Assembly (NCBI GenBank): GCA_965222605.1
Contig: OZ244960.1
Coordinates: forward strand, 4,544,001-4,608,000
DNA: 64,000 nt
Source of the DNA: Candidatus Latescibacterota bacterium
Lineage (GTDB): Bacteria; Latescibacterota; UBA2968
Reading direction: 5' to 3'
The notes below the pieces were generated by a model. That model saw only the letters and a program-made list of their open reading frames with translations. It ran no database searches and was not told the origin of the DNA. Below, piece after piece: positions 1-64,000 of this stretch; positions within the stretch are counted from its first letter, which is position 1, and every line of letters begins with the position of its first letter. The position numbers were made by a program, and so were the translations under genes.

Positions 1-269
1 TAGACGGGATAGTTTTGGGCGATTTTTTTCACAAATGCGGCATCGCTTTCGGCATTGGGACGCAGTTGATGATTGAGATGCGCGATATAAAGTGTGAGGT
101 GCCATTTTGATCTGAGGCGGTGGAGCAGATCGAATAAGGTGACGGAGTCGGGACCGCCAGACAGGGCTACGACCACGCCATCACCCGATGTGAGGAGGCG
201 TTCTCGTTGGATATAGGCTTCAACGCGATGTAGAAGATCCATTTCTTGAACGGACATGCCGAGTTCCAT
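1..269 (-). CDS. tilS: tRNA(Ile)-lysidine synthetase, N-terminal part (runs off window start)
   Basis: Manual translation MELGMSVQEMDLLHRVEAYIQRERLLTSGDGVVVALSGGPDSVTL...IAHLNHQLR has the PP-loop SGGxDS and HxNHxLR motifs of TilS. Alternative start at 242. Confidence 0.9.
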   Translation of the reverse strand, partial: MELGMSVQEMDLLHRVEAYIQRERLLTSGDGVVVALSGGPDSVTLFDLLHRLRSKWHLTLYIAHLNHQLRPNAESDAAFVKKIAQNYPV

Positions 270-334
270 ATTGCAAGTGTTTGGACGCCTGAATCGCGTC
301 TGAAGTTTCTCGTATCACCTATGGGAAATAAAAT

Positions 335-360
335 AAACGGCTGTGGATTTACAGCCGTTT
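335..360 (-). terminator. Probable intrinsic terminator after the OMP gene
   Basis: AAACGGCTGT-N6-ACAGCCGTTT inverted repeat with an A/T-rich flank just past the stop at 374. Confidence 0.6.
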
Positions 361-373
361 TATATGCTTGTGA

Positions 374-1909
374 CTAAAAGTAGGTATTGAGGCGCATTTC
401 CACACCTTTGAAGGGGAGTACTAGATAGCAAGTCCCCGATGTACAGGCGGTGCCTCCGCGCCGCTCACCCACAAAGAGGACGGCGTCGTAATGCGTGCCA
501 AACCGCGCATTGAGGTTGAGAGATACGAAGGTGCGACTGCCGGTTTCGATGTCGAAAGTTTCTGGACGGTCAACTTCAAAAGGGTCGGTTGTGTGATCAA
601 AGACAAGGGCTGCGCCAAAACCGCGCGCGTGTTGTGCAGAGAGCGCGCCATAAGTATTGGAGAAATGCGGTTCATCTTCAAAATGGACAGCGCGTTGATA
701 TTGAAGATCGAGGCCGAGGGTATGACCTCGGTCGGTTGTGGTTTCAAAAATCGCGCCACCTGTGCGGTGGCTGTCGATGCTTTCGAGGTCGTCTTTGCCC
801 CAGTTAAAAAAGAAGGTGGCGGTCAGATTGTCAAATTTGTACAGATCAAAAGAGAAATGTCTTTCTTTGAAAAAGGTCTGTATAGTCTCGGACAAATCAT
901 TGCGTGCGTGACTGATATTGACCGTGAAATTGCCCAGGTCCAGTTGCGTATAAGTGCCTTCGATCTGATAGCCTATTTCGCTGGTGAGCAGGAGTACATG
1001 TGTGGTCCGGTTGAGCAAAGAGGCCGTGTGTTCGCGGACGAGCGATGGGGGGTCATTAAAGTGGAGGTGCATGTTGTCGTAATTTTTATATTCAACACTC
1101 AATCCCAGATGGTTTCCGCCCACATTGCCCGATAAGTAGAGGGCAGTTCCTTTTTCGTCGTCTTCGCGCCGTGCATATTCGCCTTCGCGCTGTGCGTATT
1201 CGCCGTAGAAGCTTCCGTATAGGCCGGCCTTTTGCAGAATGTTAGAAAGGTCGAGGTCGGCAAAACCAGACCAGGCCCAATTTTTGTCGATGAGGGAATC
1301 TCTGGGGGTGATGTAAACGCTCGTGCTGCCAATTTTGAGGTTGGAATTGAGTCTGATGGCGAGTTCGCCGCCCGTGACCCAATCTCCGCGACGGGAAATG
1401 CTCCGAGGCGGGATGCCTGTTTTGGCACCTGGGGGAATATCGCTGAGTGCTGATTGACCGATGAGGGCTTTGGCCTCTACGCGATTGCCAGTCCATGAGG
1501 CTGTCGCGCCTTCGAGGTCCTGAGCCGGGGCATAGCGCAGGCGATAAATGGGGCTTTCGAGCACGACGCCGGGCAGTTCAAATGCGCGAAGTGTGAGGCC
1601 CCGTCCGAGAATTGCGTAGTAATTGCCGATTTCCACATTTGCAGCACCATAGTTCCACCGCGCGTATTTTTGCGTGATTTGATACGTTTTGCGATCTGCG
1701 CCCCAGGTGTTGTAAATTTCTGCTCTTAAACCGGCCTGCAAGCCCTTTTGCGTAAAGTCGAGATTCACTTGATTGTAGGCTGTGGAGATGGCTGTGGAGT
1801 CAGATCCCGGCACTTCGCCGCGCTGCATTTCCGTCAATCCCGTGATGGTGATTTGTGCAGAAATAGGGGCTGTGAAGAGCAGGATAAGGAGCAGGCTACT
1901 TGCTTTCAT
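374..1909 (-). CDS. Outer-membrane beta-barrel protein, DUF6029-like
   Basis: Signal peptide; GNYYAILGRGLTLR segment; C-terminal GERRGGTACTSGTCY...F with terminal Phe; coupled to a TlpA gene. Confidence 0.65.
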   Translation of the reverse strand: MKASSLLLILLFTAPISAQITITGLTEMQRGEVPGSDSTAISTAYNQVNLDFTQKGLQAGLRAEIYNTWGADRKTYQITQKYARWNYGAANVEIGNYYAILGRGLTLRAFELPGVVLESPIYRLRYAPAQDLEGATASWTGNRVEAKALIGQSALSDIPPGAKTGIPPRSISRRGDWVTGGELAIRLNSNLKIGSTSVYITPRDSLIDKNWAWSGFADLDLSNILQKAGLYGSFYGEYAQREGEYARREDDEKGTALYLSGNVGGNHLGLSVEYKNYDNMHLHFNDPPSLVREHTASLLNRTTHVLLLTSEIGYQIEGTYTQLDLGNFTVNISHARNDLSETIQTFFKERHFSFDLYKFDNLTATFFFNWGKDDLESIDSHRTGGAIFETTTDRGHTLGLDLQYQRAVHFEDEPHFSNTYGALSAQHARGFGAALVFDHTTDPFEVDRPETFDIETGSRTFVSLNLNARFGTHYDAVLFVGERRGGTACTSGTCYLVLPFKGVEMRLNTYF

Positions 1910-2450
1910 CTGGGGTTTCCTTTTTTTCTGGGTTTTTCTTTTCCTCTGATGCTTCCATTTCCTCTGATGCTTCTTTTTCGGGCAATAGGACCTCTAAAGC
2001 GTCGATGATGGCCTTTCCATCGGATAAACCGGCCTCCCGCAATACAATTTCGCGGTCTGGAGCAATGAGAATTGTGGTGGGCAGGGCGCGAACTAGCATG
2101 CGTTTCATAACCGATCCATCGGCGTCAAGGGCGATTGGGAATGTGATGTTGCGGCCTCGCAAAAATGGGCGAATGCGATTTTGACCACGGGGTCCATCTT
2201 CGTTCACGCCGAGAACGGTGAGTCCTCTGTCGGCGTATTTGGCGTGGATTTCTTCGAGCTTGGGCATTGCTTTGATGCAGGGTTTGCACCATGTGGCCCA
2301 GAAGTCGAGTAAAACAGGGCCTTTTTCGAGGAGCGCAGTTAGTTGTATTCGCTCGCCACTGAGGGCTGGCAGGTTGAATTCAGGTGCTTCGGTTGCGCGG
2401 GCAGATGATGCGATTAGAAGGCAGAGCCATAGTGCGAGAAATTTTTTCAT
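1896..2450 (-). CDS. TlpA/ResA-family thiol-disulfide oxidoreductase
   Basis: Signal peptide, LLDFWATWCKPC (WCxxC) and cis-Pro ALPTT motif. Confidence 0.9.
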   Translation of the reverse strand: MKKFLALWLCLLIASSARATEAPEFNLPALSGERIQLTALLEKGPVLLDFWATWCKPCIKAMPKLEEIHAKYADRGLTVLGVNEDGPRGQNRIRPFLRGRNITFPIALDADGSVMKRMLVRALPTTILIAPDREIVLREAGLSDGKAIIDALEVLLPEKEASEEMEASEEKKNPEKKETPDESK

Positions 2451-2484
2451 GAGATACCTCTTGGGGATTAAAATTTAAGAATTA

Positions 2485-2510
2485 GTAGGGGCGGTGCCCT
2501 GTGCCCGCCC
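2485..2510 (+). repeat. REP-like GTAG-GGGCG...CGCCC palindrome
   Basis: GTAGGGGCGGTGCCCTGTGCCCGCCC; near-identical copy at 21420-21446. Confidence 0.6.
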
Positions 2511-2775
2511 GTTATTATAGGGATGGGATCGTCTGTCCCTTTAGAAATATGCCGAATTTTGCGTTTGAAGTGAAGAATTATTTTGAGATGTTGGTACAAA
2601 CAGACAGCACCTATCCTTCTGAACCCATTATAGGCGTGCAAAATGAGAGATTTTCAAGAAACAAATCTGTGTGCGAAAATAGAGACGGTAAAAAAACAAT
2701 GGTGTAAAGGCTGACAGTAGAGTTATTTTATTTTGCACATCAGATCAGAGAATACCGCAAAATCTTGGGGGAAAA

Positions 2776-4014
2776 ATGAATATTCGCTCACTCCATGTAC
2801 AAATCCTCATTGCGTTGCTCCTCGGCGCAATGAGTGGCATGCTGTTAGGGGAATCCGTTCTCCACTTCGCCTTTTTGGGAACCCTTTTTCTCAAGGGCCT
2901 TAAAATGATCATCGTCCCTTTGGTCGTCACCTCTATTGTTTCCGGGGTGGTCGGCATAGGCCAGGTCGGTCATTTTGGACGCCTGAGTGCTCAGACCTTT
3001 ACCTACTACCTGAGCACCAGCCTGTTGTCTATTGTCACCGGCCTGGTGTTGGTCAATGCCATAAGTCCAGGCAAGGGGGCACAGTTGCGTCTGCAAGCTC
3101 CTCCTGAACAACTGGTCGATTCCATAGCTCAATTCGGCGACGGTCCCAAAGCCGCCCTTGAGCGGCTGCTGTTGGATCTGGTGCCGGATAATGTATTCAA
3201 GGCTATGGCTGAAGGACAGATCTTGCCCGTGATCGTTTTTTGCTTTTTCCTCGGATTTGCCATCATCCGCTTGCCCGATCCGCACCAGAAGCGCCTGCGT
3301 AGTTTTTTTCAATCGGCCTTCGAAGCCATGATGCAAATAACCCATTTTATTATTCGTCTGGCACCCATCGGCATTTTTGCCCTGGTCGCCAAAGTCGTTG
3401 GCACCACCGGCCTGTCGATTTTCGTCGATTTGGGTCTGTACGCCCTCACTGTCTTAGCAGGTTTGATTGTTCACGCGGCGATTACCCTGCCGCTGGTGCT
3501 CTATTTTTTGGGTGGCATATCGCCCCTGGCTCTCTTTCGTGCCCTGACGCCGGCTCTCCTCACCGCTTTTTCTACCAGTTCCTCTTCGGCGACCTTGCCC
3601 ATTACCATTGAATCGCTGGAACAACGCGCTGGCGTTTCCAACCGCACCACCAGTTTTGTCGCGCCGCTGGGTGCTACCATCAATATGGACGGTACAGCCC
3701 TGTTCGAATGTGTCGCCGCCTTATTTATTGCGCAAGCCTATGGGGTTGATCTGGGCTTTACCCAGCAATTCCTGGTCGTTCTTACCGCTTTGTTGGCCTC
3801 TATTGGTGCGGCTGGCATTCCTATGACGGGCCTGGTGATGCTTTCTATTGTCCTATCCTCTGTGGGTCTGCCTCTGGAGGGGATCGGCCTGATCCTGGCT
3901 GTAGATCGCATTTTGGACATGTTTCGCACCACCGTCAATGTCTGGAGCGATTCGTGTGGCACTGCTCTGATAGCCCGCTACCAGGGCGAAAAATTAGACA
4001 TCACTGAACGCTGA
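2776..4014 (+). CDS. Dicarboxylate/amino acid:cation symporter (DAACS, GltP-like)
   Basis: AFSTSSSSATLP, PLGATINMDGTA and AVDRILDMFRTTVNVWSD motifs; multiple TM helices. Confidence 0.95.
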   Translation: MNIRSLHVQILIALLLGAMSGMLLGESVLHFAFLGTLFLKGLKMIIVPLVVTSIVSGVVGIGQVGHFGRLSAQTFTYYLSTSLLSIVTGLVLVNAISPGKGAQLRLQAPPEQLVDSIAQFGDGPKAALERLLLDLVPDNVFKAMAEGQILPVIVFCFFLGFAIIRLPDPHQKRLRSFFQSAFEAMMQITHFIIRLAPIGIFALVAKVVGTTGLSIFVDLGLYALTVLAGLIVHAAITLPLVLYFLGGISPLALFRALTPALLTAFSTSSSSATLPITIESLEQRAGVSNRTTSFVAPLGATINMDGTALFECVAALFIAQAYGVDLGFTQQFLVVLTALLASIGAAGIPMTGLVMLSIVLSSVGLPLEGIGLILAVDRILDMFRTTVNVWSDSCGTALIARYQGEKLDITER

Positions 4015-4037
4015 CATTTACTTATTGGAGGTTAGTT

Positions 4038-5087
4038 ATGGTTTCGATAGGTATTATTGGATTGGGATTTATGGGTATGACGCATTACCGGGGGATTCAA
4101 AGGGTGCGCGGGGGTAAGGTGGCTGCGATATGCACGCGCAGTCCCAAAAAGCGGGCGGGAGATTGGCGGGGGTTGGGCGGCAATTTTGGAGAGCCGGGAG
4201 GGGTGGAAGACCTGTCGGGTATTCGCACGTATGAGAAGATTGATGAGTTGCTATCAGATGTTTCAATTGATCTGGTCGATATCTGTTTGCCGACGTCGCA
4301 ACACTGTGATGTTGCAATCGCTGCGATGCGCGCGGGCAAGCATGTGCTGGTCGAAAAGCCCATTGCGCTGAGTCTCGAGGACGCCGACCGCATGGTGCGG
4401 GTTTCCGAACAGACGGGAAGGTTGATGATGGTGGCACAGGTTTTGCCCTTTTTTCCCGAGTTTGCCTATCTCAAGCAGGTGGTCGATGGCGGGGAATATG
4501 GCAATGTGCTCGGCGCGCATTTTAAGCGCGTTATTTCGCAGCCGAATTGGACATCGGCTTTTGCCAATATGGAAAAGAGTGGAGGACCGGGCGTCGATTT
4601 GCATATTCACGATACGCACTATATCCTGGTGGTGTTCGGTCGGCCAGATCGGGTGGTGTCTTCGGGCAGGCTGGTGCAAGATCGGTATGTGGAGTATATT
4701 TCGACGAGTTATCAATATGACAGCCAGCCGGATTTGTGCGTGACGTGTGCTTCGGGTGCTATTTCTCAGCAGGGTAGGGCGTTTACGCATGGGTTTGAGG
4801 TCTATTTGGAGCGCGCTACGGTGCTTTACGAATTTTCGACTCTGGGCGGCAAGCCGGTCGTGACGATGCCCGTGACCTTGCTGACGGATGACGGTGAGGT
4901 GCGAGAACCGAGTCTGGGCGATGCCGATCCCGTTGTGGCATTTGCCAACGAGATTCAAGTCGCAGTAGATGCTGTGGAAAGCGGCGAGGTCGCCAGAGAA
5001 ATTTCTGGTGAGAGTGCTGCTGACGCGCTGCGTCTGTGTTTTAAGGAGGTCGAGTCGGTAAAACGCAGGCAGGCGGTGGCGGTGTGA
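4038..5087 (+). CDS. Gfo/Idh/MocA family oxidoreductase
   Basis: GIIGLGFMG Rossmann motif, GKHVLVEKP, DLHIHD. Confidence 0.9.
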   Translation: MVSIGIIGLGFMGMTHYRGIQRVRGGKVAAICTRSPKKRAGDWRGLGGNFGEPGGVEDLSGIRTYEKIDELLSDVSIDLVDICLPTSQHCDVAIAAMRAGKHVLVEKPIALSLEDADRMVRVSEQTGRLMMVAQVLPFFPEFAYLKQVVDGGEYGNVLGAHFKRVISQPNWTSAFANMEKSGGPGVDLHIHDTHYILVVFGRPDRVVSSGRLVQDRYVEYISTSYQYDSQPDLCVTCASGAISQQGRAFTHGFEVYLERATVLYEFSTLGGKPVVTMPVTLLTDDGEVREPSLGDADPVVAFANEIQVAVDAVESGEVAREISGESAADALRLCFKEVESVKRRQAVAV

Positions 5088-5123
5088 AGAGAGGCGCGCG
5101 CAACATGGGCTACGCAAAAAAAT

Positions 5124-5150
5124 AGGGCGAACACACAGGTCCGCCCTTAC
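5124..5150 (-). repeat. REP-like palindrome between convergent genes
   Basis: Minus strand reads GTAAGGGCGGACCTGTGTGTTCGCCCT, the same GTAR-GGGCG...CGCCC design as 2485 and 21420. Confidence 0.45.
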
Positions 5151-5172
5151 GACTGAATACGGATTTTTGCTT

Positions 5173-6618
5173 TCAACGCATTCTCACTTCTGCAACAGGT
5201 GTTCCCGCTGCCCCATCGAGCATGAGACTGCTCGCTCTGGCCAGGGTGGCGGATATGTTTTCGAGGCTTTGTCCGTCGAAGGATTGACCGCCAATAATTT
5301 TGGGACTGACAATGAGTGCCTGGCTGGCAGGTTGATCGAATAGCGCGAATGTCACGCTGCTGCCATAGCGCGCCATAGTGCTCATTGTGTCGTGAAATTG
5401 GGAGATGGTCTGGGTAGAGACATCACTGGCTTTCATTTCGATGAAGATAATATCGGGAAGTGCGGCATCCATGGCTTTTTGTGCGACCTGGGTGATGAAT
5501 GCGGTGCCGAGTTTGCGGCTGTCTTCGCTGTCCATCAGTACGCCGGATACCAGCCGACCAAATGCCTCATCTTTGATGATTTTTTTGAGTCTGAGTGCTT
5601 CCGGGGTCAGCTTGGGTTTGACCATGCGGTCTATGTATCGCTGCGATTTGCCCTGTTTTATGGCTGTGCCGAGTTGTTCTTCTATGGTGCCTGCGATTTT
5701 TTCGAGGCTGGGTGCGTTGACGGCATAAGGGCTGTATCTGGCACCATAGCCCTTGGTTTTGCTAACTATGGGGGGGGTTTCTTTTTCCCCAGACTGATAG
5801 AAAGCGAGTGTGCGCGTATGGGTTTTGTCCTCGGTGGCTTTGTTGTGGTGTTCAAATAGGGAAGGGACTTTGAGATTTTTGCCTTTGATTGCATTGGGTG
5901 AAGCCGTTTGAACCGTGGTCATCCATTCGCGCGAATTTTTGCCGTAGTCAATATTGTTAAATAATGCCCCTCTGTACGTCAGGTAGGCGGGGATATTCGA
6001 TCCCGATTCCGATCCGGTGATCGCAACGATGACCACGCCTTTGGGCAAGCCCTGGTCTGATAGGACAAAAGATTGGAAGGCGCGCTCGATCATGGCGTAT
6101 TGAGCAGGTGTAAAATCGGTGATATTCAGACTGGGACCTCCGCGTCCACGTCCGCGTCCACCTCTGCTACCGCGTGCCCCTTGCCCTCGCCGGCCCCCCT
6201 GTCTGCCGCCCTGAAGTGCCTGAAATTCGCGCAAGATATTGCCGAATACTGTGTTAAATTCCTGACGATCGGTGTTGAGGATTTTGCGAAAAAAGAGTTC
6301 GAGTTGTTGATGGCGAACGGGAAACAGATCGTCCCATTTTTTTGCCTGATCGAGTATGTACATCTGTATGGGTGCTGGCATCTGGCTGAGAATTTGCGCA
6401 TTGGCTTCGAGGAGCTTTTGGGCACCCCAGGGGAAATCGTTGAATTGTCCGCGTTGCTGGGGACGCAAATCTCCGCGTCCACCGCCTCCGCGTCCACCGC
6501 CTCCGCGTCCACCACCACCGCGACCACCGCCACCGCGCTGTGCGTAAATATCTGACAGGTCTAAGGCACATAATGCCGTGCCCACAAGTAAGATCGATAG
6601 CCATCTTGAAAATCGCAT
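5173..6618 (-). CDS. Exported hypothetical protein with (RGGGG)n low-complexity segments
   Basis: Likely start MRFSRW (6618) after GGAGG; signal peptide followed by RGGGG repeats. Confidence 0.7.
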   Translation of the reverse strand: MRFSRWLSILLVGTALCALDLSDIYAQRGGGGRGGGGRGGGGRGGGGRGDLRPQQRGQFNDFPWGAQKLLEANAQILSQMPAPIQMYILDQAKKWDDLFPVRHQQLELFFRKILNTDRQEFNTVFGNILREFQALQGGRQGGRRGQGARGSRGGRGRGRGGPSLNITDFTPAQYAMIERAFQSFVLSDQGLPKGVVIVAITGSESGSNIPAYLTYRGALFNNIDYGKNSREWMTTVQTASPNAIKGKNLKVPSLFEHHNKATEDKTHTRTLAFYQSGEKETPPIVSKTKGYGARYSPYAVNAPSLEKIAGTIEEQLGTAIKQGKSQRYIDRMVKPKLTPEALRLKKIIKDEAFGRLVSGVLMDSEDSRKLGTAFITQVAQKAMDAALPDIIFIEMKASDVSTQTISQFHDTMSTMARYGSSVTFALFDQPASQALIVSPKIIGGQSFDGQSLENISATLARASSLMLDGAAGTPVAEVRMR

Positions 6619-6662
6619 GTTTGCCTCCCGGGTGAAGAGATGACGCGCTTTCATACATCGTT

Positions 6663-7436
6663 TCAAAGATTTTTGTCGAGCCAGTCCAGGACGGTTGTCC
6701 ACGCGTTGCCCTGGGCGAGCAAATCGAGTCCACGTCCAGTCCCCTGGTAGCCGATTACGGCAGTAACCCCCCGGGTCAATTCAGACATGGTTCGGGATGA
6801 GGTGTAGGCATATCCATCGCCGAAAGCAGCGAGAAAGAGAATGTTGCGCGGTGCAAAACCGGGGATATTGGTGCCAATGAGAATTTCCTGAGCCTGGTTT
6901 TCGCGAAAGTTGGGTGAAATAGATACGGTTGCTTTGATGTCGGGGAATAGCCCCGCGCTCACAAAGGCGATGTTGGCGCCGATGTCTGTACCGATGACAC
7001 CGATGCGGTTGGGGTCGGCTTCTGCACGGGTTTTGAGAAATGCAATTGCAGCGACGACATCGAGAGGCATCTGGTTGAAGTCGTCAAAGGAGAAGTCCTG
7101 GAGTGTGAACGGTTGCCCATTGCGAAAAATACTGTTACCATGTCCGCGCAAGTCAAAGGCGAGTGCTACATAGCCCCGCTCGGCAACGAGTTCGGGTACA
7201 AAACCCGCCCATTGAACGTGGTTTTCGTTAAACGGGTGGAGCAGGATGACTGCAGGGCGAGGTGTGGGGTGGTTGGGAGAAGAAAAGAGCGTGCCAAATA
7301 ACAGAAATCCGTCTGGCGTTTGAAATTGCACGGGTTCCAGACGCGCGTGTTGGGCGGTGAGTTCGGGTTCGGTAGGCGTCGGCGCAGTGGTGTCGCATCC
7401 GATTAAAAATAGCGCGATCCATAAGTATTGGCGCAT
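6663..7436 (-). CDS. Alpha/beta-hydrolase-fold lipoprotein with atypical active site
   Basis: Lipobox LIGC; AFDLRGHGNS; nucleophile elbow reads GTDIG instead of GxSxG. Confidence 0.8.
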   Translation of the reverse strand: MRQYLWIALFLIGCDTTAPTPTEPELTAQHARLEPVQFQTPDGFLLFGTLFSSPNHPTPRPAVILLHPFNENHVQWAGFVPELVAERGYVALAFDLRGHGNSIFRNGQPFTLQDFSFDDFNQMPLDVVAAIAFLKTRAEADPNRIGVIGTDIGANIAFVSAGLFPDIKATVSISPNFRENQAQEILIGTNIPGFAPRNILFLAAFGDGYAYTSSRTMSELTRGVTAVIGYQGTGRGLDLLAQGNAWTTVLDWLDKNL

Positions 7437-7566
7437 GATGTTATCCTTTGATTAGTTTTGTTTTTGACTATTGCAGATAAATGTTTGTTCCTCAGAATAG
7501 TGGGAACATAAGGCAATTAAACTATAATAGCAAGCGGGCAAGCACACCCTATTTTAAGGAGGAGAG

Positions 7567-7737
7567 ATGCCAGAACTCACGCGCTATGATTTGATTTTGA
7601 TGGCGATTACCGGCGGGCTTTTTGTGGTGGGATTGTGGTGTACGATTTTTGCCTTTCTCTATGGATTTTTGAAGCGGTTAGATCAGATTATTTTGCTGTT
7701 GCAGCAGGCAAATCGAGATGCCGATGCGGATTCTTAA
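7567..7737 (+). CDS. Small (56 aa) single-TM membrane protein, not in the ORF track
   Basis: Strong RBS AAGGAGGAG; MPELTRYDLILMAITGGLFVVGLWCTIFAFLYGFLKRLDQIILLLQQANRDADADS*. Confidence 0.65.
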   Translation: MPELTRYDLILMAITGGLFVVGLWCTIFAFLYGFLKRLDQIILLLQQANRDADADS

Positions 7738-7826
7738 GAGCGGTTGCTAATTTTACCGTGGGCATTTATATTGGGCAAAATGGTTTCTGTAACTTTCTAA
7801 AAAAATAAATTAGGAAAGGACACTGA

Positions 7827-9224
7827 ATGAGTAAACCGAATATTTTGATGATTATGACCGATCAGCAGCGGTGGGATGCCCTGAGTTGTGTGAGTGATTG
7901 GCTGGAGACACCCAATATGGATCGCATTGCGGCAGAGGGCGTGCAGTTTTCAAATTGCGTGAGCAATTCGCCGGTGTGTATCCCAACGCGGTTAAGTCTG
8001 GCAACCGGGCATTATCCGCACAATACGGGGGTGTGGGACAATCAAGGCCATACGTTATCGCCAGATTGCCCAACGTGGATGAAGGCGGTGCGCGATGCGG
8101 GGTATCGCACGAGCCTGTTTGGCAAGACGCATTTACACCCGCACGGGGGCGATTTGAGGGATCGCGAACATCTGATGCACGGTTATGGGCTTGATGATGT
8201 GGATGAAATCGGTGGACCGAGGGCGAGCGCGCGATGTTTGTCATATATGACGGCGATGTGGGAAGAGAAGGGTTTGTGGGATGCGTATCGGGCAGATTTC
8301 GAGGAGCGTTTTAGCAATAAGCCCTGGGTAACGCGGCCATCGACATTGCCTTTTGAAGAATATGCGGATGTGTATGTGGGGCAGCAAGCGAAGAAGTATC
8401 TGGCGGGATATGATCGCGATCAGCCCTGGTTCTGTTGGGTGAGTTTTGGCGGGCCGCACGAACCGTGGGATACGCCAGAACCCCATTACAGCCGGTATAA
8501 CCCGGAAGATATGCCCGATCCGGTTGCTCCAATAGACGATGATCGCGAGCGTCCACGGGGTTTGTTAGACGCCAAGCAAAAGATACCGTTTGAACCTGGG
8601 GAAGAGAAATTGTTGCGCGCAAATTACGCGGGCAATGTCACGTTGATTGACGATCAGATTGGCGAAATTTTCGATGTGATTGAAAAACGCGGCGAGATGG
8701 ATAATACGGTCGTGGTGCTGATGTCGGATCACGGAGAGATGAATGGCGATTACGGTTTTATTTATAAGAGCAATCTCTTGAATGGCGCGGTGCGGGTTCC
8801 CCTGCTGATTCGCACGCCCGAGACGGCGAGTAGTGATGTTGCCGGTTCTGTGTGCGACAGTCCGATTGAGTGGTTTGATGTGGGACCGACGCTGGTCGAG
8901 CTTGCAGGCGGGGAACTCGACTTCAGGCAGTTTGCCAAATCGGCCTGTCCCGTTCTGGAAGATCCGACGCGAGAACATCGCACAGAAGCGATATCGGAAT
9001 ACGGCGGAGAAATTATGTTGTTGAATCGCGAATGGAAAATCGTGTTGAATCGCGAAGGGCAGCCCTATTTGCTTTTCAATGTGCAAGAAGATCCCGATGA
9101 GGTGAATAATCTCGCGGGTTTGTCCGAGATGGCCGAGGTTGAGAATCAACTGCGCCTGCGGATTCTCGATCGCGTGGCTTCGTCACAGGTTTTGTCGGGG
9201 GCGCATTTTGCGTTGGGGACATGA
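7827..9224 (+). CDS. Sulfatase (FGly-dependent)
   Basis: PNILMIMTDQQR, CIPTR (CxPxR), GKTH, SDHGE. Confidence 0.93.
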   Translation: MSKPNILMIMTDQQRWDALSCVSDWLETPNMDRIAAEGVQFSNCVSNSPVCIPTRLSLATGHYPHNTGVWDNQGHTLSPDCPTWMKAVRDAGYRTSLFGKTHLHPHGGDLRDREHLMHGYGLDDVDEIGGPRASARCLSYMTAMWEEKGLWDAYRADFEERFSNKPWVTRPSTLPFEEYADVYVGQQAKKYLAGYDRDQPWFCWVSFGGPHEPWDTPEPHYSRYNPEDMPDPVAPIDDDRERPRGLLDAKQKIPFEPGEEKLLRANYAGNVTLIDDQIGEIFDVIEKRGEMDNTVVVLMSDHGEMNGDYGFIYKSNLLNGAVRVPLLIRTPETASSDVAGSVCDSPIEWFDVGPTLVELAGGELDFRQFAKSACPVLEDPTREHRTEAISEYGGEIMLLNREWKIVLNREGQPYLLFNVQEDPDEVNNLAGLSEMAEVENQLRLRILDRVASSQVLSGAHFALGT

Positions 9225-9275
9225 GATGGGCATGGTGTTTGAGGGCAAGTATTACGATGGTCAAGTGAGGGTTCT

Positions 9276-9518
9276 ATGCTAACTACATATATCCAATCCG
9301 CTATGAAACACGCGAAATACGAGATTCTCGATGATCAAACATTCTATGGAGAAATTGCAGGCTTTCAAGGTGTGTATGCCAATGCGGATACTTTAGAAAT
9401 GTGTCGCGAGGAATTGCAATCCGTGCTCGAAGGTTGGATCATTCTCGGCTTGAGGATGGGACATCCGCTTCCGGAGGTGGATGGGGTGCGTTTGGATGCT
9501 GTATTGGAGTCCGTGTGA
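9276..9518 (+). CDS. hicB: HicB-family antitoxin (short form)
   Basis: FYGEIAGFQGVYANADTLEMCREELQSVLEGWI...GHPLP; stop overlaps the hicA start (TGATG). Confidence 0.8.
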   Translation: MLTTYIQSAMKHAKYEILDDQTFYGEIAGFQGVYANADTLEMCREELQSVLEGWIILGLRMGHPLPEVDGVRLDAVLESV

Positions 9519-9736
9519 TGCCCAAATTTGGACCAATTAGTCGCCGCAATCTAATTCGCTATTTGAGGCAATTGGGATTTGAAGGTCCGTATCCTGGAGG
9601 CAAGCATCATTATATGATTCGAGAAACAACACGTCTTGCCATTCCCAATCCGCATCAAGGTGATATTGGGCGTGAGCTTTTGCACAGGATTTTACAGCAA
9701 GGGAATGTCAGCCGGGAAATTTGGGAGGATTTGTAG
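9518..9736 (+). CDS. hicA: HicA-family mRNA interferase toxin
   Basis: MPKFGPISRRNLIRYLRQLGFEGPYPGGKHHYM...IPNPHQGDIGRELLHRILQQ with the conserved GxH. Confidence 0.85.
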   Translation: MPKFGPISRRNLIRYLRQLGFEGPYPGGKHHYMIRETTRLAIPNPHQGDIGRELLHRILQQGNVSREIWEDL

Positions 9737-9769
9737 CATATCAGTCAAATTCTCGCTTGAGGAGAGATT

Positions 9770-11263
9770 ATGGTTAATGGCAGGCCGCATATCATTTTTA
9801 TCATCACCGATCAGCAGCGCTTTGATACCATCCGCGCATGGGGATATGATTACATGATGACGCCTACGCTGGATCGGCTTGCGCGTGAGAGCGTGTCGTT
9901 TCGGCAGGCGTATTGTCCCGGTGCGACCTGTGTGGCGTCAAGGGCGGCGATTTTTACGGGTATGTACCCGCATACGACGGGTGTTTATAGTTTTGATCAC
10001 TGGGCAAATCACCGCAATTGGGTGCAGGATTTATCGGATGCGGGCTATTATTGCGTGAATATTGGCAAAATGCACTTGACGCCGCGCGATATCCCCGGTG
10101 GATTTCACGAGCGCGTTATTGTGGAAAATCCCACGAATAAGGCGCTGGACAGTGGCGGAGCCGATGACGATTGGGGTAAGTACATGACGTTTCACGGTGT
10201 GAAGCGGCCCAATGATCGCAATAAGTCAGATCCCGAATGGCTCAATAAATGTCAGGGGGTTGTGTGGCACGAAGAGGAGCGGTTTCACAGCGATGTGTTT
10301 ATCGGAAATTCCGCGTTGAACTGGATTCACAATCACCGGGGCGATAAACCGCTGTTTCTTCAGATCGGATTTACGGGACCTCATGAACCCTGGGATCCCT
10401 TGCCGAGGCATCTGAATTTGTATCGCGATCGAGAGATGCCGCCGTGTGTAAAGCGCGATGGGGAGTTGGAGGAGAAGCCACCGCAACATGCGACGCATCT
10501 GGAGATGCACGCGACGACGGATCACGAATCGCAAATCGATTTGCGCGGGCGCACAGATGATGAACTCGCCGAGATGAAGCGGCATTATTACGGGAATATT
10601 TCGACGGTTGATGAAAAGCTCGGCGAAATTCTGGATGCCCTGCAAGAACGGGAGTGGTTGGAGAATAGTTTGTTGATTTTTTGTTCCGATCACGGCGAGA
10701 TGCTGGGCGATCACGGGTTGGCTTATAAGTGGTTGATGTACGATCCGATTGTGCATATTCCGCTGATGATTCGCACGCCGCAATCTGTTGATCGGCCAGG
10801 CGAAACGCGCGATCTGGTATCGCTTATGGATTTGGGTCCGACAATTTTAGACGCTGCGGGGGTAGCTGTTCCGAGTTATTTGGAGGGCCGCTCTTTGATG
10901 CCGTATTTGAACGGGGAGACGCCCGTGCCGCGAAAATACGTTTTTTGCGAGGATAACTATCAGATTATGATGCGGTCACAGACCCATAAGATGGTGTATT
11001 ATATCGGGCAAGCAGAAGGCGAGTTGTACGATTTAGACCGCGATCCCGGAGAGTTGTGGAATATTTGGGATAAGTCTGAATACGCCGATGTGAAAGGCGA
11101 GATGTTCACAGATTTGCTCAGTTGGATGGCGACGAGCAATTATTATAATGCCGGATACAAACGCCAGCGCAGCAAACAATATCGCATGCGATGGCCCGGG
11201 GAAAACGACGCGTATTTGCACGGTCGCAAAGGACAGCCAAAACCCCGGATTGTCGATTTGTAG
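9770..11263 (+). CDS. Sulfatase (FGly-dependent)
   Basis: TDQQR, CVASR (CxAxR variant), GKMH, SDHGE. Confidence 0.92.
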   Translation: MVNGRPHIIFIITDQQRFDTIRAWGYDYMMTPTLDRLARESVSFRQAYCPGATCVASRAAIFTGMYPHTTGVYSFDHWANHRNWVQDLSDAGYYCVNIGKMHLTPRDIPGGFHERVIVENPTNKALDSGGADDDWGKYMTFHGVKRPNDRNKSDPEWLNKCQGVVWHEEERFHSDVFIGNSALNWIHNHRGDKPLFLQIGFTGPHEPWDPLPRHLNLYRDREMPPCVKRDGELEEKPPQHATHLEMHATTDHESQIDLRGRTDDELAEMKRHYYGNISTVDEKLGEILDALQEREWLENSLLIFCSDHGEMLGDHGLAYKWLMYDPIVHIPLMIRTPQSVDRPGETRDLVSLMDLGPTILDAAGVAVPSYLEGRSLMPYLNGETPVPRKYVFCEDNYQIMMRSQTHKMVYYIGQAEGELYDLDRDPGELWNIWDKSEYADVKGEMFTDLLSWMATSNYYNAGYKRQRSKQYRMRWPGENDAYLHGRKGQPKPRIVDL

Positions 11264-11292
11264 AGGAAATGGTCGAAGTATTCGTCAGGTGT

Positions 11293-11330
11293 AATACAAA
11301 AGCCCTCTTTAGCAGGAGGGCTTTTGTATT
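11293..11330. terminator. Bidirectional intrinsic terminator
   Basis: AATACAAAAGCCCTC-N8-GAGGGCTTTTGTATT, a perfect 15-bp IR between convergent genes. Confidence 0.8.
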
Positions 11331-11354
11331 TGATATTTTCGCGTGGGCTTTTGT

Positions 11355-12538
11355 TTAGACGGGAACGACTTGGCGCGTGTCTTCGATTTCGGCGTCGAGA
11401 TTGCCCGACAGGTCGTTGTTGTTGAGGTGAATGCGATCGGCTTTTTCGCCGATGTGGACACCTATGCGTTGAGTTGCTGTTTTATTATTGCCAATGCGAT
11501 TATTTGTGAAGGTGAGGTCGTGGGTTTCGCCCAGGATGCGCACGCCATATCCTTTATTTTTGTCGCCATTGTCGAGAATCTGATTGTTCTCAAAGGTGTT
11601 GCGATGTCCGCCCATGGGTTCGGATTCGTTGCGGAAGAGTATGCCTTCACAGCCGTTGCGCAATGAACGGGATTGTCGGTGTCTTTGTGACCTATGGAGA
11701 TGCCGGTGTCGCCATTGCCGATGAGGTCGTTGTTTTCAAAGATGCCGTGTTTGACGCGCCAGCAGAGGAAGAGACCAATGCGGCCGTTGTTTTCCGAGCG
11801 GCAGTTGCGAATGGTGGGGTGCTGGCTGCCACTGCCCGGGTGCAGGCCCAGGTGGGTATTGCCCGTGCAGGTGCAGTTTTCGACCGCGACGTGCTGGCTC
11901 TGCTGGAAGCTTATGCCATCGCCGTGATAATTTTTGATCGCGCAGTTTTGTATCGCTGTATGGTGCCCGCGGTAGAGGAATATGCCGGCGCCGCGGCAAC
12001 CGTTGAGGTGCGGATTGTTTTTGCGGTTGCCATCTACAGTTAGATTTTCGACCTGGGCATTTTCGATGTGGTAGCCGCTGATGACCGGAAAGGTAGTTGC
12101 AGCGCGCGCATTGCGGGAGATGAGATAATCGCCCCCCATGGGCACATTGACACCGAAGGTTTTGTTCTTTTGCCAGAGAATGGTGCCGACAGCGGTGTGA
12201 AATCCACCGCCGTGATCATCCGTGATGCTGACGCCATAGCCCCCTTTGAATCCATCGGGATTTTTGAGGGTGATCTGTTCTTCGCCAAAATCCCCGTCGA
12301 GAAGAAGTGGGGTCTCAACGCCATCTGCCTTCCACAATGTGGTATTTTCACCCTGTCCTCTGACTGTGATATTGCTGCGAAGATGCAGTGCGTCGCGCAT
12401 GATGTACGTGCCGGATAGGATTTCGACCGTGCCTCCGCCGAGTGTAGCGATGTAATCGACCGCTGCTTGCAACGCGCGGTTGTCATTGCCGATGATGTCG
12501 GCGTTTTTTTGTCCGACGGTGATTTGTAAGCCAGTCAT
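11355..12538 (-). pseudogene. Right-handed parallel beta-helix protein, frameshifted near 11665
   Basis: PbH repeats in 11462-12538 stop after GHKDTDN and resume in another frame (RNGCEGILFRNESEPMGGHRNTFENN, 11355-11663). Confidence 0.75.
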
Positions 12539-12553
12539 GGGAGCCTCCGTGGG

Positions 12554-13597
12554 TTATGCGATGCGAATTTCCCGCCCGGTTTCGCCACTTTCGAGCACGG
12601 CTTCCATCATTTGCTGTACTTGATATCCGTGGCGCAGGGGTGCTTCGCAGGTTTTGCCGTCGAGAATGCAGTCGATAAAGTGGCCCGCAATGCGGTCCCA
12701 GGCCTGGGTTGGGAGCGGAATATCGACGGCGATGTCGTGCGGGACGCCGTCCTGTGTTTTGAAGATTTTGAGCGGGCGGAATTGCGCGCCGGCTTCATCG
12801 CCAAAGAGTTCGATCTGGAGTTCGTTGGGTTGATGAGACGCCCAGAAACTTTCGACCTGGAGACCCGCGCCGTTTTCAAAGCGGATGAATCCGCCGGCAT
12901 AGTCGTCAGCGGCGTATTGTTCGTAGGTGCTGCGAGGGACTTGTCTAAAGCCCCAGTAGCCGCGTCCGCGCGGTCCAAATTTCGCGCCGCACACACCTGT
13001 GACGGTGGCGGGTTTGGGCATGCCGAGCAAGTACCACACGGCGTCGAGTACGTGGACGCCCATATCGCGGAAGGCGCCCCCGCCTTTTTGAATGAATCCG
13101 AGGTTCCACGCGGGGATGCCGCTTCGGCGCACGCTGCGGGCGCGGGCGTAGTAGAGGTCGCCAAAATAGCCTTCGCGTGCGAGGTTGCCGAGGTATTGGC
13201 ATTGGTCGGAAAATCGGGTGGAGAGCGACATCATGTTGACGACGCCAGATGCTTCGGCGGCTTCGACGAGTTTTTGCGCTGCCTGCTCAGAGTCCGAGAG
13301 CGGTTTGGTGACCATGACGTGTTTGTCGTTTTTGACGGCTTCGAGTGCGACGGGCACATGCCACTGGTTTGGGGTGCCTACAAATACCGCGTCGATGTCG
13401 GGGGCTTTGCACATTTCTTTGTAATCGGTGTAGAATTTTTGTTCGCCGGGCAATTCGCGGGCAAATTCTTCCATTCTTTCGGGTATCAAGTCGCATAGTG
13501 CGACGACTTCGCCGCGATCATTTTTCGCAAGGGCGCGGCCATTGGGTTTTCCAATGCCCATACCGACGACACATACGCGGACTTTTTTTTCTGGCAT
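12554..13597 (-). CDS. Gfo/Idh/MocA family oxidoreductase
   Basis: VVGMGIG, KHVMVTKP, GGGAFRDMGVH. Confidence 0.9.
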   Translation of the reverse strand: MPEKKVRVCVVGMGIGKPNGRALAKNDRGEVVALCDLIPERMEEFARELPGEQKFYTDYKEMCKAPDIDAVFVGTPNQWHVPVALEAVKNDKHVMVTKPLSDSEQAAQKLVEAAEASGVVNMMSLSTRFSDQCQYLGNLAREGYFGDLYYARARSVRRSGIPAWNLGFIQKGGGAFRDMGVHVLDAVWYLLGMPKPATVTGVCGAKFGPRGRGYWGFRQVPRSTYEQYAADDYAGGFIRFENGAGLQVESFWASHQPNELQIELFGDEAGAQFRPLKIFKTQDGVPHDIAVDIPLPTQAWDRIAGHFIDCILDGKTCEAPLRHGYQVQQMMEAVLESGETGREIRIA

Positions 13598-13702
13598 GAT
13601 GCACTCCTGTTGTTAAATTGGGTCAATTGTAAAAATGCGCCCTTTATTATGCAAAAAAAAGAGGGATTTACCAACAGAATTTCACGGAAAGGATATAATG
13701 TT

Positions 13703-14827
13703 ATGCTTACTATAGAAGGCTGTCGCAATCGGCAGCAGCGATTTCGAACGCGTCTCTCTGAGGAGGGGATTGACGCGGTTATTATTACAGACCCTCGGGA
13801 TATTTACTATTTGACCGGAGCGCTCTTATCGGCATATCCATCATTTTCTTTTCCCGCGCTTCTGTATTTGGAGATCGATGGGGGGGCGTGGCTGGCATCA
13901 ACGACCGATGAAGGGGATGTGGCTGTGGATGAGCGCGTGGTGTACGACTCGCATGTGCTCTATACGATGAATCCCGATCCGATGCGCTTGCTGAATGCGG
14001 CTGTGGCGCAAAAGCTCCGCGATTATCGGGGTATTTCTCGTTTGGGCTGGCAGCAGGAAGCTACGCCCAAGTTGCTCGCCGATACGGTGGCAGATGCTTT
14101 GGGCAGCACAGGGGTAGGTATAGACGATTTGCTGATTGCACAGCAGATGAAGAAGGATGCCGATGAAGTTGCGATGTTGCAAAAGGCGATTGATATTAAT
14201 CTGCGGGCTTATGATCGCGTGCAAGAAGTGATTGCGCCGGGTGTGAATGAGTTGGATGTGCTCGCGGCTGGGCAGCAGGTGGCACTGCATGCGGCAGGTG
14301 AGGTGCTTCACCACGGGGGCGATTACCAGTGCGGGCAATTGGGCGGGCCTGCCAGAGACAGGATTATTGAAGATGGGGAGTTGTATGTTATCGACGCGCA
14401 AACAGAATATCACGGGTACTGGTCCGATCTGTGCCGCACTTTTGCGGTGGGCGATCCCACAGATTTGCAGGCGTCTGTGTACGATCATTTGAAAGCTATT
14501 TTAGAGGATGTTCCCAATCTGGTAAGACCCGGTGGAAGGGGAACCGCACTGTGGCACGCGATTGATGAGAGAATCCGCGAGCATCCCCATTTGTCCGATA
14601 TTGGGCTGATTCATCACGCGGGGCACGGCGTGGGGATTCGCGCACACGAACCGCCCGATCTGAATCGAGATCGAGAGGGTATTTTTGAGGTGGGGACGGT
14701 TTTTTCCTGTGAGCCGGGTGCGTATAGCGAAGCATTGAACGGGGGTATCCGGTTGGAGAATACGTTTTTGGTGACCGAAGATGGCGTGCAAAATCTGACG
14801 GATTATCCGCTGGTGTTAAAGCGGTGA
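13703..14827 (+). CDS. M24 family (Xaa-Pro-like) aminopeptidase
   Basis: Metal ligands in IDAQ, YWSDLCRT, HHAGHGVGIRAHE, EPG and GIRLEN; likely start MLTIEG. Confidence 0.9.
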   Translation: MLTIEGCRNRQQRFRTRLSEEGIDAVIITDPRDIYYLTGALLSAYPSFSFPALLYLEIDGGAWLASTTDEGDVAVDERVVYDSHVLYTMNPDPMRLLNAAVAQKLRDYRGISRLGWQQEATPKLLADTVADALGSTGVGIDDLLIAQQMKKDADEVAMLQKAIDINLRAYDRVQEVIAPGVNELDVLAAGQQVALHAAGEVLHHGGDYQCGQLGGPARDRIIEDGELYVIDAQTEYHGYWSDLCRTFAVGDPTDLQASVYDHLKAILEDVPNLVRPGGRGTALWHAIDERIREHPHLSDIGLIHHAGHGVGIRAHEPPDLNRDREGIFEVGTVFSCEPGAYSEALNGGIRLENTFLVTEDGVQNLTDYPLVLKR

Positions 14828-14843
14828 TGCATGAGTCATCTAC

Positions 14844-15833
14844 TTAGAGCGGGATTACGTTGCCCGTGTCCGCGGCTTCGCGTGCACGCAGGCATAGGCG
14901 CGTGACTTTTATGGCTTCGTCGGGGCCGATGATGTGGGGTGCTTTGCCCGTGCGTTCTCCGTGGAGGTTGACGAGGAAATTTTCTTCGGGGGGCAGGGGC
15001 AGGTCGCGGGGGGCTTCGCCCGAGGGAATCAGATGTGTGCGGTCGTCGATGACTTCGATGACGCCTTCTGATCCGGCGATTCGGAGGCGGTCGTCGCCGT
15101 GGGTGGGTGCTGTTGAGGGGCGCAAATAATCGAGGTTGATCATTGCCGTGCCGCCATTGCTCAGGCGGAAGAGCATGCCGCCGTGGTCTTCGCAGCCGGG
15201 ATAGTCGGGATGGGCGAGGTTGCCGTGAAGCGCGGCGACTTGTGTATATTCTTGTCCGGTTGCCCAGCGCGTGTAATCGACGGCGTGGATTGCGACCCAG
15301 GGAATTGTGCCGCCATAGGTTTCTCGTTGTTTGAAAAAGTCTGGGCGGGTGCCAAAGCGATAGGATTTTTGCGCGGTTGCCAGAATGGGTTCGCCGATGA
15401 GGCCATCTTGCACAGCCTGGTGCGCTGCGCGGAATGCGGGCGATAGTCGCAGGCCAAACATGGCGGTGAGGCGAACACCGCTGTTTTTGACCGCTGCTTC
15501 AAGGGCGTCGAGATCTTCTAAGGTGGTTGCGACGGGTTTTTCGCTGACAATGTCAATTCCGCGTTTTGCAGCGGCTATTGAGGCTTCGGCATTGAGGGAA
15601 TACGGACGACAAATGCTGACGAGATCGATTTCTTCGGTGTCGAGCATGTGGCGATAGTCGTCATACAGGCGGGTGTGCGCGGTGAATGCCGCGTGTACTT
15701 TGATTTTGGCGAGGGTGTCGCCGGGGTGGCCTTTGGCGCAGGCGATGAGTTGTGCATCGGGGATGTGCGCGATGCCGTCGAGAACCATGTTCTGATGCCC
15801 GTCGCTGCCGATTTGTGCGATTTTTAGTGGCAT
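14844..15833 (-). CDS. Gfo/Idh/MocA family oxidoreductase
   Basis: N-terminal Rossmann-like region, IVSEKP, GGTIPWVAIH. Confidence 0.85.
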   Translation of the reverse strand: MPLKIAQIGSDGHQNMVLDGIAHIPDAQLIACAKGHPGDTLAKIKVHAAFTAHTRLYDDYRHMLDTEEIDLVSICRPYSLNAEASIAAAKRGIDIVSEKPVATTLEDLDALEAAVKNSGVRLTAMFGLRLSPAFRAAHQAVQDGLIGEPILATAQKSYRFGTRPDFFKQRETYGGTIPWVAIHAVDYTRWATGQEYTQVAALHGNLAHPDYPGCEDHGGMLFRLSNGGTAMINLDYLRPSTAPTHGDDRLRIAGSEGVIEVIDDRTHLIPSGEAPRDLPLPPEENFLVNLHGERTGKAPHIIGPDEAIKVTRLCLRAREAADTGNVIPL

Positions 15834-15941
15834 TTTGTCCCTTTCTGTCGGATATTTAAGTGACCCAAGGAAAATAAATCATGAACAGGGAAAATGAACA
15901 GGGAAAAATGGATAGGGTCTATCCACTAAACGGAGGAATAA

Positions 15942-17861
15942 ATGCTTTCGCAAAAGTATTCGGAAGACGTGTTAAAAGATATTTTGATTCCGCGGGATGA
16001 CTGGCGGCCTTTTCCCACGGCGTTGACGCGCTATGCGTGGGATGCGTTGCCAGACGCGGTTCGGCAGGCGCAAATTGCACGGGGAGAGGAACGTCTGAAT
16101 TTTGAATGGCCAGGCGTGCCTGCAGTGCGGTTTTTGGATTATGCGCGCAATGGCAATCGCTCGCGGTACGAGAGCCTGAGTTTTGCGCGGCGCACGGTGC
16201 TGTCCGACCTGGTTCTGGCAGAATGCGTGGAGGGAAAAGGCCGATTTTTGGATGATATTACCAATGGTATCTGGTGTATTTGCGAGGAATCTTTTTGGGG
16301 CGTGCCCGCGCATATTGGCGTGCAAAAGGCGGGTAGTGGTTTGCCGGATACGGCTGAGCCGATTGTCGATCTGTTTGCCGCGGAGACGTCGGAATTGTTG
16401 GCGTGGACGGTTTATTTGCTCGGCGCGCAACTCGACGCGGTTTCGCCTTTGATTGTGCCGCGCATTGCGCGTGAGATGCAATATCGCATTTTGACGCCTT
16501 TATTGGAGCGCGAAGATTTTGGCTGGATGGGGTATTCGGGTGCGCGCGTGAACAATTGGAATCCGTGGATTGTGTCGAATTGGTTGACTTCCACGTTGTT
16601 GATGGAAACCGATGACGCACGGCGGGTTGCTTCGGTGTTTAAGGCGATGCAGACGGTGGATCATTTTATCGATCCGTATCCGAAGGACGGGGGTTGTGAC
16701 GAGGGACCGGGCTATTGGGGACGTGCGGGGGCATCGCTTTACGATTGTTTGGAGTGGCTTTATAGCGCAACGGGTGGCGCGATTGATGTGTACGATGAAT
16801 CACTCGTTCAGAATATTGGCAAATTTATCTATCGGGTGCAAATTGCGGATCGATATTTTATCAATTTTGCCGATGCGTCGCCTGTGGTGATGCCGGCTTT
16901 TGCGGTTGTCTATGGCTATGGCAAGCGCATTGGGGATGACGCAATGATGGCTCTCGGCGCGTGGTCTGCAAAACAACAGGGTGCAGCCGAGAAGGGTATT
17001 TCGGAGTCTTTTGGGAGCATGGGGCGGGCGTTGCCCGCGCTGTTTTCGCTGAATGAAATTCTCGATGCAGAAGTTGTGCAGCCGTTGCCGCGCGATGTGT
17101 TTTTGGATGAGATTGAGGTGTTTGTCGCACGCGATCAAGGCGGATCGGCAGATGGATTTTTTGTGGGGGCAAAGGGCGGGCACAATGCCGAGAGTCACAA
17201 TCACAATGACATCGGGCATGTGGTGGTTTATTTAGATGGCAAGCCCGTGCTTGTGGATGCGGGGGTCGAGACTTATACGGCGAAGACGTTTAGCAGTACG
17301 CGATATGATATTTGGACGATGCAATCGCAATATCACACGTTGCCGACGGTGAATGGACAGATGCAGATTCCCGGGCGGGTTTATTCCGAGGGGGGGATTG
17401 ATTATCACTACGAGATTGCGGCTCGGGATGTGTCGTATGCGGCGAGCGAGGCGGATGCGACGTTTACACTGGATCTGGCACAAGCCTATCCGCCAGAGGC
17501 TCAGATTGATTCGTGGATGAGGACGGTTGTTTTGCGTCGCGGCGAGGGTGTGACGATTGCAGATCGATATGCGTTGAAAGCTGTGACGGGCGATGTTGTG
17601 ATGAATGTGTTGACGGCGTGTGGTGCTGAAGATCGCGGCGATGGCACAATCGCATTGAATGAGGTTGAATTGACGGATGGACGCATGTCGGGTGCGGCGC
17701 GTTTGCACTACGATGCGGATGCGTTCGATGTGGCGATTGAGGATATCGCGATTGAAGATGCGCAGTTGAAGACGGTTTGGGGCGGTCTGTTGAGGAGAAT
17801 TACGCTGACGGTTAAAAATCCCGAGCCGCAGGGCGGATGGACGATTCGGGTGACGCGGTGA
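15942..17861 (+). CDS. Heparinase II/III family protein (polysaccharide lyase-like)
   Basis: NNWNPW, DGGCDEGPGYW, KGGHNAESHNHND, QSQYH. Confidence 0.88.
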   Translation: MLSQKYSEDVLKDILIPRDDWRPFPTALTRYAWDALPDAVRQAQIARGEERLNFEWPGVPAVRFLDYARNGNRSRYESLSFARRTVLSDLVLAECVEGKGRFLDDITNGIWCICEESFWGVPAHIGVQKAGSGLPDTAEPIVDLFAAETSELLAWTVYLLGAQLDAVSPLIVPRIAREMQYRILTPLLEREDFGWMGYSGARVNNWNPWIVSNWLTSTLLMETDDARRVASVFKAMQTVDHFIDPYPKDGGCDEGPGYWGRAGASLYDCLEWLYSATGGAIDVYDESLVQNIGKFIYRVQIADRYFINFADASPVVMPAFAVVYGYGKRIGDDAMMALGAWSAKQQGAAEKGISESFGSMGRALPALFSLNEILDAEVVQPLPRDVFLDEIEVFVARDQGGSADGFFVGAKGGHNAESHNHNDIGHVVVYLDGKPVLVDAGVETYTAKTFSSTRYDIWTMQSQYHTLPTVNGQMQIPGRVYSEGGIDYHYEIAARDVSYAASEADATFTLDLAQAYPPEAQIDSWMRTVVLRRGEGVTIADRYALKAVTGDVVMNVLTACGAEDRGDGTIALNEVELTDGRMSGAARLHYDADAFDVAIEDIAIEDAQLKTVWGGLLRRITLTVKNPEPQGGWTIRVTR

Positions 17862-17873
17862 TGTTGAATTTTT

Positions 17874-19437
17874 GTAACTATTTAGGTTGTTGCGTTTAGG
17901 GTTATAAAAGTCTATCCTATGTCTGAGTGAGTGATTTATGTTTTGTTTAATGAAAGGATGTGGAATTGCGTCGTCCAGAAGATATTGTTGGCCTTCATCA
18001 CCTCATAGATGAGTTATTAAGTCGCATTGAGCACTTGGAAGCAGGGCATGAGTGCTTAAGTCTTGAGACTGAGCAATTACGCGAAGAGAACGTGCAATTA
18101 CGCGAAGAAAATGCCCGCCTCAAGCGGCAAGTAGGTCAAGATAGCCAGAATAGCCATCGTCCCCCATCCAGCGAGGGATATCGCAAAAAGCCAGCCTTTC
18201 CCAAGTCGAGTCAGAAGCGTCGGCGCGGTGGTCTGCGCGGTCATAAGGGTCAAACGTTGTCGCAGGTTGAGACGCCTGATGTGGTGGTTCCCCTGCGGGT
18301 TGAAAAGTGTTCTTGCGGTCAGGATTTGTCCACCGCTGCCCAAAGTCTGCTTGCGCGTCGCCAATGCTTTGATCTGCCAGAGCCTCGTATGGTGGTGACC
18401 GAATATCAGACCTTTGGGTGTTCTTGTTCGCGCTGTGGCGCCTATCACACTTCTCGCTTTCCACCTCCTATCTCTGCGCCGGTGCAATATGGGTCGCGTG
18501 TTCGTGCCTTATCCTGTCTGCTCAATGTGGACTATCGGCTTCCGTTCAAGAAAATCAAGCATCTGTTTGAAGACCTGTTTGGGCATGGCATCAATGAAAG
18601 CACGCAACAGGATGCCTTGGACTTGGCCTATCGGGGCTTAGAAAAGACCGAATCGGTGATTAAGAAACGGCTGATGGCAAGTCCGGTGGCGCATTTTGAT
18701 GAGACCGGACTGAGGGTAGCAGGCCGCCTGCACTGGCTGCATGTCTCAAGCACAGGACACGAGACACATTTGTTCGTGCATCAAAAACGGGGACGTGAGG
18801 CGTTGCAAGGAGCCGATTCGGTGCTTAACACCTTCCCCGGTTGGGCCGTCCACGATAGCTATGCGAGCTATTTCACCTCTTGGCCTTGTCGCCATAGTCT
18901 TTGCGGTGCACATCTCCTGCGCGAACTCACCGATGCCTATGAGAATGGGAGCCGATGGGCCAAGCACATGCACCGCTTCCTCTTAGCCCTTTATCGCATG
19001 AGTGTGCAAGGCACAACCAATCTGCCCGAAGCGAAGCAGCCCAAAGCCCGCCAAATCTATCAACGTCTGCTCCTTTATGCCCAAAAGAAGGAACCGCCAC
19101 CTGTCAAGAAGACTGGCAAGAAGGGACGGGCAAAAGGTAGTCGTGCCTATAACTTACTCCAACGGCTCATCACACATCAAGACGCGGTATTGGCCTTTGC
19201 CTTTCACCATGCTGTCCCGTTCACCAATAATCAAGCCGAACGAGACTTGCGCCCGGCAAAAGTCAAACAGAAAGTCGCCACATGCTTTCGCACCTTGGCA
19301 GGGGCCAAGAGATATGCACGCCTCCAAGCCTTCCTCTCAACCTTGAGAAAACAGCGCATCCCTGTCTTGAAAGAACTTGCACTGGTCTTGAAAGAACACA
19401 ACTATACCCTTGATTACTCACATACCTAAATAGTTAC
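17874..19437 (+). mobile_element. IS66-family insertion sequence (single-ORF type)
   Basis: Perfect 14-bp IRs GTAACTATTTAGGT (17874-17887 and 19424-19437); 8-bp TSD GAATTTTT (17866-17873 and 19438-19445). Confidence 0.95.
17960..19429 (+). CDS. IS66-family DDE transposase
   Basis: Coiled coil, NSHRPPSS, Zn ribbon, HFDETG, VHD, CGAHLLREL, TNNQAERDLR. Confidence 0.95.
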   Translation: MELRRPEDIVGLHHLIDELLSRIEHLEAGHECLSLETEQLREENVQLREENARLKRQVGQDSQNSHRPPSSEGYRKKPAFPKSSQKRRRGGLRGHKGQTLSQVETPDVVVPLRVEKCSCGQDLSTAAQSLLARRQCFDLPEPRMVVTEYQTFGCSCSRCGAYHTSRFPPPISAPVQYGSRVRALSCLLNVDYRLPFKKIKHLFEDLFGHGINESTQQDALDLAYRGLEKTESVIKKRLMASPVAHFDETGLRVAGRLHWLHVSSTGHETHLFVHQKRGREALQGADSVLNTFPGWAVHDSYASYFTSWPCRHSLCGAHLLRELTDAYENGSRWAKHMHRFLLALYRMSVQGTTNLPEAKQPKARQIYQRLLLYAQKKEPPPVKKTGKKGRAKGSRAYNLLQRLITHQDAVLAFAFHHAVPFTNNQAERDLRPAKVKQKVATCFRTLAGAKRYARLQAFLSTLRKQRIPVLKELALVLKEHNYTLDYSHT

Positions 19438-19451
19438 GAATTTTTAAAAGT

Positions 19452-19490
19452 AAAAAAAGGAGCAAGGTTATACGGCCTTGCTCCTTTTTT
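19452..19490. terminator. Bidirectional intrinsic terminator
   Basis: AAAAAAGGAGCAAGG-loop-CCTTGCTCCTTTTTT between convergent units. Confidence 0.8.
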
Positions 19491-19511
19491 GTTATTGGAT
19501 GGGTTTTTGGA

Positions 19512-20606
19512 CTATTCGATTAAGGCTTCGGAGATTGCGTCGTGAAATTCGGGGCGAAGATGGGCAATTTGATTGTTCTCGCGGGTGGGGTGTACGCGAT
19601 TGGTGAGGAGAATGACGCCGAGGTCTCGTATGGGGTCTCCCCATACGGATGTGCCGGTAAAACCGAGGATGCCGAAGGATTGTTCGCTAAAGTGGCGGCC
19701 GCTCGAACTTTCGCCGGGTGAGACCGTGTCCCAGCCGAGTGCCCAGGTGCTGTTGGGCGCGAGGTTGGCGCGTGTGGTAAATTGTGGAATGCTCCGTTTG
19801 GGAAAGATGCCTGTGCCGAGCCATGCGAGCAGGCATTTCGCCAGATCATGCGCTGTGGAAAACAGACCGGCGTGGGAGGCGATACCACCCATTGCGGCGG
19901 CATTTTCATCGTGGACTTCACCGTGTACGAGGTGATCGCGCAAGTCGGAGCCGTTTTCAGTGGGGGCAATGCGGTGTTTGAGATGGGGTGGTGGACAGTA
20001 CCTGGTGTCGTTCATTTTGAGCGGTTCGAATATGTGCTGTTTGACGAGGTGATCCAGACGATGGCCGCCGATGGTTTCGAGGATTTTACCCAGGGTGAGA
20101 AAGCCCAGGTCGCTGTACACGGTGTCTGTGCCGGGTTCATAAATTAAGGGAAGTTGGTACGCTGCGTTGAGCATGGCATCGCGGATGTCAATATCGTGCG
20201 CTACGCGTTGGTCTTCGTACAGGTGAACATGTGCGGGCAGGCCACTGCAATGAGCGAGTAGATGACGAATTGTGACGCGGTTTTTGTTTTTCCCGGTGAA
20301 AGAGGGTACATAAAATTGCACGGGTGCGTCGAGGATGAGGTGACCTCCAGCGGCAAATAACATGCAGAGTGTTGTCGTGGCGATGACTTTGGTGACGGAA
20401 GCGAGGTCGTAGAGGGTATTGATTTGCACAGGTGTCGCGTTGGGCTGATATGTGTAGTGGCCCACAGCCCAGCAGGTGACTATGCCCGCGCGGCGCAGGA
20501 CAAGGCCGACGGCACCGGGTGCAGTGCGTGTATGCACATGGTGTTGTAAGACTTGCCTGGCGCGGTCGAGTTTTTGCGAATTAAAACCGAGTTGTTCGGG
20601 TGTCAT
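19512..20606 (-). CDS. Serine hydrolase, beta-lactamase class C/AmpC-like family
   Basis: LASVTK (SxxK), LLAHCSGL, YSDLGF, VHDENA, GFTGTS, LLTNRVHP. Confidence 0.9.
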   Translation of the reverse strand: MTPEQLGFNSQKLDRARQVLQHHVHTRTAPGAVGLVLRRAGIVTCWAVGHYTYQPNATPVQINTLYDLASVTKVIATTTLCMLFAAGGHLILDAPVQFYVPSFTGKNKNRVTIRHLLAHCSGLPAHVHLYEDQRVAHDIDIRDAMLNAAYQLPLIYEPGTDTVYSDLGFLTLGKILETIGGHRLDHLVKQHIFEPLKMNDTRYCPPPHLKHRIAPTENGSDLRDHLVHGEVHDENAAAMGGIASHAGLFSTAHDLAKCLLAWLGTGIFPKRSIPQFTTRANLAPNSTWALGWDTVSPGESSSGRHFSEQSFGILGFTGTSVWGDPIRDLGVILLTNRVHPTRENNQIAHLRPEFHDAISEALIE

Positions 20607-20702
20607 TTGTGTCTCCTGACCTCTTGCACGTAGCATTTCTGTGTTCTATATTGCTAAAATAAGAGACAATAGCAAAGGAAATTTGACTGGGGAGATTGTT
20701 TT

Positions 20703-21350
20703 ATGAGATATCGACATATCTTTGGTGCAAGCGCATTTATCGCCCTGTTTTTTGCGGTGTGTATGCCCGCTGAGGGACAGGTGAATGTGGAACGGCTCGA
20801 GAGTATTGCGCGACATGTGGCGCGGGCGGTTTTAGCTGAGGGGGATTCTCTGACGGCAGAGCAGGTCGCATGGGTCGAGCGTATGACCGCGCAATTGGCA
20901 GAGGATGTGGTGTTTCTCGACGAGCAAAAACAGCGGTTGGAAGAGGTGCGCAGGGAAAGAGATGCGTCGATTCGGAATATCGCGAGCCAGGTTGCCAGGG
21001 GGATCGCTGTTCTGATTGCGCTGCTGGTTTTGTGGGCGATTTTCCGTGTGATTCGAAGGGGGGTGCGTGCCGAGTCGGGAGATGATCCTCTGGGGGTGTT
21101 GATTGCGATGCGCACAGAAGCGTGGGCGCAGAAACTCGGCAAGACGCTTGTTGAAGAAAATTTGGCGACGGGTGGAACTGTTGCACCGAGTATCCGTTCA
21201 ATCTATCGTAGGGAGGATGGGGTGCGAGAAGCTGCGGAGGCGATGGTTTTTTTGAAGACGACGCGGGCGCAACTCAGCCATTTGATTGGCCGCGCAGAGG
21301 AATTGGGCGAGGGCAAGACGCCAGAGCTCGTTGTGATATGTGAGGTGTGA
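20703..21350 (+). CDS. Membrane protein with C-terminal CutA-like domain
   Basis: Signal peptide, coiled region and TM helix, then AQKLGKTLVEENLA...SIYRREDGVREAAEAMVFLKTT...PELV, matching the CutA pattern. Confidence 0.65.
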   Translation: MRYRHIFGASAFIALFFAVCMPAEGQVNVERLESIARHVARAVLAEGDSLTAEQVAWVERMTAQLAEDVVFLDEQKQRLEEVRRERDASIRNIASQVARGIAVLIALLVLWAIFRVIRRGVRAESGDDPLGVLIAMRTEAWAQKLGKTLVEENLATGGTVAPSIRSIYRREDGVREAAEAMVFLKTTRAQLSHLIGRAEELGEGKTPELVVICEV

Positions 21351-21419
21351 AATGCAACCACAGATGAACACGGATGAAAGGTAAGATACAAGACGTTAAA
21401 AGGCGATGAGATGTTAAGA

Positions 21420-21446
21420 GTAGGGGCGGTGCCCCTGTGCCCGCCC
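21420..21446 (+). repeat. REP-like palindrome
   Basis: GTAGGGGCGGTGCCCCTGTGCCCGCCC, matching 2485-2510. Confidence 0.6.
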
Positions 21447-21465
21447 GTGAAAGGATACCGATAGC

Positions 21466-22143
21466 ATGTTAAAAGTCTGGATCGTCATTCTGTTTGGATT
21501 TTGTTTTGTTGCGTCCGTAGAGGCTGTGGATGAGGATGCCTCGCGTATTGCGCGGGAGATGGTTCGCTCGCTGTACGGTTCCGAGCGCGTGAAGCCGTTG
21601 CCACCTGTGGCGAATGCACAGGTGCGCGTTATTGCGAGAAAGTTGGCTGCGGAGTCAGATGGCCGTTTTCAGCATGCGTTTTTTCAAGAGGAGGATCGGG
21701 AGCAAGGGGCGTTTTTCAGCGGACTGATGAAGCACGTTGTTATCGGGGTGATGATTTGTCTGGTGTTTTTTGTGGTGCATACGGTTGTGCGAAAAATTGA
21801 TGCGGCACGGCGTCTGGGGAAAACCGATCTCAATGTCGCGGTTCACGGTGGGTTGCGCGCCGCGCCTTATGTTCTGGCTCTTCCCATGCCATCTGAGGCG
21901 GAGGCAAGTCGCGTGGGGCACGCGCTTGTTGCCGAGCGGTTGGCTGCGCGTGTGGATGTTTTTTCGCAGTATTTTTTGTCGCCGAATCGGGATGGAGATA
22001 TCGTGCTATTTGTGATGACTGTAAAAGGGCGCTTGAGGTCACTGAAAAAACGGCTGGGGAATTTGTCTATTTCATTTCCCGTTTCGCATGGGCACAGGTC
22101 CTATTTGACGTGGATTGCCGATGCGGCTGATGGGAGAGGGTAG
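21466..22143 (+). CDS. Membrane protein with degenerate C-terminal CutA-like domain
   Basis: Signal peptide and TM helix, then PSEAEASRVGHALVAERLAARVDV...FPVSHGHRSYLTWI. Confidence 0.6.
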   Translation: MLKVWIVILFGFCFVASVEAVDEDASRIAREMVRSLYGSERVKPLPPVANAQVRVIARKLAAESDGRFQHAFFQEEDREQGAFFSGLMKHVVIGVMICLVFFVVHTVVRKIDAARRLGKTDLNVAVHGGLRAAPYVLALPMPSEAEASRVGHALVAERLAARVDVFSQYFLSPNRDGDIVLFVMTVKGRLRSLKKRLGNLSISFPVSHGHRSYLTWIADAADGRG

Positions 22144-22242
22144 GATGTGCGCGAGACGTTCTGGTGGGCAGTTATTAGTCTGGGATATACAGGGTTTTTT
22201 GGCTGGGGATAGGAATGAAAGTCAAACGAAAGGAGAAAAACT

Positions 22243-22491
22243 ATGACGGTTCAAGAAATCACAGAAGTCATAAAAACGTTAAGCCCCAATGAGCTGAAGT
22301 ACTTACGGAATCTATTGGACGAGCACCTACCCATAGAAGGCGAAGTAGAAAAATGGGATGCTTTTCATCGATCCCTAATGGCGAAAGGTCTGGTTAAAGA
22401 ACTGAAGAAGCCGACAAAGACAACTGAACGCAGACTTATCAAGGCCAAGGGAAAGCCTGTATCACAAACAATTATTGAGGAGCGAAGATAG
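22243..22491 (+). CDS. Putative antitoxin of a PIN (VapC)-type TA pair
   Basis: RBS AAGGAG; ends GKPVSQTIIEERR; directly precedes a PIN-toxin remnant. Confidence 0.6.
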   Translation: MTVQEITEVIKTLSPNELKYLRNLLDEHLPIEGEVEKWDAFHRSLMAKGLVKELKKPTKTTERRLIKAKGKPVSQTIIEERR

Positions 22492-22578
22492 GTGGCGATT
22501 TATTATATGGATAGTAGTGGTATTGTTAAACGCTATGTCGATGAAATTGGTGTAGAAGATCCAAATGCACATTCTTAA
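22492..22578 (+). pseudogene. Internally deleted PIN/VapC toxin remnant
   Basis: GTG start; MAIYYMDSSGIVKRYVDEIG (PIN N-terminus) joined to VEDPNAHS*; only 28 aa. Confidence 0.65.
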
Positions 22579-22705
22579 AAATAAGCTTCAGATTTTAGCA
22601 TTTAGTCCTCGCCTTACTGTCCCAAATCAAATTGATCTCACGGCGGGCTGACTGCTGATAGTTAATACGTGTTACGATGGTTTTCCAGGGGGCTAGGAGG
22701 CTGCT

Positions 22706-25700
22706 ATGTCATACCGTATTTCTCTCTTCGTGTTGCTGACGCTGTTTGCGTGTAGCAAAAAGTCGCCCGAAGACGCACCGCTATCCTATCCTTTGGAGAC
22801 GGCGCGTATGGTGAGCCATGTGAGTGGGGGTGTGCTCGCATCGACCGATCCGATTCGCGTGCGTTTTGTATCGCCTGTTGTCGGCAAAAGTCAGGTTGGG
22901 CAGGTGTTGCGAACGCGCGTGTTTCGCTTTGTTCCATCTATTGACGGTTTGGCGACATGGGAAGATGTGCGTACGCTTGTTTTCAAGCCAAACGCACCGC
23001 TGGCGTTGCGTACAGTCTATAGCGGTGAACTTAGCATGGTCGATGTGTTTCCCCAGCACAAAGATCTGAAGCCGCTCATCATCCAGTTTGAGGTCGCGGG
23101 ACGAGAACTCGTCGCACTTGAGGCAGATTTTGAGTTGCCCGATGCGAATGATCCGCAGCGTCTCGTTTTTAGCGGTCAGATTAGCTTTAACGAACGCGCG
23201 GATTCTTCGGCTGTGAGCGATGCGGTGGCGTTGCGTCTGGGAGATCAGCGGCTTGCGCTCCATTGGCGCGTGTTATCAGATGGCAAGACGCACGATTTTA
23301 CAAGTGCCGAGATCACGCGCACAAGAGAGGCACAAGAACTCACCCTGCATATTGACCGAGCAGATTTGGAACTCTCGCAAGACTACGACAATACATGGTC
23401 TCTTCCCCCTTTATCGGTCCTTTCCGTTGTCAAGATTGAAAAACACACGGACCGGGACCGTCCGCGCGTAAGCATCATTTTTTCAGATGATCTCGATTTT
23501 GGTCAGGATATCGCGGGGTTGATCACAGTTGATCCACCGCAACAGCTTCAGCTCAACGCGCTTGGCAAAACAGTGGGTGTTGTAGGCAATTTTCAGCACG
23601 GACAGAGTTATGCGCTCACCGTACACCCCGGCATTCGCAGTCGCTGGGGCATTGCGCTGGCACAACCACATACAGAGACGGTGGTTTTTGACGATATAAA
23701 ACCTCGCATGCGTTTTGCGCGTGACGGTGTGTTTTTGCCCTCTTCTGGCAATCGAAAAATCCGGTTTCAGACGGTAAATGTGTCGCGCGTTCGTCTCAAG
23801 TTCGATAAAGTTTTTGAATCGAATCTGGGGCAGTTCTTGCAAGTTCAAGGGGTGGATGGATCGCGGGATCGCACGCGAGTATTTTCCTCTTATCAGATTC
23901 GGCGCGTGGGCGTGACAGTGGTGGATAAAAAACTGGATATTGGTAACGAAAAAAATGTGTGGTTGCAGCACGATCTCGATTTGGACGATCTGATTTCCAA
24001 AGATGAGAAGGGGCTTTATCTGATCGGTCTCACTTTTGGGGCAGAGGATATGCTTTACGGAGACCCGGTGGAAGCGGCAGAGGCGCGGCAACAACGCAGG
24101 CGGTACCGCGGGACTGATTATTATAACAATCCCTATTCGCGCGGTTATGTCTATCAGCATGGGCGCATCTATAAGCCGGTGGTGGTCAGCGATATCGGTC
24201 TTACGCATCAAAAGGCGCACGAGCGGCATCTCGTTTATGCCACCCATTTAGAAGATGCGCGTCCATTGTCCGGTGTCACCATAACCCTGCGCACATACCA
24301 GAATCAGATTGTGGAACAGAAAGTCACGGATCGGAATGGCCTGGCGGATTTTAGTCCTGTAAAATCAGATGTTTTTTTCATCGAAGCCGAGAAAGACGGG
24401 CAGCGCAGTTTTATCAAACCGGGGGATATGGCGTGGAATCTATCGACGTTTGATACGGGGGGACAAGACCCTGCACCCGATGGCATTCGGGCGTTTTTTT
24501 ACACGGAGCGCGGGGTTTATCGGCCCGGCGATGATATTCACTTGTCGACGATTGTGCGAAATCACAACCACACATTTCCAGATGGGCATCCGGTTTCGCT
24601 CGCGTTTTATAATCCATTGGGACAGCGCGTGCTCACGCAGACCAATCGCGAGGGGAAAGATGGGTTTTACACCTTTGATTTGTCGTCGTCGGCCGATGCA
24701 CCAACGGGCAACTGGCGCGCTGAAATTGATGTGGGTAGCCGCAAATTTAATCACACGGTCAAAATTGAAACCGTTGTGCCTTTTCGCCTCAAGGTCTTTC
24801 TCGATCCACAACTTGCAGATCGGGATCGGGTGTTGAAAGCAGATCTGAGGAGTACGTATTTATTTGGCAATCCAGCGGCGGGCTTAAAAGCCAGTGTCGA
24901 TGTTACGCTGCGCAGTTCTCCGCCTGTATTTCCCAAGTATGAGGGTTTTTCGTTTGTCAATCAGGCGGTGAAATTTAAGCCGATTACAACCAATATTTTT
25001 AAGGGCACTCTGGACAAGGAGGGCAAAGCCGCTGTGTCGTGGCAGCTTCCATCTTTGAGCGAAGCACCTTCGCGTCTGTCTGCGGTATTGCACGCTCGCG
25101 TGCTCGAAAAAGGGGGGCGACCCAATAGCACGGCGCGCACGGTACACATCGATCCATTTGGGGTTTATGTGGGGTTGCGAAAGCCAGATATGGATTACGG
25201 TTTTACGCGCATCAATGCCTCTCTTGAAGTGCCCGTTGTTGCGGTGACGCCCGATGGGGAGGTCGCGTCTGGACGCACGTTGATGTATCGCGTTTTTCAC
25301 AATGAGAATTACTGGTGGTGGGAATACGATTCGAGGGATCAGTTTCGCCTGCGTTTTAAGCGGGATTTCAGCACGAAGAAGATTTTCGAAACGTCGATTA
25401 TTTCTCAAGATCACCCGGTGCCGGTTGCGTTTACGCCCGAAAAAAAAGGAGAGTATTTGATTGAGGTGGCGGATGCAGATGGGCATAAGGCGTCACTTTT
25501 TATTCGCGCGTATCCCTGGGGCAGTTTGCCCGCAAGTGGGCGAGATGCTGGCGCATTGGTGCTCAAGACAGACCGAGAAAATTACGCGCCGGGTGAAATA
25601 GCTGTGGTGTCTTTTCCCGTGCCCGATACGTCGTCTGTGCTGGTGACTGTGTCTCGGGGTGGAAATGTGGTGCATTCGCGGTGGCACACGCCGAGCACGA

Positions 25701-28192
25701 GGAATACCGCGCAAATCGAGATTCCCATTACAGAAGGCATGGCGCCGAATGCGTATGTGACGGTATCCGTCATTCAGCCGCATAGACAGACGGCAAATGA
25801 TCGCCCGTTGCGGATGTATGGGATTGTGCCTTTGCGCGTAGTTGATCCAAATACGCGGCTCGATCTCACACTGACTGCGCCCGATGAACTCAAACCCGAC
25901 GATTCTTTTGAGGTTGTCGTGCAAACGGATGATGGAAAACCCGCGCAGTTGACGCTGTCTGTTGTGGATGAAGGTTTGCTGGATATCACGCAATTTTCAA
26001 CGCCCGATCCCTGGCGTGCGTTTTTCAGCAAGTTGCGTTTGGGGCTTCATATTTCCGATTTGTTTGGGCAGGTTATAGGTGTCAATATTGGCGATGTGTT
26101 TAAGACCTTTGCGATAGGCGGCGATGCCGCTCTGGCTGCTTATCGGCGCGATAGGCTCCATGATGATCAAAAACAGCGTTTTAAGTCTGTATCGCTTTTT
26201 GAAGGTCCGGTTGCAACCGACGATCAGGGGCGCGCTGTGGTTTCTTTTGTTATGCCCAATTACGTCGGTTCGGTGCGCATCATGGCTGTGGCTGCGCGGG
26301 GCAATGCTTATGGCAGTGAGGAAAAAACAGTACCGGTGAAAACGGATTTGATGGTTTTGCCCACTTTGCCGCGCGTGTTGCGCCCCGGTGATCGCATTGC
26401 CGTTCCAGCTACTGTATTTGCTATGAGAGATAGTTTGGGATCTGTTGATGTGGCGATTAGCACAGAGGGATTTCTCAATGTCGATGGACGGGTGCGGGAT
26501 ACCATTGCGTTTCAAAAAGCCGGTGAAAAAGATGTGCTATTTATGTGTACGGTGCCCAATGCAATTGGAGACGCGCGCGTTGCGATTACTGCGACTGCTG
26601 GCGATGTGATTGCTACGCATACAACGGATCTGACTATTTCACCGTCGTCGCCGCGCATCAGTGCCGATGATACGCGGGAGATACGGTCGGGACAGGCGGT
26701 TGTACTTCCCATTCCCGATCGGGGCATTCCCGGTTCCAATCGCGCACGTCTCACTCTGCACACGCGCCCGAATGTGAAGCTCGGCAACCGTCTGCTTTGG
26801 CTGGTGCGATATCCATACGGTTGTGTCGAGCAAGTGGTGTCGGCGGCATTTCCACAGCTTTATCTCAAAGATATCCTCCTGGTATCGGATAAATCGAATG
26901 AGATTGCGCGGGAGATTGATGATCATATAAATGCTGCGATTCGGCGGTTGCGCCGATTTCGGCTGTCGTCGGGTGCGCTCAGTTATTGGCCGGGGCGATC
27001 TGATCCCTCGATGTGGGGCACGCTATATGCCGGGCATTTTTTGATTGAGGCCGATGCTCTCGGTTATTATGTGCCAGACGACCTGTTTTATAGCTGGGTG
27101 CAATACCAGCAATCTCGCGCTTTGACCACGCGCGATGATCTCATGATCCGAACCTATCGGGTCTATTTGCTCGCACTGGCAAATCAGCCCGCTCTGGGGG
27201 CGATGAATTTACTAAAGGAAAGTAGTTTGCGGGATATGACGGATGTGGAGAAATGGCTGTTGGCATCGGCGTATCACCGCGCGGGTAGTTCTGCGATAGC
27301 CAATGAGATTCTCAGAAATGCGGGGACGCTCGCAAACAAGGGCAACAGGTGGGAAAATACCTTTGGGTCTGCGCTGAGAGACCGGGCAATGATTCTATCG
27401 GCGATGATTGATTTGCAACGTTGGGAAGAAGCCGATCCTCTGGCCGATGAAATCGCGCTGGCACTGGCATCGGACATGTGGTATTCGACACAGTCGAGCA
27501 GTTTCGCGCTGCTGGCACTGGGCAAGCATATCCGGGCGACCGAGGGGGATCAACCGCTGCGTTTGACGGGTTCGGTGACATTGCCCGGTGGGGAAGTCGT
27601 GCCGTTTGATTCGGGTTCGCGGTTTTACAATATCGATATCGAATCTGGATTTGGACAATCTATTCGCGTCCAACTCAGTCCCGAGAGCACGGTGACGCGG
27701 GCGTTTGCGACACTCGAATGGTCGGGCATTCCGCTCAGAGCTGACGCTGTAGCCGAATCTCGTAGTTTGCAACTCGACGTGCGCTGGCGCGATGACGATG
27801 GCTTTCCCGTGTATCCCGATACGCTCAAACAGGGGGCGACATTCTGGGGACATTTCAGCGTGAAAAATACATCTGTCGCACATATCCGCGAGATTGCATT
27901 GACTCAGTTGTTGCCTTCGGGTTGGGAAATCGAAAATACGCGCTTGTCGGGCGCGCCAATGCCGAGGTGGACTTCTAATTTGCGTTTGGGCCGCGAGGCA
28001 TATTTCGATATGCGCGACGATCGCGCGACATATTTTTTTGACATCGCACCTGCGAGCAACACTCAGAATTTTGTCGTGAAGCTCAATGCTGTTACGGTGG
28101 GTACATTTACCCTGCCACCCACACTTGTCGAGGCGATGTACAATAATAAAATCAAAGCGGTTGTGCCGGGTAGAACTGTGGTGGTGAGGTGA
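22706..28192 (+). CDS. yfhM: Bacterial alpha-2-macroglobulin (lipoprotein)
   Basis: Lipobox LFAC; TERGVYRPGD; thioester motif YPYGCVEQ; followed by pbpC. Confidence 0.95.
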   Translation: MSYRISLFVLLTLFACSKKSPEDAPLSYPLETARMVSHVSGGVLASTDPIRVRFVSPVVGKSQVGQVLRTRVFRFVPSIDGLATWEDVRTLVFKPNAPLALRTVYSGELSMVDVFPQHKDLKPLIIQFEVAGRELVALEADFELPDANDPQRLVFSGQISFNERADSSAVSDAVALRLGDQRLALHWRVLSDGKTHDFTSAEITRTREAQELTLHIDRADLELSQDYDNTWSLPPLSVLSVVKIEKHTDRDRPRVSIIFSDDLDFGQDIAGLITVDPPQQLQLNALGKTVGVVGNFQHGQSYALTVHPGIRSRWGIALAQPHTETVVFDDIKPRMRFARDGVFLPSSGNRKIRFQTVNVSRVRLKFDKVFESNLGQFLQVQGVDGSRDRTRVFSSYQIRRVGVTVVDKKLDIGNEKNVWLQHDLDLDDLISKDEKGLYLIGLTFGAEDMLYGDPVEAAEARQQRRRYRGTDYYNNPYSRGYVYQHGRIYKPVVVSDIGLTHQKAHERHLVYATHLEDARPLSGVTITLRTYQNQIVEQKVTDRNGLADFSPVKSDVFFIEAEKDGQRSFIKPGDMAWNLSTFDTGGQDPAPDGIRAFFYTERGVYRPGDDIHLSTIVRNHNHTFPDGHPVSLAFYNPLGQRVLTQTNREGKDGFYTFDLSSSADAPTGNWRAEIDVGSRKFNHTVKIETVVPFRLKVFLDPQLADRDRVLKADLRSTYLFGNPAAGLKASVDVTLRSSPPVFPKYEGFSFVNQAVKFKPITTNIFKGTLDKEGKAAVSWQLPSLSEAPSRLSAVLHARVLEKGGRPNSTARTVHIDPFGVYVGLRKPDMDYGFTRINASLEVPVVAVTPDGEVASGRTLMYRVFHNENYWWWEYDSRDQFRLRFKRDFSTKKIFETSIISQDHPVPVAFTPEKKGEYLIEVADADGHKASLFIRAYPWGSLPASGRDAGALVLKTDRENYAPGEIAVVSFPVPDTSSVLVTVSRGGNVVHSRWHTPSTRNTAQIEIPITEGMAPNAYVTVSVIQPHRQTANDRPLRMYGIVPLRVVDPNTRLDLTLTAPDELKPDDSFEVVVQTDDGKPAQLTLSVVDEGLLDITQFSTPDPWRAFFSKLRLGLHISDLFGQVIGVNIGDVFKTFAIGGDAALAAYRRDRLHDDQKQRFKSVSLFEGPVATDDQGRAVVSFVMPNYVGSVRIMAVAARGNAYGSEEKTVPVKTDLMVLPTLPRVLRPGDRIAVPATVFAMRDSLGSVDVAISTEGFLNVDGRVRDTIAFQKAGEKDVLFMCTVPNAIGDARVAITATAGDVIATHTTDLTISPSSPRISADDTREIRSGQAVVLPIPDRGIPGSNRARLTLHTRPNVKLGNRLLWLVRYPYGCVEQVVSAAFPQLYLKDILLVSDKSNEIAREIDDHINAAIRRLRRFRLSSGALSYWPGRSDPSMWGTLYAGHFLIEADALGYYVPDDLFYSWVQYQQSRALTTRDDLMIRTYRVYLLALANQPALGAMNLLKESSLRDMTDVEKWLLASAYHRAGSSAIANEILRNAGTLANKGNRWENTFGSALRDRAMILSAMIDLQRWEEADPLADEIALALASDMWYSTQSSSFALLALGKHIRATEGDQPLRLTGSVTLPGGEVVPFDSGSRFYNIDIESGFGQSIRVQLSPESTVTRAFATLEWSGIPLRADAVAESRSLQLDVRWRDDDGFPVYPDTLKQGATFWGHFSVKNTSVAHIREIALTQLLPSGWEIENTRLSGAPMPRWTSNLRLGREAYFDMRDDRATYFFDIAPASNTQNFVVKLNAVTVGTFTLPPTLVEAMYNNKIKAVVPGRTVVVR

Positions 28193-28304
28193 TCCGCAGA
28201 TGACGCAGAAAAAACGCGAGTAATTTGAGCGTTTTACGCAGATGAAAAGAGGGGCTGGAGGGCTGGGGTTATCCTGTTCATCCTTTTCTCCTGATATCCT
28301 GATC

Positions 28305-30590
28305 ATGAGACGCCGATACAAAATTTTAATCGGTATTTTTGCGGGAATAGTACTTCTGTACTTTGCTATTCCGGTGACGCATTTTTTAGAGGATTATAGC
28401 ACGGTTGTGCTGGATAAAGACGGGCGCGTTTTGCGCGCATTTCTCAATAACCGCCAGCAGTGGCATTTTCCGCCGCAGAAGAATGTGCGCGTTTCGCAGA
28501 AGCTCAAAACGAGTGTGCTCTATTTTGAAGATCGATATTTTGAGTACCACTTTGGCGTCAATCCCGTGTCTGTGGTGCGCGCGTTGTATCAAAATTTGAA
28601 ACAGGGCAAAACTGTGAGTGGTGCGAGTACGTTGACCATGCAAGTTGCGCGGCTGATGCACCCCAGGCCGCGCACATATCTCAACAAAACACTGGAGATG
28701 CTTCAGGTGCTGAAGATCGAGATGCGGTATTCAAAAGAAGAGATTTTGCAACTTTATCTCGATCACGCGCCTTATGGCGGGAATGTGGTGGGCTATCGGG
28801 CGGCGGCGTTGCGTTTTTTTCGGAAGGCACCGGACCAACTGACATGGGCAGAGGCGGCAGTGCTCGCGGTATTGCCCAATTCGCCGGGAAAAATTTCGCC
28901 TCAGACAAATCCCGGTACTTTAAAAAAGAAGCGCGATGCGTTGCTCAACGCACTGCACAGGGCGGGATATTTTGATGCGGAGACGCTGTATCTGGCGCGA
29001 AAAGAGTCTGTACCGCGCAAGTCGCATCCGTTTCCCATGCTGGCCCCTCATTTGGCGCGGTACATTAAAGATCGCCAGACGTCGTTTGTGCATCCAACGA
29101 CGATTGATCGGAATATTCAGATGCGGGCAGAAGAACTCGTTGCGCGTCATGTCAGCAGGTTGCGGCAGCGCGGGATTCACAATGGTTTTGCGCTGATTGC
29201 GGATACCAAAACGGGTGCTGTTCGCGCTTATATCGGGTCTGAAAATTTCACAGATAGTCACGTCGATGGGATTCGCGCGCCGCGGTCGTCGGGTTCGTTG
29301 CTCAAGCCGTTTCTCTACGCGCTCAGTATGGATGCGGGGTTGATTCTGCCGCAGAGCAAAATTCGGGATATTCCGACGTATTACGGTTCGTTTTCGCCAC
29401 ACAATGCCAGTCGCACGTTTCAGGGGCTTGTCTCGGCGCACGATGCTTTGATTTTGTCGGCGAATGTGCCTGCGGTGCGCCTGCTTTCTACGTATGGCGT
29501 GGTGGCGTTTTACGAACGGCTTCGCGCGGCTGGTTTGACGACGTTGTTCCGCACGCCGAATGATTACGGTTTGCCCCTTGTGCTCGGCGGTGCCGAGGTG
29601 ACGGGCTGGGATATGGCGGTGCTTTTTCGCGGCCTGGGCAATGGGGGCGTGTTTCAGCCCCTTCATATCAATCCGGCAGACCGTCCGCCTGAACCCCCGC
29701 GTTTGCTCAGTCGCGGCGCGTGTTATCTGGTGCTGAATACGTTGCGCGATCTCTCGCGGCCCGGAGTAGAATTTTACTGGCATCAGTTTCAAAACCAGTG
29801 GCCCATTGCCTGGAAAACGGGTACGAGTTATGGACACCGCGATGCGTGGGCCGTGGGGGTGTCGCCGCAGTGGACGATTGCTGTGTGGGTGGGAAATTTC
29901 GCGGGTGAAGGGGTGTCTGAACTCACGGGGGCGCGCTGTGCCGCGCCTTTGTTTTTCGATCTGTTTAACAGTTTGCCCCACGATCCCGATCAACGGTGGT
30001 TTGCGCCGCCTCAGGCCGATTTGACCCGGCGCGATATCTGTGCAGATACGGGGTATCGCGCCGCGCCGCATTGTCCAGAGCGGGTTTCTGTGGAAGCTCC
30101 CCGCGTACTTTTGAAAATTTGCCCGTATCATCGGGTTATAACTGTGAATGCCGATAGTACACAGCGGGTATGCTCTCTTTGTTGGCAGCCGGGTGAACAC
30201 CGTCGCGTTGTGCGTTTGGTGTATCCGCCAGATGTTGTTCACCACTTGCGACAACGGGGTCAAAGTACAGGGGATTTGCCACCGCATCGCGCGGACTGTG
30301 CAGCGCAAGCTGATCACGCGCCTGTACATATTGTGTATCCAACGCGGAATGCGCGTCTTTATTTGCCCCGAGATTTTGACGGTACCGTGCAGAATGTCGT
30401 GTTGCGGGTGACACATCGCGATAAAAACCGCACGTTATACTGGTATCTCAACCATCGCTATCTGGGAGAGACGAATACGCGGCATGTCAAATCTGTCGCC
30501 TTACCGACAGGCCAACACACGCTCGAAGTGATCGATGAGATCGGCCATCGCGATCAAACGCGTTTTTATGTCTCGTCGAGACAGGGGTGA
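28305..30590 (+). CDS. pbpC: Penicillin-binding protein 1C
   Basis: Transglycosylase EDRYF and GASTLTMQ; transpeptidase SLLK, SAN and KTG; adjacent to A2M. Likely start MRRRYK. Confidence 0.93.
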   Translation: MRRRYKILIGIFAGIVLLYFAIPVTHFLEDYSTVVLDKDGRVLRAFLNNRQQWHFPPQKNVRVSQKLKTSVLYFEDRYFEYHFGVNPVSVVRALYQNLKQGKTVSGASTLTMQVARLMHPRPRTYLNKTLEMLQVLKIEMRYSKEEILQLYLDHAPYGGNVVGYRAAALRFFRKAPDQLTWAEAAVLAVLPNSPGKISPQTNPGTLKKKRDALLNALHRAGYFDAETLYLARKESVPRKSHPFPMLAPHLARYIKDRQTSFVHPTTIDRNIQMRAEELVARHVSRLRQRGIHNGFALIADTKTGAVRAYIGSENFTDSHVDGIRAPRSSGSLLKPFLYALSMDAGLILPQSKIRDIPTYYGSFSPHNASRTFQGLVSAHDALILSANVPAVRLLSTYGVVAFYERLRAAGLTTLFRTPNDYGLPLVLGGAEVTGWDMAVLFRGLGNGGVFQPLHINPADRPPEPPRLLSRGACYLVLNTLRDLSRPGVEFYWHQFQNQWPIAWKTGTSYGHRDAWAVGVSPQWTIAVWVGNFAGEGVSELTGARCAAPLFFDLFNSLPHDPDQRWFAPPQADLTRRDICADTGYRAAPHCPERVSVEAPRVLLKICPYHRVITVNADSTQRVCSLCWQPGEHRRVVRLVYPPDVVHHLRQRGQSTGDLPPHRADCAAQADHAPVHIVYPTRNARLYLPRDFDGTVQNVVLRVTHRDKNRTLYWYLNHRYLGETNTRHVKSVALPTGQHTLEVIDEIGHRDQTRFYVSSRQG

Positions 30591-30663
30591 ACACTTGGCT
30601 GGCCGATTCGTACATATCCCTGTCTGTCCTAAAACTTATCAATATCCATAAAGTGGGAAATCT

Positions 30664-31575
30664 ATGTACATTCCAGAAACCCTATCGTCCAATCCAAAAT
30701 GGGCTGGATGGATCGAACGGCTACCAGATATTGTCGCTGCGTGTGCAAAGCGATGGGATCTTCGCATTGAAAATCCTATGACAGAAGATTACGCCGAAAT
30801 GTCCTATAGCTATATCGCACCGGCGAGGGATGCGAAGGGCACAGAGGTCATTTTAAAAATTGGCTCGCCTTCGCAACTGGCGGAAATCTGGCAACAAGAG
30901 TGCCACGCGCTGCAACTTTGCAATGGTGATGGCACGGTCAAGTTGCTCGATTTTGACGAGGCGTTGGGCGTGCTGATGCTCGAGCGCGTCTGTCCAGGTG
31001 TGCCTTTGGGTGTTTGTCCGGATGACGAGGAGAATACGCGCATTGCCGCTCGCCTGATGAAAAAGTTCTGGCAACCCGTTCCGAAAATTCACACTTTTCG
31101 ACCGACGGCTTACGAAATAGATGGCTTTGACAAATTGCGTAAAAAATTCAATGGCGGCACTGGGCCGTTGCCCGAGAAATGGGTTGTGCGCGCCGAAACA
31201 CTTTACGATGAGTTGATGAGTACCAGTACAGAAACGGTTGTTCTGCACGGGGATTTGCATCACTGGAATATCTTGAGTTCAGAGCGCGAACCGTATCTCG
31301 TCATTGATCCCAAAGGTTATTTTGGCGATCCGGGTTACGAGGTCGGTGCTTTTTTGGCGAATTATCCCGACGCATCCTGTGAAGGATATGACCGGGGTGA
31401 AATCGATGTTCGACGCGTGGAGATTATGGCCGAAGAATTGGATATCCCGCGCGAGCGAATTATCAAATGGGGTCTGGTTCTGGCTTTAATTTGGGCGAGG
31501 TGGAGTGCGGATACGCCCGAAGAATTTTGGCGTACAAGTATTAATCGCGCCCAGGCATTGGATCAGTTGCTTTAG
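30664..31575 (+). CDS. Aminoglycoside/hydroxyurea phosphotransferase, APH(6)-like
   Basis: LHGDLHHWNIL, IDPKGYFGDPGYE. Confidence 0.85.
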   Translation: MYIPETLSSNPKWAGWIERLPDIVAACAKRWDLRIENPMTEDYAEMSYSYIAPARDAKGTEVILKIGSPSQLAEIWQQECHALQLCNGDGTVKLLDFDEALGVLMLERVCPGVPLGVCPDDEENTRIAARLMKKFWQPVPKIHTFRPTAYEIDGFDKLRKKFNGGTGPLPEKWVVRAETLYDELMSTSTETVVLHGDLHHWNILSSEREPYLVIDPKGYFGDPGYEVGAFLANYPDASCEGYDRGEIDVRRVEIMAEELDIPRERIIKWGLVLALIWARWSADTPEEFWRTSINRAQALDQLL

Positions 31576-31612
31576 ATGATGTGTCATATCACACTAACCA
31601 CAAGGAGATTTT

Positions 31613-33001
31613 ATGTCTGACCGTCCAAATATTCTGGTGATTATGTCCGATGAGCACGACCCGGCAGTGATGGGGTGTTATGGCGATTCTATTGTGCAAA
31701 CGCCGCACATGGACCGGCTGGCCGAAGAGGGTATTGTGTTTGATGCGGCTTATACGAGTTCGCCGCTTTGCGCGCCTGCGCGTGCGAGTTTTACGGCGGC
31801 GCAATATGTGAGTCGCTGTGGTGTTTGGACCAATGATTGTCAGTTGCCCTCTGACGATTATCCTTCGCTGCCTCATGCGCTGAATGCGGTAGGCTATGAA
31901 TGCTGGTTGGGCGGTAAGATGCATTTTGCGGGTACGCATCGCTATGGTTTTCGCGATGTTTATCCCGGTGCGAATCAAGGGGACAGGAGTGGGAAGGGCG
32001 GACGGCGAGCGTTCGATGATATGCGGGAGTCAGCACGCGGTTGGGAAGGGCGAGTGGCGGCTTTTAAGACGAGTGATACATCGCCCATTTTAGAAAAGGA
32101 CCGCAAGGTGACGGCGGAGTGCAGTGCGTTTTTGCAGGATCGGTCGGCGGATGATAAGCCGTTCTTTTTGCTGGCCGGTTATCTGGCGCCGCATTTTCCA
32201 TTGACTATTCCAGAAGCGTATTACGCGCCTTACAAAGACAAGGTGCCCATGCCCGAGATTCCCGAGGATTTTTTGGAGACGTTGCCGACCAATTACAAGC
32301 ATTTGCGAGCTGGGTTTGGCGTGACAAAGGCGACGCCCGAGCAGACGAAATTGGGGCGCGAGCTTTACTGGGGCTTTGTGAATTGGCTGGACGATGAGAT
32401 CGGCAAGTTGCTTTCCGCACTCAATGATTCCGAAGTGGCGGATAATACAATTGTGATTTACTGCACGGATCACGGCGAGAACAAGGGCGATCATGGGTTG
32501 TGGTGGAAGAATAATATGTATGAACACGCTTCGCGGATGCCGCTGATTGTGTCTTATCCAAAACGCTGGGCTGGTGGGCAGCGGCGGACGGGTGTGTGTT
32601 CACTGGTGGATCTGGCGCAGACAATAGCGGAGATCGGCGGGGCGGAACGGTCAGATGACTGGGATGGCGAGTCGCTGCTCAATTATCTGGACGATGGGAA
32701 TAGCGATTGGCGGGATATTGCGGTGAGCGAATACTATGGCCACAATATTGCGTCGGGCATGGCGATGATTCGGCAGGGGCCATGGAAATACGTGTATCAC
32801 ACGCGGTTTGACGAGGTGCATGGACCCGAACGCGAGTTGTACAATTTGGAAGAGGATGCCGGGGAATTTAACAATCTGGCAAATGATCCCGCGCAGGCAG
32901 ATCGCATCTCGAAATTGCACGATTTGTTGGCGAAGGAGTTGAGACGCGATCCCGAAGAGGCCGAAGCGCAAAGCCGAGCGGATTTGGCGAAGGGGTATTG
33001 A
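31613..33001 (+). CDS. Sulfatase (choline-sulfatase-like)
   Basis: MSDEH, CAPAR, GKMHF, TDHGE. Confidence 0.9.
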   Translation: MSDRPNILVIMSDEHDPAVMGCYGDSIVQTPHMDRLAEEGIVFDAAYTSSPLCAPARASFTAAQYVSRCGVWTNDCQLPSDDYPSLPHALNAVGYECWLGGKMHFAGTHRYGFRDVYPGANQGDRSGKGGRRAFDDMRESARGWEGRVAAFKTSDTSPILEKDRKVTAECSAFLQDRSADDKPFFLLAGYLAPHFPLTIPEAYYAPYKDKVPMPEIPEDFLETLPTNYKHLRAGFGVTKATPEQTKLGRELYWGFVNWLDDEIGKLLSALNDSEVADNTIVIYCTDHGENKGDHGLWWKNNMYEHASRMPLIVSYPKRWAGGQRRTGVCSLVDLAQTIAEIGGAERSDDWDGESLLNYLDDGNSDWRDIAVSEYYGHNIASGMAMIRQGPWKYVYHTRFDEVHGPERELYNLEEDAGEFNNLANDPAQADRISKLHDLLAKELRRDPEEAEAQSRADLAKGY

Positions 33002-35103
33002 TGGACCTATCGCTATATGAAATGATCTGGCTGGTCGGCGCGGCGCTTGCCGCCGGGTTGCTCTGGGGCATTTTTGTCTCGGCGATAAAGCGGAAGGGCA
33101 CGCCGCTTCCGCTTTTGTTGTTGATTTCAGCGGGGGCACTCTGGTACACTGGAGACGCGCTGCGCATTTTGATTGAGCAGGCGGCGCCGGATGCTGGTGC
33201 AGTGAATTATGCGGCGCATGTGGCGCGTTTTGGGCTCGATTTTTTGCCTTCTGCGCTGTTGGCAACGGTGCTGGTTTTTGCAGATGAGCACAAGATGGCG
33301 CGTGGGTTGCGGCGGTATCTCCTGCCTATCACTTTTGTGCCGGGGATAATCATTTTTTTGATTGGCATGTCTCAAGCACCGATCAAGCGCGTGAGTTTTA
33401 GCCTGTATGCCATCGCTATGCTTCTGTTTTCGGCGTATCTCTGCCGGGGATTTGCGATGAGGTCGGAGACAGAGGTGCATAAGGTGTTTTACCGTTTGAT
33501 GGCCTTCGCGCTGACGGGTATCGCGGTTTTGACGGTTTTTGCCTATCCGCTTGGGTTGCTCCAAAGTGCTGTTGTGGGGCCGGTGCTCGCTCTGGTGCTT
33601 TTTCTTTCGCCGATCGTGCCGGCGTATATTCTGGGTTATTTTATTTATCGGTACAGCTTTTTCCAGATTGTTGTGAATCCCGCGTTGTTTTATTCTGCGT
33701 TGACAGGTATTGTGTTGACGGTTTATTTGCTTGTGATTCGGCGCGTTGCAGAGGCATTGGGACGTCTGGACAGTGGGTTCAGGGTAGAGGTGGTTGAGGC
33801 TATTTTGATTTCGCTGTTGATTTTTCTGTTTCAGCCAATTAAGAATCGGTTGCAGGGGATAATCAATCGCCTGTTTTTCAGGGCGCGCTACGAATACCAG
33901 CATTTGCTGGGTACGTTGAGTCAAACGCTGAATGTGCCGCACGCGCTGGAGAGGCGGTTGAAGTCGGTGGTAGATGCGGTTGGAACTGTATTGAAGGTAC
34001 ACGCTGTTTCGCTGGTGGTGTTCGAGTACGAGGAGGGGCGGGTCAGTCAGGTGGAGGTGATCGCAAGCAGTGGTTTGCCAGGGTTTGATCCATCACCCAC
34101 GCCGTTTGAGGGAGAAGACGGGAGGCAGATCGAAGCGGTGGTCGGCTGGCTGTTGGCTCACCGCCGCCCGCTGGATGTAGGCGATTTGCACTATCCGGCA
34201 CTTACTGCAATACTGGCAAAGCAAGGGGTTGAATTGTGTATTCCGGTGTTGCAAGAGGAAAAGCCGGTTGGTTTGCTCTGTCTGAGTGAGAAGAAACGCG
34301 GGGGATCTTTTTCGTCTGAAGAATGGGATTTGCTCGGTACGCTTTGCAATCAGATTGCATTGGCGGTTGAAAATACGCGCCTGGTGGAGCGGCGGTTGCA
34401 ATTGGAGCGGCAGATGTACGAGGCGGAGCGGCTTTCGGCGTTGGGGTTGCTTTCGGCGAGTATTGCGCACGAGGTGAAGAATCCCCTGAGTTCGATCAAG
34501 GCGATTGCGACTGTGTTGCGGGAGGATTTGCAAGATGACCAGACAAAGGTGGGCGATTTGTCTGTGGTGTTGCGCGAGATTGATCGGCTAAACCGCGTGG
34601 TAGATCGCTTGCTCAGATTTGCCCAACCCAAGCAGGACGATGGGTTTCAGGCGTTGGACCTGAAGGCTGTGCTGGAAGATGTGGTGTTGATTTTGTTTCA
34701 CGAGGCGGAGCGACACGGCGTGGAGATCTGTTTTGAGGTGGCGGATGGTCTCGTGGTGAAGGGCGATCCAGAGGATTTAAAGGAAGTGTTTTTCAATTTG
34801 ATTTTGAACGGTATTCAGGCTATGGAAGGCGATTGCACAGAGCGGCGGTTGACGGTGCAGGCGCGGCGGTTGCACGGCGGTGTGGAGGTGCGGGTGTTGG
34901 ATACAGGGTCGGGGATTTCAGAGGAAGGTCAGGCTCGTATTTTTGAGCCGTTTTTCACGACGAAGGCTTCGGGCACGGGCTTGGGGCTTGCGATTGTGAA
35001 GCGCGATGTGGAGCGGATGGGAGGTGCGATTGAGGTGGCAAATGCAGATGGCGCGGGGGCGGTGTTTGCGGTTCAACTTCCCGGGGGGGACGATGCAGTA
35101 TAA
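32998..35103 (+). CDS. Membrane GAF-domain sensor histidine kinase (PrsK-like architecture)
   Basis: Multi-TM N-terminus; GAF; H-box AHEVKNPL; N-box NLILNGIQA; DTGSG, FEPFFTTK, GTGLGL. Confidence 0.92.
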   Translation: MMDLSLYEMIWLVGAALAAGLLWGIFVSAIKRKGTPLPLLLLISAGALWYTGDALRILIEQAAPDAGAVNYAAHVARFGLDFLPSALLATVLVFADEHKMARGLRRYLLPITFVPGIIIFLIGMSQAPIKRVSFSLYAIAMLLFSAYLCRGFAMRSETEVHKVFYRLMAFALTGIAVLTVFAYPLGLLQSAVVGPVLALVLFLSPIVPAYILGYFIYRYSFFQIVVNPALFYSALTGIVLTVYLLVIRRVAEALGRLDSGFRVEVVEAILISLLIFLFQPIKNRLQGIINRLFFRARYEYQHLLGTLSQTLNVPHALERRLKSVVDAVGTVLKVHAVSLVVFEYEEGRVSQVEVIASSGLPGFDPSPTPFEGEDGRQIEAVVGWLLAHRRPLDVGDLHYPALTAILAKQGVELCIPVLQEEKPVGLLCLSEKKRGGSFSSEEWDLLGTLCNQIALAVENTRLVERRLQLERQMYEAERLSALGLLSASIAHEVKNPLSSIKAIATVLREDLQDDQTKVGDLSVVLREIDRLNRVVDRLLRFAQPKQDDGFQALDLKAVLEDVVLILFHEAERHGVEICFEVADGLVVKGDPEDLKEVFFNLILNGIQAMEGDCTERRLTVQARRLHGGVEVRVLDTGSGISEEGQARIFEPFFTTKASGTGLGLAIVKRDVERMGGAIEVANADGAGAVFAVQLPGGDDAV

Positions 35104-36484
35104 AATTCTGGTTGTGGATGATGACCCTGCGGCGCGGTATGGGTTGAAGCGGGCACTGGCGGTGCTGGGGTGTGAGATTGTCGAAGCAGAGGATGGGGTG
35201 GCTGCGCTGGCGGCTGTGGCGCAGGGCAATCCCGATTTGTTGATTTGCGATATCCAGATGCCGAAGATGGATGGGTTGACGCTGGTGAAGCGATTGGCTG
35301 ATCAGGGGGATGCGCGACCGGTTATTGTGATTACGGCGTATGGGTCGGAGCGGATTGCGGTGGAGGCGATGAAGGCGGGTGCGTACGATTATTTGAGCAA
35401 GCCCTACGATGTGGATGAGCTTCGCTGTTTGGTGGAGAATGTGCTGGAGACGGTGCGGTTGCGGCGGGAGAATGAGACGCTTCGCAACGCGCTTCGGCAG
35501 CAGTCGGGGTTCGGGTTGTTGATTGGTCGCAGCCGCGCGATGGAGAAGGTTTATGATTTGATCGGCAAGGTGGCTACGACCGATGCAGGGGTGCTGATTA
35601 GCGGGGAGAGTGGTACGGGAAAGGAATTGGTTGCGCGGGCGATTCACGAGCAGAGCGGGCGAAAGGCGTGGCCTTTTGTCGCGGTGAATGCGGCAGCGCT
35701 GCCGACGGAGTTGATCGAGAGCGAGTTGTTCGGGCATGAGAGAGGTGCATTTACCGGGGCGACTGCGCGGCGGCAGGGCAAGTTTGAGCTTGCGGATGGG
35801 GGGACCCTGTTTTTAGACGAGATCGGCGATATGCACGTCGAGACGCAGGCGAAGTTGTTGCGCGTGTTGGAGGAGCAACAATTTGAGCGCCTGGGCGGTT
35901 CGGAGACGGTGACGGTCGATGTGCGGATTATCAGCGCGACGAATAAGGATTTGCCGGTGGAAATTGCGGAAGGACGGTTTCGGGAGGATCTTTTTTATCG
36001 CTTAAAGGTGGTGGATATTTTTTTGCCGCCTTTGCGGGATCGGCGCGAGGATATTCCGTTGCTTGTTCAGCATTTTTTGGCGCGTTTTAATGAACAGCAC
36101 GGCAAGGCGATGGCAGATGTGCCGCCGGATGTGATGAAGATGCTGATGGTGTATGCATGGCCGGGCAATATACGGGAGTTGATGCACGCGGTTGAGCGGG
36201 CGGTTATTTTTTCAGATGGGTCCGAGTTGAGTCGCGATTTGCTTCCTCAGGAGGTTCGGGGCGTTGAGTCTGTGGAGAGCGAGGAGTCTGTCTGGCGAGA
36301 TGGGGTGTTTTTTCAAGATGCAAAGCATGAGGTTGTGCAGTCTTTTGAGGTTGCGTTTATTCGATCCGCCTTAGAATACTACAATGGCAATATCAGCCGT
36401 ACGGCACCGGCTATTGGTATGAAACGGCAGGCGTTGCAACAGAAGTTGAAGGAGCACGGGATCGATCCCGGGATTTATCGGTAA
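35093..36484 (+). CDS. Sigma54-dependent response regulator (NtrC family)
   Basis: Start MQYKILVVDD; receiver DIQMP; GESGTGKE; GAFTGA; LFLDEIG; Fis-type HTH. Confidence 0.95.
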   Translation: MQYKILVVDDDPAARYGLKRALAVLGCEIVEAEDGVAALAAVAQGNPDLLICDIQMPKMDGLTLVKRLADQGDARPVIVITAYGSERIAVEAMKAGAYDYLSKPYDVDELRCLVENVLETVRLRRENETLRNALRQQSGFGLLIGRSRAMEKVYDLIGKVATTDAGVLISGESGTGKELVARAIHEQSGRKAWPFVAVNAAALPTELIESELFGHERGAFTGATARRQGKFELADGGTLFLDEIGDMHVETQAKLLRVLEEQQFERLGGSETVTVDVRIISATNKDLPVEIAEGRFREDLFYRLKVVDIFLPPLRDRREDIPLLVQHFLARFNEQHGKAMADVPPDVMKMLMVYAWPGNIRELMHAVERAVIFSDGSELSRDLLPQEVRGVESVESEESVWRDGVFFQDAKHEVVQSFEVAFIRSALEYYNGNISRTAPAIGMKRQALQQKLKEHGIDPGIYR

Positions 36485-36507
36485 TAAAATTTTCAATCTG
36501 TTTGACG

Positions 36508-36543
36508 AGTCCGGAGATACACATTGTGTCTCCGGATTTTTTT
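36508..36543 (+). terminator. Intrinsic terminator of the response-regulator gene
   Basis: AGTCCGGAGATAC-ACATT-GTGTCTCCGGATT followed by a T-run. Confidence 0.75.
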
Positions 36544-36553
36544 GTGTCTGTCA

Positions 36554-36669
36554 TGCAATACGGGGTTTGCAGGTGCAATATAGGATTTGCAGTATTTGGA
36601 GGATTTTGGGGTGGATAGCAGGGAAAATGGCCTTTTCAGGGGTAAAACGGTTTTGGCACAGGATTTGCA
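36554..36669 (+). promoter_or_regulatory. Sigma54 promoter with two upstream activator sites (copy 1)
   Basis: TGCAA-N8-TTGCA at 36554-36571 and 36574-36591; TGGCAC-N5-TTGC at 36654-36668. Confidence 0.85.
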
Positions 36670-36693
36670 TATGACGTGTTGTGACCGAGTAGT

Positions 36694-36747
36694 AAGCAGG
36701 CTGATGCGGTTCCGAAAAATGATAGCCTTCAGCAGGTGGAGATATAG
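36694..36747 (+). pseudogene. Orphan 3' end of the flippase-like (LPG synthase TM) gene
   Basis: 54 bp matching 58219-58272, including the CTTCAGCAGGTGGAGATATAG end. Confidence 0.8.
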
Positions 36748-36831
36748 CAAAATTGCTGCCTGATTCTGTCCAAATTATTGAATGTGACTACTCCCAACGC
36801 TAAAGCGCTCTGCGAGTGGGCTTCTTGGCGG

Positions 36832-37956
36832 TCAAACCGCCTGACGTTGTAGCCCCAACGTCAATATGTTTATGGCAGCATTGAGGTCTCTGTCTGCTGT
36901 ATAGCCACACTGTTTGCAATGATGCACACGATCAGAGAGTTTTTTCTTTTCTCTATGTCCGCATGCCGAGCAATCTTGTGACGTGTATTCAGGCTTGACG
37001 GCCTTGAATCCAATACCAGCCTCTTCCGCTTTGTATTCGAGACAGTGCCGAAACAGGGACCATGCTGCGTCTGCTATTGATTTAGACAATCGCCCGTTCT
37101 TTTGCATCTTTTGAACTTTCAACTTCTCGACGGCTATGAAGCCGTAGCGATTGACCATTTTTCTTGATTCTTGATGGGCAAAGTTATGTCGCTTATTACG
37201 GATACGCTCATGCACTCTGGCAATGACTTTACGTCGCTTTTCTCTTACGGCGTCAGTTTTAGGTCTTTTTTTCACCGCGTCCCATTTGCGCTGTGCTTTG
37301 GCAAGCGTCTTTTCTTCTTTGCGAAAGAATCGCTGGTTGGCTATTGTCTGCCCGTCACTGGTTACAGCAAAGGAATTGAGACCCACGTCAATGCCAACAG
37401 CAGAGTTAGTATCGGTTTTCTTACTTATGTCGCCAATATCACAAGGGATAGATGCATACCATTTACCCGTCGCCGTGCGAGTGATAGTGCAAGACTTTGC
37501 AATGCCGCCGAGAGGTCTATGCTGGACAACGCGAATACAGCCTATTTTGCTCAATCGCAAGCCCTTGCCGTCCAATCGGCAACCGCTGGAAAAATTAGGA
37601 TAGGTAATAGAATCATAGCGATTCTGTCCCTTATATCTGGGAAAGCCAGCTTTCTCGCCAGTCTTTGCCCTCTCTTTGAAGCGACGAAAGAAACCTTTGA
37701 ACGCCAAATCCACTCTTGCTGATACTTGTTGCAATACCTGACTATATACTTGCGTAAATTCAGCATGTTGTTGCTTCAGCAATGGTATCGTATTCGTTTG
37801 GTCATACTTTGACAGGGACTTATTCTCATTTTTCCATGCTTGCTTTCTGGCACAGAGGAGTTGGTTGTAGAGAATGCGACATTCGTCAATATGTGCCAGC
37901 AAGATTTTCTCTTGCTTTTTGGTCGGGCGCAATCTGTATTTAAATGACTTAACCAT
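36832..37956 (-). CDS. tnpB: RNA-guided endonuclease TnpB
   Basis: N-terminal HTH (FKYRLRPT); RuvC residues in GIDVG, AVEKL and DRDLNAAINI; CxxC...CxxC zinc finger. Confidence 0.95.
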   Translation of the reverse strand: MVKSFKYRLRPTKKQEKILLAHIDECRILYNQLLCARKQAWKNENKSLSKYDQTNTIPLLKQQHAEFTQVYSQVLQQVSARVDLAFKGFFRRFKERAKTGEKAGFPRYKGQNRYDSITYPNFSSGCRLDGKGLRLSKIGCIRVVQHRPLGGIAKSCTITRTATGKWYASIPCDIGDISKKTDTNSAVGIDVGLNSFAVTSDGQTIANQRFFRKEEKTLAKAQRKWDAVKKRPKTDAVREKRRKVIARVHERIRNKRHNFAHQESRKMVNRYGFIAVEKLKVQKMQKNGRLSKSIADAAWSLFRHCLEYKAEEAGIGFKAVKPEYTSQDCSACGHREKKKLSDRVHHCKQCGYTADRDLNAAINILTLGLQRQAV

Positions 37957-37962
37957 AAGTAA

Positions 37963-37991
37963 AATATATATTTATATGCCTTTTCTGTCAA
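37963..37991 (-). promoter_or_regulatory. Sigma70-type promoter for tnpB (probably leaderless mRNA)
   Basis: TTGACA-17 bp-TATATT ending 6 nt before the ATG; no RBS. Confidence 0.65.
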
Positions 37992-38213
37992 GCAAAACTA
38001 AAGGACTATTCTTGTTGATTCACCGCCCACATTGTCTTGAACAATGTGCCGCCATGCTAAAGCACCAACCCATAGATTCGTAGAGCCACTTGCAAAACAA
38101 CGCTCGCTAACTCGCGTCTGTTTCCCAACGCTAAAGCTGTTGGGTTTTACGGGCTATCCGATAAATTATATAAAAAGTATTTGAAAAACCGCGGGAATGA
38201 TATATTTTATTTT

Positions 38214-38387
38214 TGTCAACAGTCAAGCAGGTACCGTTATGTCGGGTATCTGCTGAATACAATAACCGAGTATAGACATGGACTGATCCCCCATGTTTCG
38301 GTAAATAGGTAGGACATTCCCGCATTTCTATTCCTGCGTGACTGTTGACAATGCCCGGCACCCCTTTTTTGGGGTGTCGATGTCAAC
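38214..38387 (+). ncRNA. Candidate structured RNA or leader upstream of the WD40 gene
   Basis: 18-bp long-range stem (38214-38231 with 38333-38350) enclosing further hairpins, plus an overlapping downstream hairpin. Confidence 0.35.
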
Positions 38388-38422
38388 TCGTTACACTGCG
38401 TCTTGCGTAGATGAGGAACGAA

Positions 38423-40516
38423 ATGCGATTTTTTTGTACGGTACAAAAGCTGATTTTGATTTCTGCACTCCTGTCCATCCCACTTCTGATTTATCCCTCA
38501 TCTCTGACCCTGCGGGCCAACGCCGCGCTACAACCAACCCTGAAATCTGACTTTGATGCAGATGGTAGCGTTGGATTTTCCGACTTTTTGCTATTTGTAG
38601 AATTGTTTGAGGCCAATCGAGGTGATGAGCTATATCAAGCCAGGTACGATCTGGATGATGACGGCACCATTGGGTTTGGCGATTTTTTGATCTTTGTCAA
38701 CGACTTTGGCAAAGTAATATCACCTCGTCCTTATTATCAGACGATGAACCTACCCGATGGCGCAATCGCCCGCTTGGGAAAAGGAGATATTTCTTATTCT
38801 GAAGTCGCGTTCTCGCCCAATGGAGAACAGTTAGCTGTGGCAAGTAACATTGGCATTTGGCTTTACGATGTGGCAACCACCTGTGAAGTCGCGCTACTCA
38901 CTGAACATGAATATACGCCTTGGATCGAGGCTGTCGTATTCTCGCCTGATGGGGCTACGATCGCTTCTACGGAATACCACACAGTCAAACTGCGGGATGC
39001 CAAAACAGGACGACTAACTGCCACGCTTGGACATAACCGTGGTGTATTCACTGTCGCATTCTCGCCTGATGGGGCGACAGTCGCTTCGGCTGGATACGCC
39101 CCGGTTACGCTCTGGGATGCCAAAACAGGACACATGATTGCCACACTTGAAGGACCTGATTCTATCGTCCTCTCTGTTGCGTTCTCACCTGATGGCACCA
39201 CGATCGCTTCGGGGGGACACGACAACACAGTCAGGCTGTGGGATACCAAAACAGGACGCCTGATCTCTACACTCGAAAGACATTGGGATGACGTTACCTC
39301 TGTTGCGTTCTCACCTGATGGCACAACACTCGCCTCGGCGTCACGAGACGACACAGTCAAACTGTGGGATACCAAAACAGGACGCCTGAAGGCTACACTT
39401 GAAGGACATACGTCTGCCGTCCACTCAGTCGCATTCTCACCCGATGGTACCACAATCGCTTCTGGGGCACAAGATTACACAGTCAGGCTGTGGGATGCCG
39501 AAACAGGACGCCTGACCGCCACACTTCAAGGGCATACAGATGGCGTTCACTCTGTCGCATTTTTACCCGATGGCACGATACTCGCCTCGTTGTCACTAGA
39601 CGGCACAGTCAAACTGTGGGATACCAAAACAGGACGCCTGATCTCTACACTCGAAGGACATACGTCTACCGTCCACTCAGTCGCATTCTCACCTGATGGG
39701 ACCACGATCATTTCAGGGTCAGGAGCATCTGATGACATAGCCAGTATTTGGGATGCCGAAACAGGACACCTGAAGGCTACACTTGAAGGACATACGTCCT
39801 GGATCACTTCTGTCGCGTTCTCACCCGATGGTACCACAATCGCTTCTGGAGCACAAGATTACACAGTCAGGCTGTGGGATGCCGAAACAGGACGACTGAC
39901 CGCCACACTTCAAGGGCATACGGGTAGAGTTACCTCTGTGGCATTCTCACCCGATGGTACCACGATCGTTTCGGGGGCAATAGATGGCACTGTTAGACTG
40001 TGGGATGTCGAAACAGGACGACTGACTACCACCCTCGAACATATAGATTGGCTCAACTCTGTGGCATTCTCACCCGATGGCACTACACTCGCTACGGGGG
40101 TAGGTGATGGCACTGTTAGACTGTGGGATGTCGAAACAGGACGACTGACTACCACCCTCGAACATATAGATTGGCTCAACTCTGTTGCGTTCTCACCCGA
40201 TGGTACCACGATCGCTGCAGCGGGAGGGTGGTCTGTTAGTCTCTGGGATGTCGAAACGGGACGCCTGAATGCCACACTCGAACATATACGGGACATTGGC
40301 AACCTCGTCTATGTTGCGTTCTCGCCTGACGGCAAGACTATTGCTTCGGTGGGACAAAAAACGATCAATCTTTGGAATACCGACACAGGACACCTGATCT
40401 CCACATTTGAAGGGCATACATCTAATATCACTTCTGCGTCATTTTCGCCCGATGGGACAATAATCGCGTCAAGTTCATGGGATGGCACGATTCTCCTGTG
40501 GGCATTGCTTAAGTGA
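38423..40516 (+). CDS. Secreted WD40 beta-propeller protein with N-terminal dockerin-like EF-hand pair
   Basis: Signal peptide; DFDADGSVGFSDF...DLDDDGTIGFGDF; about 14 GH...VAFSPDG...WD repeats. Alternative start 38411. Confidence 0.9.
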   Translation: MRFFCTVQKLILISALLSIPLLIYPSSLTLRANAALQPTLKSDFDADGSVGFSDFLLFVELFEANRGDELYQARYDLDDDGTIGFGDFLIFVNDFGKVISPRPYYQTMNLPDGAIARLGKGDISYSEVAFSPNGEQLAVASNIGIWLYDVATTCEVALLTEHEYTPWIEAVVFSPDGATIASTEYHTVKLRDAKTGRLTATLGHNRGVFTVAFSPDGATVASAGYAPVTLWDAKTGHMIATLEGPDSIVLSVAFSPDGTTIASGGHDNTVRLWDTKTGRLISTLERHWDDVTSVAFSPDGTTLASASRDDTVKLWDTKTGRLKATLEGHTSAVHSVAFSPDGTTIASGAQDYTVRLWDAETGRLTATLQGHTDGVHSVAFLPDGTILASLSLDGTVKLWDTKTGRLISTLEGHTSTVHSVAFSPDGTTIISGSGASDDIASIWDAETGHLKATLEGHTSWITSVAFSPDGTTIASGAQDYTVRLWDAETGRLTATLQGHTGRVTSVAFSPDGTTIVSGAIDGTVRLWDVETGRLTTTLEHIDWLNSVAFSPDGTTLATGVGDGTVRLWDVETGRLTTTLEHIDWLNSVAFSPDGTTIAAAGGWSVSLWDVETGRLNATLEHIRDIGNLVYVAFSPDGKTIASVGQKTINLWNTDTGHLISTFEGHTSNITSASFSPDGTIIASSSWDGTILLWALLK

Positions 40517-40641
40517 CATAGTACAAATATTCTTCGATTCAGATGCCGGCAAAAAAGACCAGGAGATTAGGGAATTACTCCACAAGACATCGGTGATATC
40601 CTGCCCTTGTCAGGGGGCAAGACGAAACGCGAGGTGATGTC

Positions 40642-41194
40642 ATGAGAATAGAATGCAAGATACTCAGGGTAAGCGCGTGCTTTTTTGCGTTGCTCTGTCT
40701 CTCATCTGCTGGATATGTCGCAGTATGTCACACCTGTGGTCTATATGCCCGATGCTAACCTTCGAGTAGTTATTCGAGATGTGCTGGGCAAGTCGCCTTT
40801 TGCACCTATTACTACGACGGATATGGCGAGTTTGACTGCTCTGGATGCGAGCAATCGCAATATCCGCGATTTGGACGGGCTTGAGTTTGCAACCAATCTG
40901 ACCGAGTTGAATCTTGTGGATAATCGGTTGAGTTCGTTGTCTATCAACACGCATATTCCAGCGCTTCAGGACAGAGGTGTTGAGGTCTTGTTTGACAAGA
41001 CGCCAACACCCGATTTCGATGGTGATGGTGTTGTTGGCTTTGCCGATTTTTTGCTTTTTGTGGCGCAGTTCGGGTTCAGTGAGGACGATGAGGGTTATGA
41101 CGTGTGGTTTGATCTGGATGGCGATGGCACAATTGGATTCGGGGATTTTCTGATTTTTGCCAATGCCTTTGGCAAAGCCGTATCGTCAAATTGA
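40642..41194 (+). pseudogene. Internally deleted WD40/LRR/dockerin-like paralog
   Basis: Signal peptide homologous to 45202-45277 is fused out of frame at GGATATG (40711-40717) to the LRR and dockerin-like tail homologous to 49272-50046. Confidence 0.8.
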
Positions 41195-41229
41195 TGGTAT
41201 CGAAAGCATCTTAAAAGATAAAGTGCCAA

Positions 41230-41266
41230 AAAAGGGCTTCGCGCCGCGCTCACGTTTAATTTTTAA
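41230..41266 (+). pseudogene. Orphan C-terminal tail (KGLRAALTFNF*) of a modular exported protein
   Basis: 37 bp nearly identical to 60064-60100. Confidence 0.75.
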
Positions 41267-41280
41267 TTGAGGTTGGTAAA

Positions 41281-41351
41281 AAAAAGCGACTCTAACGGTC
41301 GTCCAAAATAATGCCTCAGTGTCTCGCACTTTACACACGCTGTTTGGCGGG
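41281..41351. repeat. Conserved ~70-bp non-coding element (copy 1)
   Basis: Matches 54340-54411; shared core TCTCGCACTTTACACACGCT. Confidence 0.75.
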
Positions 41352-41417
41352 CCGTGCGGGTACGCCCATCAACATGCCTCATTTAAGACTATTTCCACTA
41401 AAAAATAGGAGAACCCC

Positions 41418-42629
41418 ATGTATATGCACACTAAATATGGTTCGTGCAGAACAAAATGTCATTCAAGCCAATTAGGCGTTTGTCCCCCTCTGCACAATGT
41501 CATTAAAACCATCGCCATCTTCGTAACCGCAGCCCTCTTGCTCAACGCGATGGCTCCCACACTCGCGCACGCAGCTACATATCTGCAAGGCACAGAGGTC
41601 AATGCCAATACGCTGATTCGAGATGCGTATGTGCAAGTCACTTATCGCGATAACAGAGGTCAGGAAAAAACGGAGAAGGGGTGGATTGACGCGATTGGCG
41701 AAACCTCGTTCACCATTCGAAGTGGAGGTCTCAAGAGCGAGAAAGCCATTGCCTACGCCAACGTCGTGTCCGTGATCATGAGCGATGAATCAACTGTGCC
41801 AGCGAAGCAGATGAATGAGGTGAATCGATTTATTAGAGAAAACATTAGCGTGCAAGAGGCAGGTCAGATTCGCGCTCAAGTGCTCAAAGGCAGTGGCATA
41901 GATGGCGGTAAAGTTAAGATCGGTACTTTTGTTGAGGTGATTTATGGAAAAGGAGATTGGGATTCCATATCGGGAACGTGGGAGACACGCGCAGTTGCAA
42001 GAGGCTATATCAAGGGCATTGATGCCGAAACCTTGATCGTTGGTGAACGGTTTAGGAAGAAGGAAATCGCATTAGACCGCGTTCAAAAACTGAAACCTAT
42101 CAAAAACCTAAGACAATCACCACTTGAGATCGGCGCAGAAATTCTATCTGTGCGATATGCGATCGATTATTCCGATGATTCCGAGGCACTCGGTGCCTTA
42201 GCCGGGGATACTGGCACACTCATTGGTATGGGAGGAGGCTTGTACGGGAGACTATTGCCGTTAATCTATGTATCTGGCTTTTCTTTTTCAAGATTGGCTT
42301 TTGACCTGGGTGGGGGGCTTACCTCTGCCTACTGGGATGGCGGGAATTTTACCTCTTGGGGAGCACAGGGTGGGGTCGCTTATTTTTTGAGCAAGAAAAC
42401 ATCGAACGCTGTTTATATCAGGTCTTTCGCGACAATATTGACCCGTTCCACAGTTGGTGCGGGAATAGGTATTGGGTATCGCCGCGTTTTCCAGAACAAG
42501 ATGGCGATCAGGATTGAGCCATCATATATGCGATGGTTTTTTAATGGACAAAGACGGAGTAATCTCATGCTCCATCTGAAATATGGCGTCATTTTGGGTG
42601 GAAAGTCTCCGTCCTCAAACTCGAAATGA
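41418..42629 (+). CDS. Modular exported protein: module A + module B + small beta-barrel-like C-terminus
   Basis: AALLLNAMAPTLAHAATYLQG shared with 43653 and 58973; FVEVIYGKG...GYIKGIDAETLIVGERF shared with 60153 and 62390. Confidence 0.8.
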   Translation: MYMHTKYGSCRTKCHSSQLGVCPPLHNVIKTIAIFVTAALLLNAMAPTLAHAATYLQGTEVNANTLIRDAYVQVTYRDNRGQEKTEKGWIDAIGETSFTIRSGGLKSEKAIAYANVVSVIMSDESTVPAKQMNEVNRFIRENISVQEAGQIRAQVLKGSGIDGGKVKIGTFVEVIYGKGDWDSISGTWETRAVARGYIKGIDAETLIVGERFRKKEIALDRVQKLKPIKNLRQSPLEIGAEILSVRYAIDYSDDSEALGALAGDTGTLIGMGGGLYGRLLPLIYVSGFSFSRLAFDLGGGLTSAYWDGGNFTSWGAQGGVAYFLSKKTSNAVYIRSFATILTRSTVGAGIGIGYRRVFQNKMAIRIEPSYMRWFFNGQRRSNLMLHLKYGVILGGKSPSSNSK

Positions 42630-42707
42630 TCTCGCAGGTCTGAGGGATTTTGTATTAATAGGGGTCTATGTCCTGAGTTTGTGACAAAGACCAATCACGA
42701 AAGGTAA

Positions 42708-43619
42708 ATGATTATGAGACAATATATTCTGATCGGGCTAAGCACATTGTGTACCTGGCTCATAGCAGGTGAAGGATTTGCCCAGAGGCATGCTCGCACC
42801 ACTGCTTTGGGTGAGGTTGGTGTGGGATTGATTGGGAGTGGGCAGGCCATTCTGTACAATCCAGCAGGACTGGCTTTTATGGAACGCAGAGAAGCCTATT
42901 TTACCTACATAGACTGGCCATCGGACACGGAGGAACACAACGTGGGGATTTCTGCAAATGTGCTTGGGCAAAGGGCATTTGGCCTTTATGCCGAGCGCGA
43001 TAACTATAGCGAGGATTATGCCATTTTCGGAGGCTATGGACAAAAAATAACGGACAGAATTGCGGTGGGAACGACGTTTAAGCTGATTCATAACAACTAT
43101 CAGATTTATTCTCCAGAACTTAGACAGTTTATTTCACAAACACAAAATAAGGTTGCCTTTGATTTGGGTACGTATGTTATCGGGTTCCGGAATATGGTGA
43201 TGTCAGTAGGTCTGGAAAATGTGAGTTCAGATAGCCTGCTTCAAAAGGATGCGCGGCTGGGGTTGCTCATCGATATGTTCGCCTTGATAAATGCCGGGCC
43301 TTTGCCACACCAACTGGACGTTATGTTAGACATGGAGATACCGATCAATTTTGACAGGGACACAATACTGAGTGCAGCTATCGAATATGGGTACACGCAC
43401 TACGGTGCAAATGGTTCTGTTGGATTCTCGTTGCGTTTAGGTGGATTCTCGCGGGACTTTGGAGATCAAGATTATATCTTTAGGGGGTCGGCTAAATGGG
43501 GAGGTGGGTTGCATTTCCTGACCCAAAAGGGCATGGGTGTAAAGATAGATTACACGCCCTATTTTTTCCCAAGCCAATACGAAAATGGACATATCATCAG
43601 TATTGCTTTTATGTTCTAA
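42708..43619 (+). CDS. PorV/PorQ-like (UPF0164) outer-membrane barrel
   Basis: Signal peptide; ARTTALGEVGVGL...AILYNPAGLAF; AFDLG; terminal Phe. Confidence 0.75.
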   Translation: MIMRQYILIGLSTLCTWLIAGEGFAQRHARTTALGEVGVGLIGSGQAILYNPAGLAFMERREAYFTYIDWPSDTEEHNVGISANVLGQRAFGLYAERDNYSEDYAIFGGYGQKITDRIAVGTTFKLIHNNYQIYSPELRQFISQTQNKVAFDLGTYVIGFRNMVMSVGLENVSSDSLLQKDARLGLLIDMFALINAGPLPHQLDVMLDMEIPINFDRDTILSAAIEYGYTHYGANGSVGFSLRLGGFSRDFGDQDYIFRGSAKWGGGLHFLTQKGMGVKIDYTPYFFPSQYENGHIISIAFMF

Positions 43620-43652
43620 AGTCAAATTCTCTGTCGCTTTAAGGAGACATTC

Positions 43653-45157
43653 ATGAAAAAATTAACCTCTGTCTGTATAACTGCAGCTCTCCAGCTCAAC
43701 GCGATGGCTCCGACGCTTGCACACGCAGCTATATATCTGCAAGGTGCAGAGATCAATGCCAATACACTGACGCAAGATGCTTATGTTGCAGTCACATATT
43801 ACGATAGCAATGGAGAACAGAAATTGGTAAAGGGATGGATTGATGAGGTTGGTGAAACCACGTTCACCATTCGTAGTGGAGCACTTTTTGGAAAGAAGAC
43901 CATTGCTTATGAAAATGTCCTGTCGGTGATTATGAGCGACGAATCAACTGAGTCAGCGAAGCAGATGAATGAGGTAAATCGGTTTATTCGGAATGTGAAA
44001 GCAAGAGAAATAGAGCGGGCTAAAAAAGAATCAAAGGCAGAAGATCACGTTATACAATGGCTCGATCCGATCAACACGAAGGCTCCCGCTAATAATGGCG
44101 GTGCTAATACGAATGGCAATGTTGCTTATGAGGTGATTGCTGGCGTTAAAAAGTATGTGGGGGAGGATGCGTGGCGAGTGATTGTCGCTAAAGTCGCTAT
44201 GTCGAAGTGACGTACCGCGGGGCGAATGGCAAGACCGAGACAGCGGAGGGGTATGTGCGAGCGATAGATGAAACCGAGTTGACGATTTATCAGGGCGGTT
44301 TACGCAAACGCATCGCACGAGAAAGGATTGAGGTGCTGATGGTCTGTGATCATTCACGCCAACTTCAGGAGATCAAGCGTCTCTTTGCCAGGCAGCAGCA
44401 ATTGTCTGAGTCAAAACCATCCGTTCTTCCCTCAGCGGTGATTGGCGAGGTTGATCAGTACGTTGGGGAAAATGCGCGAAAGGTAGTCGTTGCTAAAGGT
44501 CGCTATGTGGGTTTGACCTACCTCAGAGATGATGGCAAGATTGAGAAAGCAGAGGGGTTTGTCCGCGCGATGAATGAGACTGAACTAACGATTCAACACA
44601 CTTCTCGCGTTGGGAGGAGGATAATTTCTCGGGAGAAGATCACTGTCTTGATGGTCTGCGATTATCCAAGCCAACTTCAGCGTGCCCCCTTTTTTAAAAA
44701 AAAGCCTCCTGGCGTTGGTACCAGGTTGTTAGGTGGTTTGGTAGGTGGACCTATAGGAGTAGTTATGTCGATATCTGCAATGATGCCATTTCTTCCAGAA
44801 GATTATTGTCTTATTGAGATATCGGATGAGGATATGAAGTGCGGAGACTATGAACACTTGGATACTGTCGTATGGTCAGGCATTCTTGTCAGCTATATAA
44901 GTGGCACTATTATCGGCCTGAATCCATACGATTCACTCGGATCTACACTGGTGGGTAGCCTTGTTGGCGGCGGCGTAGGCATCGCCATGACATCTGCCTC
45001 AGAGACGCTCTGGTCTTCCCTGTTTGTCTGCCCAATCGCTGGGGCTTACATTGCATCTAAAATATTACGCAAATCGTCTGAGCCACGCCGGTTCTCAGTC
45101 GGTCTCGCACCTGACCGCGATGGAAATCTGTCCGCGGTTGCCACGTTGCGGTTTTAA
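43653..45157 (+). pseudogene. Modular exported protein (A + D + D + Gly-rich segment + ATLRF tail) split by a 1-bp deletion
   Basis: AAAGTCGCTATG at ~44190 versus AAAGGTCGCTATG in paralogous modules (~44495, ~53464). Restoring one G fuses ORFs 43653-44210 and 44207-45157. Confidence 0.8.
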
Positions 45158-45201
45158 GTGGTTCAGCAAAATCTCGACTCAAATACAGATGAGGTGATTT
45201 C

Positions 45202-48200
45202 ATGAGAATATACTGCAAGACACTCAGGTTGAGCGCGTGCTTGTTTGCTTTGCTCTGTCTATCGTCTGCTGGATATGCTTCGCCACCATCGACTGATGTG
45301 CATTTCTGTCTGCCGCTCGACCTGAGAGAGCCAGATAGTCTGTATGTTGCCACGAAGCACGCGCTTAATCTGAACGTTGGCGAACCACGCACGGTGCGGA
45401 TGATCTACTTTTTGCCGAATAACCGTCCATTTCGCCAGGAGGTAGTGGATTCGATGAAAGTGACAATTCGCCAGGTTCAGACCTTCTTTGCCGAGCAGAT
45501 GCAGGCGCATGGGTATGAAAAAAACCCCTTCCGCTTTGAGACCGGTGCCCAGGGCGAACCACTGGTGCATCGCATGGAGGGTCAACACCCCAATAGCCAC
45601 TATTTTGATGAGACATTTAAGACTGTGTTCGAAGAGATTGAACAAGCGTTTGATGTGAGAGAGAACATTTACTTCATCGTCATTGATAACGGTACAAATT
45701 CAATTGGTAGTATTGGTCAGAGTGCGAGAGGTGCCGGAAGTCGTATGGGAAAAAATGGTGGCATTGCTTTGTTTCCCGGCGAATTTATCTGGCATGTGGT
45801 AGCACATGAGCTTGGCCATGCTTTTGGATTGCAGCACGATTTCCGCGACAATGCGTACATCATGTCGTATGGTGCAGGACGAAATCGGTTATCTATGTGC
45901 CACGCCGAATTTTTGGCTGTGCATCCGTATTTCAATCCCGATGCCTCAATTGAAGAGGCGCAGTTGCCAAATATAGAACTCATTTCATCACGGGTATATT
46001 CCGCAGGCTCAAAGAGCGTTTCTGTTCAACTTAAAGTCAGCGATTTAGAAGGACTCCATCAAGTACTCTTATTCGTTAGAACGGGAAAACCACACATTGC
46101 CGCTGGATTTCGTGAAGTGAAGACATGTCGTGGCTTGGTAGGTGAAAAAGATACCGTCATTGAATTTGAGTATGACGGCGTCATTCCATCTGTTACGGGA
46201 CCGAGTCTTTCCAATCCTACCATTCATCCAATTTATATCGAAGCAGTTGATACTGATGGAAATGTGGGTAGCGTGTATTTTGAACTGTGGGAAACCCCGC
46301 CAAACTATATCACCACCCTTGAGGGACATACGAGAGCGGTCCGTTCTGTGGTGTTTTCGCCTGACGGTACAATCCTTGCTTCAGGGTCACAGGATAGCAC
46401 AATCAAGCTGTGGGACGTTGAGACAAAAACAAATATTGCTACTCTTTCGGGGCATAACAATGAGGTTAACACTGTATCATTTTCGCCAGATGGTACAATC
46501 CTCGCTTCAGGCTCACAAGATAGAACGATCAGACTATGGGATGTTGCGACGCGAACAGAAATAGCCACCATTGAAGATAGGGATAGGGGCACAATTATTT
46601 CTGTGTCGTTTTCACCCAATGGGACAATGCTCGCTTCTGGGGCTTCTGGTGGAACGGTCAAGCTATGGGATGTTGCGACAGGTACAAGTATCGCCACGCT
46701 TGAGGGACATGAGGATTGGGTTAGTGCTGTGTCGTTTTCACCTGACGGGACAATGCTCGCTTCAGGCTCAGGGGATAGAACAATCAGACTATGGGATGTT
46801 GCGACGCGCACAGAGATAGCCACCATTGAAGGTAAGGATAGAATTCTTTCTGTGTCGTTTTCACCCGATGGGACAATGCTCGCTTCAGGAGCTTTCGATT
46901 ATACGGTTAAATTATGGGACGTTTCGACAAAAGAGAATATTACTACCCTTGAGGGACATACGTTTTTTGTCAATTCTGTTGTATTCTACTCTGATGGGAC
47001 AATACTTGCTTCTGGATCAGAAGATAAAACGGTCAAGCTGTGGGATGTTGCGACGGGCACAAATATCACCACCTTTTCAGGGTATGAGGGTGGTGTCGAA
47101 TCTGTGGCATTTTCGCCAGATGGTACAATCCTCGCTTCCAGTTCATGGGATCATACGGTCAGATTATGGGATATTTCTGAGTGGCAGCTTCCCCGTCCTG
47201 CAATGCTTGTGAAGATTTCAGGCGATAACCAGCGGGGCACGCCGGATTCAGAGTTGGCGAATCCTCTAATTGTTGAGGTGAGAGATCAGTATGGTGCTGT
47301 GTTTGAAGGTGCTACGGTCACGTTTACTGTCACGGAAGGAGACGGTAAGCTCAGTGGGCGGTTCACGGTTGAGAAGGCAATAACCGATGCCAATGGTAGG
47401 GCACAGAGTACGCTGATGCTTGGAGACAATCCGGAGACAAATACTGTTGAAGTATCAGTCGCTGGGGCTAAGGAGATCTTTAATGCCATGGGTGTTGGAA
47501 CATCTACCACATCAATCCCTGACGGTAGTTATCAAACGGGGAGTTTGCCCGACGGTGCGATGTTTCGTCTGGGAAAAGGACGCATTCGGGGAACCGACAG
47601 GGCTGTGGCATATTCGCCGGATGGTCGAAGTCTGGCTGTGGCGAGTAGCATTGGTATCTATCTTTACGATGTGGCGACATATCGTGAACGCGCGCTATTC
47701 ATCGGGCATACGGATTGGATTGATTGTGTGGTGTTTTCACCCGATGGGACAATGTTGGCTTCTGGGGCTGCTGATAGAACGGTTAAACTGTGGGATGTTG
47801 CAACAGGAACAAATATCTCTACCTTTGAAGGACATACAGAGTGGCTGGAATCTGTGTCATTTTCACCCGATGGGACAATGCTGGCTTCTGGGGCTCGGGA
47901 TAATACGATCAAGCTATGGGATGTTGAGACCAGAGAAAATATCGCCACTCTTGAAGGACATACGGATAAGGTCTATTCTGTATCATTTTCGCCCGATGGG
48001 ACAATGCTGGCTTCTGGGTCAGAAGATGACACGATCAAGCTATGGGATGTTGAGACCAGAGAAAATATCGCCACGTTTGAGACGCATACATATAGAGTCT
48101 GGTCTGTGGCGTTTTCGCCCGATGGCACAATACTGGCTGCAGGATCATGGGATGAGGTCAAGCTGTGGGATGTTGCAACCGGGACAAATATCGCTACGTT

Positions 48201-50046
48201 TGAAACACACCGAGCCGAGTCTGTGGCGTTTTCCCCTGACGGTCGAAGCCTGGCTGCGGCAAGTAGCATTGGTATCTATCTTTACGATGTGGTGACTTTT
48301 CGCGAACTTGCGCTATTTACTGGGGATACCTATTGGGTTCAGTCTGTTGCGTTCTCCCCTGATGGCTCAACACTCGCTTCCACCTTACAGAATAACACGG
48401 TCAAGCTGTGGGATGTTGCAACACACAATCACACGATACTAAAGCATACATATCAGGTCGTGTCTGTGGCATTTTCACCTGATGGCACGACGCTCATCTG
48501 GGGAACAAGAGACTACAGAGTCTCGCTGTGGGATGTTGTCAACGAAGAAAATATCACTATGCTCAAAGGAGATGTAGGTTTTGACTCGATCTCACCCGAC
48601 GGAACGACCCTTGCTTTGGGAACTGGGCACGAGATCTGGCTATGGGACCTCGCCACTGGAGAAAATATCGCCATGTTTAAGGGACATAGGTCTCCGGTCA
48701 TTTATGTATCGTTTTCACCTGATGGGACGACCCTCGCTTCCGGGTCATGGAATGGCCCAGTCAAGTTGTGGGATGTCGCGACAGGGGAAAATATCGCTAC
48801 TTTTGAGGGACATACGGCTGGGGTCAATTCTGTTGCATTTTCTCCTGATGGGAAGACCCTTGCTTCTGGGGCTTGGGATGGCTTGGTCAAGTTGTGGGAT
48901 GTCGCGACAGGGGAAAATATCGCTACTTTTGAGGGACATACGGCTGGGGTCAATTCTGTTGCGTATTCGCCCGATGGAACGACCCTCGCCTCGGGGGCAA
49001 CGAATGGCTCGGTTCTGCTGTGGGATGTTGCGACAGAAGAAAATATCGCCACTCTTGAGGCGCGTGATTTAGTCCAGTCTGTTGTGTATTCTCCCGATGG
49101 TGCAATCCTCGCTTCTGGGTCAGCGGATGGCACGATTCTGCTGTGGGATATATCAACCGGACAGTCTGTCGTTACCTTTACAGGGCATACGGAGTCGATC
49201 GGATCTATAGCATTTTCGCCTGAAGGTACAAAGCTTGCGTCAGGCTCTGCTGATGGCACGGCTCTGCTGTGGGATGTGTCGGAGTATGTCACGCCTGTGG
49301 TTTATATGCCCGATGCCAACCTGCGTGCGGTGATCCGGGATGCGCTGGGCAAGTCGCGTTTTGCACCCATTACTACCATTGATATGGCGAGTTTGACTAC
49401 TCTGGATGCGAGCAATCACAATATTCGCGAGTTGGTAGGGCTTGGGTCTGCAACCAATCTGACAGAGTTGAATCTTACGGATAATCCGTTGAGTTCACAA
49501 TCCCTCAATACGCATATTCCAGCTCTTCAGGACAGAGGTGTTGAGGTTCTGTTTGACAGACCTACGACGCTGGTAAAAATCTCAGAGAGTGAACAGGAAG
49601 GCGTGCCCGGTGCAGTGTTGGAGACGCCTCTGGTTGTTGAAGTGCGAGATCTGGATGGGAATGTGCTCGCAGGTGCGCCAGTCGCGTTTGTAGTTACAGC
49701 GGGGGATGGGGCGCTTAGTGTAGAGACCACAGTGACGGATTCGAGCGGTCGAGCATCGAGTGTGTTGACGCTTGGTAACAGTTTGGAGCCAATCGTTGTT
49801 TCGGTCATGGTTATAGGGATTGAGCAGCCGGTGACGTTTTTGATAGAGTCTATGGCTACGCCCGATTTTGATGGGGATGGAACTGTTGATTTTGCCGATT
49901 TTTTGCTTTTTGTAGAGCAGTTCGGGTTCAGTGAGGACGACGCGGGTTATGAAACGCGGTTTGATCTGGATGGGGATGGCATGATTAGATTTGAGGATTT
50001 TCTGATTTTTGCCAATGCCTTTGGCAAAGTCGTATCATCCAATTGA
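45202..50046 (+). CDS. Large secreted metzincin-WD40-Ig-LRR protein with C-terminal dockerin-like EF-hand pair
   Basis: Signal peptide; HELGHAFGLQH plus Met-turn YIMSYG; multiple WD40 blocks; two Big-1-like domains (PLIVEVRD, PLVVEVRD); short LRR; DFDGDGTVDFADF tail. Confidence 0.9.
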   Translation: MRIYCKTLRLSACLFALLCLSSAGYASPPSTDVHFCLPLDLREPDSLYVATKHALNLNVGEPRTVRMIYFLPNNRPFRQEVVDSMKVTIRQVQTFFAEQMQAHGYEKNPFRFETGAQGEPLVHRMEGQHPNSHYFDETFKTVFEEIEQAFDVRENIYFIVIDNGTNSIGSIGQSARGAGSRMGKNGGIALFPGEFIWHVVAHELGHAFGLQHDFRDNAYIMSYGAGRNRLSMCHAEFLAVHPYFNPDASIEEAQLPNIELISSRVYSAGSKSVSVQLKVSDLEGLHQVLLFVRTGKPHIAAGFREVKTCRGLVGEKDTVIEFEYDGVIPSVTGPSLSNPTIHPIYIEAVDTDGNVGSVYFELWETPPNYITTLEGHTRAVRSVVFSPDGTILASGSQDSTIKLWDVETKTNIATLSGHNNEVNTVSFSPDGTILASGSQDRTIRLWDVATRTEIATIEDRDRGTIISVSFSPNGTMLASGASGGTVKLWDVATGTSIATLEGHEDWVSAVSFSPDGTMLASGSGDRTIRLWDVATRTEIATIEGKDRILSVSFSPDGTMLASGAFDYTVKLWDVSTKENITTLEGHTFFVNSVVFYSDGTILASGSEDKTVKLWDVATGTNITTFSGYEGGVESVAFSPDGTILASSSWDHTVRLWDISEWQLPRPAMLVKISGDNQRGTPDSELANPLIVEVRDQYGAVFEGATVTFTVTEGDGKLSGRFTVEKAITDANGRAQSTLMLGDNPETNTVEVSVAGAKEIFNAMGVGTSTTSIPDGSYQTGSLPDGAMFRLGKGRIRGTDRAVAYSPDGRSLAVASSIGIYLYDVATYRERALFIGHTDWIDCVVFSPDGTMLASGAADRTVKLWDVATGTNISTFEGHTEWLESVSFSPDGTMLASGARDNTIKLWDVETRENIATLEGHTDKVYSVSFSPDGTMLASGSEDDTIKLWDVETRENIATFETHTYRVWSVAFSPDGTILAAGSWDEVKLWDVATGTNIATFETHRAESVAFSPDGRSLAAASSIGIYLYDVVTFRELALFTGDTYWVQSVAFSPDGSTLASTLQNNTVKLWDVATHNHTILKHTYQVVSVAFSPDGTTLIWGTRDYRVSLWDVVNEENITMLKGDVGFDSISPDGTTLALGTGHEIWLWDLATGENIAMFKGHRSPVIYVSFSPDGTTLASGSWNGPVKLWDVATGENIATFEGHTAGVNSVAFSPDGKTLASGAWDGLVKLWDVATGENIATFEGHTAGVNSVAYSPDGTTLASGATNGSVLLWDVATEENIATLEARDLVQSVVYSPDGAILASGSADGTILLWDISTGQSVVTFTGHTESIGSIAFSPEGTKLASGSADGTALLWDVSEYVTPVVYMPDANLRAVIRDALGKSRFAPITTIDMASLTTLDASNHNIRELVGLGSATNLTELNLTDNPLSSQSLNTHIPALQDRGVEVLFDRPTTLVKISESEQEGVPGAVLETPLVVEVRDLDGNVLAGAPVAFVVTAGDGALSVETTVTDSSGRASSVLTLGNSLEPIVVSVMVIGIEQPVTFLIESMATPDFDGDGTVDFADFLLFVEQFGFSEDDAGYETRFDLDGDGMIRFEDFLIFANAFGKVVSSN

Positions 50047-50067
50047 TTGTACAGATGAGGTGATTTC

Positions 50068-53000
50068 ATGAAGATATTTTGCATAATGCTCAGGATGAGC
50101 GTGTACTTGTTTGCATTGCTCTGTTTTGTATCTGTTGGATATACTGATCAGCCATCCGCAAACCGTATCGCTTCCTTTGAAGGGCATACGGATAAGGTCT
50201 ATTCTGTGTCGTTTTCGCCCGATGGAAAAATGCTCGCTTCCGGGTCAAGAGATAACACCATTAGATTATGGGATATTGCGATGAAGACAAATATCGCCAT
50301 CCTTGAAGGGCACACGAGCTATGTTTATTCTGTATCGTTTTCGCCCGATGGAAAAATGCTCGCTTCCGGGTCACGATCAAGGAATAATTCGATCAAACTA
50401 TGGGATGTTGAGACAAGGCAACATATCGCTGACCTTGATGGACATGATTGGGGGGTCCGTTCAGTATCGTTTTCGCCCGATGGGACGATGCTTGCTTCCG
50501 GGTCAGGGGATAACACGGTTAAGCTGTGGGATGTTGTGTCAAGAGAAAATAACGCTACCTTTGAGGGACATACACATAATGTAAATTCTGTGTCGTTTTC
50601 ACCTGACGGCACAACGCTCGCTTCGGGGTCTTCTGATAATACGGTCAAGCTATGGGATGTTGCGACGAAGACGAATATCACGACTCTTGAAGGACATACA
50701 TATACTGTAAATTCTGTGTCGTTTTCGCCTGATGGTAAAATGCTTGCTTCCGGGTCAGGAGATGACACACTCAAGCTGTGGGATGTTGCTACTGGACGAC
50801 TTATCGCCACCTTTGAAGGACATATTAGTGATGTTGCTTCTGTGTCATTTTCGCCTGATGGAAAGATTCTCGCCTCGGGAGCAGCGAAGGGCACACTCAA
50901 GCTGTGGGATGTTGCTACTGGACGACATATCGCTGACCTTCCGCGCAGTGGTTGGATTCGTTCAGTATCGTTTTCGCCCGATGGTACGATGCTCGTTTTC
51001 AGTTCAGGGGATGGGGATGGCCTGGTCGAACTGTGGGGTACATCTACATGGGTGCAGCTTGAAACACCTACCATATCAATTACTGACGGTAGTTATCAAA
51101 CGTGGGGTTTGCCCAAAGGGGCTAAAGCGCGTCTGGGTAAAGGCGTAATAACCGGTATGACATATTCACCCGATGGCTCTCAACTCGTAGTGGCGAGTGG
51201 CATGGATATAGGTATTTGGATCTATAATGCCCATACTGGTGCCGAAATTGTCCTGCTCAAGGGGCGTTCGATTAGCCCTTTTTCCACGAGATTTTCTTCT
51301 CCGGTGTTTTCCCCGGATGGTAGCACGCTCGCCAGTGGGGGTTTTAGAGGGATTTGGTTGTGGGATGCTGCCACTGGACAACAGAAAGCAATATTTGAAG
51401 GACATAGGAGTTCTGTAGTTTCCGTGGCGTTTTCCCCGGATTGTGGCACGCTTGCCAGTGGGGGTAATGACAGGACGATTCGGTTGTGGGATGTTGCCAC
51501 TGGAGAACATAAGGCGACGCTTGAAGGACATAGGAGTTCTGTGGCTTCTGTGGCGTTTTCCCCGGATGGCGGTACGCTTGCCAGTGGGAGTAGAGACGGG
51601 ACAGTTCGGTTGTGGGATGCTGCCACCGGAGAACATAAGGCGACGCTTACAGATCATACATCACGGGTTTATGCTATTGCATTTTCCCCGGATGGTGGCA
51701 CGCTTGCCAGTGGGAGTAGAGACGGGACAGTTCGATTGTGGGATGCTGCCACCGGGCAACTCAAGCAGACACTTGAGACGCATGAGATTTATGTCTATTC
51801 CCTGGCGTTTTCCCCGGATGGCGACATATTTGTTTGTGGGACTGAAACCGGAGTTGTCCTATTGTGGGATGCCGTTACCTGGCAACGCGAGAAGCTATTT
51901 GATGAGCGTACAACGAGGTTTAGTTCCGTGGCGTTCATAGCGTTTTCCCCGGATGGTAGCACGCTTGCCAGTGGGAGTGATGACGGAGCTGTTCGGTTTT
52001 GGGATGCTGCCACTGGACAACTCAAGCAGACACTTGAGCATTGGAGTTCTGTCAGATCCGTGGCATTTTCTCCGGATGGAGGCACGCTTGCCAGTGGGGA
52101 TAGGGGCAGTACGATTCGAGTATGGGATATTGTTACCGGTCAACTCATAGAGACACTTGGCGACGTGCCTGTAGGCGGAGATGAGATACCTTTTCGTTCC
52201 GTGGCATTTTCCCCAGATGGTAGCACATTAGCCAGTGGGAGCAATGATGGGACAGTACATTTGTGGGATGCCGTTACGTGGCAAAGCAGGGCGACTCATA
52301 GATGGCCTAGATCGGCGATTAGATCGGTGGCGTTTTCCCCGGATGGTAGCACGCTTGCCAGTGGAAGTGGAAGGGGCGCAATTCGGTTTCTGAATGCTAT
52401 CACTGGCCGCGATACGGCGAACCCTATATGGTTTCCATCAGGGGTTAATTCTGTAGCATTTTCCCCGGACGACAGCACGCTTGCCAGTGGGCATGAAGAC
52501 GGGACAATACAATTGTGGGACGTTGTCACTCGCCGACAAAAAAAGACTCTTACAGGACATGAGGACGATGTCGATTCTGTGGTATTTTCCCTCGATGGTG
52601 GCATGCTTGCCAGTGGTAGTGATGACAGAACGATTCGGTTATGGGATGTTGTTACTGGCCAACTCAAAAGGACTCTTAGACATGGTACTTCTGTTAGTAC
52701 CGTAGCGTTTTCACCGGATGGTAGTACTCTTGCCAGTGGAGGTCCTAATTCAGTGGAGATTCGGTTGTGGGATGTTGTCACTGGTCAACCCATAACAACT
52801 CTTGAGGGACATAGCGGTGTTATCAGTTCTGTGATGTTTTCACCGGATGGTAGCACCCTTGCCAGTGGAAGTTGGGACCACACAGTTCTGCTGTGGGATA
52901 TGTCTCCATACATCAAGCCTCAACCACCTACTCCTGATTTTGATGGCGATGGTGCTGTTGGTTTTGCCGATTTTTTGCTATTTGTGTCACAATTCGGATT

Positions 53001-53118
53001 AAGTCGAGACGACGAGGGTTATGACGTGTGGTTTGATCTGGATGGTGATGGCATGATCGGATTCGGAGATTTTCTGATTTTTGCCAATGCCTTTGGCAAA
53101 TCCGTATCGTCAAATTGA
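50068..53118 (+). CDS. Secreted WD40 multi-propeller protein with C-terminal dockerin-like EF-hand pair
   Basis: Signal peptide paralogous to 45202; about 21 WD40 repeats; DFDGDGAVGFADF...DLDGDGMIGFGDF tail. Confidence 0.9.
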   Translation: MKIFCIMLRMSVYLFALLCFVSVGYTDQPSANRIASFEGHTDKVYSVSFSPDGKMLASGSRDNTIRLWDIAMKTNIAILEGHTSYVYSVSFSPDGKMLASGSRSRNNSIKLWDVETRQHIADLDGHDWGVRSVSFSPDGTMLASGSGDNTVKLWDVVSRENNATFEGHTHNVNSVSFSPDGTTLASGSSDNTVKLWDVATKTNITTLEGHTYTVNSVSFSPDGKMLASGSGDDTLKLWDVATGRLIATFEGHISDVASVSFSPDGKILASGAAKGTLKLWDVATGRHIADLPRSGWIRSVSFSPDGTMLVFSSGDGDGLVELWGTSTWVQLETPTISITDGSYQTWGLPKGAKARLGKGVITGMTYSPDGSQLVVASGMDIGIWIYNAHTGAEIVLLKGRSISPFSTRFSSPVFSPDGSTLASGGFRGIWLWDAATGQQKAIFEGHRSSVVSVAFSPDCGTLASGGNDRTIRLWDVATGEHKATLEGHRSSVASVAFSPDGGTLASGSRDGTVRLWDAATGEHKATLTDHTSRVYAIAFSPDGGTLASGSRDGTVRLWDAATGQLKQTLETHEIYVYSLAFSPDGDIFVCGTETGVVLLWDAVTWQREKLFDERTTRFSSVAFIAFSPDGSTLASGSDDGAVRFWDAATGQLKQTLEHWSSVRSVAFSPDGGTLASGDRGSTIRVWDIVTGQLIETLGDVPVGGDEIPFRSVAFSPDGSTLASGSNDGTVHLWDAVTWQSRATHRWPRSAIRSVAFSPDGSTLASGSGRGAIRFLNAITGRDTANPIWFPSGVNSVAFSPDDSTLASGHEDGTIQLWDVVTRRQKKTLTGHEDDVDSVVFSLDGGMLASGSDDRTIRLWDVVTGQLKRTLRHGTSVSTVAFSPDGSTLASGGPNSVEIRLWDVVTGQPITTLEGHSGVISSVMFSPDGSTLASGSWDHTVLLWDMSPYIKPQPPTPDFDGDGAVGFADFLLFVSQFGLSRDDEGYDVWFDLDGDGMIGFGDFLIFANAFGKSVSSN

Positions 53119-53223
53119 TGGTATCTAAAGCATCTGAAAAGATAAAGTGCCAATTGTAAATGGTTTGAAAATGCACTTGTTCATAACTGAGATTACGAAT
53201 AAAGGATTCAGGAGGGTACTTTT

Positions 53224-54087
53224 ATGAGGATAGTGTGCATAACGCTCGGTTTACTCGTTGTGGGTTTTTCAGCCGCCGCAGGTGATGATTTTGTGAATTT
53301 TTCGCCGCGCAATCAGCCGCCGTTCTTTCCGTCTAAGGGGTTGTTGTTGGGGAGCAGTTATGCGAACAGTAATAGGGATGGCAATGCGCTCACGGAGGGC
53401 AATGACGGATATGAGGTGGTTGATTGGTATGTTGGTGAGCGCGCGAGTCAAGTGATCGTCCCTAAAGGTCGCTATGTCGAAGTGACGTATCGCGGAGAGT
53501 ATGGAAAGGCTGAGACGGTGGAGGGATTTGTCCGAGAAATGGATGAAACCGAGTTGACGGTTTATCAGGGCGGCTTGAGAAGGCGAATACCGGTGGATAG
53601 GATTGGTATTTTGATGGTCGGTGATGATGCGAGCCAACTTCAGCAGGCCAGACGCGTTATGGATAGGGAATATGAACTGGATACCAGAGATAGTCGGATT
53701 ATCAAAAAGTTATTTGGCGGTGCGCTTGGGGGCGGCCTTCTCGGATTTCTGGGAGGCTTGGTGGGTAGTAGGATGGGTGAAGGTGGATGGGATACCATTG
53801 GAGCTGTTATTTCTGGGGTGGGAATTGGCTATGTTATCGGGGTACCGACCGGAATGAGTTGGATTGATCCATACGATAGTTTCCTCTATACAATGGCCGG
53901 TAGTCTGATAGGAGGTGGAGTAGGTTATGCATTAGCAGATCCCTTCACCTTTTTTACCGGCTCGTTCATCGGGTCTCTAATTATGTCCGAGCTATTCCGA
54001 TATAAAATTAAAGTCCGCCGTTTCTCGGTCGGTCTCGCACCTGACCGCGATGGAAACCTGTCTGCAATTGCTACGTTGCGGTTTTAA
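53224..54087 (+). CDS. Modular exported protein: module D + Gly-zipper-like segment + ATLRF tail
   Basis: Signal peptide; KGRYVEVTYRG...ETELTVYQGGL module; tail RRFSVGLAPDRDGNLSAIATLRF shared with the gene ending at 45157. Confidence 0.8.
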   Translation: MRIVCITLGLLVVGFSAAAGDDFVNFSPRNQPPFFPSKGLLLGSSYANSNRDGNALTEGNDGYEVVDWYVGERASQVIVPKGRYVEVTYRGEYGKAETVEGFVREMDETELTVYQGGLRRRIPVDRIGILMVGDDASQLQQARRVMDREYELDTRDSRIIKKLFGGALGGGLLGFLGGLVGSRMGEGGWDTIGAVISGVGIGYVIGVPTGMSWIDPYDSFLYTMAGSLIGGGVGYALADPFTFFTGSFIGSLIMSELFRYKIKVRRFSVGLAPDRDGNLSAIATLRF

Positions 54088-54128
54088 ATGGCTCCCAAAA
54101 CCTGCTCAAACAGATGGGGTGGTTTAAG

Positions 54129-54322
54129 CAATACTTCGGACAGTTTTTAGGTGTAGAGGTTCTTTGAAATCAACAGTTTAGATGAGGCCCCCTGTTTTAT
54201 TTGAAACTTAGACCTGTACCCTAAGTTTGATAAAAAAACAGACAATTCTATAACCCATTGTATTATAGATACTTAGGATTTTTGACTAATTGAGGACCGG
54301 TCAAAAAGTGTCCGAACCATTG
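54129..54322. mobile_element. MITE (non-autonomous IS derivative), 194 bp
   Basis: Imperfect TIRs CAATACTTCGGACA / TGTCCGAACCATTG; direct repeats TTAAG at 54124-54128 and 54323-54327; no ORF. Confidence 0.75.
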
Positions 54323-54339
54323 TTAAGAATAAATCCACA

Positions 54340-54411
54340 AAAAAACGACTCTGAGGATCGCCTAAGAATAATGCCTTCGTATCTCGCACTTTACACACGC
54401 TTTTTAGCGGG
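54340..54411. repeat. Conserved ~70-bp non-coding element (copy 2)
   Basis: Matches 41281-41351. Confidence 0.75.
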
Positions 54412-54646
54412 TGGTTATTGACAAAATTAATCAATAAAATTGCTCTTTGGATAAAAGTTGACTATATTTTATTCAGCGACCAGAATGGGCCGGTCCATAA
54501 CCGACCCTGGGCTTTACGCCCCTGGCCGCTTTTTTTATTTTATCCTGTTTGTTCCGCAAATCCCCCACAAAAATTATCACGTAGTGCGATTAGATCAACC
54601 GCCGAATTTCATTTGGCTCTTCTCAAGACATAGACATTGCCGATGT

Positions 54647-56098
54647 CTAATCCTCCGGTAGGCTGCTCTGAAAAATCGCCATTTTTCCTTTCGCTGTAAG
54701 GCGGTATTTCTGATTTGGGCTCCTCGGCGATTCGGGCTGTGTCATTTCAACAAGGCCTGTTGTCATAACGGGTTGCATATAGTTGTAAAAAAACGTGGGG
54801 CGATGATGTAATCCAAGGGCTTTCATTGTTTCGCGTGCGCTCAAGGGTTCATTTTTTAAGCAGTTCAGAATGCGTTTTGCTTGTTCGGTTACTTGTTCGG
54901 TAGCTTGTTCGGTTACTTGTTCGGTGGCTTGTTCAGGTTCCTTGTGAACCGCGATGTTCTCAAGTAATGGTACGGTAACACGCATCCGCATACCGATTTC
55001 CTCAATACGCAACTCCGACAGCCCCAGTGCTTCAGCCTCGCGAAAGATGCGGGGAATGCCGCTGCCCCATTGTTCAATCAGATTCAGTTCGCGAAAGATG
55101 CGTGCAATGACATGGTTGCGAATTTTAGAGATACCCTGGCGAATATCGTCAAAGGTCAAACCCGGCAGCAATATGCCGGGATTTTCGACCTCTATTCGGT
55201 CATCAAAAAAAGCGACCCGAATGGGTGTTCCCTTTTGTGAATAGTCAGCGTGAACAAGCGCGTTAATGACCACTTCGCGCAAAATTCCAAGGGGAATATT
55301 CCAGGTGTCTTTGCGCCGGACTTCGGAGAAATCAGCACCGCGCATGGCGTGCTTTTTGAGAAATAACATGATGCTTTCCACGGCCAGGGGCAACGGATCG
55401 TGCAGCTCTATATGATCGAAGATATCCGCTTTGTCCCGACCAATGAAACGTCCGCATTGTACCCAGGCATCGGGGAAATGTCTTTCCCGCTCTTTTCCGA
55501 CGAGCAAAATCGCGCCTTTTGTCGGCACCTGTCGCCCCTGCTCATTCGTCAATAGCCTCAGAGTGTGCAATTCCCGTTCGCCAAGGTCGCGCTGATCCTG
55601 AAATAGATTTTCCAGTACCCTCAAGTCCAAATCATCAACCGATAACTCGGGCATCGGGAGTTCATCAAAAGCAATCCCTTCTACCGAGCGGCCCAACTCG
55701 GCGATCAATTCCCTATCTGCCACACGATTGGTGGAGCCTAAACGGACATAGACACCGCGATCAGGGCCTTCGGCTTCCAAATAGTGTGGACGGACTCCAC
55801 TCAGAAAAACTTCTACTACAAGCAGAGTTTTGCCATCAACTGTCGTCATTTCGACATTGGGAACCAAACGCGGTCTGATCAAGTCGGCGATTAAACTACA
55901 AAGCCGTTCCTCTTCATCAAGCGGATTTTCTACCCCCACTAGCAAACGAGATATATCATCCACACCGATGATTACCCGCCCACCCGCCGTATTCGCAAAT
56001 GCCACCAGAGTTTTCAGCAGATTTTTTGGTGAAGACAAGTCCCGCTTAAATTCCAGCGTCTTACCTTCCCCTTGCTTGATATAATCAGCAACCGTCAT
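54647..56098 (-). CDS. Schlafen/AlbA_2 domain protein with RecG-C-like ATPase region and C-terminal wHTH
   Basis: GEGKTLEFK...VAFANTAGG.VIIGV; LREVVINALVHADY; VENPG; EQWGSG; EQ(A/V)T repeats; RSPNQKYRLT. Likely start MTVADY. Confidence 0.85.
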   Translation of the reverse strand: MTVADYIKQGEGKTLEFKRDLSSPKNLLKTLVAFANTAGGRVIIGVDDISRLLVGVENPLDEEERLCSLIADLIRPRLVPNVEMTTVDGKTLLVVEVFLSGVRPHYLEAEGPDRGVYVRLGSTNRVADRELIAELGRSVEGIAFDELPMPELSVDDLDLRVLENLFQDQRDLGERELHTLRLLTNEQGRQVPTKGAILLVGKERERHFPDAWVQCGRFIGRDKADIFDHIELHDPLPLAVESIMLFLKKHAMRGADFSEVRRKDTWNIPLGILREVVINALVHADYSQKGTPIRVAFFDDRIEVENPGILLPGLTFDDIRQGISKIRNHVIARIFRELNLIEQWGSGIPRIFREAEALGLSELRIEEIGMRMRVTVPLLENIAVHKEPEQATEQVTEQATEQVTEQAKRILNCLKNEPLSARETMKALGLHHRPTFFYNYMQPVMTTGLVEMTQPESPRSPNQKYRLTAKGKMAIFQSSLPED

Positions 56099-56348
56099 CG
56101 CTTCAGGGCCTCCCAATAAGTTTACAAATCACATCTATCTGTATAATACCGAAAATAGTAATCACGAGTAAATATATCCAAACCCAGTTGCAAAGTAAAC
56201 AACCCATACTTTTGCCCGGATAATAACATTTGACAATATCTCGCGGCATCCTTGCCGCGATCAAGGTCGGGAAGCGGGGTATGAAGGCGAGTAAATCGAG
56301 CATGACTGCGCCAGCAGTTCAAAGGATTCCCTCCTGCGTGATATTTAC

Positions 56349-56557
56349 AAATTTTCAATCTGTTTAACGAGTCCGGAGATACACATTGTGTCTCCGGATT
56401 TTTTTGTGCCTGCTGTGCAATACTCAGTTTGCAGGTGCAATATTTAGTTTGCACTGATTGGGCGATTTTTGGGGTGGATAACAGGGAAAATGGCCTTTTT
56501 TCAGGGTAAAATGGTTTTGGCACGGGATTTGCATATGACGTGTTGTGACCGAGTAGT
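56349..56557 (+). promoter_or_regulatory. Duplicated terminator + enhancer + sigma54 promoter block (copy 2)
   Basis: TGCAA-N8-TTGCA at 56416-56433 and 56436-56453; TGGCAC-N5-TTGC at 56518-56532; homologous to 36487-36693. Confidence 0.88.
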
Positions 56558-56574
56558 TTGAGATGTGAACCTTT

Positions 56575-57237
56575 GTGAAGGAGGCTGAGATGTCAACGCT
56601 TACATCGACGTTTGCAACCGCATTTCCAGGTCAGGTTGCCAATTTGATTACCGCGGGCAGAGTGGTGCTTTTGTTTTTGGCGACGGCTTTTGCGGTGTCT
56701 GGAGATGCGACGCTGGCCTGGGTTGCGGTGCCGCTCGCATTTGTCGCGCTGGTGATGGATTGGCTGGATGGGTATCTCGCGCGGCGGTTGGGTTGCGAGA
56801 GCAAGGTCGGGGGGGTGCTGGATATTGTGGGGGATCGGATTGCGGAGAATGTGTGGTGGGTGGTGTTTGCGTGGTTGCATGTCATTCCGCTGTGGGTGCC
56901 GATTGTGGTGCTTAGCAGGGGGTTTGTGACGGATGCGATTCGCAGTTGTGCCCTGACCAGGGGTTTCACGGCGTTTGGCGAGTCAACGATGATGAAGTCG
57001 CGGATTGGGTTCGCGCTGGTTGCCTCGCGCGTGAGCCGGGCGACGTACGGGACTTCCAAGGTGGTCGCGTTTGTGCTGTTGTTCAGTCTGAATGCGGCGC
57101 AACTGATGCCGGGTTTGACACCTGCATTTTTATCGGGTCTTGAGATGTTTGCTTTGATGGCGACGTACCTGACGGCCGCGCTGTGTGTTATTCGGGCGAT
57201 TCCGGTGATTACGGCTGCGAAACGGGTTGTTGTTTAA
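56575..57237 (+). CDS. CDP-alcohol phosphatidyltransferase family protein
   Basis: DWLDGYLARRLGCESKVGGVLDIVGD signature; likely start 56590. Confidence 0.92.
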   Translation: MKEAEMSTLTSTFATAFPGQVANLITAGRVVLLFLATAFAVSGDATLAWVAVPLAFVALVMDWLDGYLARRLGCESKVGGVLDIVGDRIAENVWWVVFAWLHVIPLWVPIVVLSRGFVTDAIRSCALTRGFTAFGESTMMKSRIGFALVASRVSRATYGTSKVVAFVLLFSLNAAQLMPGLTPAFLSGLEMFALMATYLTAALCVIRAIPVITAAKRVVV

Positions 57238-57261
57238 GATAGCATTTTTCAGGAGAATGAC

Positions 57262-58272
57262 ATGAAACGGGAAACGCATATTTTGCTCTGTCTGATAGGG
57301 TTTGCTGGCCTGGGTGTGCTTTTGTACCAGCTCAGTACCCCAGAGGTGTGGCAACATGTTTTGATGATGGGCTGGGGCTATGTGCCAGTGATCGGCCTGT
57401 CGCTGGTGGTAGCTGTTCATCATGCGTGGATATGGCGGGCGTGCTTTGATCGCGGGTCGGAAAGGCCGCGTTTGAGGCAGTTGTTGTGGGTGCAGTTGGC
57501 TGGCGAGGCAGTGGGCAATGTGGCGCCGGCATCGCAGGTTGGCAAGGAGGTCGGCAAGGCGATTGTGCTGAGAGATAAGATGTGCGTTTCCAGCGGGGTG
57601 TCGTCTCTGGTGATCAATAAGACGGGTGAGATGATTGGCGGAGTGATTTTTGTGATAGGTGGCGTTGTGCTGGGTTTGCAGCGGTTTTCGTGGCCAGCTG
57701 AGGTGCGAGGCGCTCTGATCGCTGTTCTGGCGTTGTCTGTGCTGGGGGTTGTTTGGACTGTTTTCAGGCAGCGCCGGAGTCCTTTTGCGCGGTTTTTGAA
57801 TTTGATGCTGTGGTTGCGGCTTACGTTTTTGGAGCGGTTCCGCGACCATGCAGTGGAGATTGATGAGAATTTGGCGCAGTTTTATCGGTTGAATAGGTGG
57901 CGTTTGGCGGGGTTGTTGGGTTTGCATCTGTTGGGCTGGAGCATGGGGACGCTGGAGATTTACGCGATTCTTTACGTGCTGGGTGAACCGATGTCGTTTG
58001 TTTCGGTGTATCTGTTCCACGCGCTGATGATCGTGATTAACGCGGCGTTCTTTTTTGTTCCGCTCGGGATGGGCGTTTTTGAAGGCGGGCATGTGTTTCT
58101 GTTTCATTTGATGGGTTTGGATCCAAAGATGGGTTTGGCTGTAGGCATTGTTCGGCGGATTCGGAGGCTTTTCTGGATGCAGGTGGGACTGGCGCTGTTG
58201 CTGATCGGGCCACGGGTCAAGCGGGCTGATGAGATGCCGGAAAATGATAGTCTTCAGCAGGTGGAGATATAG
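57262..58272 (+). CDS. Lysylphosphatidylglycerol-synthase TM-domain (flippase-like, UPF0104) protein
   Basis: Multi-TM; GNVAPASQVGKE; FFVPLGMGVFEGG; IVRRIRRLFW. Confidence 0.8.
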   Translation: MKRETHILLCLIGFAGLGVLLYQLSTPEVWQHVLMMGWGYVPVIGLSLVVAVHHAWIWRACFDRGSERPRLRQLLWVQLAGEAVGNVAPASQVGKEVGKAIVLRDKMCVSSGVSSLVINKTGEMIGGVIFVIGGVVLGLQRFSWPAEVRGALIAVLALSVLGVVWTVFRQRRSPFARFLNLMLWLRLTFLERFRDHAVEIDENLAQFYRLNRWRLAGLLGLHLLGWSMGTLEIYAILYVLGEPMSFVSVYLFHALMIVINAAFFFVPLGMGVFEGGHVFLFHLMGLDPKMGLAVGIVRRIRRLFWMQVGLALLLIGPRVKRADEMPENDSLQQVEI

Positions 58273-58325
58273 TGCATCAAGCATGACAGACGTTCGTCAA
58301 CGAATATTCAAAAAAGGAAAAAGTA

Positions 58326-58853
58326 ATGACACGCTCGATTTCTTGCCTGATCTGTCTCTTTTTGATTGTAACCTTCAGTTTCCCGGCAGAGGGAAAAAAA
58401 ACAGATCTCACCAAAAGTTATGGTATTGGACTTCAGGGAGCTACACCCACATTTGGTGGCATTAGTTTTCGCTATAACGGACTGGCACCCGTATATCTTC
58501 AAACCGTTGGGCGTTTTATTATCAATGGTCAGGATAGTGACCATATGTTAGGTGCTGGTGTTTCATATGCCATATTTGAGCATCAAGGCAGGTGGAACAT
58601 AGCCCGACTTTATTTCACTTTAGAAGGCGGCTGGCAATACAAAAAAGAGGAGGATCTCCATCAAGAGATTATTAAAACCACGACGCTGGGAACTGGACTC
58701 GCTTTTGGAGGCGATATTGTGTTTTCACTTGGGGGGATTCCTCTTGGCTTGAACGTGGAAATCGGTCAAGGGTTTGGTAGGAAAAAAACCAGCTCTCAAT
58801 CTAAGGGCCTTGCTGGCGTCTATGTAGGCGGGGGAATACATGCCTATTTTTAG
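58326..58853 (+). CDS. Small outer-membrane beta-barrel-like hypothetical protein
   Basis: Signal peptide; alternating Gly/aromatic strands; ends GGGIHAYF. Confidence 0.65.
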   Translation: MTRSISCLICLFLIVTFSFPAEGKKTDLTKSYGIGLQGATPTFGGISFRYNGLAPVYLQTVGRFIINGQDSDHMLGAGVSYAIFEHQGRWNIARLYFTLEGGWQYKKEEDLHQEIIKTTTLGTGLAFGGDIVFSLGGIPLGLNVEIGQGFGRKKTSSQSKGLAGVYVGGGIHAYF

Positions 58854-58883
58854 ATCTCCTTTTTTAGATATAGCAACCATCCA

Positions 58884-58946
58884 CACGAGTGGGTCAGGTG
58901 AGCCAGAGCAGTAGGGACTTCCAAAGAATGTCCGTCTGGGGTACTC
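58884..58946 (+). pseudogene. Orphan internal fragment of a PorV-like gene
   Basis: Reads TSGSGEPEQ*GLPKNVRLG versus TSGLGEPERWGLPKNVRLG at ~61952-62015. Confidence 0.65.
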
Positions 58947-58972
58947 TACGTCAAAACATGAAGGAGAGATTT

Positions 58973-60100
58973 ATGAAAAAATTAATAGCTGCCTTTGTAA
59001 CCGCGGCCCTCCTGCTCAACGCGATGGCTTCCACACTTGCACACGCAGCCACATACTTGCAAGATGCAGAGGTCAATGCCAATACGCTGATTCGAGATGC
59101 TTATGTGCAAGTCACCTATTACGATAGCAATGGAGAACAGAAATTGGCGAAGGGGTGGATTGACACTATTGGTGAGACCACATTTAAGATTCGAGGCAGG
59201 GCACTTTTCGGAAAGAAGACCATTGCTTACGACATAGTCCTGTCAGTGATCATGAGCGAAGAATCAACAACACGAGGAAAGCAAATCAATGAGGTAGATC
59301 GGTTTATTCGAGACATGAAAAAACGAGAGGCAAGAGCGTTAGAAACAGAGCAAGCCGCTATACAACGGCTCAATCAGGAAGCTGTGACGATCATATCTCG
59401 CGGACAGATTGATTCTTCAAAGATTACGAAGGGATGGTATGCCCATGTCGTCTATACATCGCAAGGTGCCACAGGAACTGCAACCAGCCGAATTGCGGAC
59501 AAGGACTCAAGCCGTATTGCGCTCAAATATGGGTTTGATACCTATAATATAAACTATGATGACATCGATACCCTCGTGGTTGACAAACAGTGGCGCGATA
59601 TCGAAAGGTATCGAGAAATCGGCGCGAAGTACGATGCCAGAGTACGTTTCAAAGCGCCTTCAGTTTCAAGAAGGCGGATAACGGGCAGACTCATCAATGT
59701 GACGCAAGACACTCTTATTATCGAAGCTGGACGTACACTGTATCAGGTACCCGTTTCTTCAATCTCCAATCTTGAAGTCAGCACCTTAAGATATAACAAA
59801 GGCTTTAAAATCGGGCTTGGTGCCGGAGCCGTCATCATTGGATTCACAAGTATATATACATATAGAGAAAAAAAGCGTATTGACCAGAGCAGTGGCGATA
59901 CCAGTCTCGCATATTACACCCTTGGTATCGCAACATTAGTGGGATATTCCGCTGGTGCATTTGTATGTCTTCTCTCCACTCTCATTGGTGCTACAATAAA
60001 ATCCGACAAATGGGTCGAAGTGCCACCACAACGTCTCAACCTGAGCCTTGCGCCCACATCCACAAAAGGGCTTCGCGCTGCGCTTACGTTTAATTTTTGA
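58973..60100 (+). CDS. Modular exported protein: A + C + Sm-like domain + hydrophobic segment + ALTFNF tail
   Basis: RBS AAGGAG then MKKLIAAFVTAALLLNAMASTLAHAATYLQ; module C (GWYAHVVYTS...DIDTLVV) shared with 60153. Confidence 0.8.
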   Translation: MKKLIAAFVTAALLLNAMASTLAHAATYLQDAEVNANTLIRDAYVQVTYYDSNGEQKLAKGWIDTIGETTFKIRGRALFGKKTIAYDIVLSVIMSEESTTRGKQINEVDRFIRDMKKREARALETEQAAIQRLNQEAVTIISRGQIDSSKITKGWYAHVVYTSQGATGTATSRIADKDSSRIALKYGFDTYNINYDDIDTLVVDKQWRDIERYREIGAKYDARVRFKAPSVSRRRITGRLINVTQDTLIIEAGRTLYQVPVSSISNLEVSTLRYNKGFKIGLGAGAVIIGFTSIYTYREKKRIDQSSGDTSLAYYTLGIATLVGYSAGAFVCLLSTLIGATIKSDKWVEVPPQRLNLSLAPTSTKGLRAALTFNF

Positions 60101-60152
60101 CGTCAGGGACCGAGCTAACGGCTGTGTTCACGTATTTTAACAGGAGGAATTT

Positions 60153-61337
60153 ATGGTACGAATAGCAGCAATCGTTTGTATGTTAAGCGTATGTATGCCA
60201 GAGACCTCCCTGGCAAGGGAGACCTTTGAAGCTGGTGAGATTGATAGCAGCACAGTTAAACCAGGTGCTTTTGTCGAGATTATCTATGGGAAGGGCGAGC
60301 GGGATACGGTGTCAGGAGAGTGGGAGGGACTGAATACGGCAAGGGGATATATTCAAGCTATTGATGCGGAGCGGTTGATCATTGGCGAACAGTTTTGGAA
60401 GAAGGAGATCGCATTAGATCGCGTTCAAAAGCTGACGATTTTAGGAGTTGTCCGCGATGTGAAAAAGTCAGCGTTAGAGACAGCGCAAACCGCTATACAA
60501 CGTTTCGATCAGAAGGCCATTGCGATTATGGCACGGGGGGAGATTGACACGTCAAAGATCGCGACGGGATGGTATGCTCAGGTCGTTTATACATCAGACG
60601 GGGATAGAGGAACTGCAATGGGAAAGATTATCGGCAAGAACTCAGATCGTATTGTGATCCAGAGTAGGGATAGTTTTTGGAGAAACTGGAAAATAGCATA
60701 CAGTGATATTGATACACTCGTTGTAGCGAAACGGCAAAGAGACATTGAAGGGCGAAGAGATTCAAGAACAAAGAGCAGGCGCGGTGCAGGATTGAATATT
60801 GAAATTGGCTGGAATGGTGGCGTCAATCCCTATGATATTTACTGGATATCTAACCCCGGAGGAGGTGCGTATGCCGCGGGCTTCGACACACAAACGAGAC
60901 AGCCGTGGTCAGTTTCCTGTTATTTTGGTCGTTTTCTTACGGGTGAGAGGCGTGGGCGATTGGGGATAAAATATATCCGGCAGATAGTAGAAGCAGATAA
61001 AAGGGGTCGTTATCCCGGACGCTATCGCCTCTGGATGTCATCGCTGCTGTTGAATTATCAATTTGTGGTTCTAAGAAGCACGGCAGGTATCGTAGTGGCT
61101 GAGATTGCGATGGGTAGATCGCTCACGAATGACGACTTCAGGTACTGCGATGGGGTCTGTTTTCCCGCATCCAGTACGCACATCTCTTCCGGGCTTGCGT
61201 TCATACTGCCTATCCATCGGAGTATTGGCGTGCAGGCTGTGGTGCGAGCAAATTTATACAAGCCAAAGCCGAACGAATCCATCACGCCTTTTAAGTCGGG
61301 AATATCGTTGGCTATTGGACCGCTTTTAGAGTTTTAG
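60153..61337 (+). CDS. Modular outer-membrane protein: B + C + beta-barrel-like domain (GPLLEF tail)
   Basis: EAGEIDSSTVKPGAFVEIIYGK module; module C; tail SGISLAIGPLLEF shared with 62390. Confidence 0.8.
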   Translation: MVRIAAIVCMLSVCMPETSLARETFEAGEIDSSTVKPGAFVEIIYGKGERDTVSGEWEGLNTARGYIQAIDAERLIIGEQFWKKEIALDRVQKLTILGVVRDVKKSALETAQTAIQRFDQKAIAIMARGEIDTSKIATGWYAQVVYTSDGDRGTAMGKIIGKNSDRIVIQSRDSFWRNWKIAYSDIDTLVVAKRQRDIEGRRDSRTKSRRGAGLNIEIGWNGGVNPYDIYWISNPGGGAYAAGFDTQTRQPWSVSCYFGRFLTGERRGRLGIKYIRQIVEADKRGRYPGRYRLWMSSLLLNYQFVVLRSTAGIVVAEIAMGRSLTNDDFRYCDGVCFPASSTHISSGLAFILPIHRSIGVQAVVRANLYKPKPNESITPFKSGISLAIGPLLEF

Positions 61338-61388
61338 GAATTGTCCCAGGATGAAATATCACGAGTTCAATTGGAAAAGGTAATGACC

Positions 61389-62357
61389 ATGAGACGATAT
61401 ACGCTACTTGGGCTATGCACTCTGATTGGGTTGATGGCAGGTGAGGGATCAGCCCAGGAGCCTGTCAGTATAAAGAGAACGGGGTTCACTTTTTTGCAGT
61501 TTCCTACCAATGCCCGCACGGCAGCTTTGGGTGAGGCTGGCGTGGGGTTGATCGAGAGTGGGCAGGCTATTTTGTACAATCCAGCGGGACTGGCTTTTAT
61601 GGAAGATCGGGAAGCGTATTTTACGTATATCGATTGGATTTTTAGTACCAAGAATTACGTGGCTGGCGTTTCAGCAAATGTGCTGCGTGTAGGGACATTT
61701 GGACTTTCTGTCTTGAATCACGATGTCGGTCCTATCAGGTTCGAGAATACCACGCAAGAGATCAGCGAGTATGCCATTTCCGTGGCTTATGGGGGCATGA
61801 TTATCAATCGGATTGCGGTGGGAACCACCCTCAAGCTGATTCATCAAGGCTTTCCTGAGTTCACGCAAAATGTCTTTGCCTTTGATTTGGGTACGTATTT
61901 TGCCACGGGATTTCGGAATACGGTGATTGCGATGGGCGTGGAGAACTTGAGCACGAGCGGGTTAGGCGAGCCAGAGCGATGGGGACTTCCGAAGAATGTG
62001 CGGCTGGGTGTGCTCCTTGATTTGATTGCGCTGATAGATTTCGGTCCCCTGCCCCACGCTCTGGACCTGGTCGTAGATGTGAATAATCCAAATGATTCTG
62101 AGGATGGCTTCTACACGGATATAGGTGTCGAATATACATATATGTATCATACCGCCATAGGCGACAAGTTGGGATTTTCGCTGCGAGGAGGGAAAAGAAA
62201 AAGGCCCCGTAGTCTAATAGATCCCTATACCCTGGGTATTGGGGTGCAGTTTAAGACCGGTGGTTTAGGTTTGAAGGTGGATTACGCGAGCAAGTCCTTT
62301 GACGCCTTTTACGATGGTGAACGGGTGCATATTCTCAGCGTTGCGTTTGATTTTTAG
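61389..62357 (+). CDS. PorV/PorQ-like (UPF0164) outer-membrane barrel
   Basis: TGFTFLQFPTNARTAALGEAGVGL...YNPAGLAF; FAFDLG; ends SVAFDF. Confidence 0.8.
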   Translation: MRRYTLLGLCTLIGLMAGEGSAQEPVSIKRTGFTFLQFPTNARTAALGEAGVGLIESGQAILYNPAGLAFMEDREAYFTYIDWIFSTKNYVAGVSANVLRVGTFGLSVLNHDVGPIRFENTTQEISEYAISVAYGGMIINRIAVGTTLKLIHQGFPEFTQNVFAFDLGTYFATGFRNTVIAMGVENLSTSGLGEPERWGLPKNVRLGVLLDLIALIDFGPLPHALDLVVDVNNPNDSEDGFYTDIGVEYTYMYHTAIGDKLGFSLRGGKRKRPRSLIDPYTLGIGVQFKTGGLGLKVDYASKSFDAFYDGERVHILSVAFDF

Positions 62358-62389
62358 AACAAGGATTAATGATTCGAAAAGGGGAACTC

Positions 62390-63619
62390 ATGGCACGAAT
62401 AGCTACAATCGTTTTGATGCTGGGCATGTGTCTGCCTGAGACCTTGCTGGCAGGGGTGGTCTTTGAAGCCGGTGAGATTGATAGCAGCACAGTTAAACCC
62501 GGTGCCTATGTCGAGATCATCTATGGGAAAAGAGAGCGGGATCCAGTATCAGGAGAGTGGGAGAAATTGGATACTGTAAAAGGATATATCAAAGCCATTG
62601 ATGCGGAGACTTTGACTATTGGTGAACGGTTTTGGAAAAAGAAAATAGAGTTAGAGCGCATCCAAAAGCTGACGATTCCAGATGCTGATGGCGAGATGGA
62701 CAGGCTCAGGGGGATTGACTTGCCTTTCGGATCACGGACATTGCAGACGAAGATCATTTTAGAAGCGGGTGAGATTGATAGCAGCAGGGTTGCAGTCGGT
62801 GCTTATGTCGAGGTCATCTATGGGAAGGGGAAGCGGGATGCGGTGTCAGGTGAGTGGGAAGGAGAAAAGAAAGTAAAAGGATATGTCAAAGCTGTTGATG
62901 CAGAATATTTGATTATTGGCGAACGGTTTTTGGAAGAGCAGATCGCATTGGAGCGCGTTCAAAAGCTGATCATTTTAGACGCTGCTGACCGGGAGATGGA
63001 CAAGCTCAGACAGCCAACAGATTCGCTTTCAGTGAGAACAAAGAACGGGCATGGGATAAGGCTGTTATTTGAAACTGGCTATTTTACGGGCGTTAGAACA
63101 GAATTTCTGGATCTCTACTTCGGTGGATCGATAGGTAAAAAAGGACTGCCCTGGTCTGTGTCTCTTTTATTTGCTGATGCGAGACGTTGGAGACTTGCTC
63201 TGAGAGGTGCCTATCGGAAAATTCAGGTATTCGGAAGATATACCCAGGCCGAACTCGCGGAGCGATTTCCCCTTGCTCCCAGGAGCGAATCCATTCGGCA
63301 TAGAGATGGCGTCACCTACCGGTTGGTTTCGGTGTTGCTGGCCTACCAACGTGTTATTCATAGAAGCACGCGAAGTGTCGTGCTGGCGGATCTTGCAGGC
63401 GGAATAGCGTATAGGAGTTCTTTTTTTAATAATGGGGGGGAGCCGGTGGAATCTTCCAGAAATTTTTTATGCTGGTCTGCGGGAGTTGCTTTTCTGATGC
63501 CTGTCCATTCGCGCGTCAGTCTGCAAGCCAGTGTGCGGAAAGATTTTTTGGTGGGGTATTTCCCAGATCCTTTTATTTCGGGGATGTCGTTGACTATTGG
63601 ACCGCTTTTAGAGTTTTAG
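62390..63619 (+). CDS. Modular outer-membrane protein: B + B + beta-barrel-like domain (GPLLEF tail)
   Basis: Two EAGEIDSS...ERxQKL modules; tail SGMSLTIGPLLEF. Confidence 0.8.
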   Translation: MARIATIVLMLGMCLPETLLAGVVFEAGEIDSSTVKPGAYVEIIYGKRERDPVSGEWEKLDTVKGYIKAIDAETLTIGERFWKKKIELERIQKLTIPDADGEMDRLRGIDLPFGSRTLQTKIILEAGEIDSSRVAVGAYVEVIYGKGKRDAVSGEWEGEKKVKGYVKAVDAEYLIIGERFLEEQIALERVQKLIILDAADREMDKLRQPTDSLSVRTKNGHGIRLLFETGYFTGVRTEFLDLYFGGSIGKKGLPWSVSLLFADARRWRLALRGAYRKIQVFGRYTQAELAERFPLAPRSESIRHRDGVTYRLVSVLLAYQRVIHRSTRSVVLADLAGGIAYRSSFFNNGGEPVESSRNFLCWSAGVAFLMPVHSRVSLQASVRKDFLVGYFPDPFISGMSLTIGPLLEF

Positions 63620-63669
63620 GGATTGTCCCAGGATAAATACTACCATTTCAATCAGGGGAATATTCGATT

Positions 63670-64000
63670 ATGAGACGATATACTCTAATTGGGCTATGCA
63701 CACTGTGTATATGGCTCATAGCGGGTGAGGGGTTTGCTCAGACGGTTATCAGGTCAACGGGGTACGACGTTTTATTTCGTCCCAACAGTGGCCGCACCGC
63801 TGCTTTGAGTGAGGCGGGTGGGGGGTTGATCGGAAGCGGGCAAGCTATTTTTTATAATTCCGCAGGACTGGCTTTTATGGAAGGTCGGGAAGCGTATTTC
63901 ACTTACGTAGATTGGATTAGTGGTTCCAAGAACTACGTAGCTGGCCTTGCAGCAAATGTGTCAGGCAAAGGGACATTCGGGATTTCTGCGGTGAATCTCG
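63670..64000 (+). CDS. PorV/PorQ-like protein, N-terminal part (runs off window end)
   Basis: MRRYTLIGLCTLCIWLIAGEGFAQ...RTAALSEAGGGLIGSGQAIFYNSAGLAFMEGREAYFTY, paralogous to 42708 and 61389. Confidence 0.8.
   Translation, partial: MRRYTLIGLCTLCIWLIAGEGFAQTVIRSTGYDVLFRPNSGRTAALSEAGGGLIGSGQAIFYNSAGLAFMEGREAYFTYVDWISGSKNYVAGLAANVSGKGTFGISAVNL

Follow-up and report, generated by a model that had tools for sequence, protein, structure and literature searches.

Six co-oriented genes in a 64,000-nucleotide stretch of a sponge-associated-type Latescibacterota genome (the window) encode products that look like different assortments of a few small modules, which raises the question of whether they form one family, how the assortment arises and what such proteins could do. 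A first-pass annotation of the DNA had described six mosaic genes built from four modules (A to D) and interchangeable tails; all six are present on the + strand, and their module orders were reproduced by BLASTP (E 1e-24 to 1e-70) and by HMMs built from the modules (Table 1). The A-D-D-tail1 architecture held for the 43653 gene, but not as a single gene, as a 1-nt frameshift near 44196-44210 breaks it into two ORFs. The A-D-D-tail1 order is intact in one relative (P0117, 495 aa), and the A part of the broken gene is 96.6% identical to that of another intact relative (P0322, 510 aa). The earlier gene list omitted three PorV/PorQ-like genes (42708, 61341/61383 and 63670), the small outer-membrane protein (OMP) gene at 58326 and the dockerin-tagged genes.

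Table 1. Family genes and neighbouring genes of the array in the window.
Feature	Coordinates	Strand	Remarks
Small LRR protein with C-terminal dockerin/EF-hand-like tag (type 1)	40685..41194	+	Pfam LRR_4 E 3.6e-5; tag alone 22.1 bits on Pfam Dockerin_1, below 22.9-bit cut-off; directly precedes first family gene
Family gene A-B-bar1	41418..42629	+	Signal peptide; A 41559-41801; B 41889-42131; C-terminal bar1 anchor
PorV/PorQ-like outer-membrane protein, bar1 partner gene	42708..43619	+	NCBIfam NF033709 E 4e-16, 59.5 bits, below 90-bit cut-off; product 45% identical to 61341 product
Family gene A-D-D-tail1, frameshift-broken	43653..45157	+	ORFs 43653-44210 and 44207-45157
Exported 1614-aa protein: HExxH motif, WD40 propellers, LRR, C-terminal dockerin tag	45202..50046	+	Tag (49828-50043) 24.6 bits on Pfam Dockerin_1, above 22.9-bit cut-off
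Exported 1016-aa WD40 protein, C-terminal dockerin-like tag	50068..53118	+	Family gene directly after
Family gene D-tail1	53224..54087	+	D 53407-53643
Small OMP, 175 aa, ends in Phe; conserved first array gene	58326..58853	+	85-87% aa identity in 5 loci
Family gene A-C-x-tail2	58973..60100	+	A 59033-59275; C 59396-59626; x about 59606-59788; tail2 with two hydrophobic helices and conserved end of about 35 aa
Family gene B-C-bar3	60153..61337	+	B 60228-60464; C 60534-60770; predicted barrel from about 60771
PorV/PorQ family protein	61383..62357	+	NF033709 E 1.1e-32, 113.9 bits, above 90-bit cut-off; ORF opens at 61341, relatives' start at 61383
Family gene B-B-bar3	62390..63619	+	B1 62465-62701; B2 62783-63019; predicted 8-stranded barrel, residues 231-415 of 62369 ORF
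Third PorV/PorQ-like gene, N-terminal 110 aa, cut by window end	63670..64000	+	94.5% identical to P0406

All module types fit one alignment of about 70 columns, and A, B, C and D were mutually homologous in hhalign comparisons (probability 92-97%; A-C 50%); judged by their sequences, they are one homologous domain. The segment called 'x' in the 58973 gene had not been counted among the modules; it is itself a fifth module, which shares the SH3-like fold of A to D and has a sequence without detectable homology to theirs. AlphaFold modelled the A-C-x-tail2 protein at pLDDT 69 overall, with modules A, C and x at 75-93 as small barrels of 5-6 strands and the tail anchor at low confidence (27-62). 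Foldseek matched the modelled modules to tandem arrays of Tudor and KOW domains (E 4e-4, probability 0.97, with low TM-scores), and the top Pfam match of x is the RimP C-terminal SH3 domain (PF17384; E 2.2e-4; 21.8 bits, below the 26.3 cut-off), a model that is also listed as a precomputed match in some relatives of the family. The hhalign homology, the modelled small barrels, the Tudor/KOW matches and PF17384 in some relatives agree with the single SH3/Sm-like fold that had been suggested for all four modules. RimP, Tudor and KOW proteins bind nucleic acids or histones in the cytoplasm or nucleus, whereas the window proteins stay below the PF17384 cut-off and are Sec-exported.

Profile comparison separates at least four anchor classes without detectable sequence relation, namely bar1, bar3, bar4 and tail1/tail2. 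Tail1 and tail2, treated as separate tails in the first-pass annotation, proved homologous (hhalign probability 93%); in both, hydrophobic, Gly-rich helices lead into a C-terminal stretch that is strongly conserved and has a terminal Phe. With moderate confidence, bar3 is predicted to be a Phe-terminated, 8-stranded outer-membrane barrel of the OmpA/OmpX kind. In the AlphaFold model of the B-B-bar3 protein (pLDDT 65 overall, barrel part 70-89), long loops alternate with turns of 3-4 residues as in canonical OMPs, and Foldseek matched the bar3 model to OmpA TM (E 7e-7, TMt 0.69), NspA (TMt 0.77), Ail and OmpX, with which it also shares an aromatic C-terminal residue. Unlike these barrels, bar3 has no sequence-model match and is one of the at least four interchangeable anchors of its family; compared with OmpA, moreover, the order is inverted, and the N-terminal soluble part consists of SH3-like modules rather than OmpA_C. 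Judging from its sequence pattern alone, bar1 is a putative beta-barrel, and bar4 looks like another anchor resembling a barrel. The C-terminal Phe that had been described holds for both bar3 genes of the window, the final residues of which are identical, but not for bar1, and bar4 likewise ends in another residue.

At E<=1e-3 the module profile matches 291 of 1.84 billion representative proteins, and all 25 family loci carry Latescibacterota or Latescibacteria in their titles. Searches of the family proteins against Pfam and NCBIfam gave no match that reached a model's cut-off. The modular envelope-anchor proteins are a new, Latescibacterota-specific multigene family without a Pfam or NCBIfam model, a result contrary to the possibility, raised with the original proposal, that all genes belong to one described family. 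The 376 family proteins fall into 66 architecture strings, with up to six module matches per protein (one relative). Free shuffling of the modules was considered and is ruled against by an order grammar in which A stands at the front, x and tail2 form a fixed unit and B is never found ahead of x or tail2. B modules are found joined to four anchor classes that are mutually unrelated by profile comparison, and orthologues at 70-97% identity keep the same architecture.

Family members are reshuffled by recombination, and close relatives are mosaics of one another. Positions 45086-45157 and 54016-54087, the ends of the two tail1 genes, are identical at 65 of 72 bases (90%), with similarity extending to 54125, versus 43.5% protein identity in the tail1 just upstream; tails conserved at the DNA level beside divergent upstream parts had been recognized from the start. 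The product of the 62369 ORF is identical to P0006 at 100% over B1 and the linker and at 62% over the barrel, versus 87% and 96% to P0002, and either barrel type occurs with one or two B modules, the closest relatives in this comparison being known as proteins only and the barrel types being interpretable as alleles at one locus or as paralogues. Differences between the alpha and beta barrel types spread beyond the loops and include 14 of the 25 residues of the longest predicted outer loop. Relatives P0268-P0276 resemble the window tail2 protein in C (90-97%), x (83-100%) and the last 35 aa (86-97%) and diverge in the helix core (25-32%), and P0277-P0302 mostly show the reverse pattern. AU tests reject congruent trees (p 4.3e-5 and 5.3e-81, for groups named after the trees had been seen), and the trees show the incongruence anticipated for shuffling. 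DNA identity jumps exactly where the conserved tail end begins, and dS is lower at gene ends than in cores (0.38-0.55 versus 1.46; 0.44 versus 1.72; few codons). Together with arrays that differ beside flanks of 87-94% identity, these observations sustain the earlier suggestion that conserved segments flank swapped variable parts.

Those flanks place the variation at one site. Five related genomes (L002, L006, L008, L009 and L011) share the left flank (56372-58861) in collinear order at 87-94% DNA identity, and collinearity stops at 58858-58861, the stop codon of the small OMP gene. Downstream of it, all six arrays differ in gene number, order and module composition, contrary to the identical order that had been set out as the refuting case; a block corresponding to 59985-62381 is retained in L011 at 87% DNA identity, elsewhere in that array. 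The array that follows the small-OMP gene is hypervariable, while its place in the chromosome is fixed.

The neighbours of the family genes are also patterned. Barrel-class genes pair with PorV/PorQ-like genes: a PorV-like gene comes next after bar1 (3/3), bar4 (4/4) and bar3 (5/11, some of the misses being split ORFs). The 61383 protein has 79 relatives, the distant ones with Pfam PorV, PorP_SprF or FadL-like models. PorV-PorU and PorQ-PorZ are each encoded with a specific partner, and so are the array neighbours, which match NF033709 (the 61341 product above cut-off). They differ from PorV and PorQ in scoring far below the equivalog cut-offs (40.9 of 250 bits for PorV, 55.9 of 220 for PorQ), and their partner has a barrel of its own and lacks the T9SS C-terminal domain. 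Of 18 tag-ending ORFs, 15 stand directly before a family gene (a count from non-independent loci, L012 alone supplying 5 of the 15 pairs), and four of eight tags tested pass the Dockerin_1 cut-off. The type of tag correlates with the type of the first module. A dockerin gene is lacking upstream of most family genes, and loci L014-L025 show none.

As a whole, the locus is probably a tandem, operon-like array of recombining, Sec-exported envelope-anchor proteins with periplasmic modules and a candidate tether function; the part of this explanation that concerns family design, recombination and the hypervariable site is very likely correct. Each protein comprises a signal peptide, one or more SH3-like modules and one anchor class. 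The family diversifies through homologous recombination, unequal crossing-over and segmental duplication. The junctions sit in conserved segments, namely the signal peptide with the first module, the linkers between modules and about the last 35 residues, so that recombination among close relatives reassorts modules, their number and the anchor cores. The modules would hang from the outer membrane into the periplasm, because an 8-stranded barrel has both ends periplasmic. This placement, which draws on the moderate-confidence bar3 model and a general topology rule, is favoured, with the counterweight that hypervariability is more usual among surface-exposed proteins. It conflicts with the surface exposure that had been assumed for the swapped parts: the N-terminal modules of an 8-stranded bar3 protein would be periplasmic, and it is the cores of barrels and of membrane helices that are swapped. 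The barrel-class protein would act together with the neighbouring PorV/PorQ-like barrel, and the modules may be binding units holding partner proteins at the envelope, the dockerin-tagged WD40/LRR proteins of the genes just upstream being the best candidates. Docking of dockerins to the modules is a tentative and rather doubtful function; if true, WD40 proteins with a dockerin tag may be held at the cell envelope by the family. As in cohesin-dockerin scaffolds, exported proteins with a duplicated Ca-loop dockerin tag adjoin anchored proteins of several tandem small beta modules. Unlike those scaffolds, domain-model searches of the array proteins found no cohesin domain, the candidate receptors are SH3-like barrels of about 70 aa with putative binding, and the cargo consists of WD40/LRR proteins rather than the glycoside hydrolases of cellulosome-type scaffoldins.

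The same modelled OmpA-like barrel and predicted periplasmic SH3-like modules could instead belong to tethers between the outer membrane and peptidoglycan, in which the modules bind the cell wall as in an inverted OmpA analogue, with the barrel C-terminal and the wall-binding part N-terminal. Some SH3b domains do bind peptidoglycan. However, no SH3b, OmpA_C or LysM model matched, adjacency to dockerin-tagged genes would be unexpected, and a structural tether is unlikely to vary in number and composition between genomes with flanks about 90% identical; wall binding is accordingly improbable.

The hypervariable array, the PorV/PorQ-family genes adjoining barrel-class genes and the mosaic barrel cores, including the longest predicted outer loop, would also suit surface adhesins or variable antigens, the modules of which are moved to the surface with PorV/PorQ-like help, as in T9SS attachment complexes, and diversified by phage or host pressure. 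Such a role is quite unlikely, since an 8-stranded barrel as modelled for bar3, with both termini periplasmic, has no pore for a passenger, no T9SS C-terminal sorting domain or equivalog-level PorV match was found, and the tail-class genes, which are the majority, mostly have no PorV-like neighbour (0/41 after tail1, 3/21 after tail2).

The variation probably arises by ordinary recombination over evolutionary time rather than through a dedicated switching machine. Recombining OMP families elsewhere include Neisseria Opa, Helicobacter Hop/Hor, Moraxella UspA cassettes and trimeric autotransporter adhesins with their conserved anchor. The present family likewise is a mosaic multigene family with conserved ends around exchanged segments and a conserved C-terminal anchor signal. 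It differs in phylum and domains, in exchanging whole periplasm-side modules and whole anchor classes, in the predicted periplasmic position of the swapped parts and in showing no phase-variable repeats in the array. Many homologous tandem copies with variable cores between conserved segments would also be expected of programmed high-frequency variation of the pilE/pilS, vlsE or msp2 kind, a shufflon or a DGR, in which an expressed gene is rewritten from donor copies. However, the window copies are closely spaced, each with a signal peptide of its own, and only the frameshifted one is not full-length, which leaves no silent cassettes; the paralogues share 66-83% DNA identity with no long identical tracts and dS >= 0.38 throughout, no notable inverted repeats occur in the array, and architectures are stable among the orthologues described above. 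No invertase, reverse transcriptase or recombinase lies within the array, the first-pass annotation likewise having seen no dedicated recombinase or reverse transcriptase in the window, and on these grounds a programmed mechanism is very improbable.

That the genes are ordinary diverged paralogues without shuffling, or assembly chimeras, is least credible of all, even though the comparison sequences all come from metagenome assemblies, repeated families misassemble easily and in related loci several family genes are broken into two ORFs, because protein differences of 38-75% between the mosaic blocks lie far above those of strain-level chimeras, several independent clusters repeat the same block patterns, many loci lie on single-contig chromosomes of 4-7 Mb and B modules are joined to unrelated anchors.

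The mobile genes nearest to the array are a TnpB-like gene (36832-37956) and an IS66 transposase gene (17960-19429).

A family of exported proteins built from modules of about 70 residues (A, B, C, D, and x) and a C-terminal anchor (bar1, bar3, bar4, tail1, or tail2) is encoded between 40.6 and 64 kb by closely spaced, co-oriented genes of the plus strand, which are interspersed with PorV/PorQ-like genes and with genes for dockerin-tagged WD40 and LRR proteins. The first-pass annotation had described six co-oriented genes as mosaics of shuffled modules with interchangeable tails; its module calls were reproduced by BLASTP (E 1e-24 to 1e-70) and by HMMs, and the observation is therefore confirmed and extended here. 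The novelty lies in the protein family itself, which is phylum-specific, possesses new domain and anchor types and is covered by no curated model; the kind of phenomenon, recombination in a family of modular outer-membrane proteins, is already known. In the source annotations the family proteins appear only as "hypothetical protein", and literature searches combining Latescibacteria with PorV, or Latescibacterota with outer membrane and hypervariable, returned nothing relevant. The A-D-D-tail1 gene carries a 1-nt frameshift near 44196-44210, judged against the gene's own internal repeat at ~44493, and consequently appears as two overlapping ORFs; an intact relative of the same architecture (P0117) exists, and the window copy represents a young pseudogene or else an error of assembly. 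An in-frame run of C5, T6, and A8 at 44685-44703, within the coding region of this tail1 gene, is a possible slippage site.

Table. Genes of the window (PorVL, PorV/PorQ-like; OMP, outer-membrane protein)
Feature	Position	Strand
Three sulfatase genes and one heparinase II/III-like gene	7827-9224, 9770-11263, 31613-33001, 15942-17861	
IS66-family transposase	17960-19429	
Bacterial alpha-2-macroglobulin	22706-28192	
PBP1C-type penicillin-binding protein	28242-30590	
TnpB / IS605 OrfB-like	36832-37956	minus
Small LRR protein, dockerin-like tag at end	40685-41194	+
Family gene A-B-bar1	41418-42629	+
PorVL	42708-43619	+
Family gene A-D-D-tail1	43653-45157	+
Giant exported WD40 protein, 1614 aa, dockerin-like tag at end	45202-50046	+
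Giant exported WD40 protein, dockerin-like tag at end	50068-53118	+
Family gene D-tail1	53224-54087	+
Schlafen/AlbA_2-type gene	54647-56116	minus
Two lipid-related genes	56575-57237, 57262-58272	+
Small OMP, 175 aa	58326-58853	+
Family gene A-C-x-tail2	58973-60100	+
Family gene B-C-bar3	60153-61337	+
PorV/PorQ family gene	61341-62357	+
Family gene B-B-bar3	62390-63619	+
Third PorVL, cut at window end	63670 onward	+

A search of 185,579 species genomes recovered 25 related loci, every one carrying a Latescibacterota or Latescibacteria title; among the NCBI records of member proteins, a few bear the label of Gemmatimonadota or Poribacteria MAGs. A profile of all modules gave 291 matches at E≤1e-3 among 1.84 billion representative proteins. 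The 376 family proteins display 66 architecture strings, some of which come from partial proteins, in a sample biased by searches that began from three seeds. Module order is restricted, not free: of the 183 occurrences of A, 170 are at the first position; 144 of the 146 proteins with a tail2 anchor have x ahead of it; B occurs ahead of bar1, bar3, bar4, or tail1 but never ahead of x or tail2; and D occurs ahead of tail1.

Every module type can be placed in a single alignment of ~70 columns with a common strand pattern. Profile-profile comparison identifies A, B, C, and D as one homologous domain (probabilities of 92-97% in five pairs and 50% for A-C), and the x module has no detectable sequence relation to them (<2%). 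In AlphaFold models the modules form small barrels of five to six strands each (pLDDT 60-79 for B and 75-93 for A, C, and x), with a long helix joining A to C. A Foldseek search with a three-module model gave as neighbours the tandem Tudor proteins Spindlin and SETDB1 and the tandem KOW protein Spt5, with E 4e-4 and a probability of 0.97; the TM-scores against Spindlin and Spt5 are only 0.1-0.27, owing to differing domain orientations. The single SH3/Sm-like fold proposed earlier is thus tentatively supported at the level of predicted structures. Membership of the modules in a known family is not supported by sequence comparison. A PDB profile search with the module alignment gave no significant match (bL19 E 0.12, RimP E 0.29, and, as the best value, E 0.024 for an unrelated reductase). 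The best Pfam match of the x module is the RimP C-terminal SH3 domain (PF17384), which is listed as a precomputed match for some relatives; the window proteins scored 21.8, 15.6, and 15.3 bits, below the gathering score of 26.3 bits, and lack the RimP N-terminal domain.

Clustering of 188 C-terminal regions gave four main anchor classes, of which the combined tail1 and tail2 class has 105 members (Phe as last residue in 96), bar3 has 41 (Phe in 28, the others often being ORF fragments), bar1 has 17 ending in E, K, or S (Phe 0/17), and bar4 has 16 ending in R or L (Phe 0/16). Profile comparison relates tail1 to tail2 (93%) and gives <2% for every other anchor pair, including those with the small OMP. 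The AlphaFold model of bar3, assigned by DSSP, is an eight-stranded barrel spanning residues 231-415 (pLDDT 70-89), in which the strand connections of 13, 3, 25, 4, 5, 4, and 9 residues alternate between long and short. Foldseek matched it to OmpA (9fzc, E 7e-7, TMt 0.69), NspA (1p4t, TMt 0.77), Ail, and OmpX in the PDB, and both window bar3 proteins end in Phe. As modelled, bar3 has the structural features of an eight-stranded OmpA/OmpX-like outer-membrane β-barrel, and its barrel part has no match in Pfam or NCBIfam. Both chain ends of an eight-stranded barrel are periplasmic, so the modules of the barrel-class proteins should, on the predicted topology of bar3, lie in the periplasm. This placement runs against the first-pass suggestion that the swapped parts are surface-exposed.

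Both tails are made of hydrophobic helices rich in Gly, after which comes a strongly conserved end with Phe as its last residue. Tail2 has two such helices, and sequence inspection gives four hydrophobic segments for tail1. Their AlphaFold models are of low confidence (pLDDT 27-62). For 50 tail1 proteins, a PDB profile search found nothing below E 0.24 and Pfam returned weak transporter-like and Gly-zipper noise only; an ESM Atlas search with the D-tail1 protein ended in unnamed clusters (top score 0.85) and offered no lead. Assignment of tail2 as an inner-membrane hairpin by the positive-inside rule was rejected because the charged loop varies between helix-core variants. Tail1 did not match the Glycine-zipper outer-membrane lipoproteins: PF05433 gave 13.6/24.2 bits on one protein, PF13488 matched 2 of the 50 tail1 proteins with E of at least 0.003, and a canonical lipobox was not seen.

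A PorV-like gene directly follows the barrel-class genes in 3/3 cases for bar1, 4/4 for bar4, and 5/11 for bar3, and rarely follows tail-class genes (0/41 for tail1 and 3/21 for tail2). The product of the gene starting at 61341 passes the NCBIfam family model NF033709 (113.9 bits, cut-off 90 bits), and those starting at 42708 (59.5 bits) and 63670 (a fragment, 28.7 bits) fall below it. Unlike PorV and PorQ proper of the type IX secretion system (T9SS), these neighbours remain far below the equivalog cut-offs of NF033710 and NF033711 (250 and 220 bits), with best scores of 40.9 and 55.9 bits, respectively. Distant relatives match the PorV, PorP_SprF, or FadL-like models of Pfam, and neither Pfam nor NCBIfam detected a C-terminal T9SS sorting domain in the family proteins.

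Comparison of module order between genomes, as the first-pass annotation had proposed, located a hypervariable site. Five related loci have the three flanking genes ordered as in the window, with amino acid identities of 93-97% for the CDP-alcohol phosphatidyltransferase, 92-93% for the HpnL-like protein, and 85-87% for the small OMP. Collinearity at 87-94% DNA identity stops at 58858-58861, just past the small-OMP stop codon (58853), and beyond this gene all six arrays differ.

Table. Order of family and PorV-like genes after the small OMP in the window and in five related loci
Locus	Order
Window	A-C-x-tail2, B-C-bar3, PorVL, B-B-bar3, PorVL
L002	A-tail1, A-C-x-tail2, A-C-x-C-x-tail2, PorVL, B-B-bar4, PorVL, A-C-x-tail2
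L006	A-x-tail2, B-bar3, B-tail1, A-C-x-tail2
L008	A-x-tail2, B-bar3, A-C-x-tail2
L009	A-C-x, B-tail1, fragments, C-x-tail2
L011	A-B-tail1, A-B-bar4, PorVL, A-tail1, A-x-tail2, B-C-bar3, PorVL, A-C-x-tail2

In related loci, many family and PorV-like genes are interrupted by frameshifts or stops and read as two adjacent ORFs (L001 12261-12864 and 15675-16588; L009 12024-13259; L011 10013-11203 and 11224-12226; L012 12905-13745), as does one family gene of the window. This is consistent with birth-and-death turnover that leaves pseudogenes in a fast-changing family, or in part with errors of assembly.

The claim of module shuffling is borne out by mosaic relatives, conflicting trees, and an abrupt jump in DNA identity. 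The B-B-bar3 product is 100% (first B module and linker), 91% (second B module), and 62% (barrel) identical to its relative P0006, and 87%, 81%, and 96% identical to P0002 over these three segments, respectively. Among its relatives, two barrel types, alpha and beta, have interleaved N-terminal lineages and each occurs with one or two B modules, so that all four combinations are found. Trees from N-terminal and from barrel columns conflict; in AU tests with groups chosen post hoc from trees already seen, the N-terminal columns reject alpha-barrel monophyly (p 4.3e-5) and the barrel columns reject the N-terminal clade (p 5.3e-81). Diversifying selection restricted to the barrel loops was rejected, as the alpha/beta differences span strands and loops alike, from before strand 1 to strand 6. 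In the tail2 relatives P0268-P0276, C (90-97%), x (83-100%), and the last 35 residues (86-97%) are close to the window protein and the helix core is only 25-32% identical; in P0277-P0302 the relation is mostly reversed. In the comparison of the window with L011, DNA identity rises from near-random to ~90% exactly at the start of the conserved tail end, and 87% is kept through B-C-bar3 and its PorV-like gene to the start of the next gene. Furthermore, the A part of the frameshifted A-D-D-tail1 gene is 96.6% identical to P0322 (intact, 510 aa).

The DNA-level conservation of tails reported by the first-pass annotation holds for 45086-45157 versus 54016-54087, which agree in 65 of 72 bases downstream of cores with 43.5% protein identity. 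This similarity extends ~40 nt beyond the stop codon, to 54125, and the segment after the D-tail1 stop (54088-54125) resembles the junction and ribosome-binding region ahead of the WD40 gene at 45202. A tail1 gene and the WD40 gene behind it therefore appear to have been duplicated as a pair, and the nucleotide similarity suggests that the second copy (D-tail1) has had its WD40 gene lost or displaced. Synonymous divergence, estimated from few codons, is 0.55 and 0.38 at the gene ends versus 1.46 in the cores of the window's bar3 pair, and 0.44 at the gene end versus 1.72 in the core of its tail1 pair. No exchange inside the window is recent; recent intragenomic gene conversion was rejected, because only the 72-nt tail end exceeds 90% identity and no dS value falls below 0.38.

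The most plausible reading of the variation is that ordinary homologous recombination, unequal crossing-over, and segmental duplication acted on a tandem family, and any active mechanism is not supported. Silent-cassette antigenic variation, a shufflon, or a diversity-generating retroelement would rely on donors, repeats, or an enzyme. In the window there are no silent cassettes or partial donors, each copy having its own signal peptide and being full-length except for the frameshifted one; the arrays contain no inverted repeats of note; and, in line with the first-pass annotation, the array encodes neither an invertase nor a reverse transcriptase or recombinase. Together with paralogue DNA identities of 66-83% within the window and stable architectures among orthologues at 70-97% identity, this argues against a programmed switch. 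Outer-membrane families that recombine into mosaics are known from pathogens. The Latescibacterota array is alike and extends the same mosaic logic to an uncultured phylum, but here the exchange involves entire modules and entire anchor classes and takes place at a hypervariable site with sharp boundaries.

The link to dockerin-tagged WD40 and LRR proteins may be the most important aspect of the array. Of 18 ORFs that end in a dockerin-like tag, 15 stand immediately before a family gene, counts that are non-independent because five pairs come from L012 alone; the three exceptions lie at a locus end, before another WD40-dockerin gene, and without a nearby family gene. A duplicated Ca-binding loop motif is visible in the tags, and four of eight tested pass Dockerin_1 (PF00404, cut-off 22.9 bits), namely window 49828-50043 (24.6 bits), L007 (37.4), L013 (36.8), and L010 (30.4); the other two window tags, 41006-41191 at 22.1 bits and 52930-53115 at 19.4 bits, fall below it. 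Type 1 tags precede genes in which A or D comes first (5/5 typed) and type 2 tags, which include tags of L007 and L012, precede genes beginning with B (6/6 typed, plus one generic B-like); both types occur in one genome in L004 and L012. No such tag was found upstream of the family genes of L014-L025.

In the 1614-aa protein, a zinc-protease-like HExxHxxGxxH motif stands at the N-terminus and is accompanied by several WD40 propellers, a stretch of LRRs, and the tag; the neighbouring protein carries WD40 repeats and a tag. The small LRR-dockerin gene (40685-41229) duplicates the C-terminal part of the giant WD40 gene, with 85% DNA identity over 297 nt and 78-89% in the tag regions (compared with 49262-49558, 49855-50081, and 52927-53153). 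The three tagged genes also share repeated sequence at their 5' junctions and over their signal-peptide regions (40624-40730, 45184-45290, and 50050-50156; 76-78% identity). In L012, ORFs of ~70-105 aa with an Ig-like remnant, a dockerin tag, and little else (6179-6496, 9662-9964, and 10922-11140) alternate with B-bar3 and B-tail1 genes.

The adjacency and pairing of tags suggest that the modules are candidate docks for tagged WD40/LRR proteins at the envelope. Taken as a whole, the reading that SH3-like modules serve as dockerin-tag receptors ("cohesin equivalents") in a combinatorial, envelope-anchored docking system is rather unlikely. Under it, the module type would set the tag that is held (type 1 with A or D, type 2 with B), and the place at which the cargo is held would depend on the class of anchor and on whether a PorV-like partner accompanies it; array recombination would then re-wire which eukaryote-like proteins the symbiont presents. 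The array shares dockerin tags with the cohesin-dockerin system but differs in that no cohesin domain was found among the 40 window proteins scanned. We know of no identified partners for non-cellulosomal dockerins, and to our knowledge the way in which sponge-type symbionts deploy their numerous eukaryote-like repeat proteins is still unsettled; a co-encoded modular anchor would be a testable candidate for both questions. A search for literature on dockerins in Latescibacteria found nothing relevant. Sponge Latescibacterota MAGs are reported to contain WD40 and LRR domains (PMC12993501).

The Schlafen gene (AlbA_2, HATPase_c_4, and Fic-like C domains) breaks the co-oriented block. Copies with 92-97% DNA identity lie at L002 3-554, L008 12490-13944, and L011 13388-13969, and their varying position relative to the arrays points to rearrangements around them. 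Close upstream of the WD40 and array region is the TnpB-like gene, with the IS66-family transposase farther upstream. The alpha-2-macroglobulin gene is followed by the PBP1C gene, the usual pairing, and the sulfatase and heparinase-like genes fit a lifestyle of sulfated-polysaccharide degradation.
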